Shown here one piece after another: positions 1 to 64,000 of a stretch of DNA of 64,000 nucleotides; within the stretch, counting starts at the first letter, position 1, and each line of letters begins with the position of its first letter. The stretch comes from Paragordius varius (Eukaryota; Animalia; Nematomorpha). The notes beneath the pieces were generated by a model. It was not told where the DNA came from, made no database searches, and was given only the letters and a program-made list of their open reading frames with translations. Where the stretch lies: positions 6,510,001 through 6,574,000 of the forward strand of contig OZ176054.1 in NCBI GenBank assembly GCA_964247055.1. The letters run 5' to 3'. Made by a program: the position numbers and the translations under genes.

Positions 1-297
1 ATTTATATTAATTAATTTCGGTTCTAATTATGTACCATTCTTAACTCATGCCCTTACAAACATTAAAAGGAGCAAATTAAACGGTTACAAAAAATAAATG
101 ATACTGTTACATAATTGCAATAAATAATAGCACCAATCCAACTTGTCTTTTTTTATATAAAGCAGAGAAATATAACTAAAAAATACCTTCAAAAATTAAA
201 AATAATTTTAATACGATAAATGGGTATATTCATTTCTTATTTAAATACGATTAATTATATATAAATCACATTAATTTTTATAAAATTAAATAGAAAC

Positions 298-3200
298 CTC
301 AATTTGCTTTTCAAGTGCATCCAATAGTGTTTGACATATATTAAGTGCTTGTTGACTATGTTGCTCAAACTTAGTACGTAAGGCTGATCTATGGATACAA
401 AAACAGTAAATATTTTAAATAAAGAAATAAATTATCATAGAGTCTATAAAAAATTTAAAAATCATAACAATCAATGTAAGTTAAGAGGTAATTTAAAATT
501 TATATGAGTAGAATTATTTATTTGACATACTTGTGTTCTTAAGATCTTCATTGTTAAAAAATGCAAATTTAGTATCATGTGTATTAAAAAATTAATTTAT
601 ATGACACGTTAATCAAAATGGTAGTTTTATCTATAAAAATACCATTTAATAAAAAATGAATTATTCATAAGTGAAAAATCTACTTTGATATGCATTCCTG
701 AAACCGTTGTTCGAATCGTTTAAACTCATTGTATCGTTCCTCAAAATTTTCCCCGAAAGTTGGTGAGCTGGTGCCAGTACCTTGCAACATATTTGTTCGA
801 TGATATGAGATGGAATCACCATGGCAACCATCGATATTAGCGCCATTATTTGCTGTTTTATACTTAGTTTTTGCATCAGCTAAAAGTCCAGAACTAGCTA
901 GACTGGAATCAAGCAAACGTTTTTCCAAAACCTCTTTTGCCGAAATGAAAAAGATACGATCCTTCGATTCTTGCGGGTTGGAAAGAACGCCAAGTTCATT
1001 CAACAAAAAGTGGGTTATGCGTTCCGTGTGTTGCTTAACCACCTTGTGTAGTAAAAATATATGGTTAAATATAATATTTGTATATGAGCAAAGGAATAGG
1101 ATGTAACAGTTAACGTATTATTAAAGTATAAATAACATTTGTTTGTTGGATGATGAAAAGATTATACAACTTGTTAATTATTAAAATATAATGCTCACCA
1201 CTTAGATAAAAAATCCTTATTATACATATATAATATATTATATACATGTATTAGGAATAATTATACGTTAAGTAGATTATAAAAAACTTGAGAGTTGCAA
1301 AAACAGTCATATTAATTAATTACAGTTGAGATATATTTCATATATATTGTAGTCGTTATAAAAGGATCCACAACTTTGTTAAAAAATTAGCTTTCACCCA
1401 TTTTAGGTAAACTTCTACACAATATTATCGGATTATTAGAATCGATAAAACAGCAAAAAAGTAAAACATTTTTAATAGTACATAAAGAAGATGACTCACT
1501 TTATCCGTATAAGCCTTGTCGAATTGGGTTGAGGCGTCCCATCGATTATTGAGGACAAAAACATTTGGGCGACTCAGTTTGCTTGCGACTTTGTGGAAAA
1601 AGTTTTTTTCCGTTTGCATAATGGTGGATTCGGCATTTGCTACAAGGATAAAAACATCGGCATCTTGACAATACTTATCAATCCAAGCATCAACATCCGG
1701 GTTCACATCAATGCCTAAGAAAGAAAGAAAGAAAAAATAAAAATTGGTAAAAAAAATTATTTATTTGTTGGAATAAATTATTTATATTTAGTGTTCCGAA
1801 AGGGAACTTGGTAAAAAAATAAAGATTGAACATCTATTATGCTTTATATATATATGATAGAAACGATTCTTAGTTATAACAGTATTATTTATTTAAAATT
1901 AATTAATTTTATACAATATAATTAACATCGGTTTATGATCATATTCACCAAAATTAACGCTTATTAGCGTAAAAATAAAATTATTTTATATGCCATGGTA
2001 TCAGATTAATGTTTAAAATCATACCATCTCTCAAAATATTATCTTCAAAATTATTTTATTTTATTTAATTGCTCAAAATTACTCTATTTATACCGCATTA
2101 AAAAGTCTAAAAAAATTATTTTTAAAATCAAATATTAAATCAACCTGGACTATCGACCAAGATAACGTCATCCCTTAAGAGGGGACATTTATATTTTGGC
2201 CAACACACATGTACTAATAGGTCTTGAGAAAGTTTGTCTGATGTCAAAGCATTCGCCAATTGTTCAACATTGGCGATACTTTCTTTAACGAAACCGGAAT
2301 TATTATTAAAACCATTATTATTGCTATTGCTATTACAAGAATCATTTTCGGCATAAATGTATGGTTCATCCGAGGAATTTGCGATTGTTTTATCAGAACT
2401 CTATGTAAAGTAGAATATTTGATGTGGTTTTCAAAAATAGCCTTCAAATATACTTTACAACATGTATTTAACCAAACATTCCATATTTTTAGTTTTCATA
2501 ATTTCAAAAGTTGAGTACTTTGTCTTAAAGGATACATGCGTATATATATATATATATTAAAAATTAATTACCATTACCCCATTTCCGATGCCTTCAACTT
2601 GAACGAAACAATTTGTGGTGTGACCTATGCCAGCTGGCAAAACCTTTTGTCCCAACATGGCATTGATAACGGTACTTTTTCCATTGCTAGTGCGACCGAA
2701 AAAGACAACCTAAAAAATTTTAAGCGTCATTTTATGAACATTAGAAATGTTTATATATAAGATTGTAAACCATAAAAATTTGAGCGGATTGTGGTTGCAT
2801 GACTTAAAAAATATTTTAGATTTTATTTTTTTTTAATGTTTCCATTTTTATTTTTTATTTAAAAATTATTTATGGTTTCATATATTTCACAGCCACTGTC
2901 ATAATACATTTGGAATAAATGAATAAATAAACAACAAACGGTATTATACTTTTCTATCTAAATAACATAGTAATCAAAACAGAAAACAATTTAAAAGACC
3001 GAAAAAATTAGATTAAATATTTGAAAAAAAAAGATTCTGTTTTCTGTAAATAAAGTATTTATTTAGAGACCTTCATGTGATTACGTCCCAATATTCCGAT
3101 GATCTTTTGCAATTTATCACCAGTTTGCGAATAAATATACTTTTCATCATTTGCTTCTGGCAAATTAATTTTATCAAAAGTCTTGAGTAAATAAATGATG

Positions 3201-3339
3201 ATAAATATACCTTTAAAAAGTCAATTAATGCCGCATTGTATTCAAACAAATTATTGTATATTTCAAAAATATCTTTCTTAGCGATGACAAATAGTTTTAG
3301 AGGGGAATCATCGATCCCACTTAAATTGCCTTGTCGCAT
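298..3339 (-). CDS. MFN: Mitofusin (Marf/fzo-like dynamin-family GTPase), 3' incomplete. Exons: 3339-3211, 3181-3071, 2709-2578 (or 2572), 2400-2145, 1714-1500, 1042-684, 388-298; continues beyond window start
   Basis: Spliced translation gives [32 protein letters not shown] (G1 P-loop), [21 protein letters not shown] (G3), [21 protein letters not shown] (G4) and [17 protein letters not shown]. All junctions are GT-AG with consistent phases. Confidence 0.96.
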
Positions 3340-3405
3340 TCTGTTAAATGAATGTAACGCGACAATTTTAAATTTTTAAATCGTTCGGTACAACAAGATA
3401 ATTTG
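3340..3405. promoter_or_regulatory. 66-bp head-to-head interval between the mitofusin and NudCD3-like start codons (probable bidirectional promoter or overlapping 5' UTRs)
   Basis: Divergent ATGs at 3339 (-) and 3406 (+). Regulatory role is inferred from geometry only. Confidence 0.45.
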
Positions 3406-5497
3406 ATGAAAAATATTGTTCAGTATAAGGATCTTACTTTGTATGATGACCCTAAAAAGTAAATAACAATTGTTATAAATCAGAAATCAAGCTATATTTC
3501 AAAAATATCCTGAAAGTTATAATGGTGCAATAAGACAATCGTTTGTATGGACGCAAACTCATAATGATGCTGACCTGAGAATCTATGTTCCAAATGATAT
3601 TAATTCATCCAAAAATTTAAAAATTGAGTTAAATACAAACGGTGTAATAATTTTTATAAATAACACTAAAGTATAATTGTTTGAATATTAGTTTTTTGAT
3701 AAAACATTTTATGGACCAATTAAAGCCGATGAATCCTTTTGGACCTTAATACCTTCCGATCATATACACGTAAGTGTGGGTTAACATTTGCATATTAATT
3801 AGCTTAAAATCACATACTATAAATTATATACCAATACCAATATACATGTTTACTCTCTAGTTTATGGTCCTATTTAGATTCGGATATAATAAAAACGACA
3901 ATTTATCATATAATATGGTGTGAACGCAATATTTAAATATTTTTTATCAAAAATAAATGATTTAAATTATTAATAAATATATTTTAATTTGTAGATTAAT
4001 TTGGAAAAACACGATTGCAAAATTTGGTCAAAAATGTTTGTGGATGAACCTCCAATTGCTATGGACGCATTGGAATTGGTTCAGGATATAGATGATTTGC
4101 CTGATGAAGAACATGACACCCTATCGCGACTAATGTATGATACACAACAAAAACAGATGGGGAAACCCACTTCGAAACAACAGGTTTTTCTATAAATTAA
4201 TTACATAAGGTATCTCTAACTGGGATTTTTATATATTAAATTACCTAAGGGAGATCTAAAATTTTTATGTTTATATAACACTTCAAATCAAATAAAAACA
4301 CTAATTGTTATTCAGTCCACTTATTGGGCATTGGATTCGTTTAGGATGCGTGCCATTAATCAGAAATTAATAACTGAAGCGCAAATCGTATATCATCGAC
4401 GTCAGCCCTGAGCAATCAATTCTTAAAGCTTTTATGAATCTAATCTTTAAATAAAAGTAAAAACTATTCATTTCTATATTATAAGTTAGTTTTCCAATTA
4501 TATGTATGATACACAAACACGATACTAGTCTTCAAATCCTAATGAAAAAGATTATCACAAATCATTTATTAAATTTTCTGAATTTTGGTACAAATATAAA
4601 ATAGGTAAAGGTTTTCCTTTTTTTATCATTGTGCTCGCTAACTTAGTTACATTTCAATGTTGATGTATGTTTATATAATTATAAATATAAATACTCTACC
4701 TACCGCTTATAAATTCAGTTAATAATGATCGTAAGTCATTATTATCACTATATTTATTGATGTATTACAATTAGCACACAACAAGCTAGTTTTAATTTCA
4801 TACAATACTCCAAAAGGGAGGAATAATGCATTCAATGACTACTATATCGTTAACATAGAAAAAAATTTCTTACATTATACATATAATAATTATAATGAAA
4901 ATGCGCAGCTATATATTTTATGTTTAACCGAAGAATTTGTCTGGACGCTTTCATATAATTAGGATTAAATTGATGTTTAATTGCTATAAAAATTATGATT
5001 TGGCCCGACCACTTATGAATGCATCAAAACAGACCGACCTATTACCACAGCCGTAACAGTAATATTTGATAAAATTTCTATAACTATAATTTGCTGAGAT
5101 TTTACCTATATGTGGCTTATTTTTTTACGGTTTAGTCATTTGTCAGACTCAACAGAAGATTAAATATGTTTAATTGCAAATGTTTGGAAATTGGATGGGG
5201 GAACTTTGTTTTTATGTGCGGGCCATAAACTCCCTTAAATTTATTAATTTTAAAAAAAATTAGCCATTTATGATTGATTTTATAGTTATTATAAGCGTAC
5301 AACAGCGCCAAATATTTTTGACGTTTTTTAAATATTCTTAAAGAATTATCCAACATTTGTATATAATTTGCCATAATTTAAGATTAAAAACATGTTTTTT
5401 ACAGATGCTCGAAAGTAAATTGAGAGAAGCATGGGACAAACCTGGGTCACCGTTTGCTGGAACGCCGTTTGACATCACAAAAATAAATATTTCATAA
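3406..5497 (+). CDS. NUDCD3: NudC domain-containing protein 3-like (CS domain co-chaperone), ~199 aa. Exons: 3406-3458, 3484-3670, 3692-3769, 3995-4183, 5405-5497
   Basis: FQKYPESYNGAIRQSFVWTQ, IKADESFWTL, LSRLMYDTQQKQMGKPTS and LREAWDKPGSPFAGTPFD match the NudCD3 signature segments as I recall them (FQKNPDSYNGAVRENYTWSQ; KKGWDAEGSPFRGQRFD). The first exon and start codon are not homology-supported. Confidence 0.88.
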
Positions 5498-6311
5498 TGT
5501 TTTTCAACTTATAATAAAACAATTAATATTGTACAAATATATTTTCTTGGATTCATTATTGAATAATTTAGCTAGCTCTTTATAGAAAGTCAAGAGATAA
5601 AGCGTACGAAGAAAAAAGGTTGTCTGAGAATATTGATTTTTTTTTTGCTTTTATGTAGGCTCATAAGCATTGCTGGCATAATAAGAAATCCGAGTTTATG
5701 TTACGAAATATTCAGCACATATTACCGTGCCAAATTTGGTGGCCAAAATCTGTTTTTTATTCGCTCTTTGTCACACAAGAAAAAGAGAGGTTAAATCCTA
5801 TTTCGACTGACAGCAAAAGAAGATTGATAATATACTCTATATGTGTATCCTTTCATAAATATTGTTACGTAATATTATAAAAATATTTATTCTTTGTCTA
5901 TATTTTTGCTATTTAATAACGATTATCATAATAATGGTACTGTAACATAGGAATTACTACATTTATATATGTATATGTGTGTGTTGAATTGAAAATCATT
6001 AATTATTTTTAAACTTATATTATATAATATCATAATATAATTAACCACAAATGAGCATTTCGTATAAAAGTTTTTTTATATATATTGTTTCGTTATTGAC
6101 GCATGTATTGTCGTCTCACACACAATGTGTGATACTGTTAGGTACAAATATTTCTGTTGTCCAATTTGTATAGCATACATATATTTAATAAATATCATAT
6201 GAGGGACAAATATACTGTAAGTTTTATTTTTGGTTATTAATCAATGTTTGAATGTAATTGTGTTTCATTTAAATATAAACTGGTAGGTATAAAATGGGAT
6301 ACGGGGTATAA

Positions 6312-7137
6312 CTAACAATTTTTCAACATGTTGAGATAAATGGTTTGACAAGGTCTATGCAATTCCAAAACATGTTTCGCATCACGTAAACTGAACCATT
6401 TTCGTTTTCGACCTATATTTATATATACATATTGATTATTCAATTATAGATGATATACATATAATAGAAAAATATATATTAGAATACAAATTAATATAGT
6501 ACCAAGTTTCAGTGATTCTTCCCAACATGGTAACTCTTCTTTGACCATAAACACATACACGTATGTTCTATGTTTTCTTTCGGAATTCTATGGTTAAATA
6601 TTGTTTATTAGATATATTTTAGGGAGTTTTTAGCCCACAACTACCTTATAAATATTTAAACACAGGAATATTTTTGAAAAAAATGTCGTATTGCACTAAC
6701 GATAGTTTTATTTTGACAATGCTAGTTGCATAACTATTTTTAATCATAACTTCATAATACTATAAAATATGTTATAAGTAGGAAAAAATTAAAATAATTT
6801 TAGATATTAAAAATACCTCGAATACACCCAAACATCTACCAAGTTGCCCCCTAATTCCAGCTTCTTCAAAAACTTCCCGAGAAGCAGCGGACATAGGATC
6901 TTCATGTGGTTCGACCCCTCCACCAGGTATTACCCAATGTTCAGGGCTTCGACTACTCGTAACTAACAAAATCTAAAAATATATTATTAAAGATAGGTTT
7001 TTAAATTAATAGGGATAAAAAATAAAAATAATACTAACCTCAGATTCGGTTTCATTCCTTACGCACACGCAAGCTGCCCGCTGTCTAAAACCATCTTCAT
7101 CGTATATTCGAGATTGGGCACACTTGTTCTTTACCAT
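6312..7137 (-). CDS. NUDT3: Diphosphoinositol polyphosphate phosphohydrolase (DIPP; NUDT3/4/10/11, Aps-like Nudix hydrolase). Exons: 7137-7039, 6972-6817, 6587-6503, 6412-6312
   Basis: RIYDEDGFRQRAACVCVR, LLVTSSR, Nudix box GGGVEPHEDPMSAASREVFEEAG, RKHRTYVY, WEESLKLGRKRKWF. Junction phases are consistent; TAG stop at 6314-6312. Confidence 0.95.
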
Positions 7138-7529
7138 AATATTATTAATTTTGAACGAAAGTTTTTGTCATAATTTAAAAATGTAAAATAAATCATTGAA
7201 AAAGTGGTAAGTGATGTAAAGTAGATTAAGTGGACATATTATAAAAGGTGCGGAACATATTTCAAATATAAAAAAAGATCTAAGCAACTGCAGGATATAA
7301 ATGGATATGCATGGACAAAGATTTCTCTGTTTAGCAATAATTAAATATTTCAAGAAAATATTTTAACTAATATGATGTAAACGAAATTGTTAGAAATTTA
7401 TATTCCCATATCCTTTCTTAAGTTGGAGAAGCTGACGACCCTAGTATAAAAAATACAACCATTTTCTATATTAAATATACAGCATAAATTTGCCGCTATA
7501 TAATATAAAAGCACTAAAGCAAATATTAT

Positions 7530-8101
7530 TACTTGGATACAACACATTCATTTTAGTCCTTCGATTCAAATTGGGGTAGTTAAATACTCCAGGGGTGTTT
7601 AAAATTAAATTCTTTAAAAAATTACAGTAATCAAAACCATGGCAAAATTTTGCACTTATATAACATTAATAAACCAAAATATATAAAAAATTGTATTCAA
7701 AAATACTTGATATAACTTATTTTAAGCTAAAACTGAAAGGTAAAAATTTAGTCCACGTAACATGTGTGCAAGAGTAAAATTGAAAAATAATACAAAATAA
7801 TCCGCTTTATCGTTTTCTATCAATGTTAGATGTAATTTAAATAAATAATTAGCTTTAATTCTACCCTTAAAATTAAATGAAGACGCTATTAATATTTGCA
7901 AAATATAGATGGCGTCGAAGTAGTTGGACATTATACTTTTTTATCAAAACAAAATTTTATGTAGATATTTTGGCATATTTATATAATTTTTATCAGGTTA
8001 GAAGCATAAATTTAAATTGGGACCGATTCCTTCGGTAGTTTTTTTTAAAAATCCTAACTCTAATTATGGGGTATTTAGATATCCCAATTTGAATCGAAGT
8101 G
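7530..8101 (-). mobile_element. TTAA-associated piggyBac-like MITE, family A, copy 1 (reverse orientation)
   Basis: Ends ACTTGGATAC...CTTCGATTCAAATTGGGG and CCCAATTTGAATCGAAGTG followed by TTAA (8102-8105). Interior is homologous to copies at 8509, 12300 and 13516. Confidence 0.8.
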
Positions 8102-8508
8102 TTAAAGAGGACATGATATTTTTTATGGTGTAACCAAAAATTTGGACAATGAGTTAAAATAATATTGCATTACCTCTTTTTGGTAGTCCATTGTTATGTA
8201 ATTTAAATTCCTAAAAATTTATAAAATAAAAAACAGTATTTAACTTAAAAAATAAATATGTTGGGGTTCCAGACGCCGTATTTTAAGCGTTTGTTAATTT
8301 GTCATTATACAAATAATAATATTACCATTTTCATTCATTTTTATTTCATGCACGATAATGTTTTGAAATATTTTTATATTCCTAAGCTTTATCTTGATAA
8401 TTAACTAATGTTTAGAATTTTATTATCGAACATTGTTCTCCTGTCTTTTATTAAAAGCTCACATTTACAGTTTTTTAACTTCTAGAAAAAAAGACAGCTT
8501 CATATTAA

Positions 8509-9013
8509 CACTTCGATTTAAATTGGGATATCTAACCCCACACTAAATTTATATTAATAATAATAAAAAACTACTGAAGGAAATTGTCGATCAATTTTAT
8601 GCTTCTATCCAAAAACTTACATAAAAATGTAAAAATATCTAGATAATTTATTTTGATAAAAAAGTTACATGTCAAACTATATCGACGCCATTTTTATAAA
8701 TAGAGTTTTCAATTAATTTTTTTAAAAAAATTTAAACTAATTTTTTATTTAAATTACATTTAATATTGATAGAAATAGAAAAAGTGGTTTATTTTGTATT
8801 ATTTTTTAATTTAGCCATTTTTACCTTTAAGTTTCACATATGTATAAGTAATATCAAGTTATTTTTAATAAAATTTTTTATATATTTCGGTTTATCAATG
8901 TATAAGTGCAAACTTTTGCCATGGTTCAGATTCCTTCCATATTTTTAAAGTATTTTATTTTAAATAGGCCTGAGGTATCCAACTACCCCAATTTGAATCG
9001 AAGTATCCAATAG
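8509..9013 (+). mobile_element. piggyBac-like MITE, family A, copy 2
   Basis: TTAA (8505-8508) then CACTTCGATTTAAATTGGG; right end CCCCAATTTGAATCGAAG with the spacer deleted, then TTAA near 9014. Confidence 0.8.
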
Positions 9014-9292
9014 TTAAAAAAAGCTGGTTTTTAAATCAATAATTTGAGTTTTTGCTGGTAAATGACCTAAAAAAATTAATAATTATAGAATTCCAGGATA
9101 TATATTTATTTTGTGTTAGTTATTTATCACTTGGGAACAACGTATTCATTTCAGTCTTACGAAATGAGGTAGTTAGATACCCCAGATTGTTTAAATATAA
9201 ATATTTTAAAAAATATGGAATAAATACCATGGCAAAAATTTACACTATAAGATTAATGAACCGAATAAAAATTTCATTCATAAATATTTATT

Positions 9293-11300
9293 ACTAGCTG
9301 GCCCTGTCACGCTTAGCTGTGACGTTGCCCCACCGATATAATTATTCTTAATTATTTATAAAGATAAAAAAAATAAAAAACATATATACTAAAAAGAATG
9401 TTTTTAATTATTCTTTTACGAATTTTTGCATAGGCTTAAATATTGTTTATATGAAACTGACCATATTCAAACTATCCCTTATTAAAGTTAATATTCAACT
9501 ATCATTGGATTAATTTTAGGATTTTCGTTTTACGAAAGCTTGGTTAAAAGTTTCATTTTCAAATTGTGTCAGATGAGATCGAGGGTTATAAAAAGTAAAT
9601 CATTCGTGGTCCCTTTTTAAAGGATAAAATTATATATTAGAAATTCCCCAGAAAAGTGTTTAACAGAACTCGTATGGCTTCTTAAGTTTTTTGAAAATTA
9701 GCTCCAAAACGCCAATATGGTATGACGTCTCAGTTTTAAACCAGTAAACCCTTATTCATAAACCTTAATGGAAAAAGCGCTGAGTTAAATTCTTTGCCTT
9801 TATAGGGCAAATATTTGGAATCATCTTTGATACCATCGTCTCATGGGTTAAAAAATACCTTAACACTAAATAATCGTTATATGATGGCGTATTTTTAGGG
9901 CAGAAAGGCCCCACGGGTAATAAAAAGCCTGACCTTATTTTTTACCTAGTTACGGGTGATATTTCAAGCTTTTAATGAGCTCATATGGCTTCATAAATTT
10001 TCTGTAAATTAGCTCCAAAACAACGCAATTTCTATATAGTAGAGCAGTTTTTGGCGCGTACCTCCTCACCCAGGGGTAGGTATATTAAAGCGCTGAATAA
10101 AATTTTTGCTATCTGGTATTATCATGGCCATATGTTCCCATTGGTCTCATAGGTTTTCTGAAATTAGGCTGGTGACGCAGTTTTACGCGGGTAGCCCCTA
10201 ACCAGGCGCGAGACAAAAAAACGCTTGATTAAGATTTTTGCTTTAATTCGGGTAATACCTGGAGTCATGATTGATTTAATATGCTATCGTGGGGTTTTCG
10301 AAAAATTGCCTCAAAAAAATCATTCTATGGCGGTGCATTTTTAGGGCCAGGGCCTAATTAAGAGGTAATTTGATACAACTAACTCTACTTATTTTTGCCT
10401 TTTTACGGATAATATTTCAGGCCCTATTAAACTTACGTGGCTATGTTTTATGAAAAATAATTATTAAACAACGCGATTTCGATTTGGTGGTGCAGTTTTA
10501 GGCTGATACAAAGAAAGCGCTTCATTAAAGTTTTTGTCTTTTTACGGAGAGTACCTGGAATCATGATTGATTCCATATGTTCTCATTAGTTTTTAAAAAA
10601 ATTGCCTCAAAACTTAAAAATAATTGTGTGGTGGCGCATTTTTCAGGGCGGGAAGGGTCTAATTAACGGCTAATTCTCGACCTAAATTTTTGCCTTGTTA
10701 CGGGTAATTTTTAAGCAGCTATTGAACTCATATGGCCTAATAATTTTTCTGCAATTTAAAAGGCACGCTATCTCAATATGACGGGGCAGTTTTTAGCGGG
10801 TATCTCCTTAGCCAGCAGCCAATATAAAAAACGCAAGACTAAAATTTTTGCCTTTTAGCAGAGAACACCTGGAATCCAAACTTTTACGGTCATATACTCT
10901 GGGCGAAAATTAGATTCAAAAAGTTTTTTTGGGCACTTAATTTTTTAAAAATAAATGGCATTTTACGGGGGGAGCGGGTAAAAAGAGAGCCTAATTTAAA
11001 AAAGGGAGCCGACCATGTTTGGCGCAATCAAAAAAAAGTAAAAAAAATTATATTTGAAGTCGAATGGTCCAACACGTTTTCCGGAAAATTGTCTCGAAGC
11101 CACGATTTTTGTGGACTTGTGTTTTCAAAAAAACCGTTTTTACACGGGGCGGGCCCATGGGGGCCTAATGCAAAAAAGAGCGAAGGTCGGGACATTCATT
11201 TATGATTATATTTTTTTGACATTTGGATTTGATTGAGCCTACCAATTTTCCGGAAACAGATCACAAAACCAGCATTTTCCATTTTTATAAATATGTAGAT
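9293..11300 (+). mobile_element. Non-autonomous Helitron/Helentron-type (Lep1/DINE-like) element, ~2 kb
   Basis: 5' end ACTAGCTGGCCC with hairpin GTCAC-GCTTAGCT-GTGAC; 3' end TTTTATAAATATGTAGAT; T-rich flanks; no TIR or TSD; interrupts a MITE. Family assignment is by resemblance of the ends only. Confidence 0.6.
9640..10900. repeat. Degenerate ~150-bp tandem array (~9 units, two alternating variants) inside the Helitron-type element
   Basis: Core TTTTTGCCTT(T/G)TTACGG recurs near 9800, 9950, 10100, 10248, 10405, 10545, 10700 and 10855, followed by either TAATATTTCAAGC or AGAGTACCTGGAATCATG. Confidence 0.75.
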
Positions 11301-12299
11301 TACTTATTCAGGAGTAACACTGAAATGCGAAAAAGCCAAGATGACATGCGTGCATAAGCAAAATATACCTATTCTGTTTATATCATTGTTAAATGTGATT
11401 TTAATAAAAAAGTAAAATTTATTTTAGGCTTAGAATCAAATAAATACGATATTTTGCAAAAATGCGGCAAAATAAAAATGGCGTCCAAGTAGTTGGATAC
11501 GGGACTTTTACTCCAAAACTATATTTAGATATTTTGGCTTATTTATATAAATTTTATTAGGATAGAAGCATAATTTTAAATTGGTGGGCCTTTCATTAGT
11601 TTTAGAAAAATATAAAACTAATAATTGTCTGCGGTATTTAGATACCGCAATTAATCAAGTTTAAATATTAAAAAAATATGGCGTCGGATTGATGAAGAGG
11701 GTTATTCGTTTTACATTTTTCGAAAAAAAAATTTTGAAGCATTTTAAAAGACTAAGAAGGCATATTCTTAAATTTATAATAACACAAATACTTTTTAAGA
11801 TGTTAAAATTTTAATTCGCTTTGAGATATAGAACTCACCCAAGGTATGGGAGTGTTGTGGAAAAAAATAGCTTTCTAAAGTTTTTAGGTCTGAAATTCAA
11901 TACACTTTAATCGAGATAAATCATTGATATTTATATCTATAATTTGCAGTCAAAGGCAATTTACACTTTTAAATTAATTAGTATTATGATATGATTTTAT
12001 ATGCCACTATTTTAGATTAAAAAATAAATTCAAAAATATATTTTGGCGGCAAAAATATTTCGTTATTTTAAATGATTTATCATAGTACCTTTTACAATAA
12101 TTTTCGGCGAAGTAAAAAATTGCACAAAATTTGTTGTCAAAAAGTTTCATGTAATTTTTTAATTATAAATATTTTTTAAAAATAATGGCCTAAAAGGCCT
12201 GCAATAACATTTAATTTTTACAGCTTTTCCCCTTTTTTAGCCATTCTAAATAGATATGGATTAAAGACTGTGGGATCAAAAATTATATAATATTTTTAA

Positions 12300-12830
12300 C
12301 ACTTCAATAATTGGGGTATCTAAATGGCATTTTTAAATAACTACTGAAGGAAACTGTCCTAATTTAATATGCATCTATCCTAATAATTATATAAATAAGC
12401 CAAAATATTTAGATAAAATCTTGTTATGAAAAAAAAAGTTCCACGTCAAACTACCTCGATGCCATTTTTATTTTACAAAAGTTTTGCAAATATCGTCTTC
12501 ATTTTATTTTAAGGGTAAAATTAAAGCTAATTTTTTATTTAAATTACATAGAAAGTAAAAAAAGTGGTGTATTTTGTATATTTTACAATTTACCGATGCA
12601 CGCCTGTTAGGTTGACTAAATTTATACATTTGGGTTATACATTAAAATTAATAATATTTTTAAATTTTAAATAATAATTTGTATATATTTCGGTTTATTT
12701 ATGATATATAAGTGCACAATTTTGCCATGGTTTCAATTCCTTCCATAATTTATAAAGTATTTAATTTTAATCAGGCCTGGGTTATCTAACTACCCAATTT
12801 GAATCGAGGACTGAAATGAATGTGTTGTAT
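12300..12830 (+). mobile_element. piggyBac-like MITE, family A, copy 4 (right end truncated)
   Basis: TTAA-CACTTCAATAATTGGGGTATCTAAAT ... CCCAATTTGAATCGAGGACTGAAATGAATGTGTTGTA. Confidence 0.75.
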
Positions 12831-13254
12831 TTACCATTTTAATATCAACGATTTGGCAAAAATAAATCAAATTTTGGTGGAACTAATCTTGAAGTAGAGG
12901 TTTTTGCAATTTTATTTTTTTGTTTTTTAAGAATAATATGCCTAAAAGACCATAGATAAATTTTTAGAAATTCATCACGCTTTCATTTTTGTAGACGCGC
13001 GAAGGTTTCGGGGGCTCTAGCTTTAAGCTGAAAGATTAAAACAAACTACTGTTTTGAAAGTTTTTTTAGTTTAAATAAAACGTTTTATGACAATTAATAT
13101 ACCCCGGGGCCATGGAAAAGTTAAATATCATTTGGCCAAATCCATAAAAATTTAATTTTCGGCGCTTTTTAATTCAAATTTTTCTAAATAGGGAATACAA
13201 CAGGAAAATATATGTGCATTATGGTTATAAATATAATTAATTTCGCGAGCTCTA

Positions 13255-13435
13255 AGAATGCAACGTATTCATTTCAATCATTCGATTCAGATTGGGTTTA
13301 GATCAAGGCTTGTTTTAATTTAAATATTTCAAAAATATGGAATAAATTAAAGCCTGGCAAAGGTTTACATATACATAACATTAATGGACCGAAATATAAT
13401 AAAAAATTGATTCAAAAATATTTCATATTACTTAT
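13255..13435 (-). mobile_element. piggyBac-like MITE, family A, fragment
   Basis: CAACGTATTCATTTCAATCATTCGATTCAGATTGGG...GGCAAAGGTTTACATATAC matches the start of copies 1 and 3. Confidence 0.6.
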
Positions 13436-13515
13436 TAAGGGGTGAACCCGGGAAATTTAACCAAAATGATATGCGTTCATAAGCAAAATATAAAAAAATA
13501 GTGAAATCTTTTTAA

Positions 13516-14089
13516 CACTTCGATTCAAATTGGGGCATCCAAATACCCCAGACTAAACTTAAATTAATATTTTTAAAAAAGTATTGAAGAAAACGGTCCC
13601 AATTTGAATTTATGCTTTTATCCTGATAAAAATTATATAAATATGCCAAAATAGTTTGATAAAATTTTTTTTGAAAAAAGAAGCTCCATCTCAAAATACT
13701 TCGACGCCCTTTCATTTTACAAAACTTTAATATCGTCTTCTTTAATTTTAAGGGTAAAACTAAAGTTAATTTTTTAAATAAATTACATTTAACATTGATA
13801 GAAATAGAAAAGGGGTTTATTTTGTATTATTTTTTAATTTTATAATTTGACACATGTCACGTTGACAGAATTTTTTCCTTTCGGTTTTAGCTTAAAATAA
13901 GTAATATCAAGTATTTTTGAATTAAATTTTTTATATATTTCGGTTTATTTATGTTATATAAGTTCAAAATTTTGTCATGGTTTCGATTCCTTCCATACTT
14001 CTTTAAGTATTTGATTTTAAACAGGTCTGGGGTATCCAACTACCCCAATTCGAATCGAAGAACTGAAATAAGTGTGCTGTATCCAAGTG
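13516..14089 (+). mobile_element. piggyBac-like MITE, family A, best-preserved copy (574 bp)
   Basis: TTAA on both sides (13512-13515 and 14090-14093). 9-bp TIR CACTT(C/G)GAT. A ~33-bp internal inverted repeat is flush with the left end and 29 bp inside the right end. Confidence 0.85.
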
Positions 14090-14169
14090 TTAAACACGAT
14101 TTATTGCAAAATGTTGTAATACGAAAAGGGCGACCAAGTAATTTGATACGGAACCTTTTTCCAAAACTA

Positions 14170-14305
14170 AATTTTGTTTATATATTTTGGTTTATTTATA
14201 TTATCTTTTTGGATAGATCATAAAAAATTGGAACAGTTTCTTTCAGTAGTTTTAAATAAAATATTGTCTTGGGTATTTAGATTCCCCAAGTTAAACCGAA
14301 GTTTA
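14170..14305 (-). mobile_element. piggyBac-like MITE, family A, terminal fragment
   Basis: CTTTCAGTAGTTTT...GGGTATTTAGATTCCCCAAGTTAAACCGAAGTTTAA resembles the end of copy 1. Confidence 0.55.
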
Positions 14306-15109
14306 AAATCGCAGTTAATTAGAAAATTTTGATATTTATCGATTGTTATACAGCCATTCGTTTCAACCATATTGTTGGGTTATTTTCGGAAACCCAGTAA
14401 AAAACTTTAACAACTCATTTTTTAAGTACTCCTGTGACAGAGGGTTTAGTAAAAAATTTTAGCCAAAACAACTTTAAGAGTAGTGTATTTATTACTTTAA
14501 GCTGTGGAATGGAAATTTTTTCATGTCATAGCGTGCTAAATAATGAAAAAATATGAAATATTAATTAGTAAACAAATCTTGAATTGTTCCTAGTTATGTA
14601 CTTCTATATTCCCAAAATCAGATACCATAAAACATGAACCAATCAAACAGCTGATATGAAAATCAATAACTAAAATTTTATGGTCAGGGAATTTGAAAGT
14701 GTTTCAAAGATAATCATATATATTAATAGCTATAATATACATGCCAGTAGTTCAAGATTTAAAGAAATTAGAAAGAAGAACAATTAGATGAGTTATTTTT
14801 ACCATTTCAGATTTTTATATTAATTTATTTGTATCCATCCAAAATAAAGGAATTTTAAATTTGGACCAATGCTAAATATATTTTTTAAAAATTAAACATA
14901 ATATCCTGGGGTATCAAACTATCATAAAAGGTCAGGAGGTATTAGCCCAAAAACATATATTTAAATAAAACAATAAAGCGAATAATTTTTTTTTAAAACT
15001 ATGTTTAAAATTAGAAACACACATAATGTGAAAGTTGATAAAATAGTCTCTACCCTGAATAACACACATTTTTAAAATCGCAGGTGATTATTTTTGTAAC
15101 ATAAAACCC

Positions 15110-23180
<8,071 letters not shown>

Positions 23181-25530
23181 AGCTCTCTTCATATTTATCT
23201 AATCATCATGTATCGGATAAATTTCAAATTTTTTACAATACCACAATTTTTATAGTGTGATTGCAATCGTTTTAATTAGGTTATATATGGATTGACATTT
23301 ATTTTGTATTCCATTACTTTTTTTTATTTCAATATTGGTAATTAACTGTTTGCAAACGCAGAATTTTTTATTTATCTTTTATATTTGATTAAATAAATTT
23401 AAATATGATTATATTTTTGTGTACGGTTTTTTTAACAATGATTTTTATATATAAATTTAAGGGACGGATTCCTTTTAATTATTTGGTATCTAGTTGTCAA
23501 TTGAAGGATAGCCATTAAATGTATATCTAGATATTTTATTTTATGCATTCAGTCAATATTTAAACAAGTTTTTTGAATGCCTAAATAAATATAAGTTAAG
23601 TTTCTATTAAAAAAGTCAAGTTTAATTAAAAGGTTTTTTTTAATAAAAACATAAAACAAAATCAAAGGGGATAGTGTATGTGTATATATAGTTAAAAAAT
23701 TATGATTTATGGAACTAATTTTTTGCATGAAAACACCCAAATTTAATTACATTTCACAAATTATTTCCTGGGTTAATGATTTATAAAAAAACTTTTATTA
23801 GATACTTTTTCACACCAGCCATAATATATTTTAACGAATGCCCATTTTTTCATAAATAACCCAAGGAAGAAAAGTGCGAATATTGATTTTTCGTGATTTA
23901 ATCTGTTTTTTTTACTCACACATTTTCAAAACTCTGTCTGCCATATAATGTTGTGTACTTAATATCTTAAGACTATTTATTTCATTATTATTAGTTTTGA
24001 CTGTGTCTTCACATTAAAGTTAAGTTATTAGAGAATTATTATCAATATTCTCGTGTCATCGCACAGATTTTAAATTAATATTATAGTTTTTTTATCAAAA
24101 TAAAAATGGATTTTATTTGTAATCTTTATTGGACGTTTCTTTTTTTTGCTAATAAAGTTTTTGACACAAAATTTAATTTAAAATTTTATACAAGGGCAAA
24201 AGTCACGAAAATTTTACTTAAAGTATATTGTCTGCAATACATGGTTGTGAACTAAGAATGTTGAATTACGAACTTATAAACCCACTTTATTGTTCACCAA
24301 TTGGTAATACAATAGCGTATGGTATGAAACCTATTTCGTCTATAATTTAATAAAATTTAATGTTGTATAAAATATGTTCAACCATTTGTTGTTTTTTCCA
24401 TACGCTACTGTGGCCAAATGGTCAACATTAAAGTGGATACTATATATATTGTGTTTATAGATTCTTAACAATTAAAAAAATATTCTAAAAATTAAAATAT
24501 ATCATATTGGATATTTCACAAAAAGATAATGTAAATATTCTCTTTAATTAAATTTTAAATTGGACTTTGTCGCTTCTTCGAAAATATAGGTTGTGGACTG
24601 TAAGCTAATTAATATGCGATTAATTGTTCCTCTAATAAAAATCTTTAACACTATCAATAATTAAGTAAACCATGTCGGTCTTTACACATATAACTAAAAT
24701 AATATATATTGAAAATTCAGCACTTTTGGGGTATTCTAAAGCCTAAAAATATTTTTAGCCTTGAGTCAAATATAAAAATTAGCTATGCTTTCTTTTGCCT
24801 TTAAGGCGCATTTTGCAATTTGTTTTAAACATGAAATATATAACGAAAATTCTCATCTCTAATTTTTTCGCCACCATTTTTTTCTTTGGTTTTTATTTTC
24901 GTGAATCTAGGCATATAAATGTATATTTTATGGTGGAAAAATATAATTAATAATCTTTCGAAAACTTTCAAATTACAATTTACCAGTTTTTCAAATTCCA
25001 ATTTACCAGTAATTTTTTATTTTAATATCATATGCTCGTTTCAATCGTGTTTTGTAGCTATGTATTGAAACTCTAAAAGTGAAAGAACTGTAAAAATTTT
25101 AAGTTTTATATCTAATACATGAAAAGAGGATTTTATAATTATTAACCAAAACAACTTTTCAAACAGTAGTTTGATTACTAATTCCTCAAAAAGGACATCC
25201 CTTCACAAATGAAAATGTATTGAAATGTTAATTGTAAATCCTATTTTATTCATTTAATTTTTCTTTGGTTTATGGATAATTTTAGGTTTCGCAGATTGAG
25301 CAAATATATTTTAAGATTATAAATATATTGTAGTGTACTTACTTAATGAAATAATAAATCTCAGAACCGTAAGGCTATACTTTCGAAAGCTTTCCACCAC
25401 TGTTATAAAGACTAATTTTTGATATTATAGCAAGTAAAAAACAAAAATCTCAAATATACTTAAATAAGGGAGTCTTTTATTTTTGTATTTGACATAAAAT
25501 CACATCATACTAAATAACGATTTCATTTAT

Positions 25531-28500
25531 TTAAGTTCGAACATTAAGTTGATCCTTTGTCTGTTCATAGTATTCTTGAGTACTTTGATCATTTGCAGCG
25601 TAATCCGTTTGATTCTCCGAGGCATAACTTTGTGATTGAGTGTTATTATAATCAGCAGGGGCATTGTCATAGGCATAAACGGGATTACTAAAATCTTGAC
25701 CACTGGCAATAGTTGAGGAATTCGTTAAAGATAACTGTTGAAGTTCTTGTCCATTTTGTAATTGCGTTGGAATATTTGCCATATCATTACCGATGGAAGA
25801 AATCCAGGGTGCCCACCACCAATTAGAGCACTGAGACCAGCGCTCGGCATTAACATTGTAATCCAGTTGCCTTTTACGGTACAATAGTATGGCTAACAGT
25901 AGAAAAATAAATTATAATATGGTTAAAAGTAAAATTTCTTCTAAAGGACAACCATACTTTTTAAACCTTGATGATCAAATAAACCTATCGTTTTGCATCG
26001 CAAAATGAGAAATAGTGTAATATTAGTTACATAATCATACATACATTTCATAATATTAATTATAGAGTTTAGGAAAATATCGTAAATTAAAAAATTATGG
26101 TTTTTTTCAATAATTTAACATTGTTGTTTGACTTCACTTTTACTTAAACGATTTAATATCTATTTAAGCAATCAACAAAATGCTTTTATTTAAACCAGGG
26201 GTGTCCAACACGAATGGCTTTGCAGGCCGCATTTTGCATCAAAAAATGTGAAGGGCCCCATTCGCGAAATATATGGACATTTGTTAATAGTTTATTAAAT
26301 TGCAAACATAATGTAAACACCTCTATTAACCTTTTTGATAATTGATTGCCAAAATCTAGATCAACTTATTCAGAAAATTTGTTCAAAAATCAATTTTATT
26401 TATTCATAAAATTTCTCGCGAACTGCATAAATAATTTTAAGGGCCTCATGTTGGACACCCCTGATTCAGAAATAAATGAAATACATAATTTGTAATACCT
26501 TCTTAAAAAAACATAAATGCTTAAGCTTATTCCTATGTGTAAAAATAGATAATTATTGATTAAAAATGCATAATGAAAATATGATTTATTTTTAGAGACT
26601 ATATTTTAAATTATATAATAATTGCCGCATATACAAGGTGTTTGTTTCTTTAAAATCGCAAAAATATTTACATGATCGCTCTATTGATAATATACATATA
26701 TATGTATAAAAAACGGTTTTTATATCCCTCACCTAATGTAGTGCAGACGAAAGCTATGGTACATATAGCTATGAGTAAAATCATATATGCCTGTTTATAT
26801 TCCTTATCACTTTTCGTATTTTGAAGCGCATTTAGTGTTCCTTTGGGATTACCATTGGATACAGTAGTGGTTGTTTTCTCAATCTTTACCTTTCCCACGG
26901 TTTTGAATCGGGTATTAAGGTCAGCCGGTGGTTCGGGAGGGGCGACAAACCTGGAACGATTACGTGGGAACAAATATTTTCCTTTATACACATCAAGGGC
27001 GTAGGAAGAACCACTAGTTCTTGGTTTCAAATCCGCAATCGTTGGTAAAATGATACAATGCCCATTTATGCAATATTTGCCCTTTCCTTTGCCGCATGCC
27101 ACACCATTCGGTAGAGAATGATTATAGTAATCGGATTTATCCGTCTAACAACAACATTGCAGAAGGATAATTGGAAAATAAAATTAATTAACTGGTGTGC
27201 AAAAGTACAAAATATAAATGTGATAATTATAAATTGTTGATTGATTTACATTATTTAATATTTATAGAGAAAAAATAATTTTTTTCTTATAATATTAATT
27301 TTACTAGGGAAATGTTTGCTCACATAACTTAACAATGCTTTTTTACCAAAGTAAAATTCAGAGCTTTAAATTTTTTAGGCCTACCGTGTACCATACCATT
27401 TCATAATCTAAAAATTAATTATTTAACAGAATTATTTCATATTCATACATGTTTGGGGTTTGATCTGAATTTACCTTTTTTGTGCATAAAAAACGACAAT
27501 TATCAGTGAATGAGTATTGCTTGGATTTACAATTATCGATTAACTCCTTTTTGTAATCTTTCTTTTGGGGACACTCTTTGTCCTACATCATCCACAATAA
27601 TTAGATAAAAGCAGTAATAAATAAACATTGTGATATAAAATATAAAAAATTAAAATTATACATAGACAAGACATAAAAAAATAATATATTATAATTTTTT
27701 ATTACCGCAGTACTTTTTAAACTTAATTGATTTTCTTAATGAAAATCATTAGTGCTAAACTGCAAAGGTTTCGTCGTTATAATTTCCATTTTTATTGCAA
27801 ATACAGTCTTCACATATATTATGGCTTATTCATATTATTTGGTCAATTTTACATACAGTAGCGTGTGTCATAAAACAATTGTTGTTCGTAATTAAATAAA
27901 CAACTTAATGGAAGTTGGGAAAAAATTGTTTACAAATTTGTTGTTGTTTTCCATACAATACTGTAGTACTGTCAATCGACCAACTACTATATATAATAAT
28001 TCATTCCTAAAGCAGATATATTACCGGGATACATGTAACAATTTTGATCTCAAAGAAATCTTTTCCACATCCCCGACCCCCGAAATTGGGTAAGGGCATA
28101 CTACACGTCCTAATCCATGTCATATGGGCGGCATCAAAACAGCTGTCACATTCAGAAAATGGTTTCCAATCACTCCAACCTCCATCCGTGATTGGTAACT
28201 TCAATTCCTTGGGACAAGGTTCACAAGTTTCATTGATACAAAAGGAAGGCATAGATGAACCACCACAATAACTTCCCTTAAATAAAGACATATAAAAGAA
28301 CCACTCATCCAAAATAATTATCTTGTCTCAAGGCCGATAAAAATTCTATAGCTATGAAAAAGCCGACTCAAAAAACCCATTATAGAATCCATATTTTTCT
28401 ATAGGATTCTGAAATTTTTAACGCTTAAAATGGTGACTCAAAATTTTGCTATTTCGACATTTAAGCCATAAAAAATTGGAGCCATACTTGAGCCGGCCTT

Positions 28501-31500
28501 CCACGAAATAGCTCTATAAAAGCTCTTGCACATGGCCTTTAAATTATGTCTTTGAAGCTGAATATTTTCCGGTTCTTATATACATATATTTATACATATA
28601 TAAACAATTTCCATAATTTTAATGAAAGATAATGGGATTCGTAAAATTACTCTTTAATCACGTGGAATAGGGCGTAAATATATGGAAAATAATTTCGTCA
28701 ATATTAAGACTTGGATTAAAATATTAATTTAAACTAATTCTGTCATTTCCATAAAGATGAAGTGTGGTCAAATGAAGAGAATGACATTATTTGTATAAAG
28801 TATAGTAAATTTTTCTCCTAAACCAAATTTAATAAAGTTTTTATGTTTTACTTATAACATCCATACCTCTAGTACCCTATCCATGTTGAATGTAGATATC
28901 TCGCCCAGGGAGGACACTCTAAAACATTGAGTACTTTTACAAGGGTCATAACCATTTTTATTGTTGACATAATTATCACTAGGATCAATCAATGCATAGG
29001 AACTTAAACCGTATTGTAGTTGACATTGTTCATGAAGTGTCACATTTATGCCGGATTGATTATAGAGACGGTAATTGTAACGTTGCGCCTTCAAAGCCCA
29101 TTTCCCCATACACCATTGATCGGCCAATTTTTCAGCCAATTGCTTTCTGCTACAAGCCGACCAAATTACGCCACCAGAATATGGCGCCATTATTCCATGC
29201 ACACTGATACATTCGGGAGTTTCATCGTGACTAAGGCCCATCCTGTTTTTTCCATTTGACACACAAAAAATAAATATTTGTGAAAAAAACAACAACTAAT
29301 TTTTCCTACGTTTTTAAATTGATTTAAGGTAATAATTTTTAAATAATTAAATAGCTAGATACACATTAAGATTAAAAAGATTGAAGGTTTGGAATTCGGC
29401 TTAGTATCTATATAAGCACCATTAAAAAAGGGATTGTAAAGTTAATATATGGTATTAGTGTATCAAATTTATTGAATAAACAAACATTTTTTTTATAAAT
29501 ACCGTTTTGTTTTGATTTTTATCAAAAGTGCCAATTAATTTTTAATTTTTTGTAATCTCATATTCTCCTTATAAAATAAATGTAAAATTTTCCATTGTGG
29601 TATAAACTTATGGCTATGCTGCAAGACTCTAGTTTTCCGATAAAATCGTTAGGTAAACCCTGTATTTTTATCACAGAAGCGAGATTTTGGTTTTAATAAA
29701 GTCAAGTACCATAGTTTTTCACGCCATCTCTATTTTTTGTCATTTACCAATACACCTTCGAAATGACCCCAATCATGGGAATAAGATAGGCATTATGTAA
29801 TAACAAATATTTTTAAATCTTTTTTCAAATTTATTTTTTAAATTTTTTTGGCATTATTATATATACTATAAAATTTTAATAATTTGATAATTTATTGTTT
29901 TTGGTTTTCATTATAATGGCAACAAAAAATAATTAAATAATAACACAGCATAATGGCAATGAAATCAGCATATACCGCTAATTATCAAAAATTTGTATAA
30001 CAAAACACTAGTAATAAGCCGTGGCGTTTGTATACTACTTATGCCTAAAATCTGGAGAAAAATTAATAACTAAAAAAAGAATCCTGACCGTTTTTAAAGC
30101 TGGAACGGCAGCATCTGACGGTATTTTAAATACTGTAATTATATTCCACCATACAATGAGATTTTTAGCGCCAAAGTAATTACCTCATGCTGATCTTCAT
30201 GCATGCACTTTTCCAATTTTAAAATCAGGTCCAAGTTTCTTATTACACTCATTATAAATTGATCATATCTTCCCACAGACATACCAGTTTGTGGGTATTT
30301 TGGAGTCCTCATAATGAGCTAATAAAAATCCCTAAATTCTCAAATTTTAGATTATAATTTATAGTATATGGAAAAGCTGAATATTAATCTTTGCAAATCA
30401 AGTTAATTAATTTTAATTTATTTATCTCAAAGTTTCCTGATCCTGACAGGTTTGGAGCTATGCATTTTTTTTCCACAATCGGGGATTGGTTAATATGAGG
30501 GGAATATGCAAAATATATATATAGTAACATTTATGCTAGCCATTTCACATTATTGCTGATGACCAATTGGTAAGACAATAACGTATGAGATATAAAGCAA
30601 ATTTTGTTCATAAAATCAAATGTTATAAGATAGGACGCAAATGTTTTCCACACATTTGTTGCTTTTTACTCATACACTACTGCGCTGCCAAATAGCCAAA
30701 AAATATGTAAATTGAGCAACATTAATGTGCATAATATATCCATCTATCTATATATATATATATATACATGTGTCCAATTTCATGGGCAACTGGTGAATCC
30801 GAAATAAAACCAACACCCCAACCTGCTTCAATGACGGCACATCCTCCCTTACAAATGCTATCTGAGTTGGCGCCACCCGCTAAAGCTGAACCCTCTGGGC
30901 CCCATAAATTGACCCTATTATATAATATTAATCACGATATTTTTTTATGAAATTGTTATAACGAAAAAAATATATTTGGTTTAAACCAGGGCTGATCAAC
31001 ACAAGCGGCTTCGCGTGCCGAATTCTGGATTTTATGTATCTGGCGGACTGAATTCGAAATATATTAGCGATTCCTATATATTGCATTAGATGTCAAACAT
31101 AAGAGTGTAAAGGAATTTATGAACACATATACTAAAATTTATTTGAAAAATTCCGTAAGTTCATGGCCATTTGGAAATACTCTGTTCAAAAAATTTGTTT
31201 ACGATTTTTTACTTATATTTTGTGAATAATATTTTTTATTACCAAATTGTACATTTGGTATTTTTTTATACTTCCCGCGCGCATATTGGACGGCGGTGTG
31301 GCGGACACCCCTGGTTTAAACTGTTTGAATTTTTATATAATGTGTTGTTTTGCTATTTAAATATATCTTTTTTATAATGACACAAACGTAAATTATACCA
31401 TTCTTAGGCAGTATTATTGGTTAATAATTGTAAAAAGTGAAAAGTCTATAAGCCAATAATAGTGCCCTTTGTTGTATTTACTATTTGTCACAAATTAATA

Positions 31501-34500
31501 AATTTTTAGCAATGTATACTTACCCATGCTGTAAATAGGATTTTTTGCGTTAAAGTGGTAAATAATATATATATATATATATAACAAAATTCAAAACGCT
31601 TGAAATTTTTTTACCCAGTAAATAAAACGTTTGCATCCCATGTAGAATTTTCTTTGAATAATTCATACATCAACTTGGTATATTGATAAAACTTATTAAG
31701 GTACTCCCTGGCATTTCCATCCGTTTGCATCATTTCGGGTTGATATGCCAGCAAAAAAATTTGGGTTATTGTTAAATCAATGAATTTTCTAATATAAAAA
31801 AAGAACATTTCGAAAATAACAGGACCAATTTTTTTAAATATCTGTGATCCAACTAAGTTGGAAATATTGTATTACAGTGTGAGTAAGTATACATTCCTAG
31901 AAAGTTATTAATTAATTATAATAGTATATACAACAAAGGGTAGTATTATTGGCTTATAGTTATTTTTTGCTTTTTACTATTATTGGCCAATACTGCCCTG
32001 AATTGTATTTACTATTTGGCAATAATTAATAACTTCCTAGCAATGTATACTTACTCATACTGGAAACTAATTTTTGTTTTCATTTTCTATATAGCATGCA
32101 ATCAATGAGCAGTAAATTAGTTGTTGCCCTATTTTGTGCTTTTTAACAATCTGTTAAAATCTTAATTCTTCCAGGGGCCACATCATATTTAGTCATAGAC
32201 TTATAAACAATAAAACAGTAAAATTCATATTCATAATAACTAGTTTAATTTAATTATACTCACAAAAATTAATTTATTAAATTTGGGTTACTGGCGCCCC
32301 CAAATCTCCCTATTATCAAATAATTTATGACATAAAATGATAATTGAATGTAATTTAAAATCCATGCAAATAAAATCAACCAAATTATAAAAACTATTTA
32401 AGTTTTAAACCATAGGTTAAACCTTCTTTTTGTTAAATATTAATATTTGTGGTTTTTAACAATCACATATGGTGCAAACCACAGAATAATTAATGTCTTA
32501 ACCTTCCGGATTTATTCTCTTCATTGAAAGCTATTTATTAGAAACGCTTTATATGTAATTTTTCATCGACTTTCAAAAAACCATAAAATATTTTTACACT
32601 GGATTACAAATTTTGACCTTTGTGTGCCATTTCCAAAGTTTTAATATTGTTTCATTTAAGCATACAATTATAAATTCAAAAAAATTGTCTATATCTTAAG
32701 AATTTAAGTTTTTTTTATATCTTTGGCCCTGATTTAGCATTAGATTCCAAATTTTCATAATAAAAGTTTCAACTCTTTCCCTAAGCTTCAAACATAGCAT
32801 GTTAATACGTCATCTTAACTAAATCGATGTGAAAGTTATTTGGTTACATGGGGTTAAATACTAAACTTTTAAATAATTTCAAATTTTCCTAGGCCAAGTA
32901 TTTGTAAAAATCTTATAAATTAACTAAATACATTAGGATTGCATTATTAAAATTTGAATATAAATTGTTGAAAAAAACTTTTAAATTTTATCAATAAAAT
33001 TATATTCCCTCACTAATATACTAAACAATTAAAAGTGAAATTTATTCCGTTTATGAAATGTTAAATCCTTAAAACTATAATTTAATTGCAATTTTGAATT
33101 TCGCCATATAAAAAATTAATAATAATAAAAGGTAATTTTTTAAAAATAAAAATAATATTTTTGACTGCTATAAAAAAACTATATAAAACCAATAAATAGG
33201 CGATTTAAACAAAATAACTCTCACGTTAAAAAACATTTTTTGAACAATGTTTCTATTTTTATTCATTAGTTTTGAAAATATATCTATGTACAAAAACTTT
33301 GTTTCATATCTATGATATTAAGCCCGAATAAAAACAGTTTTTAATAATATTTTAATTTTAGATTTACTGTTACTATGATCGCGAATGTCAAAAAATGCAA
33401 GAAACTCGAGTCGCACCAAAATGTGCCTAGTACATTTATCACATTAGTATTCTCTTTGATTAAAAATAATAACTTGGAGTTCCGTTTTTTTTGAAAATTA
33501 TTATTCCAAAATTAACAAAAAAATATAAAAATACCCAAGTGTGGGATGGTGATAAAAGGTATCAATTCGATTCATTAGAATGTAGATGTAGCGAATGGCA
33601 TTTTCCTCATTCCCCAAATTTATGATATCTTTGAAGGCATAAACATCCATATAAATTGCAAGATCGGCCGAATATGTCTTGTACCGAGAAATATTGTTTT
33701 CACTGTCTGATCTTTTAAGTTCATACTTACTATCATCTACATTAAATAAAAATAATTATACATTTAATAAAATTAACAAGGTTGATTTAATAATTAAATA
33801 TTGGCATCAGATGATATGTATAGTACTTAATCCCACAAAAAATAAACTGGTTCATTTGTGTTAAATATGATCACGTATTAAAAGGGTGAAAGGTGTGTAT
33901 ACAGGCCCCAGGTGCCATTTTAGCGGATCTTAAAATGATATTTTTATAATTTAATTTAAGTTTTTGCTTACTCTTTTCATTAATAAAGATGGGGAGTCAT
34001 CAAGGGTTTATTGGGCACAGCAAATATTCGCTTAGTCACTGAAAATAAGTTACTTGATTTAGCGCTTTTTTTCAAAATCCAAATTTTCGTTATAATATTT
34101 ACTATATTACAAAAGAAATTTTAGAGCAATATTTAAACATATCGCCAAAATCAAAAACTCTCCAAATACGCGCACTTTTGATTAAATATATTGGAATAAA
34201 AAAACTATTAGTTATCTTCATATTTTAGATGTGTGATTAGCTAACACCCCACTACTTTGATAGCGAAAAAGCTGAGGGCCTAAGCAGGGTTTTCACATAT
34301 ATGCTGAATTTTGCATTAAAAATTAGTTTTTCTCAAAAGCTAAAATAAATTTTAGATTCAATTTTAGCCCATGTCAAAGCATCACATTACTATTCAAAAA
34401 CGAAAGTTCTCGAGCCAATGCATTGTATTTTTTAAATTTTTTATGGGTGCAAAAATTTGAAGTTTTTTTGACAAATGGTTTTGAATAATAATTTTTAATA

Positions 34501-37464
34501 AAATGGCTCAACATAATTAAAAATGATATCAGTTATATAAGTAATCAGCTGTTTAACTAAGAAAAGACGTAAAGAACGCAGACCATTAGTTTTATACAGC
34601 CCATTTTGTTCATCTGACACCAAATATTAACACATAATCTCGCTAATAGTTAGCGTTTATTTTTATAATTCAGTAATGTCGGATGTTATGCGTGAAAACG
34701 ATCATGCATAGAAGAAAAGGGCATTTATAAATCATTGTTTGCTGGTTTAGACATGTGGTATTACTCCATCGATTAAAACATGTGAAACATGTATTTAGAA
34801 ATTGTGGTTTAAGTTTGAAAAGAGTGAGCACTCTGGCAACTGCGATGATGATACAGTGCAAGAGTTGTATCGGATGATGACTCAACTCAAACTCAGCGGG
34901 AATCGGTGGAGCCATTAAATAAATCAGAATAAAATCAGTGAATTTCTACGAATGAAGAAACTCAGTAAATAGGTCCTGCACAATTTGAATGAACGTCCGA
35001 TCGAAAATCTCAAAGTGACTTGTAAAACCAGATTCAAAGTCACGAAACGAAATTATTTTGACATCGAATTGTGACGAGTGATGAGAAATGGCTTTTTGTA
35101 AACCCAAGCCCGAAAAAATCGAGACTCTTGCCAAGCCAATCCATTTACACCGAGGCCAAATCGCTTGGTAAACGCCATGCTCTGTGACAGTTGTCAAGGC
35201 GATAATGTGCACTATGAACCTTTCAAACCCGGTGAAACTGTTGATCTCGTAAGCGATCGCATAATTTAAACAATAAATTAATCGAAAAACATGGGAATTA
35301 GCCAGAACAAATAGAAATTTTGCTACATGACAGTGATCCGTCTAACGAGGCAAAACCACTGGAAGACACATGTTTTGTCCGCCGAACTTTACTGAGCATC
35401 TGAATCATAAATCAATTGGGCTAACCCTTGTAGAGCAGCAGCTTAATAATCTTGAAGACTTGGGTTTGTCACAAAAGACAATCATTTTTCTTTGGCCTTC
35501 ATACACTCTCTGAGAGATGGGCGAAAAGTTAGAAACCGATGGACAATATTTTCAATAAAATTAATAATTTTTTTCCTTTCAATATTACAAGTACTTTTTA
35601 TCAAAACGGGCAAAAATTTTAACAAAATCAACCTAATATATTAGTTAGCCTGTCCATTCGCACATAGGTTTTGCTGCCAAACACCTTACATAAGCGAGTT
35701 TATTAAAGATAAAGCTTTTTAAATTTAAATGATAAAATTAAGAGTTATTTATGTGATAATGTTATACAGCTGAATATTAATATTAAATTTTATGTGCAAA
35801 AAAATTGTAATACTTAGAATCATATAAAACGTTCTTTATTATAAAAAAACTTATAAAAAATCACATTCGCTATTGCACCAAGAAAAATTTAATATTTGAC
35901 TTGGGTTTTCTATAAAAAATCAAACTCATTGTGCTAAGTTTTTTCCTTACGATTAAAGAATCATGATAAATCTGATATATAATTTTGTACACTATGTTGT
36001 GTCTTAATTACAATTTTACAAAGTGTATATATAATATTTTACTTTATGTGTAAATACCTAGACTGGTAAGGAAATCATTAAATTCAAAGTGTTTATATGG
36101 CTGTTTTACTTTTTCCCAGCACATTTGAAATTGAGCACCATCGCTATGTAAGGGTTTAATGTGAAAGTTTCCTTTGGACGTTGTGATGACCAAATCCTGT
36201 AAATAAATTATTAGTTAAAGGCAAAGATTGAGCAGAGTCGCAGCTAAGGGAGGAAAGGGGGCTAATGCAACGGGCGCCATGGTTGAAGGGGTGCCGGATT
36301 TTAAAGGTATTTGAAAGTTATAATTTTAAATAATACATAAAAAATCACCCATTTATGAGTACGGTTTGAATTATTTTTTTAAATGCAAGGGGTTTCATGG
36401 AGAGGGAGGCGAGCATTAGAAATGCAAGCTATGCCTTCGAGACTGGGGCTATCGCATTTTTATTATGTTTTCATTGGCTTAAATGCTGCATGTTTATATT
36501 ATAGTTATGAACTGATATATTTGAAATATATGAAACACAAAAATCTACACAAGAAACTTTAAAGCTGGATAAATCATAATTATAAGTGGGCTTTTAATCT
36601 AATTAGCCTCATTGTGAAATTTATTTAAGCGCTCCCTACTTTGTAAACAAAAGATTGCAATTATATTTAAATATCTGTTTGGTTAAATTTTACATTTTTA
36701 ATATTATAGTTTATTTTAATTTTTTTAAAATAGTTTTAAGTTTATGACTAGTATTTTTAAAACTGATACCATTCATCATTAATGACTTCACACCTAGTTT
36801 GACGCAACCCTAACAAGGTTTGGATTGGTTGCGCTAAAAAATGTTATGGAGAATTTTACCAAGTAAGTAGGTTCCACTGTCACAGAAATCAAAGATTCAT
36901 TCGTGATTTGAACAATTTTAATATTATTATCATCCTGTTGGTGAGTCGTAATGTAAATTGAGTATGGTTGATATGTTTGACCTTGCATGAAACATGGGGC
37001 ATTTTCTTGATCGATGGTTCGATATAAATTTGTTTTCTCGTGATTTACCACGTATACAAAATCATGTTTGGGTGTTGTTGGATTTGATCGTAATAATCGT
37101 GATGATTTTGGCCAAAGAGACAAGGTGATGTAGGGTATGGGCTGATATTTATCAGGGTATGAAAACAAAAATTTTTCGGTGTTAACTAACGTAACGTTAA
37201 TTCTAATGGGTCGGGATGGATTTATTATTTTGCGGTTACATAATTTGGGATGCCACATGACACCGGACCAAATGTGTGGGGAGAGGGGTGAACTCTTGAG
37301 AGCTATATCATTCCAACTGATTTCAACCTGTTGGCAATCTTAACACTTTTTATTATAGACAAAAAATTAATTTTACTCGTTTGGTCAATTCTTGACCCGT
37401 CATTCCTTTTCGATCCTACGAATCTGATCCAAATTGTTAGATACATAAATATAATAAAGTGCAT
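25531..37464 (-). CDS. Membrane-anchored ADAMTS-like zinc metalloprotease (M12B), ~912 aa. Exons: 37464-37377, 37338-36860, 36196-36058, 33736-33535, 31788-31615, 30914-30768, 29242-28867, 28276-28025, 27582-27475, 27144-26733, 25892-25531
   Basis: Signal-like MHFIIFMYLTIWIRFVGS; prodomain (APCFMQGQ, KGNFHIKPL); ELKR/S processing site; zinc motif HEIGHMMGLSHD split across two exons; Met-turn GIMAP; Cys-rich module; TSP1 DGGWSDWKPFSECDSC...RTCSMPLPNFGGRGC; second Cys-rich module (PNGVACG...CINGHC); TM AYMILLIAICTIAFVCTTLAILL followed by YRKR. The 5' exon junction is less certain. Confidence 0.88.
26196..26463. mobile_element. hAT-type MITE (268 bp)
   Basis: TIR CAGGGGTGTCCAACA / TGTTGGACACCCCTG; degenerate 8-bp flanks ATTTAAAC / ATTCAGAA. 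Confidence 0.85.
30987..31313. mobile_element. hAT-type MITE (327 bp)
   Basis: Ends CAGGGCTGATCAACAC and GTGGCGGACACCCCTG; perfect 8-bp TSD GTTTAAAC (30979-30986 and 31314-31321). Confidence 0.9.
31405..31531. mobile_element. Partial copy of palindromic CAGT-ended MITE
   Basis: GCAGTATTATTGG...GCCAATAATAGTGCCCTTTGTTGTATTTACTATTTG...GCAATGTATACTTACCCATGCTG matches 31875-32062. Confidence 0.7.
31875..32062. mobile_element. Palindromic MITE (Tc1/mariner/pogo-like ends, probable TA target)
   Basis: CAGTGTGAGTAAGTATACATTCCTAGAAAGTTATT pairs with AATAACTTCCTAGCAATGTATACTTACTCATACTG; homologs at 31405 and 46478. Confidence 0.8.
34525..35640 (+). mobile_element. Decayed mariner (Mos1-like, DD34D) transposon; transposase pseudogene ~34676-35558
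   Basis: Frameshifted motifs SIKTCE, DDDSTQTQRE, HRIVTSDEKW, TPRPNR, HYEPFKPGETVD, LHD, ERW...TDGQYFQ* are collinear with Mos1. Right end AATCAACCTAATA-TA. Left boundary approximate. Confidence 0.88.
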
Positions 37465-37703
37465 ATAACGTGTTTATCGTAATAGAAACATTTGGGTTCT
37501 ATTATAATTAAAAATCGTTAAAAACTTTGTTTAAATTTAATATATATATTTTATTTTATAATGGCATTTTAAATTATTTATTATGATTTGCTGATCTAGC
37601 CTAATCTATATGGTTTATTCACAAAATACTTTGTTTATGACTTAATTACCTAACCATTTTTTTATACACAGTGCATATTAAAAGTATATGTCCAATATGC
37701 TCA

Positions 37704-37706
<3 letters not shown>

Positions 37707-37740
<34 letters not shown>
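37707..37740. repeat. (TA)n microsatellite
   Basis: About 17 uninterrupted TA units. Similar tracts lie near 17918-17945, 30748-30766, 41176-41200, 52926-52949 and 60757-60788. Confidence 0.9.
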
Positions 37741-37743
<3 letters not shown>

Positions 37744-40700
37744 CCAAATAAAACCGCAAAAGTAATATGGCAGTAAAAGCTTAAGGCTTAAGCCAAATTA
37801 TTATTTGATTATATATTATAACTTATTTAAATAAAAAATTTAATGTATTTTATAATTTTGGAGGATCTTAAAAACAAATAGCCCACGACTTTGTAAAAAA
37901 GGATGCTTTGTTTTAAATTAAATTTCAAAAATATAGTTGAACTTTATGGTATTTTAAACATATTAGAAATTGACTAATGTAATTAATACTTAACATAGTT
38001 AAATTACAAAGATGTTTCGATCATGTCATAATTCTGATTAAAATGCCCGCTTATTCTAATTATTAGGTTAAATTATTACAATATTTAAATTTTTTAAAAA
38101 CATATATGCCAAATGGGTAATTATATTCAGCGGCATTTGATTCTGTCAAAAAGTTTTATTAAAATATTTTAAAATTTTTTAGCCTGCCTTTATTCATTTT
38201 AACTTAAATCTATAATATATAAGAAATAACTATCATGCCCTCAATTTCAAAATTTCCTGTTAAAATTTTGTATTTTACTCCAAATGCAATGTCCCGCTTC
38301 TGAATGATGTGTTGCTTTTTTTCCTAAAATTAAATATAAAATCTACATTTTGCCCAATTGCCGCCTTACTTTTTATTATCTTTTTGAGAAGTTTACCCCT
38401 TGGCTGTTTACTAGAAAATAGCTATGCTTTTAAGCCGAAACTAAAAAATATGGGGTGGACTTTTAGACCCATTATAAAAAATATATTAAAATGTATAAAA
38501 GTCCTTATCTCGATTGTCACCAATTTTTTACATTTAGGGTAATAGCTAACTGGTAATAAAATGTTTCATGGTATAAAATTAATTAACATAATGGTTTGGA
38601 TAATTATATTGAAAGCAAAATAATCAATTCATAATATAAAAATCACCTGTTTGTTTCAATTTGAGTGCTTATATTTCTACTGAAACTTACTAATAAAAAT
38701 AAATGCTTTTATATTATATTAATATACAAGTTAAATGTTTGATAATAATCATATTTTGGTAAAATATTTATAAGTAATATATTTTATTACAAACATTGTG
38801 CTATTCAAGATTTTCCATATAAAAATTAAAATAATGAAGTGATAAAGACGACGGTTTAGACTGCCGGAACTAATTGATGACGGTATTTTTAAAAAATTTA
38901 AATATATATATAGAGAGAATATTGTAAATAAGTTAAGAAAATTAAATCATGTTTATTTTATTGCATAATTTAATAAATCAACTATATTATTCCGATAATC
39001 TAATACATTCGGGGTCAAGAAGGATGTCCAAAGCACATAAATTAGTCATATATATATATTTTTAAAGACGGTAATATTTTAAATTTACATTTAATTTATT
39101 TGCTACTAGAAGAATACAAAAGAAAATAAATTTTGAATAATAATTAGTTAAGTTAACCAAGGAACAAACAAATTAATATATGCAAATATATGCCAAAAAA
39201 CAGAATATCTTGATTAAATCATCGGTCGGTCGGTCTTACGGACTGCAAAAATTACATAATATTACCAAACATAATTTTTTACATTTTTTATACCATTATT
39301 GATGATAATAAGATGCGCAAATCAAAATCCTCTCGTTGGCGTATATCAGCAAAAAACAAAAGAAAAAAAACCGTATAAATATTTTCCTTTATGCCGCAAT
39401 CAGATCCGGTTCGATTTCTTTTGAAAGGTGAAACCTCCTTGCATAATTTACTCTTTTTTAAAAATTAAATGTTGTGTAACAAAATTATTTTTATACTTCT
39501 CTGATATAATTTATATATGTATATGCATACAAAAATAATGCAACAAAAACGTATCATAGAGATCATCATTAGGAAGGAAGATAAGCTTTGACACATAATA
39601 AATATATATATAATCGTAATTATTAGGAATTCTTACCTTAAGTATTTCAATAAAACACTTTAAAAATTGTATTAAGTTTTAGTTAACTTTTGAAAATATA
39701 AAATTAAAGTGAGGAAGATTGATTAAATTGTAAATTATAAGGTATATATAATAAACATTAGTTATATGTATTTTGCTAATGTATATAAATGCAATTGAAA
39801 TCATCTTATAATTTATAATAAATAATCTTTCCTGATAATGAATAATTTAATGATAATCAATTTTATTGTTTTAAAAAGAATTCTTTTCATAAGAGGGAAG
39901 TGCTTCTTTTGTAACTTATACTAATGTCACAAGTATAGGTTTTAAAGGTTACATATATTTGTTAATATACTTTTTTTTGTGTGATAAAAAATAATTTTGC
40001 CATCAAGATAGTTTTCTTTAAAATTAATTATTAAAAATTAAGGAACGAACCTTCATTAATTTTATATTGTGCTAAATAAAATTTCTGTTTTAAAATATCA
40101 TAATGTAGATATAATGGCAAAATATTGAACTCTATGTACTAAGTATTTTTATGTTCCGTTTATGATGGGTTGATATTTTTTTCTTATTCTGAGAGTATAT
40201 GATTTTTTATTCTAAAATTTCATTCAAAAATATCAAATTACCATTGATTTCGCATCGTACCAACCTAAATATATTATGCTCCTTTTGCTATAAGGAATTT
40301 TTTGGTTCGTGAAAAGAGAAAAATCTTAGTTTAAAATATTCCAATCGCAAAAATACTCCCATGATGTATATTTTGTAAAATTATCAAAGTTAAAATGTAA
40401 ATATTATAAATCAAAATATTAAATCGTGGACCTAAGGTGTTTTTATAACTTGACATAAAAATTTAAAATTACTAAAATATTGTTTTTAACCAATACATTC
40501 AAATCTATAATGACCCCCAAAATTTTTGAAATTAAGTCCATTAGATATAACATTTTCAATTGGTTATATTACTTATACAAACGTGCTTTTGTCCGTGACC
40601 GTGAACGATTTATAAAATAACCAGCGTGAGTTAATCATATGTTTAAATTTTAACAAAAATCCATATCACAAGTGTTCAATCGTAAATTTTAATCATCACT

Positions 40701-42639
40701 TTTTACAATGTAATTTTTAGATATATTAATCTTGTTAAAAAGGTTCAGCGGATTTTATTTCAAATAGTGAATTATAAAAAAGACGGTTAAATTTCCAAAA
40801 TGTTTGCGTGCAATTCTAAATTAGATTTACCTTTACTTTTTATAAGTTAATTTGTCAATATCTGAATATTAAAAGTGTTTAATTTTAATTCATAGTGATT
40901 GTTTAGGCCTTTAGATATAAGTAGCGTTAAATTCATATTCCAAAAGAATCCGTAACGTTGTCTAAATCTAGTTTTCACTTTTTGAAGGAATTTCTTGAAC
41001 TTTAAATAAATTGAAAAATTGATTATAAATCCTTTTAAGATTTGTTCTGCTATGCTTTTGCATGTGTTTATAATAAAGATATCTCTCATCATATCGATAT
41101 TTTGCAAAATAAAAAAAGGTACATAAATCAATACGTTTTCATAATATTATTACAATCTTAAATTACTAAATATATTTATATATATATATATATATATATA
41201 ATTATATAACGATTATATATATTTTTTATACAAAATTATATTAACTCAATTCAATCCATCTTTGATATTGGTTTTCAATCATTTTTTATTAAAAAAAATT
41301 ATATAAAAACTGATTTCTCACTAAATTATTTTGTTTTACAAAATCAAAAAAACTAATGAAAAAAAAATAAAATTATAATATGGATAACAATATTTTAAAT
41401 TAAGTTGTTATGCATTGTTTAATACTTATTCTAATCTATCTATCTATCTAGCTATGGAAACATGTTGTAAGAAATTAAAATGAAAAAAAAATGATATCAT
41501 TTTCAAACTTTAGGAGTTAAAAATAAGAAATATTTTTACAATTCCTTTCTTGGATTCAATTTTACGCTCATTATTGTTATTATAATTTTATTTGCAAAAC
41601 TCATTTAAACCTAATTATATATATATATTATTTCATTATGGATATATCTTTTGCACAAAAATTATATTTAACTTTGATTCGGTTGAGCATATTTTTAAGT
41701 TTGAAACATTTAACCGCTTTTTTAATAAAAGAATCAATTTTTTAAGTAGCTATAATATCTTGTAAAAATACCGGGGAAAGAGTGATCTTAAATATATCGA
41801 AAATTCGCTATACCATTCTTTATACGACTCTACATCTCGTCCTTATTAAATTCCTTAGACGCGCTGATCTTATGGTTTTGTCCAACTCAATAAAAGGTAT
41901 AGTTTTCATCATATTAATTTATTACATTTATATTTAATTGACCATCAAAAATTATATTAATTGTTGACTTTTATATAATTTATTTTGAAACCATGAAAGT
42001 TATATTAAATTATTATGTTTGCTAACCCCAAATCAAATTGTGCAAATTTCAGTTTTTGACAATATGATAATTTTAATGTGAATTTTATTATAAGTCTTTG
42101 CCCAACTTTTTGGCGTTAATTTAAGAATACCATCTTTTTATATCCCAATTTATATAATAAACTTTAAAAAAACGTTTAAGTACGAAAACTTGACCTTTAA
42201 AATGTTTATAAAATTCCATATTAATAAAACTTGATATTTTTATAAAACATTCATAATATAATTTTTAGTTTATACATAAACTTGTAGTAAAATAATTGTT
42301 TTGATAAGAGGATAAAAATAAATATCCCTTACCAAAAAAAAACACGGGGGTAAAACCTTGTTGACAATATTTTCTAAAAATATTTTATATATTAAAAATG
42401 TGTCATATTCCCTCGAAACATTCAATTAACATAATACAATAAGTCATACTGACGCAATTCAGAGTACTTTGGAATAATAATTATTTAGGTGTTTTCCGAC
42501 TTTGGATTTTGTAAAGTTCTTAATCATCCTATTATATAAAAAAAACGTGTCCCAAGTGCTATATTAAAATAAAATTTAAAATATTAGCAGTCAGTATTGC
42601 TGCTTAAGTAGTCAAAATGCTTTATTATGGAAAAAAACT

Positions 42640-43100
42640 GGTGAAAAATAGGTCTAATATATTTTAATACATTGGAAATTTAGTCACACCTTTGTATGCG
42701 ATTTTCGTTTATTGAAGTTTCCCTATGCAATGTCCATTTAAAAATCTCAACTGAAATCTACCGTTAATTATTAAATCAATGTGCCAATGATAGTTTGTTG
42801 TTCATTAAATTTTTTGTACGAAAATAAGCTCTTAGGTATCAAAAATTGAAAGCGATTTTCCAATAACGTATTAAACAATTTGTGATATCTAATGATTCCG
42901 GCGAGATAATCAAACGCTTTACCATAAATAAGATACCGCTAGAGCAGTTTACCATTCGAAATTAACAAGGTTCATATTTTTAATAATGAAGTCGATCATT
43001 TAAAAAATATTTTCCCATATGCCTTGGGTCTCCAAGCTCCTTAATATCGTCATTTCTAAAAATGTAAGTTCCCAAAATTCGCAAAGATGCATATTTAAAT
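42640..43100 (-). mobile_element. Possible highly decayed LINE reverse-transcriptase fragment
   Basis: Minus-strand fragments KAFDYL, HKLFNTLLENR and KGVT occur in the order expected for RT motifs, but the match is very degenerate. Confidence 0.3.
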
Positions 43101-44693
43101 TGAATTTATTTAAAAACTACTAAAGTGTAGTTCCAATTATATTATGCCTCTATCTTCCTAAAAAAAATTATAAATAACCTAAAATTTTTGAAAAAATTTT
43201 AAGGCACATCTCTGTTTCGACTGGAAAAATATCGTGTTTTATCTTAATTTTACAGCTAAATTTAATTTAATCCATTATTAGAAAACATTAAACAATAAAT
43301 TGGGACAGGGTACAGAAAATGGCATAATATGCAATATTTTTTCATTTTACCTCATGCACTTTTTTATCATCTGGTATATTTGCCTTCAAGTTGATCCATT
43401 GAATAAGAAATACATTAAGTCTTTTGGGATAAATTTTGTCTGTGTTTTGATGCGTGATTGCTTTGTATGTGCAAACTTTTAAAATGGTTTCAATACATTC
43501 CATATTTTGTCCTATACTTAATTTTCAAAGGCAGGTGTTCTTCAACGAGCCCAATTCATATCGAACATGTGAACAAGCTGTGATTTTCAAGTGAATAAAT
43601 ATCAAGTTGGTAGTTTGATACGTTTTTTTTGATAACTTATAAAACGCTTATCCTCCCATTTATTTAAATGTTAAACAGTCAGCATGTAATCTTTTGCGTA
43701 AACTATAGAAGGGGCATATCTAACATTACTAAGGTGTTAATTTTTTACATAACACTGTGTCCAGAATCAAGAGATGTAAAATTATATACGGATGAAATAT
43801 ATATATTTTGATGGGAAAATGTATCGGGATTATTATGGTACTTTTGGTTTTGGTCAATACCTGTGATTTACTAAAGTTATTTACACTTTTGTGGTAACTG
43901 CTCCATATCAGAAAATGGCAAGATTCCCGCATATTTGTTAAATAATTTTTTTATGGCGAAAGCTGAATGATCCCTTCCAAAAAGTTTCTGTATAATATAT
44001 CATAAATTACCTATAAAAAACAAAACAATATATTTATTAAATTTTATTTTTGAATGGGCGCTGAAAGTCCCAAATTTTTTCGCGCTTCCAAAATGGGCCG
44101 GTTTTATTAAAAACGCGAGAAATGCCGATATATACTATAATAATTTTTTACAAAATGCATGCTTTATTTTAAACTTTAATTTTGGCAGAATTAGGTTTTA
44201 AGCGTACTTAATACTATTTTGAGTCATGCGAGGCCGTATAAGAGCAATATCAATATGTTAAATATGTATGTATTTTCACAAAAATAAACGTTTAAAATTC
44301 GGTGATAAAAATGTGTTACCTTAGAGCATTTTATACCACGTTAATCATGCCTAATTTCCTCATTATATTTTAAAGCAAAGGGCCTTTTTTCAATATGTTT
44401 TTTGATGCCATAATCTAGTACAGTGATAAGGGGGGCGTGAAAAATTCGGAGAATATGATTAAAATATAAAACCAGAAACATCTTAAAGAATTTCAGATGA
44501 AAATCTAGATTTGTCACCTATATGAAAAATCTTTCAAAAATTATAAATACAAGGGTCTCATTGAGTGGGTTTATTATAATATAGTTAATTTTTCATTTTA
44601 ATCATCGATTTTTTTAAAAGGGGGGCCCCACTGCTGATCTTATAAATATCAAATTTTTTTATCAGATCCTGATTTTTCTGCATTCATTTAAAG

Positions 44694-45665
44694 CAGTGAT
44701 ACTCAAACCGCGGCCCGCGGGCCGCATGCGGCCCTAAAAGTGCTATAAAATTGCCCTATGACCAAATTGATACATAAATTATTTTTTTGATAAATTTTAA
44801 AATAGACATAAGCGAATTTTCGCGTATTTTAATATTAATTTATTTTCTTTAAAGTTAATTTTGGTAATTTTTATTTATTACCCAATTTGAAAAGTAGAAA
44901 ATTTTTCCTACATTAAAATGATTTCAAAATTTTGGCACACGTTGTTTCTGTATTTTATTTTGATTTCTATTAAATTTTTATTGCATTCCTTTTTTGTAAA
45001 GCAAGCCTTTCACTCAAACTTGCATATTCTTTTCATTGCTATCTTTTATCATTTAACATTTTTATCTAATGAGACGAAATTCAAAATTAAGATTTATTAA
45101 AAATTTCTTAAAACTCGTTGAAAATCCATGGCATATGGATATACCAATATTGAGCAACTTGAGCATTTCGGTTTTGACAGGCGCATATCATTGAAGAATT
45201 CGTAGATTTAAAAATGATTTCAGGATATATTAGGAAAATCGTGGGGAAGAAAGATATGCAGAGTTTTGGCAAGATGTGCCAAATACTGTTTTTCCTTCAA
45301 CTTACACGTGTGAGGCAGCATATTCAAAAATGAAGTATGTCAAGAATACATACAGAAATCGCTTAACCGATGATCACATGGACGACGTATTAAGATTGGC
45401 CTGTCATGAGGCGAAACTTGTCAAAAATTATTGGTTAATATCAAAATAAATGCTAACGGAATATTTTAATTTTTTAAATGGTGCAAAACGAGTTTTTAGA
45501 TGGATTTACATGCGATCCGCGAAAAATTCATTGTGCTGATTTAGAGTATAAATATTTACATATGTGTCAAATAGCTATGGAATATTTGCCAATATAAGGT
45601 TCATGGCCCTCGAAAAAATAATATATTTTATTTGGCCCGCCAAATTTTTTTGGTGAGTACCACTG
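44694..45665 (+). mobile_element. Internally deleted hAT (Buster/Charlie/SPIN-like) transposon, 972 bp
   Basis: TIR CAGTGATACTCAAACC / GGTGAGTACCACTG; perfect TSD ATTTAAAG (44686-44693 and 45666-45673); subterminal GCGGCCCGCGGGCCGCATGCGGCCC; hATC dimerization remnant FPSTYTCEAAYSKMKYVKNTYRNRLTDDHMDDVLRLA at ~45291-45404. Confidence 0.92.
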
Positions 45666-46477
45666 ATTTAAAGAGAAATAGCCTCTTTTAGAAGGGCAAA
45701 TAAAATTGAGGCTTTCTGTGCCGCTAAAAATTAAAAGTATATAAAAATGTTTTCTTTTTTTATATTTAGATTTGTGATATACTTGATATATTTAAAAATG
45801 AAAAATTTAATTATCACCCTAAAATATTTATTGAACAAAACGTTTGCAAATTTTGCCATTTTATGATATGGAGCAGATACCACAAAAGTGTAAATAATTT
45901 CTTAATTACTCGTAAGACCAAAAACCATGATAATTCTGATACATATTCCTAAATATATACATATTTCATCAGAAAATTTTTTTAGCATAATATTATTATT
46001 TAAATTTTTGTCTTTTAAACACCAGTGGTAAAATACTCAAACCGCGACCCTATGCTTTGCTATGGGCTTAAATTATTTATTTAATAAAATCTGATATACT
46101 AACTAATTTATAAATATCTGCAAATGTGTCAAACAACTATGAATTTTTTATCAGTTTTATGAGGTTTGCAAGACCCTTGAGACAAGATAAATAACTGTTA
46201 TTAAACAATATTATATTTAAAAAAAATAATTTTAAACGTTTAGAATGACAAATGCTAAATTTAAAAGTTAAGGTAATATAATTATCTTATCAAAAAAAAT
46301 CTTTACTTATAAAATTGGACGTACGCACATTCAAAACTAAAATTTCACATTTAATTTTAAACAATATATGATTTAACCAATAATTTTTGCACATTATAAA
46401 CGAATCACTTCAGAGCCATATAAGTCGAAAAGATTAATATATTTCCAATATTTGATTTTAATTACAAAATAGAATTA

Positions 46478-46649
46478 CAGATTAACATTGCTAGAAAGTT
46501 ATAAATTATTGGCAAATAGTAAATACAACAAAGGGCAGTATTATTGGCTTATTTTTTTTTTATTTTTACTATTATTAGCCAATAATACTTCCCTTTGTTG
46601 TATTTACTATTTGGCAATAACTTTTTGCAATGTACACCTACTCATACTG
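46478..46649. mobile_element. Palindromic CAGT-ended MITE, third copy
   Basis: TA-CAG...CATTGCTAGAAAGTTAT...GGGCAGTATTATTGGC...GCCAATAATACTTCCC...GCAATGTACACCTACTCATACTG-TA. Confidence 0.8.
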
Positions 46650-49600
46650 TAATTAAAAATGGTCCAAAAATTTGAAATGATATTATATATAGTAAATTAC
46701 TTAGGCGTTACATATTTTTTTAAAATAGTATAATTAATACATGTATATATATGTATATATACGTTTCCTACAAATTCGCTATTGGATTGCACAATTCGTA
46801 ACGTATATAGATTGATTGATTTTTAAAATGAAAACAACCGTAAATTAATAAACTAAAACCAAAGGAAACAACTTGTGTAAATATGAAATGTAGAACAAAA
46901 GCACGATAAAATTAATAAGCCGTCTTTGAACTTTATTTTATATATAAATAATATATTGATTTAAGTAGATTAATTTATAAATAATAAGTCTCAAAAATGT
47001 AATGTATATCTAGATATGAATACAAGTATTTTTAGCAGGTCATTTCTCTATTACACATTATAAATCTTACTAATAAAATTTAAAACTTACAATTTAATTT
47101 TAGTTAATTAGACATATAAATAATTATTCCCCACCAATTTGAATTTTAAATAAAATCATCACAATAAATAATTCTACAGTTTATATATAATATATAGTGT
47201 TAATATTTCTAAATTTTTCAACCATAATACTTTTAGTATTTGATAATTATGATTGATGCTTACGCTAATGAAAGAAGAAAATTTAAAATTATATTCAAAT
47301 ACAAGCTTAGAGGAGTATAGAACTAAAAATCTTTTTCTGTATTAACCAATATTTATGTGGTTAGAGGTTAATTGACCTTTGTAACCTCAAAATGCTACCA
47401 TTTATACTCATAACGTGTAAGATATTGAAATATATTTTATTTTATCAATTTCGGGCAAAAAAAAATATAAAAGTATATAAAAACATAATGATATCCACCA
47501 AAATAATTCAGAGATGATAATACATGATAATATAATTGTTTTTGGGGTCAAATTCTGCAAGCATATTTTTGGCGTCCTATCAACTTATATTTTCCATCAT
47601 ATATGAACTATATATATATATAAGATAGATAGTTATATATAAAAAGAGCCAAATGCTTTAATTAAGTGATAGATTTTAAAATTTAACCGTTAACCTAAAC
47701 CACAATTCAACTGTGCAAAATATTTTGAAATACCAGATCAATCTAAAATTCTAGAAAGATGTGGCCCCTTTAACTTTTTGATCGTAAAACTTCTAAAGTA
47801 AGAAAAATACTAAGTCACATACAATGGCTAAAAATAGAAACAATAATATTATATTATACCACAAACATTTAATTATTATTAATATTATCATTGTTGTCGT
47901 ATAATTTTTATAATAGGATAATACATATGTGGTGTGTTTTTGCGTATAGCATTGTATTTAATTTTTGGAAATATATATATATATATTGGTCTTTTTTGCA
48001 TATATCAAACACATATTTGGAGGGAAAGGAGAGGGACGACAAAGTCATTTATCCTATATATTTATTCTAATGGTGTATTTAAAATTACATTTTTATGCAA
48101 CATGCAAAAAGTAATATGTTAAAGTCTTTTTTTTACTATTACCATGAAACTCTAAATTGGACATCCTTACAGGGTCGTGGGTTATTTTTAGTGTGCATTT
48201 TATGAGAGAAATGTAATAACTTTTATTTTGAAGATTCTCCTGACCCCAAACAAATCACAAATCCCTTTTATTTTTGGCACAAATTTAATTTGGTATCGCG
48301 TTAATTCAATTAAATGAGAAATAATTAATTATCGAAGCTTTAGAAAACGTCTAATTTTTAACGCAAAAATTGGGTAACTACCCCCTATAAACATTAATTA
48401 ATATGATATGTTATCGTCTGCTTTTTTCACATCTATGAGAATAATTATCGTTTGGTGAATTCAAAATGGTGGAAGGAAATTATTTTTAGCTGAAAATGTG
48501 GTATACTAAAGTTATATATATATATATATATTTATAGTTATCCTTTTTTATAATTTATACAGCGTATAAAAATAGTATTATTCTCCCAATATGGTTTTTT
48601 GGATTAAATTTATATTTTTCCCATCATTTAATTGCACAATGGGTACGTATGTATAAATTAATTTTTTATTAGCTATATTCGAACAAAATCTACTACTTAT
48701 TTACAGTATAATTTGAATAAATGACATATTTTCACGAAAAGAATTTAAAGCGTCTTTATTACAAATGGCCTGAAGCAAATAATTTAAATATATTTTTTAT
48801 TTCCGGTAAACTCACCTAGTTGATTCCATCTTAGCAAGTAACAAATATTTTTAAATTATTAAACTATATTTATATTGATTAAATCACCGAATTTGTTTTT
48901 ATTTTTTATCGCAAATTTGAGTATTCTATATCTACAACATAATTTATATAATCCGTATAAAACGCTTTATCGGTATATTTTGGTTATTTATAGTTCAGAA
49001 TACATTATTGATTAAGTTCTCTAATGCGTCCATAAATTATAATTAACCTAACTACTATGTATTTGAATATATAACGATATAATTGATGTTGTTTTAACAT
49101 AGGTGCATATGCATATCACCTTTGGAGGTATTTCTTGCTTTAATTCTTTTTACTTGTAAATTTAACACCTTAAAGCGCTATTATTTTTGCATATTTTTTA
49201 TATTATTTGTTTCAATTAAAAACATTTTGTTACAAATATGTATATATATATATATATTAAATTTTTGTGCTGCCATTAAATTTGTAGGGGAGTTTGATTT
49301 ACCTATAACTGTAAATATATTATTACACACACTATGGCTATTTATCAATATTATATATACTATTGAATAATTATGATCGTTAATAACAGGTATAATAATA
49401 ATAATAATAAAGAATTTATATTAAAATTTATGCGAAACTTAAAGAGAACCACAAAAAATAAGAAAAATGCAAATTTTTTTACAACTACCACTAATAATAT
49501 AATAAAATTCAATTTTACTCACATTTAATTGTATGCATAACACTTATAAAATTATTACCGTAATTATTCGCATAAACATTTAAATGTATATTTTTAATAT

Positions 49601-51963
49601 AAATATATAAAAATACCTGTGCTTGAGCCCCTGCCTTAATAAACATTGCACATTGAAACATTCTTCCATTTTTATTAGCCTAAATCTATTTTTAAGAAAT
49701 TTAGCAGCTAATATATTTCGTAAATGTTTTTTTTGAAATTTATCCGATTCGCAATATTATGTAAAACAGTTGTAGGTATACACATGCAACCATCAACCAA
49801 ATTCATTGTTTAAATATTATCACTTTCGCCAATCTAAAAATACACTCATTTAATTATGTTACGTGAAATTTGAACTCGTATTTTGCGTGTTTTTTTACAT
49901 CCGCGATTATTGTTATTTCCGATTTCGTAGAAGTTAATGAATCATCTCATCTATCTATCTAAATACCATCTCTTTTTTATTTTGCTATGCGCAATATGAT
50001 TCACACTGATAATTTTTTTGTTTCCGCAAACTTTATTTAAATTTGGTTTTTGGATATTTTGCCATATAATTTGTACATTTTAAAACGTTTCCTCCCCCGT
50101 GTGATATCATGTTTTAAATAGATAGCGCTTGAACAAATATTTACCGTTGGGCTTACCTTTGGCCTCAAAGACAAATGATACACATATACCCAACTCCTAA
50201 AACAATATATCATTATTGATGATACAAAAAGAAGACCATATTCTTCCCGATAAAAGGTAACAATTTTATGACATTATTATATGTTTTTTTGCATGCATCG
50301 CATATTTTGAATAATTTTAGCCAAAATTTTATTAATAGTTTTTACCATAATCTATTTATTAAGCTAAATGGAATTCGATTAAGGACCTAAATAATTCATC
50401 ACTGTCAGTTTTAGTATTTGTTTGAGTCTTCACCGGTTTAACAAATTGAACTTAAAATTCGGTTTAATTAAAGGTACAAGTTTATTAAGTTTTATAGCCT
50501 TTTTGTATAAAGAATTTCAATATCCCTTGTAAAATATAAGTCACCCTTTAAAATTTTTTAATAATTTTCACTATTTTCTCAAAGTATAAGTTTTCTCTAT
50601 CAAATTTTCACAACATTTAGTTATAATTTTATTCATTAATATCTTAATTTTTGTTACATTGGTATTTGTATCGAGTAAATAATATATGTTAATGTATTAT
50701 AGTAGCCTTAACATAAACAACTATAAGACAAAACCGGAAGTTATATTTTTTACATTTAGCTCATCTTCGATAAATTTTTTTACGCGTTTACTCAGTCAGT
50801 CAGTGTATGTAGTTTGTTTAATTTTAATGTAATCAATGTATTTATCATTATTATTATTTAAATTAATATTTTATCGGTGTTTATGCATGTAAATTTTGGA
50901 TAATTTTTAAATCTAAATTTGTATTGAGCATTAGGGATTTTTCCCTAAATGGTTCGTTGGGAAAAAATATTTTAACTATAAATGTGCTATACATCAATAA
51001 ATTGCGTGTAAAGAGTCATACTTTAAAATTGTCTCTGAAATTCTTAGCGAATTTTATTTTAAAAATTCCAAAATTTTTAGGAGAATATATTTTTATCTCT
51101 ATATAACTTTTTAATAAACTTAACCGGCTTCTCCTAATAATTTACAAAATCTTTGCTATACATTAAGTCAATTATATTATAATAGATTCTCAATTTTCAA
51201 TATAAAACTGTATTCGTAGATTTATATTAATTTCTAAATTGAAAAGATTGATTTGTTCTATCGACGCCTAAGAAAAATAGTTTAATATTTATAAATTATT
51301 AATATTTTTAGGTGATACCTTTTTATAACTAAGCCATGATGTGGAATTTGCGGCGAGTGATTTTTTGAAATTCTATAAATTCTTACATAATCAAAATTGT
51401 TGATAAAAACAGAAAAATCTAAAAATTGATATCAATATCCGTGGATATGAATACGAAAATTGAGCATTTGTGCATAAAAAATTATCAAGATATCATTCTA
51501 TATTTTATAGATGATACAATGATCCATCCATCCATCTCGGCTAAAATGTAATGGTGAAGGTGCCTTGAAAGCTGATAGCAACTGAGAATTAAATTTTAGC
51601 AAGCGTATGAATATTGAACGGAGAGGAGCTCAATCATTAAAATCTAGGAAGCAAGAATGGAAGTATATACATATCATATTTAAATCAAATGGGAATTTTA
51701 TATCTACAATGTAGAGCATATAAATAATACAAAATTGATTTGATTTGAGGATTGGAGAGGTTTTAATCATTAATTAACCCTAATTTATATATGTTCTAAG
51801 ACTCTTTTCGTATAAATACAGGATTGCAAAAAAACTTAACAGAAAATCCTAATAATTTGTTTGGCGTACAAAGGCTAAAGGACAATCCGCATCAATTTTC
51901 ATTAAAAATTTTAATGGCCTTTTTCAAACTATGAAAACCGAGTTTTTTTATGTTCCTTTAAAT

Positions 51964-52229
51964 CAGGACGTGTTCAACACGAATGCCTTTGCGGGTCGCA
52001 TTAGATCGAAAAATTCGGTTGGCCGCAATCGTACAATATAGGGGCATAAACAAATATTTCAATAGATTTTAGTTCTAAGACTGCAAAAACAACTATTTCT
52101 TTTGACATTTTTTGCTACTTTATTGCCGATATTCGGAAATATTTATCCCAAAATTTGTTTGAAAAAATAATTATTTTATGTTTCGTTCGCGCAAAAATAT
52201 TTTGGAGGGCCGCATGTTGGATACCCTAG
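51964..52229. mobile_element. hAT-type MITE (266 bp), same family as 26196-26463
   Basis: CAGGACGTGTTCAACACGAATGCCTTTGCGGGTCGCA...GGGCCGCATGTTGGATACCCTAG; TSD CTTTAAAT / CTATAAAT (7 of 8 match). Confidence 0.85.
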
Positions 52230-55200
52230 CTATAAATTACATAAAATATTTTAAAGTTTTTGACAAATATTAATGTTCTATATTGATTTGAACATAATAT
52301 ATAAAAACCTTTTTTTCTTCCATCTGATCAGATTTAGGTAAAAAATATCAATTTCTTTTTTTACAAAAAGATCAGATTTGAAAGAAACATCTCAAAAATA
52401 ATAATAATTTGGAAAAAGTGGTGGAGTGGAACCGTATTATATTTTAAGAGAGTTTACTCATTTTAAATGGTTGCGAGCTATAACTGATATTTTTGGATTA
52501 ATTTAATAATGAATTTTATTTTACATAAACGTATATGTATGCGCATGTCTTAGACATCAAAGACTACCAATTAATATATATTATTAAATACAATATGTGT
52601 ATGATAAAAATTGGTATCACGTTAGGCTAACAACCAAATATACCGCTTTTTTCTTTTAGTTTTAGCTGCGCGTTTCGTTGAAAATCGACCGAAAATTGAC
52701 AAGGTTATACGTCTAATTATATGGCAAGCAAAATAATTTAAATGCCGCATTTCATGATGTACTATAAATTTTACAAATATTAATGAAGATGTTATTATTT
52801 TCACAAATACCTTAAACCATAATGGCAACGGCGATTTGAGCTTTGGATTTTTTGAGTTTAACTAATGCGACGTGAAAAAAACCTGTTGGAAAGTGTATTA
52901 TTAATGCTACAGCTTTTAACTGCCAATATATATATATATATATATATATCTGATTTGGCTTGAGGAGAATGGAAGTTAACGCTATTAGCACTTAAACCGC
53001 TGTATATTATTCAGTTGATATTGATATTATTTGAACTTTCTTAAGTGGTAGTTCTTCTTCTAAAAAAACTTTCATCTCCACTATTAAGTCATAAGATAAT
53101 TCCAATTTTACCTTTAAGCCATTTAAAGTGACTGATGACAAAAGTATATGATTCAATGCTCATTCCACACCAACCTTCCCCTCAAACATTTAGATGCCTC
53201 TTAAGGATTTCTTTTCTAAGAAAATGGTTCTCTAAAAGAATTAATTTAACTTAATCAAAGACTTGCCGAACAACCCTTAAATAAGCGAAAGAGTTATCGA
53301 GTATATGAGGGCCCATTCTGCGTCAGTTATAACCATGGAAACAATACACGTGATGTAAAATTTATTGGCCTAGGATATGCTATAAAGTGCAAAAACTTAT
53401 TAAATTACTTAATCATCCATGCGTTGTGGTAAAACCTTAATGTGGTTAAGCCACCACTCAATGTTTATACAAAAAACTTTAAAACCGCCTGTTTTGCTTC
53501 ACTTCACCTGACTTCACATTAGTATATATCTATCTATCTATCTATCTATGTGGACATGTAACTTGGTAAAACCAACAGTGGAATGGAACAGCAATAAAAT
53601 TTTTGTCTTTTTATGGGGTGGCGTCGACATCCCCCATTTCCCTGTTCCTCAAAACAAACAAACAAACGAACCATTTAAATAATTGGATTTTTCCGATGCT
53701 TCCCCTAAAAATCTCATTAATATAATTTGTATATTATGTTATTAGGCACAATAGAGTGAATTAAAATTTTGTAAATATATATACAAGTATACTTTAAAAA
53801 ATTTGCATACTTGTAACAATACAAAGCTATTTTTGGCAATGCCTTTTGTTTGCATACTTTAGATAGATGGATAAATGTCCTCTCAGTTACTTTTTTAAAA
53901 CTCGCATAAAATTTATATTTTGGTAACATTTTTTTTTCATGAAAAATTTTTTTTAATTATACAATTGGAACACAAATGTAAAATATTTCAAGAATTTATT
54001 ATTTAATTTATATAAGTATATTTAATTTAGTTTTTTACATTGTTTTCAAGAATATGTATACTCTTTGGGGGCCTTTAGGCGAAAATTATTCTCAATGTGC
54101 TCATCATCTCATTTTCATATAAAATATTTATGGATGATGTAAAGTTACATACATATACGACTAACGACGCATTTGTTTAAATAAGGGGAGTGTATGTAGT
54201 TTGACGCATAAAAGTATTTTACATGTTTGATTTCCGTTTACCCCATATATTTTATTCAAAAGATTTGGTGAAATGGTTTATGTAAAAAAATTTAGCCCTC
54301 AAAAAATAAGAAATAAAACTTATATAATTGAATGTATATAGTTGTTAGTGCTCATCAGTTCTCTGAATTTCATATTGTAGTTATTAGTCCTTTATATAAC
54401 TTAATGCTTAAATCAGAAATTATGAATCACAAAATTTAGTTTTATATCAGTTATTATTTTATATATCATTTTTATTTGTGCTTGAAACGAACGACAAACG
54501 ATCAAATAAGTTTACAGTTCACAATAGGCAAAAATTGACACACCAGACCAATTTATGGACTGATTAGCAAATAAATCGAGAAAATGCCATTAAAAAATAT
54601 ATTTTATAAATTCAGGCCATGTCTCCCCTTAATTTAATTCGTTTATTTCTCATCTATTTTATTTTCACACGGAACATACATTGTTTCAAACATTATTTTT
54701 TTTAATTTAAAGTCATATATTTTTATTATCATTTTTGTCAACGATGTCCCTCTTTTATCCATCCAAATATAAACTTGTCAACTTTATATATCTATTTATG
54801 TAGAGAAGCTTTGATCATTTAATTTTATCCTATTTTGACTTTCATCAATTTGGCTCTATGTTTGAGACTTTTCTTCTTGTTATAAGGCGAGACACAGTTT
54901 TTTATAATTTTAAATTTGATGTTTATACTTGAGACACAAGATAAAAACGAAATAGTATACCTTTTATATACTCTTTTTATTTCATCATCAAATCAAATAT
55001 TATTTATATACACTTACTCTACCATTTTATTTAATTATCGTTGCTATTATAATTAAAGAAGGAATCAAAAAATCTTTTTATATGTCTGTTAGGTGGCAGG
55101 CAGTTCATTTTACATGTAAGTTTGTATGTCACCAAATGAGCCAAATATGCACAACAGAACATTGGACATTTGACTTTTGGTGTCCCACATACTTACATAT

Positions 55201-58200
55201 ACATTGTATGCGTATAATTTTGGACCACAACAATCTTTTTAACCCCAAAAGCATACATTTACGTTACTAGAAATAAAAATAATCCAAAAAATTCATTTTT
55301 GTAGTTAAAACAAACGATATAGATAAACTAACTATTAATTAGGAACTGAGGAGCAATACACCATATTTGGCTGGTATTAGGATCATTTATTAATGATGGT
55401 CAAAGTTTAACACAACTTTTTTCAAGCGCGCCAAATAAGTATTATTATCTATCTATATATAACTATATACTTTTTGTGCAAAAAATTTATGTCTCTGTGT
55501 GCATGCACATATATTATTATCTATCTATATCGATAAAATTATGATAAATTTTGTGGATTAATTTAACACAAAAGTGTATGTATATATAAATTTTGGCTTT
55601 TAGACCAAAGCAAAAACTCTCTAGCATAAAACATATACTCTACTTACTAGAAAAGAAAAAAAACCTCTATAAAATACGGAGAGACAACGACGAGCAAGAG
55701 AGAGAGGAACACCCCAAGAATAATAATGTCCTTTTTTGTCTGCACATTAAATATATCCCACCACTAGCTAGCTAGCTAAATGTATAAATAATAGGAGGCA
55801 ATGCAATATTAAATAGGAAATGCTTAGTTTTTGGTTGATTTTATTTTTATATATATGTTACATAAAGATGGAGGGGGGGTAGACCTATTATTATTATCAT
55901 TATCAGATGGTCTGTGAATCTTAATAATAATTTTGGATGGATGCGATATATTTGTATTTTATTACCACGACTAGTTCACAAATTATACACGATCATACAC
56001 AGATATACATATGTATAAATATCAATTTTTACTTAATCTTTTCCCATAAATAAGTTTTTTCATCTTCCAATTTTTGTTTGTCTCATCTAAATCATATCAT
56101 ATTTTGTGATCACTAATAATATAATAATATATTATAACCATAGCACTATTCAGCATCAAACACATATATATTTGGGGATACATGAAAATTCAATCGCATT
56201 ATATATATAGAGTTTTTGTCATTCTTCTTCACATGCGTTGTAATCCCAATATATATTACTATTTTTATAATTTTTATTGATTGGTTATACTTGTAAAAGG
56301 CGAAAAAGCCATATCTGGTGTGTTAAAAAACTACCGTGTCAATAAATAATGTTTTCTTAATCCAAAAATTGATTTTACCTTATTTGTAGAGAGGGGGAGA
56401 ACGGCGGAACACATAAATTACATTCTCACACACTTTTGGTTGTTTTGTTCCCAAATAAAAAAATCTTTTTTATTTATGGACGCGGATCCCCCCTTTTATA
56501 CTGTCGTTTTATTTTACAATTTAAGAAAACCACAAAAAGATTTACAGAGACTATCAATCATTTAAATCTTATAATAATATTATTTTTAAATATGTGTGTG
56601 CGTTCATCATGGAAAGTGTCGTCTTTTTTTCTCGCCTGAAACTAAATTATGGGAATTGGTGCTAAATTCATAAAGATTTACAAGTAACTTTTTATTTTTA
56701 TCATTATTTTTATTAGTATTTCTACCATTATTATTATTCTTCTTATAAATTTAGAAGAAATCATATTACACATAGTACATGTAATTTATGACACTCATAA
56801 ATTACCATTGATAAAAATGAAATAAATTTGATTTTGGACAAATTAAATAAAAAACATTGTTATCAATCATACATGTACGTATTATAATCATAATCCCATT
56901 AAAAATTAAATTTTGAATTCTAAAATGTTCTCAATATCAATCATAAATCATACACATATTGAATATAAATTAATGTTTTGTTATGCAACAATGAATGTTT
57001 CCACCATAACTATTAATTAATATTTGATGAATCTACACACACACACATACATACATTATATAGGTTTAATTTATTCAAATTTTAAATAATTGTAATTGTA
57101 ATCTTTTTGGATTTACTGGTGCTTAATTAATAACCAAAAATGGGAAAGATATTATGAATTAAATTTTATATATATATCTGTATATAATATATTAGAATAA
57201 TGTGTGTTTTCTAACATTTATCTCATAGCAAGCAAGAATTTTGAATTTTATCACAAAACGTTGTTGTTAATTTGAATTAAATTATTATATTATATTATGT
57301 GTATATAACCAAAATTTAAATTAATTTGAGAGATAGAGGCAAACACATTTTATATATTTTTATATCATTATTTGTTTATAGAAGAAATTAAAAAAAATGT
57401 TGATAAATGTTTATTTTTTGTAATGTATTTATCCCTCTCCTCTCAAATATGTGTTAAAGCGGATGTGGTGGTGGTAACGCACATATAAGCGAGGCGAGTT
57501 TGCTTGCTTGCTTGAGTATTCAAATAAAGATTAGTGGTGTTAGGTTAGGTTAAATTGCACATATTCTAATTTAGCTTTTTACGCGCAACAACCGTTTTAT
57601 GATGGTATAGGTATTGGTATGTATATATGTAAAAATATAGGTAAAAAATTTATGGTTATTACTTACACATATTTGAATACTATTTTTTAGCGAATATGAT
57701 AACCATATTACTTGAAGTTTATTTCAAAAAAATGGTGGGATATTAACCTGTCGTTTCATTTGAATAACCCTAACCTACCAAAGGTTTGAACAATATTTTC
57801 AAGCGCTAAATGTATATCGACTATACTTACTACTTTTTATTCTTTAGCTCGGTCATGGCTTTATCCAATAGGATGACATCGTTACAAAATTTGTCCCGTT
57901 CCATATTTTAAACAATCATCATATATATCCGTTTTATATCAATCGTTTCGCAACAAACCTGGTTTTCACAGTGATTTGACAGATAATTAGTTTGGTTAGG
58001 AATTCAATGAAAATTTTAACCATACCTCTTTTGTATTGAAGTGGTAGGTTAATTATTTTCATGCCGAATTCCTAACATTAAAAATTCTGAGATCATTGTG
58101 AAAGCTGATTTTGTTGTGGAAACTTTTGCCTCGCTCACTATAATCTACCAACGAATATGAAAACTGGGAAAACGTTTTTATTCATATGTTTTATACAAAA

Positions 58201-58740
58201 TATTTATTCAATAAATTACCAATAAAATAAAAGAGATCATTTCATGGAACAAAGGTAAGATGTGGGTATATTGTAATAAAAAAATACAAGTTATAATTAA
58301 TTACATGCTAATTAAATTAGTATTTAATGATATATGTGATAAGAGAATGTATCAAAAAAAATTTTTTTTAGACATTTATTCGAATCATATATTTATTTTT
58401 ATCAGTTTACTCCTCCGACTCTAGTTCGAAAGATGATTGTGACAGACAGACAAACAACAAAATGGTTGATACTTTGCTGACCACCACCATTCCAAATTTA
58501 TTATATTGCGCAGATTAACAATAAGAGTTATCTCTCCCTGATAAACATTTTGGATTGTTTCGCATATATACACTCTGCTCTCTAGGGATCTTTCCAATCC
58601 AACAGTATATATTGTTTAGATTATTATATAAATGGTATCTGTGTTTAACCAGAGTCAGTCTAAAACACAACCACAGTGTAAAAGGTCGTTTAATTATTAT
58701 TATTAATATTGTATTGTGTATTAAATTGATGAATGAACAA

Positions 58741-59837
58741 TTATTTATAAGTTGTGTTGTACTCAATATTATTTTGATATTGAGTTGTCGCGTTTTCATA
58801 CCTGGGAGTTTTATCATTGTCGCCCAATACGTAGGAAGACTGATATGGATAACTGAGTGACAAAGGCGCAATGTGGTTATCAAAAATATCATCGCTTTTG
58901 TTTAATGGTAGTGTAGGAGTTTCAAACCCAACTGATGTATCCATTCGATTGGATGTATTTAATATTGGGTTGATTAAATCCGACGAGAGTGGAGGAAGAA
59001 AATTTAAATTATTAATATTTTTATTATTATCGTCTTGTAATAAAAATTTTCCATCTTTACGCGTACTACCTTCATTTATTTTGGAGGGATGGTTGTAGGA
59101 AACAACCTTATCGTCATTTATTTGGTCAATAAACCCATTTACGGTACATTCTGTGAAATTTGGCCTAGTTTCCTCATCAATGATCCCAGACTCATGAACA
59201 GGGTTTAATAAATGCCTATCATTATACATTATTGGATTATGTTCGCTAAAATAGGTCGTTTTTGGTGAATTTAAAAACCTAGATGTATGGTAACTGTCCA
59301 ACGTTGCAGTGTTGTCATTTATTTGAGATGGGTTATTATGGGTAGATTGTGAGGACATGTAAATAGCAGAAAATATATCATTTTTAGGCAAACTAAGATC
59401 CATTGGAGGTAATTGAGCACTGTTTTCCGATAATCCGATTGAGTTTAAATATTGTTTCCAATATGCCGATTGCATATCTTGATTATGTATAGATGAATCA
59501 TTTATATTATTTTGCAAATTGTAAGGGTATGCATTTTGTTCAGGTTGAACATAATATGTATTATTATTATTTGCATATTCGTCCTTGTTGTATAAGGTGG
59601 ACATCTCATTTAAATAATTGCTTGTCGCCATGTCAACCGTGTGTGAGACTAAGTGATTGCTATTAACAATGTTTTTACTATTGTAATCCATATGGTTATA
59701 ATTGTGGTTTTGCTGATTGTTCCACAAATGGGAATCATAAAAGCTTGCAGGGTTGATGGAAGACATTTCCTGCGATGATTGGTTCATCAAAGAAAAATGG
59801 TAATTTTGAAGGGTTTGTTGTTGATGACAGCCCATGT
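58741..59837 (-). CDS. Probable terminal exon of the SoxE gene (364-codon N/Q/S/H/Y-rich, transactivation-like region)
   Basis: Longest ORF in the window. Preceded by acceptor TTTTTTAG (phase 1), same strand and ~2.9 kb downstream of the HMG exon. The junction to the HMG exon is not resolved. Confidence 0.65.
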
Positions 59838-60755
59838 CTAAAAAATATGAAATAAAAAAGATTTATGTTTAATGCAATATGCAACAAAACCACACAACAA
59901 ATTAACTATGCAAAAAGCCCAAACACAACATTACTTAATCAAAAGCAAAAACCATTCATTTTATATGTTGTGTGTTGGTTAAAGCTAAAAGAAACAGTTT
60001 TTTTAGCAGTACTGGATAAATCAATCAGAGATAATAATAGTTGTAGTAACATTAACATATCAATCCTTTGTTTAATATTACATTCATATTTTATAAATAA
60101 GCTGTCTGTCCCCTTTCTCTCTATTGTGAGTTATTAATTTTTTGTGTTTATTAAAAAAAACCTTTTAGCAACAAAAAATCAAATTGCGATTCATTGGTTT
60201 TTTTTCTTCGAAAAACTATCACACATCATATGCCTTATGCATAAATTTTAAATTGGTATAATTAAGATTGTAGATATTAATATATATATGTGAAACTACC
60301 CATTGACTGCATTTTTATAGTGGCTTATTCAACCACCATTTTTTGATTAAAAATCACAAAAAATGTTTAAGTTTCCTCTCTTAAATGTGCATTAATCTTA
60401 ATCATTCTTATGGAATAATAGATTTTTAACATCCACATATAAAATTTTAGCCATTAATAATAATAATAATAATTTGTGACAACACCATAAGAAAAAAGAG
60501 TAAAAGTTACAAGTGCCAAAAACTGTTTAGCTTAAATACGTCATCCACGTGTAAACAATTAGCTTGGAGACATAATTTTTTCTTCTCTTTATTTAAAGCC
60601 GTTGTTTTTAAAATTTATACATATGCATATTAACTAGAAGTTTAGGTTTCATTAAACCCCTTATCAGAAAAGCTTGTATAATTCCATAATTAAATTTTTA
60701 CCAGATTTCATAATAATTTTTTCCAATCATATAGTGAATGACCGTTTTTAATAAA

Positions 60756-60793
<38 letters not shown>

Positions 60794-62684
60794 TTATAAA
60801 TAAAAAATTCTTAGTAAATTTAAGTTGCTCCCTATTCCTAAACGACTAAGTATGGAGACTAGGTAGTTGTTTAATTAGTAAAAAAAACAACATTGAGTTG
60901 TTTAAATTACACCATTTATTGATTTAATTTAATTTAGTGATTTGTAGCATTGACTCTGATTTAGAAAAAATGGCTTCTTAATTAAAACGCACGCAGTTTT
61001 TTTGTAATTCCTTTGGAGGGAAATCAACATTTTAAAATTTGATAGTGAGAGCGTGTGTTGAAATGGAAGTTCATGTGTTAAGGATGTAACGTGTAATGTC
61101 TATGTGTCTTAGCCTCAAAATAATTTTTGATAGCAAACGAAAAAGACTTGTCTTGAATTTTAATTGAAAACAAAATAAATAGTAAATGAGTAAAACAAGT
61201 TAAAAATTAATGTTAGCCAATAAACTATAATATGGCGAAATATTTGATAAAATAATTTGTTATTTCACATATAAAAAGCATAATTGGTTATAATATAAAC
61301 CAAAACCCTTACCCATAACTAAGCTCCTATTTTCGGATAAAAATTGTTGATTGTCATCTGGGCTGTAAAATGAGTCAAAATTTATGGTTTTATTGTTGAT
61401 AACATTCGAAGGTTCCATATCTAAGGCAGCCTATAATTTATAAAATAGGTAAATATTTTTATGTTGTATTGAATGTATTTATAATCAAAAACAATTATTA
61501 AATTTTTAAAGGAAATCAAAAATCGTAGCATTATGTAGATTCGAATAACATAATTAGCGCAAATTATTTAAATTTATATAGAGATGAGGTTGGACATATT
61601 TTTTATATCAGTTTATTATTTATAAAATTTGCAATAAGATCAAAATATGTGCTAGGTTGGGTAAATTAAAAATTAAGTTAGAAACCGCCATCGTTTACTT
61701 AGCCCTAAAATTTAAACAGAACCCGGTCCTGATTTTTTTTAAAATGTATCCTAAATAATGTTAGATTTTATCTATCAATACTAACCTTGGCTTCAAATCC
61801 ATTCTTTAAGACATAGATTGACATTATATAATTTATAAACCGCCATTTGAGCTTTTTTTTCAAAAAAAATGGCTTTAATATTGTAAAATAACAACTAACT
61901 ATGTTTGAAAATCCGGTATACATAAATATACATTGAGAAGTGTTCTAAAATTTTTTACCATAAAATATTTTTAACTAAAACAAGTATTTCATGTTGATAA
62001 AATATATATGCTCAATTTTTCCTTACCCCACATAATTTGGCCCAATAATTCAAAAATCTTTAGGTAAAAAACTGAGTAATCATGTATCGAATTTTATGAC
62101 AAAACCTATTATGTGTAAAAATATTTTAGCTTACGTTTTTACTATTTCATTTATTTTTATTTGAACTGATTTGCCGAAAATGCCCTTTGTTTAGCTTGTT
62201 AAAAACTGGATTTTTGTTGGAATTCAAACCTTATAACAATGCTTTATAAAGGATGTATAGAAACAGTTGTAAACATTACCTTTATGAATCTATATTTTAT
62301 GAACGAAATTGTCCGCAATATTCAATATTTAATTAATTATTATATGAATAAAACTGTTTTTGTGCGTATATACCTTGATTTACAGAAAATGATTTGATAT
62401 CCATTTTTATTCAAAACAATAGTTGTAATATATAAGGTTAATCGAAGACCCTTTAAAAATTTTTTTACTTCAAAACATTTTGATATTTTTTAGCTTTTCT
62501 TATAAAAATTAATTGGTAATTTTAAGTAAAATTTTTTTTTAAGAAATAGGAATCGGTTGGAATCAATTTTATTTTTGGAGCTCGGTTTAAAATGCTACTT
62601 TTTTAAATCACCTTAGATCAATTTTTTCAAGAACCAACTTGGATATTCTAACCAGGGATCTTTGAGTTACACTTTTAAGACATA

Positions 62685-63444
62685 CTAAGCTGAATTGTTT
62701 TCTATTTTTACTTTAGGATGAATTCTGCACACTGGTAAGCATAAAATAAATTGCAAATTAGACATTTCCAAAAATGAGTGAATAAATAATACTCTAAGTG
62801 TTGACAATCCGGTACATTCTTCTGATTGCGATTCAACTGTGGAACTGATCAAATCCTCTTTAATTAGTGCCCTAGCTTTAGCCGATAACCGTTTTTTCGG
62901 ATTGATTGAAGTATTTGAATCTTGAGAATTATTTTTCTTTCGTTTTCGTTCGTTAGATGAAGTAGTAGAAATAGTCGTGTTTGATTTTCTACCTCTGCCA
63001 CATTTAAGTTTTTTATCAGTGTCCGAGGTATCTTGTGGAATAGAGCTGCATTTAGTATTTAAGTGATGTTGAACTGATTCGTTGTTGCTAATCAAAGTGT
63101 GATGATCTGGATTTTGATATCCTTGATATACGTTATCTTGGCTATCATAATTGTAATTAATTATATCAATTTCAATAAGTCGATCATTATCGTCATAGAG
63201 ATGTGAAAATGATGTATTTTGCCTCGGTTGTTTAACGACTTTATTTTGATAATTTGTATTATTGGGTCTGTTGTTATCTTTAGTGTCAGAATCAATATCT
63301 TCCCCCTTTTCAGGGTGTTGAAGGGAAGCTGGAGGTTTTTTACGCCGCGGTTGATACTTATAATCAGGATGCTCTTTTTTGTGAACTTTTCGCAAACGTT
63401 CGGCCTCTTCAATGAACGGTATGCGATCTTTTTCATCCAACAAT
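62685..63444 (-). CDS. SoxE: SoxE-group HMG-box transcription factor (Sox8/9/10, Sox100B-like): exon with the C-terminal half of the HMG box; upstream exon lies beyond the window end
   Basis: Acceptor TTTGTAG at 63445 in phase 2, at the usual mid-HMG intron site, then (R)[36 protein letters not shown]. [14 protein letters not shown] is characteristic of SoxE. The true 3' end of this exon is uncertain. Confidence 0.9.
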
Positions 63445-63639
63445 CTACAAACATTAAGGAATAATTTAATTACCATAAAACCAAAAAAAAGCTTAATAGT
63501 TTTAGGTTAACTTCTTTCCCGTTTTCAAATTGTTCTTGTTTATTTTATTTATTGTCCAAATATTTTGCATATTTTACTCTTAAATTCTATACATAACTTT
63601 TTATAAAATATAATCGTTACAAAATACACTGGTTTTAAT

Positions 63640-63710
63640 GATATGTAGCGTGTCGGCTTACACTGTGCATGCGGTGTGCCAGAGTTCAAACCCCGAAGCT
63701 GCACAATTTT
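63640..63710 (+). mobile_element. Possible tRNA-derived SINE head or tRNA pseudogene in the SoxE intron
   Basis: A-box-like TAGCGTGTCGG (63646) and B-box-like GAGTTCAAACC (63682); no complete cloverleaf. Confidence 0.35.
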
Positions 63711-64000
63711 TTCACTGTCAGCCCTGGGGAGGCGCGTGTATAAAGCTTTTCACAAGTCCTAATATAATTTAAGCCTTTCAATAAAAAGAAAAAATGACTC
63801 CAAACTCTATTTGAATTATTAATAGTATTTATGAGGTCATCGAATAGGGTTGCAAAGGGTAAAACCGGAATAGCGATGATTTCTAGACACTTTAAACCGG
63901 AAACATTTGTAATCCTAAAAATCTAAAAATGAAACTACCGGGGTGGTTACATTAGACCTAAAAAAGGTGTTCTCAGTATCCATTTAGAAAATAAAAAATT

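Follow-up and report, generated by a model that had tools for sequence, protein, structure and literature searches.

Can one animal gene carry spliceosomal introns of 21 to 29 nt near its start and introns of more than 2 kb further on? The question arises from the window, by which we mean the whole 64-kb stretch of contig OZ176054.1 of the hairworm Paragordius varius analyzed here. A sequence-only reading had proposed that four of the five genes whose 5' ends lie in it need GT-AG introns of 21 to 38 nt. Six genes were recognized:

299-3339, minus strand: 5' part of a mitofusin (MFN) gene that runs past the left window edge; ATG at 3339; introns of 29, 361, 177, 430, 457, and 295 nt
3406-5497, plus strand: NudCD3 gene, 199 aa; introns of 25, 21, 225, and 1,221 nt
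6312-7137, minus strand: NUDT3/DIPP-like Nudix gene with a NUDIX domain; introns of 66, 229, and 90 nt
15110-23180, plus strand: DLD gene, 500 aa; 11 introns, of 23, 83, and 28 nt, then 370 to 1,525 nt
25531-37464, minus strand: ADAM/ADAMTS-like metalloprotease gene, ~927 aa; 10 introns, the first of 38 nt, the others of 330 to 2,321 nt
58741-63447, minus strand: 3' part of a Sox gene, with the end of the HMG box followed by long Asn/Gln-rich exons; its 5' end lies beyond the window

No additional gene emerged from a codon-bias scan of the window, whose GC content is ~27% overall and ranges from 20% to 37% per kb. Spliced gene models were searched exon by exon rather than as joined proteins, and one query was an alignment pairing a Ciona homologue and one exon of the window; human DLD and human MFN1 were seen solely as PDB protein matches. 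The mitofusin was identified by a Pfam match to the Dynamin_N domain and a weak match of exon 1 to MFN1 in PDB, and its GTPase region has two lineage-specific insertions (2146-2400 and 686-1042, minus strand), one Asn/Ser-rich and one of ~40 aa. In the protease (25531-37464, minus strand), an intron interrupts the HExxHxxGxxHD zinc motif, which is intact. The ADAMTS-like Cys-rich and TSP1-like part is followed by a predicted membrane segment and cytoplasmic tail, a predicted layout that is an ADAM/ADAMTS hybrid. Downstream of the Sox gene, ~21 kb (37500-58400) hold no recognizable gene; a regulatory role is possible for the purine-rich and microsatellite tracts at 53400-57600.

Introns were cataloged from mitofusin, NudCD3, NUDT3, DLD, and the protease, 34 in total. 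All are GT-AG, and the exon frames close in all five genes. The lengths are 21, 23, 25, 28, 29, and 38 nt, then 66 to 2,321 nt, with a median of ~450 nt. The class below 30 nt thus comprises 5 of the 34 introns of the window, and the 38-nt intron falls outside it. The six shortest are as follows:

3182-3210, minus strand: mitofusin intron 1, 29 nt, GT-AG, phase 0
3459-3483, plus strand: NudCD3 intron 1, 25 nt, GT-AG, phase 2
3671-3691, plus strand: NudCD3 intron 2, 21 nt, GT-AG, phase 0, with two in-frame stops
15189-15211, plus strand: DLD intron 1, 23 nt, GT-AG, phase 1, preceded by the targeting-peptide exon
15511-15538, plus strand: DLD intron 3, 28 nt, GT-AG, phase 1
37339-37376, minus strand: probable protease intron 1, 38 nt, GT-AG, phase 1

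The coordinates, lengths, and GT...AG ends originally proposed were correct for all six, and so was the claim that each leads to a stop if unspliced, with an in-frame stop 1 to 135 nt past the donor. The count of four genes in five also held, as the fifth, NUDT3, has a first intron of 66 nt and no ultra-short one. Kilobase-long introns do occur in the same genes, the longest being 2,321 nt (33737-36057, protease). One of the six lengths, 21 nt, is a multiple of three. The interiors have 15% GC, against 32% in exons. In intronic DNA, GT and AG would fall at fixed ends with a chance of ~0.0015 per site, or ~0.013 per site if a one-codon slide is allowed at each end. Removal of the five segments below 30 nt restores the NudCD3, DLD, and mitofusin frames without a gap relative to homologues.

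The closest comparison comes from NudCD3. A search with exon 2 gave first matches of at most 59% identity, and a second NudCD3 search led to Gordionus sp. m RMFG-2023 (XP_065324682-4), a member of the same phylum. Among the fetched proteins, Gordionus is the top match for all four scored exons, 2 to 5, with a summed score of 518 against 421 for Limulus, the runner-up. NudCD3 and NUDT3 also lie tail to tail at the Gordionus locus, where the GC content is 27% and a NUDT3 exon is 87% identical to that of the window. In sequence, gene order, and intron positions, the window is closest to this nematomorph, and a myxozoan, dicyemid, or orthonectid source was rejected. The 25-nt intron splits a Lys codon in phase 2, and the same codon carries a phase-2 intron of 43 nt in Gordionus, 1,725 nt in Limulus, and 81 nt in the fish Denticeps. 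The best placement of NudCD3 exon 1, without gaps, is immediately ahead of the Gordionus intron, but the match is weak (5 of 17 residues identical); exon 2 contains no Met. Around the 21-nt intron, the region has 99 codons unspliced and 92 spliced, and Gordionus has 92. A 44-nt phase-0 intron of Gordionus lies one codon upstream of this site, giving exons of 184 and 81 nt, compared with 187 and 78 nt here. As Limulus, Chamberlinius, and Denticeps have no counterpart, the 21-nt intron is, on the gene models compared, common only to Gordionus among the species checked. The longer in-frame alternatives for the two NudCD3 introns are 43 and 48 nt; at the 21-nt intron, the 48-nt one is the sole alternative below 75 nt and costs nine residues.

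Gordionus NudCD3 introns measure, in order, 42, 43, 48, 43, 44, 17,079, and 540 nt, the five short ones lying within positions 10105-10775 of the locus (L002). Gordionus is thus like the window in NudCD3 intron positions, in the short-5'/long-3' layout, in its 27% GC, and in NudCD3-NUDT3 order. It differs in that its five short introns, at 42 to 48 nt, are about twice as long and in that it retains the NudC N-terminal exons. The Gordionus genome is 288 Mb with 63.8% repeats, and the paper describing it does not mention the 42- to 48-nt 5' introns or the 17-kb intron.

The window NudCD3 is without the NudC N-terminal domain (the first three Gordionus exons, ~100 aa), and nothing upstream matches it; judging by the gene model, this domain appears to have been lost. 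An AG at 3396-3397 would permit a phase-1 upstream exon as in Gordionus, and no such exon was found there. The mitofusin and NudCD3 start codons stand head to head, 66 bp apart (3340-3405), which leaves almost no room for a promoter or 5' untranslated region. Since the 10 kb upstream of Gordionus NudCD3 hold no called gene, the head-to-head pairing looks lineage-specific.

In DLD, the exon upstream of the 28-nt intron corresponds to human mature residues 34 to 77 and the downstream exon, from its second full codon, to residues 80 to 111. This match leaves exactly one split codon, so 28 nt must be removed. A phase-1 intron lies at the same codon in an animal locus (L003, 743 nt) and in three fungus-like loci. 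A donor 9 nt upstream, giving a 37-nt intron, scores 8.5 versus 5.9, and its use would delete the conserved residues GIE. The 23-nt intron follows an Arg-rich exon resembling a targeting peptide, and its L003 counterpart, also in phase 1, measures 596 nt and lies one codon further upstream. In both the window (R-L-Y-S) and L003 (R-Y-F-A), nine residues separate the motif from the FAD domain's first Asp. Two 44-nt alternatives would cost either the R-L-Y-S motif or the first FAD-binding strand. Because this peptide is poorly conserved, the 23-nt intron is, by alignment, the least tightly fixed of the five.

Mitofusin exons 1 and 2 align without gaps to an animal locus (L083), the first over 32 residues and the second over 37, and both sequences have FLK at the exon end. 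In L083 (63 nt) and a nematode-like locus (L084), the intron lies one base downstream, in phase 1; the phase 0 seen here is then best read as a one-base slide. Alternatives to the 29-nt intron are 50 nt, which needs a GC donor and costs 7 residues, and 71 nt, which costs 14. The protease is less constrained. Its 38-nt intron joins an exon resembling a signal peptide by hydropathy to a 524-nt exon without shifting the frame; weaker sites would give either of two 44-nt in-frame alternatives, and no homologue of the protease 5' end was obtained. Its length is within the range of flatworm microintrons and near the Gordionus sizes.

Taken as a set, the 25- and 28-nt introns match other species in exact codon and phase, the 21- and 23-nt introns are one codon off, and the 29-nt intron is one base off. 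Homologous introns in other animals, 43 to 1,773 bases long, lie at or next to the sites of the 21- to 29-nt introns, and the longer in-frame alternatives at the five sites remove 3 to 14 residues, mostly conserved. From these alignments, the five GT-AG segments of 21 to 29 nt are almost certainly genuine spliceosomal introns, and the 38-nt protease segment is probably one as well. Of the three displaced introns (3671, 15189, and 3210), two lie one codon downstream and one lies one base upstream of their homologues. These shifts may stem from sliding of the introns as they shrank or from compensating indels in variable loops.

The short introns are not scattered along the genes. Intron length rises with position in the coding sequence (34 introns; Spearman, 0.73; P = 9e-7), and a within-gene permutation of this gradient gives a P value of 0.00016. 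None of the six introns below 40 nt begins more than 401 nt from the ATG. Short introns make up 6 of the 11 introns within 450 nt and none of the 23 beyond (P = 0.0003, with a cutoff picked after seeing the data). This gradient is opposite to the usual trend, which is for first introns to be long (PMC2518113).

The long introns had been described as filled with transposable elements, which proved true in part. Repeats were found in the 2,321-nt protease intron (mariner) and in DLD introns 8, 10, and 11 (MITE-like), but 14 of the 21 introns of at least 300 nt have no repeat match inside the window. Two elements were delimited:

34670-35540 (ends approximate), plus strand: degenerate mariner transposase remnant in protease intron 3, from a PDB search
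18648-19084, strand not assigned: MITE-like inverted-repeat element in DLD intron 8, from self-BLAST and from terminal repeats

One mariner piece (35062-35184) matches the Mos1 transposase in PDB with an E value of 7.5e-5, and a second piece matches weakly; Pfam detected neither. Related MITE-like copies lie in DLD introns 10 and 11, and the family covers 27% to 42% of introns 8, 10, and 11. Elsewhere, nested copies, 65% to 83% identical, of a 500- to 600-bp inverted-repeat element fill the NUDT3-DLD intergenic region (7531-9295 and 11359-14309). A second MITE-like family occurs in protease introns 4 and 5 (31407-32065) and in the gene-free region (46435-46685), and short open reading frame pieces at 45111-45446 (plus strand) resemble, by eye, a hAT transposase C terminus.

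Splice signals were compared between the 6 short and 28 longer introns; with n = 6 and post hoc tests, these statistics serve as leads only. Short donors follow GT(A/T)(A/T)A, with A at +5 in all six versus 8 of 28 long introns (P = 0.002, post hoc) and G at +5 in none. The last exon base is A in four of six short introns versus 7 of 28 long ones (P = 0.07). Acceptor scores are low in several short introns, and position -3 is A in three of six, against 2 of 28 long introns (P = 0.03, post hoc). At positions -9 to -6, T is scarcer in short introns (5/24 versus 59/112; P = 0.006, post hoc, n = 6 introns) and A is more frequent (13/24 versus 36/112; P = 0.06), with no consensus branch motif; a scarcity of T here has been described for myxobolids too. 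Overall pyrimidine content is not significantly lower (P = 0.27, n = 6). A U12-type identity was considered and rejected, the RTATCCTT donor and the TCCTTAAC branch being missing from all six. An introner origin was likewise set aside, as the positions are old or hairworm shared and the six introns are, by inspection, alike only at their ends. An Rfam search of the window returned no RNA family and no snRNA.

We consider it highly likely, as far as sequence comparison reaches, that the 21- to 29-nt segments are ordinary U2-type introns that have been shrunk by deletion, most of them at positions long established in animals. A hairworm ancestor would already have had short 5' and long 3' introns, and deletions in the window lineage would have about halved the intron floor relative to that of Gordionus. 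Splicing would proceed by intron definition, the major spliceosome pairing splice sites across the intron. An exon end rich in A followed by the minimal donor GT(A/T)(A/T)A would suffice, and branching may take place in an A-rich, U-poor patch 6 to 9 nt before the AG that stands in for a pyrimidine tract. The long downstream introns would be removed by the same spliceosome through stronger U-rich acceptors, with transposons tolerated, and may have grown partly by transposon insertion. Confinement to the 5' end most likely reflects removal of insertions beside promoters; cap-proximal spliceosome loading may contribute or account for it instead. One counterweight is that three of the five positions are offset from homologues by 1 nt or one codon, so that slides or compensating indels must be assumed. 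The inference of the sequence-only reading, a spliceosome with a relaxed minimum length, is sustained insofar as the introns appear spliceosomal and lie below the usual animal floor. With tiny and kilobase introns in the same genes, the spliceosome must handle both. A relaxed minimum alone, however, does not explain confinement to the first ~400 nt.

That confinement is also the starting point for a more far-reaching proposal, in which this hairworm lineage evolved an altered major spliceosome (U1, U6, Prp8, SF3b, or U2AF). The 21- to 29-nt introns would then form a distinct class, removed by a separate route only near the cap or promoter, beside normal splicing of kilobase introns. The strictness of the 5' confinement and the A residues at +5 and -1 of the short donors would fit such a class. 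However, 5' clustering also occurs in Gordionus, flukes, and Gyrodactylus, at larger sizes, canonical U2 and U2AF are retained in myxozoans, and insertion bias alone can yield a gradient. We regard this proposal as tentative and rather unlikely.

If the introns are real, they might instead be poorly spliced, retention and an early stop amounting to either a leak or a regulated brake on expression, by analogy with microsporidia, whose median splicing efficiency is ~25% as cited in PMC13644364. Every one of the six yields a stop on retention, and several have low acceptor scores, as this reading would predict. In 85%-AT DNA, however, chance alone would produce such stops, and five of the six lengths shift the frame regardless; DLD and mitofusin are, moreover, housekeeping genes with intact frames. 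Inefficient splicing of this kind seems improbable.

More doubtful still is that the true introns are longer and use neighboring sites (37 to 71 nt), which would bring them near the 42 to 48 nt of Gordionus. In-frame alternatives do exist at every site, several of them near 43 to 50 nt, and the 37-nt DLD donor outscores the 28-nt one. They would, however, discard GIE in DLD, FLK in mitofusin, and the end of NudCD3 exon 1, which are conserved, unlike intronic DNA, and would leave NudCD3 nine residues shorter than its Gordionus homologue instead of equal to it. Longer introns are most plausible at DLD intron 1 and in the protease.

An assembly artifact, with junk inserted into continuous exons or real introns of ~45 nt collapsed in the consensus, is hardly credible even in DNA this AT-rich. 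GT-AG ends stand at homologous intron positions at five sites, homopolymer and dinucleotide runs in the five short introns do not exceed 4 nt, long TA runs are intact elsewhere (e.g., DLD intron 2), and errors would not be expected to track gene polarity. Stop codon reassignment or nonspliceosomal excision of the IRE1/tRNA type, although the 21-nt segment keeps the frame and IRE1 introns measure 23 to 26 nt, is already contradicted by the sequence and has a negligible chance of being right, as window genes end in TAA or TAG, five of the six lengths are not multiples of three, the CNG-CNG motif of IRE1 is absent from the ends, and the positions match spliceosomal introns of other species.

Ordinary U2-type introns of this size have few animal precedents. 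Among the 51 animal genomes surveyed in a September 2026 paper (PMC13644364), introns below 30 nt were reported only for myxobolids and Dicyema. Myxobolid introns have medians of 22 to 27 nt with long-read support (PMC13644364), and Dicyema japonicum has a mean intron length of 38 nt; the genomes are 67.5 Mb (Dicyema) and 74.9 Mb (Henneguya) (PMC13644364; PMC6736024). Like the window, these parasitic animals have GT-AG introns of 20 to 30 nt at conserved positions; a donor reduced to roughly GTa, a weak or absent pyrimidine tract, and A residues before the AG may be further common features. Unlike it, they are dominated by tiny introns, whereas here such introns are 5 of 34 and 5' confined, beside a median of ~450 nt, and the animal is an ecdysozoan related to Gordionus, with its 288 Mb and 64% repeats.

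The layout is closer to that of neodermatan flatworms. Opisthorchis felineus has a 37-nt intron peak, 5' clustered, in a 684-Mb genome, for which intron definition was proposed (PMC6530080), and Gyrodactylus salaris has a mode of ~32 nt at intron positions 1 and 2 (PMC4040987). As in the window, a 5'-clustered short class stands beside kilobase introns, in the flatworms with a large genome and loss of the pyrimidine tract. Flatworm microintrons escape default annotation thresholds, as would the short introns of the window. They differ in their modes (37 and ~32 nt versus 21 to 29 nt), and, as flatworms belong to another phylum, the likeness is convergent. Tiny introns are also known from Stentor (15 to 16 nt), Paramecium, and microsporidia, as cited in PMC13644364. 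Those of ciliates and microsporidia are, like the window's, spliceosomal and below 30 nt; unlike here, the organisms are unicellular and nearly all their introns are tiny. To our knowledge, they have no class of kilobase-long, transposon-bearing introns in the same genes.

Earlier, dicyemids, Paramecium, microsporidia, and nucleomorphs had been listed as the precedents, a list that omits myxobolid myxozoans (median, 22 to 27 nt; PMC13644364) and flatworm microintrons (PMC6530080). Given microintrons in a 684-Mb flatworm genome, very short beside long introns in a noncompact genome has precedent; the sub-30-nt size in this lineage does not. We found no mention of introns in the hairworm literature considered. 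On the gene models, the window combines myxobolid intron size with fluke layout in a third phylum.

If true, this makes nematomorphs the third animal lineage with introns below 30 nt and the first ecdysozoan one, a new origin. That the short class is a 5'-confined minority sets it apart from general genome compaction. In practical terms, default aligner and gene-finder thresholds would cut the 5' ends, with their targeting and signal peptides, off many genes here. Here, unlike in myxobolids and Dicyema, a second species of the phylum has these introns at double length, which opens the question of minimum intron size to a genome pair. Were the spliceosome altered, the changes responsible for the lower limit on intron size in animals would be pinpointed by comparison with Gordionus, whose floor is ~42 nt.

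What the first reader, a model, noticed from the sequence alone, without database searches (positions are those of the whole stretch)
25531..37464. ADAMTS-type protease with a transmembrane anchor (ADAM/ADAMTS hybrid architecture)
Seen: signal peptide, prodomain, intact HEIGHMMGLSHD, Cys-rich module, one TSP1 repeat, second Cys-rich module, basic Thr-rich stalk, 23-aa hydrophobic helix with a YRKR stop-transfer, and a ~115-aa tail. Established: ADAMTS enzymes are secreted and lack TM helices, while ADAMs have a TM but no TSP1. Inference: a type I membrane ADAMTS-like sheddase or matrix protease, possibly lineage-specific. The TM is split over two exons with matching phase 1, which argues against a chance fusion.
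Basis: partly seen in the sequence, partly recalled or inferred. Interest (0 to 1): 0.75.

Follow-up and report, generated by a model that had tools for sequence, protein, structure and literature searches.

The report
Membrane-anchored ADAMTS-type protease gene
An intact 11-exon gene in this AT-rich invertebrate genome encodes an ADAMTS-type zinc protease that, unlike described ADAMTS enzymes, ends in a membrane-spanning helix and a cytoplasmic tail; two sister genes share the design, so it looks real, though no RNA evidence exists, and it is a modest variation on a well-known family.

Summary
On the minus strand, 11 GT-AG exons (37464 to 25531) sum to 2739 nt, which is 912 codons plus a stop, and every splice phase fits.

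Profiles built exon by exon from this gene and two sister genes match solved structures in the same order as an ADAMTS enzyme:
- zinc-site exon: ADAMTS5, ADAMTS1, ADAMTS4
- next exon: ADAMTS13 catalytic end plus disintegrin-like domain
- next exon: thrombospondin-1 repeats (E 2e-17)

The ADAMTS spacer domain and the ADAM disintegrin and Cys-rich domains are absent here. All three are detected elsewhere in the same genome.

One exon runs without a break from the end of the second Cys-rich module through a stalk into 19 hydrophobic residues. This is the only stretch above the usual transmembrane threshold. The next exon completes the helix in phase 1 and adds RKR and a 115-residue tail.

A sister gene about 35 kb away has the same split and phase, with 65% identity just inside the membrane. 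A third gene on another contig carries stalk, helix, basic stop and tail in one exon.

I found no relatives or papers describing a natural membrane ADAMTS. RNA evidence and a database-wide architecture search are missing. Verdict: a real new variant of a known kind, of moderate interest.

The parts
37377..37464 (-). Exon 1: start codon and putative signal peptide; ends in phase 1
   Evidence: First ATG after an upstream stop. Hydrophobic core scores KD11 2.4. The donor position is shared with the sister gene.
37339..37376 (-). Intron 1: a 38-nt GT-AG intron
   Evidence: The sister gene has a 35-nt intron at the same place and phase, with conserved ends.
36860..37338 (-). Exon 2: prodomain (no Pfam family detected)
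   Evidence: Frame and phase. 32% identity to the sister gene. No Pfam hit.
36058..36196 (-). Exon 3: end of prodomain, with a single Cys (36119-36121) as a possible cysteine switch
   Evidence: Splice sites. The sister gene has an equivalent segment containing a Cys.
33535..33736 (-). Exon 4: conserved dibasic KR (33711-33716) and the start of the catalytic domain
   Evidence: 75% identity over 44 residues to the sister gene. Weak but collinear ADAMTS4 match.
31615..31788 (-). Exon 5: middle of the catalytic domain
   Evidence: Profile matches ADAMTS5 residues 48-103, E 0.04, immediately before the exon 6 match.
30768..30914 (-). Exon 6: catalytic domain up to HEIGH and the first two bases of the Met codon
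   Evidence: Profile matches ADAMTS5 at E 1.3e-5, then ADAMTS1 and ADAMTS4, then snake-venom reprolysins; ADAM33 scores only 0.1.
28867..29242 (-). Exon 7: third zinc His and Asp, Met-turn, and ADAMTS disintegrin-like domain
   Evidence: Profile matches the ADAMTS13 MDTCS chain, residues 153-260, E 4.8e-5. Pfam ADAMTS_CR_2 scores E 0.008 here and 1.9e-4 in the sister gene.
28025..28276 (-). Exon 8: end of the disintegrin-like domain plus one thrombospondin type 1 repeat (about 28031-28183)
   Evidence: Profile matches thrombospondin-1 repeats at E 2.2e-17 and ADAMTS13 at 3.7e-7. It also matches canonical ADAMTS exons of the same genome.
27475..27582 (-). Exon 8b: first half of the second Cys-rich module (4 Cys)
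   Evidence: Phase 0 at both ends. The Cys pattern parallels the single-exon module of the third gene.
26733..27144 (-). Exon 9: end of the Cys-rich module, about 85-residue stalk, and first 19 residues of the membrane helix (26787-26733); ends in phase 1
   Evidence: Pfam Adt-1-like domain, E 2.6e-4. KD19 is 2.38, the only segment of the gene above 1.6. It is one uninterrupted reading frame.
25531..25892 (-). Exon 10: completes the helix (25892-25879), RKR stop-transfer (25878-25870), conserved Trp-rich juxtamembrane block, NPVY (25675-25686), 115-residue tail, and stop
   Evidence: Phase 1 acceptor. 65% identity over 34 residues to the sister gene. This exon is found only in these two genes genome-wide.

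Best explanation
This is a real, intact gene for a type I membrane-anchored zinc metalloprotease of the ADAMTS kind.

Shown: the order of parts is hydrophobic N-terminus, prodomain, conserved dibasic site, reprolysin-type catalytic domain with a complete zinc site, ADAMTS disintegrin-like domain, one thrombospondin repeat, a second Cys-rich module, a short stalk, one membrane helix with a basic stop-transfer, and a 115-residue tail.

Inferred:
- The protein enters the secretory pathway.
- It is activated by a convertase at the dibasic site.
- It sits in the plasma or an endosomal membrane with the protease outside.
- It cuts matrix or cell-surface proteins close to its own cell, much as ADAMs and membrane-type MMPs do.
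- The spacer domain that guides soluble ADAMTS enzymes to substrates is replaced by membrane tethering.
- The conserved Trp-rich block just inside the membrane, and the Tyr-rich tail, probably bind sorting or regulatory partners.

The design arose from an ADAMTS ancestor. It is old within this lineage and is kept in at least three genes.
For: Gene model:
- 11 GT-AG exons sum to 2739 nt, with all phases compatible.

Family assignment, from exon-wise profiles of the three genes against solved structures:
- TSR exon to thrombospondin-1, E 2.2e-17, and to ADAMTS13, E 3.7e-7.
- Exon 7 to ADAMTS13, E 4.8e-5.
- Zinc-site exon to ADAMTS5, ADAMTS1 and ADAMTS4 ahead of ADAM33.
- Exon 5 is collinear on ADAMTS5.
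- ADAMTS_CR_2 and Adt-1-like Pfam hits fall at the same places in both neighbouring genes.

Membrane anchor:
- The Cys-rich end, the stalk and 19 hydrophobic residues share one exon, so no splice is needed to join the ADAMTS part to the helix.
- KD19 is 2.38, the only peak in the protein.
- The sister gene at G000:C5:6582121-6589603 has the same phase 1 split four codons before Y-R-(K/R)-R.
- That gene is 65% identical in the juxtamembrane block, although its synonymous sites are saturated.
- The third gene at C4:10058001-10067000 has the zinc motif split at the same phase and ADAMTS_CR_2 at 42.7 bits, above the cut-off.
- Its single last exon carries stalk, helix (KD19 3.36), RKK and a Tyr-rich tail.
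Against: - No RNA or protein data were available.
- SignalP, DeepTMHMM and InterPro were not run, because the spliced protein was deliberately not assembled.
- Single exons stay below Pfam gathering scores.
- The second Cys-rich module has only weak support.
- The prodomain matches no family.
- The catalytic domain has fewer Cys than usual for ADAMTS.
- The dibasic site lacks the Arg at P4 that furin prefers.
- No relative was found in any other organism, so conservation rests on paralogues within one genome.
Confidence: 0.75

Rival explanations
1. The membrane form is only a precursor or a minor isoform. The working enzyme would then be soluble, released by cleavage in the basic stalk or produced by alternative 3' processing, so in practice it would behave as an ordinary secreted short ADAMTS.
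For: The stalk is basic, about 85 residues long and poorly conserved apart from one Pro-rich block.
Against: The juxtamembrane cytoplasmic block is the second-best conserved part of the protein, which argues that the anchored form has a function. Read-through of the exon 9 donor would still leave the hydrophobic stretch in the product.
Confidence: 0.12
2. The gene model is an artefact: the helix and tail exons belong to another transcript, and the ADAMTS gene ends earlier.
For: There is no RNA evidence. The last intron is about 840 nt. AT-rich non-coding DNA often translates into hydrophobic runs (one search shows many).
Against: The first 19 helix residues lie in the same exon as the Cys-rich end. 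The same phase 1 split and the same order occur in the sister gene. The tail exon occurs only downstream of these two genes. The third gene repeats the layout.
Confidence: 0.05
3. It descends from an ADAM that gained a thrombospondin repeat, not from an ADAMTS that gained an anchor.
For: It has a membrane helix plus a cytoplasmic tail, as ADAMs do. Snake-venom and ADAM catalytic domains also match the zinc-site exon, but more weakly.
Against: The best matches are ADAMTS5, 1, 4 and 13. The domain after the catalytic one is the ADAMTS type. Disintegrin and ADAM_CR models hit only other loci, chiefly the true ADAM gene at C7:2.29-2.30 Mb, and none of these three genes.
Confidence: 0.04
4. It is a decaying or non-catalytic copy (pseudogene or pseudoprotease).
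For: It is very divergent. One exon found nothing real among 1.84 billion representatives. Earlier notes report dead-site ADAMTS-like genes elsewhere in this genome.
Against: There are no frame breaks in 912 codons. The zinc motif and Met-turn are complete in all three genes. Amino-acid identity of 32-60% persists although synonymous sites are saturated.
Confidence: 0.04

Closest known systems
ADAMTS proteases (e.g. human ADAMTS5, ADAMTS13; C. elegans ADT-1)
   Same: Reprolysin-type catalytic domain with the full zinc motif and Met-turn, ADAMTS-type disintegrin-like domain, central thrombospondin repeat and a following Cys-rich module, in that order.
   Different: There is no spacer domain, although that model finds 13 other genes in this genome. 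There are no C-terminal repeats. The protein ends in a membrane helix and cytoplasmic tail, whereas the family is described as secreted only (abstract of PMC4133867).
ADAM proteases (e.g. ADAM10, ADAM17, ADAM33)
   Same: Type I membrane topology, with an M12B catalytic domain outside and a cytoplasmic tail. The likely mode of action is cleavage close to the cell surface.
   Different: There is no disintegrin domain, no ADAM Cys-rich domain and no EGF module. It has a thrombospondin repeat. The catalytic exon matches ADAMTS better than ADAM33.
Membrane-type matrix metalloproteinases (e.g. MMP14)
   Same: A soluble matrix-protease family in which some members carry a stalk, a single helix and a short tail that confine activity to the cell surface. 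This is the closest functional analogy (my own knowledge).
   Different: It belongs to a different metzincin family (M10, not M12B), with hemopexin rather than repeat and Cys-rich ancillary domains. There is no sequence relationship in the anchor.
Other ADAMTS-type genes of the same genome (canonical gene at C4:8.04 Mb; 12-copy array at C2:1.30-1.42 Mb)
   Same: They share the disintegrin-like, repeat and Cys-rich exons at low identity.
   Different: Those genes carry the spacer. No helix followed by a basic stop was found in the stretches I fetched.

Membership tests
ADAMTS | Reprolysin (M12B) catalytic domain with HExxHxxGxxHD and a Met-turn | tested here: met
   The motif is read directly across exons 6 and 7. 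Profiles match ADAMTS5, ADAMTS1 and ADAMTS4 and ADAMTS13. The Pfam Reprolysin model itself did not reach these short exons.
ADAMTS | ADAMTS-type disintegrin-like domain directly after the catalytic domain | tested here: met
   ADAMTS_CR_2 scores E 0.008 here, 1.9e-4 in the sister gene, and 42.7 bits (over the cut-off) in the third gene. The ADAMTS13 match spans it.
ADAMTS | Central thrombospondin type 1 repeat | tested here: met
   The three-gene profile matches thrombospondin-1 repeats at E 2.2e-17. Pfam TSP_1 alone did not report the single exon.
ADAMTS | Cys-rich domain after the repeat | tested here: inconclusive
   Adt-1-like domain scores E 2.6e-4 and 2.5e-3, below the cut-off. There is no solved-structure match. 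Seven Cys lie in the expected place.
ADAMTS | Spacer domain | tested here: not met
   ADAMTS_spacer1 finds the 12-copy array and the canonical gene, but nothing at the three anchored genes at E up to 10.
ADAMTS | Secreted, with no membrane-spanning segment | tested here: not met
   A 23-residue hydrophobic segment is followed by RKR and a 115-residue tail. The same holds in two sister genes. Hydropathy only; no dedicated predictor was available.
ADAMTS | Signal peptide and prodomain with a convertase site | tested here: inconclusive
   There is a hydrophobic N-terminal core and a conserved KR about 17 residues before the first catalytic strand in all three genes. There is no Pfam propeptide hit, and SignalP was not available.
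ADAM | Disintegrin domain, ADAM Cys-rich domain and EGF-like module | tested here: not met
   PF00200 and PF08516 hit only other loci, chiefly the ADAM gene at C7:2.29-2.30 Mb, and none of the three genes here. No such hits appeared in the exon scans.
ADAM | Type I membrane helix and cytoplasmic tail | tested here: met
   The tail has no Pfam family and no Pro-rich SH3-type motifs were noted.

The most novel reading that the evidence does not exclude
An old, lineage-restricted clade of type I membrane ADAMTS enzymes. Tethering would replace the spacer as the way of choosing substrates. A conserved Trp-rich cytoplasmic block would link the protease to sorting or signalling machinery. That would be a third independent route, after ADAMs and membrane-type MMPs, by which metzincins became cell-surface proteases.
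Probability: 0.4. Interest if true: 0.6.

Novelty: new variant of a known kind. Interest (0 to 1): 0.45.

Why it matters
Reviews define ADAMTS enzymes as secreted, and membrane anchoring is the textbook line between them and ADAMs. A natural anchored ADAMTS, kept in three old paralogues, shows that this line is not absolute.

It also offers a natural experiment on what the spacer domain does, and on how tethering changes substrate choice. The only anchored ADAMTS I found in the literature is an engineered ADAMTS13.

The finding adds to signs that this lineage has remodelled its matrix proteases. Earlier scan notes report pseudoprotease and shortened forms, and both those notes and my own searches show a 12-copy array.

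It does not open a new mechanism, because domain shuffling of this kind is common in invertebrate genomes.

Tried and rejected
- Pfam on single exons gave only sub-threshold hits.
- One exon was searched against 1.84 billion representatives. The single hit was a repetitive protein, which I judged spurious.
- The same exon alone against solved structures found nothing. Three-gene profiles were needed to get matches.
- Two metagenome scans, with the juxtamembrane block and with exon 4, found no relative.
- The ESM Atlas search on the tail gave no usable hit.
- An exact look-up of an exon 2 ORF found nothing on record.
- Literature: the phrase search for membrane-bound or transmembrane ADAMTS returned only an engineered ADAMTS13. 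Two Drosophila ADAMTS papers mention 'transmembrane' only for other proteins.
- A hydropathy scan for further anchored members in ten other ADAMTS-type loci and the ADAM locus found none in the fetched ranges.
- dN/dS was not informative because synonymous sites are saturated.
- Its length window excludes full-length relatives of any single exon.
- The contig is not human: about 27% GC, invertebrate gene content.

Full report
WHAT IS THERE

The window is G000:C5:6510001-6574000 of a 110.6-Mb, 44-contig assembly with about 27% GC. It is not human.

On the minus strand between 37464 and 25531, stop-to-stop frames and codon tables give 11 coding exons with GT-AG borders:
- 37464-37377
- 37338-36860
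- 36196-36058
- 33736-33535
- 31788-31615
- 30914-30768
- 29242-28867
- 28276-28025
- 27582-27475
- 27144-26733
- 25892-25531

Their lengths sum to 2739 nt, which is 912 codons plus a stop, and the phase of each donor fits the next acceptor.

All searches were done exon by exon, by reference. The joined-protein steps (InterPro, SignalP, DeepTMHMM, folding of whole domains) were left out.

A SISTER GENE FIXES THE MODEL

A translated comparison with the DNA beyond the window end found a collinear paralogue on the plus strand at C5:6582121-6589603. It is head-to-head with this gene and about 35 kb away.

The two genes share several intron positions and phases:
- a very short first intron (38 nt here, 35 nt there) with conserved ends;
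- the split of the zinc motif;
- the phase 1 split inside the hydrophobic helix, four codons before Y-R-(K/R)-R.

Amino-acid identity per exon runs from 32% to 60%. It peaks at 75% over 44 residues at the start of the catalytic domain, and reaches 65% over 34 residues just inside the membrane. Synonymous differences are saturated (pS 0.65-0.96). The duplication is therefore old, and both copies, tail included, have been kept by selection.

FAMILY ASSIGNMENT

Single exons are too short and too divergent for ordinary searches:
- Pfam gives only sub-threshold ADAMTS_CR_2 and Adt-1-like hits, though at the same places in both genes.
- One exon found nothing real among 1.84 billion representatives.
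- The same exon found nothing among solved structures.

Scans of the genome itself with Pfam models show a normal ADAMTS repertoire elsewhere:
- a canonical gene at C4:8.04 Mb;
- a 12-copy array at C2:1.30-1.42 Mb;
- several shorter genes.

Comparing my exons with six-frame segments of those loci revealed a third relative at C4:10058001-10067000. Its ADAMTS_CR_2 score (42.7 bits) passes the curated cut-off.

Exon-wise profiles of the three genes then matched solved structures clearly, and in the right order:
- exon 5 matches ADAMTS5 residues 48-103;
- exon 6 matches ADAMTS5 residues 106-151 at E 1.3e-5, ahead of ADAMTS1, ADAMTS4 and snake-venom enzymes, with ADAM33 only at 0.1;
- exon 7 matches ADAMTS13 residues 153-260 at E 4.8e-5;
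- exon 8 matches thrombospondin-1 repeats at E 2.2e-17 and ADAMTS13 at 3.7e-7.

The module after the repeat is supported only weakly. The spacer model finds 13 other genes but none of these three. The ADAM disintegrin and Cys-rich models hit none of the three genes; their hits lie elsewhere, chiefly at the true ADAM gene at C7:2.29-2.30 Mb. This is therefore an ADAMTS-derived ectodomain without a spacer.

THE ANCHOR

Exon 9 is one open frame. It runs from the end of the Cys-rich module through an approximately 85-residue basic, Thr-rich stalk into 19 hydrophobic residues. No splice is needed to connect the ADAMTS part to the helix.

That stretch has a 19-residue Kyte-Doolittle mean of 2.38. 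It is the only one in the protein above the classical 1.6 threshold. Exon 10 adds Ala (the split codon), four more hydrophobic residues, RKR and 115 further residues. These include a Trp-rich conserved block and an NPVY motif.

The sister gene scores 1.79 for its helix and has RRR after it. In the third gene, one exon carries a Ser/Thr-rich stalk, a helix scoring 3.36, RKK and a Tyr-rich acidic tail. It is joined to the Cys-rich exon in matching phase.

The tail exon occurs nowhere else in the genome. A short stalk motif is shared by this gene and the third gene, which suggests a single origin for the anchored layout.

HOW IT LIKELY WORKS

Shown:
- an intact reading frame;
- a complete zinc site and Met-turn in all three genes;
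- the ADAMTS order of domains;
- a single C-terminal helix with positive charges on the tail side.

Inferred:
- entry into the secretory pathway through the hydrophobic N-terminus;
- activation at the conserved dibasic site about 17 residues before the first catalytic strand;
- a type I orientation with the protease outside;
- cleavage of matrix or surface proteins near the cell, with tethering standing in for the missing spacer;
- sorting or regulation through the conserved cytoplasmic block.

Release of a soluble ectodomain by stalk cleavage is possible and untested.

COMPARISON AND NOVELTY

Reviews describe ADAMTS enzymes as secreted only (abstract of PMC4133867). A phrase search of about 8.4 million papers for membrane-bound, membrane-anchored or transmembrane ADAMTS returned only an engineered ADAMTS13.

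I found no relatives in the representative library, in two metagenome scans or in the ESM Atlas.

Other agents of this scan take the genome for a horsehair worm (Nematomorpha), citing its mitochondrial genome among other evidence. I did not test that. I saw only that the arthropod cuticle-protein domain is not detected, although that search had no positive control in any genome, and that a published hairworm assembly is much larger.

VERDICT

This is a new variant of a known kind. It is real and tidy, and of moderate interest until RNA data and a cross-species survey exist.

Noticed in passing
G000:C4:10058001-10067000 (L007), plus strand: A third ADAMTS-type gene with a membrane anchor. Its zinc motif is split at the same phase. 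It has an above-threshold disintegrin-like domain and a repeat with a long insertion. A single last exon (L007:6928-7461) carries stalk, helix, RKK and a Tyr-rich tail.
   Followed up: partly
window 37339-37376, and L003 around 8096-8130: The first intron is very short: 38 nt here and 35 nt in the sister gene, next to kb-scale later introns. This fits the short 5' intron class that other notes report for this genome.
   Followed up: partly
window 34673-35341, minus strand: Two adjoining open frames of 131 and 91 codons lie inside intron 3, in a stretch of raised GC. They match no Pfam family and are absent from the sister gene. They may be transposon debris.
   Followed up: partly
G000:C2:1302000-1423000: About twelve tandem ADAMTS-type genes at a spacing of roughly 10 kb, each with a strong spacer-domain exon. 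The scan has already noted this array.
   Followed up: no
window 30725-30767 and 37690-37745: TA dinucleotide runs. One begins exactly at the donor site after the zinc-site exon, so the donor GT is the start of a microsatellite.
   Followed up: no
window 62688-63506 (minus), 683-1760 (minus), 19569-19886 (plus): Neighbouring genes: a SoxE-like HMG-box gene, a mitofusin-like GTPase and dihydrolipoamide dehydrogenase exons. I named them from their translations only.
   Followed up: no
window 25675-25686: An NPxY-type motif in the cytoplasmic tail of this gene. I did not notice one in the sister gene's tail. It could be an endocytic signal.
   Followed up: no
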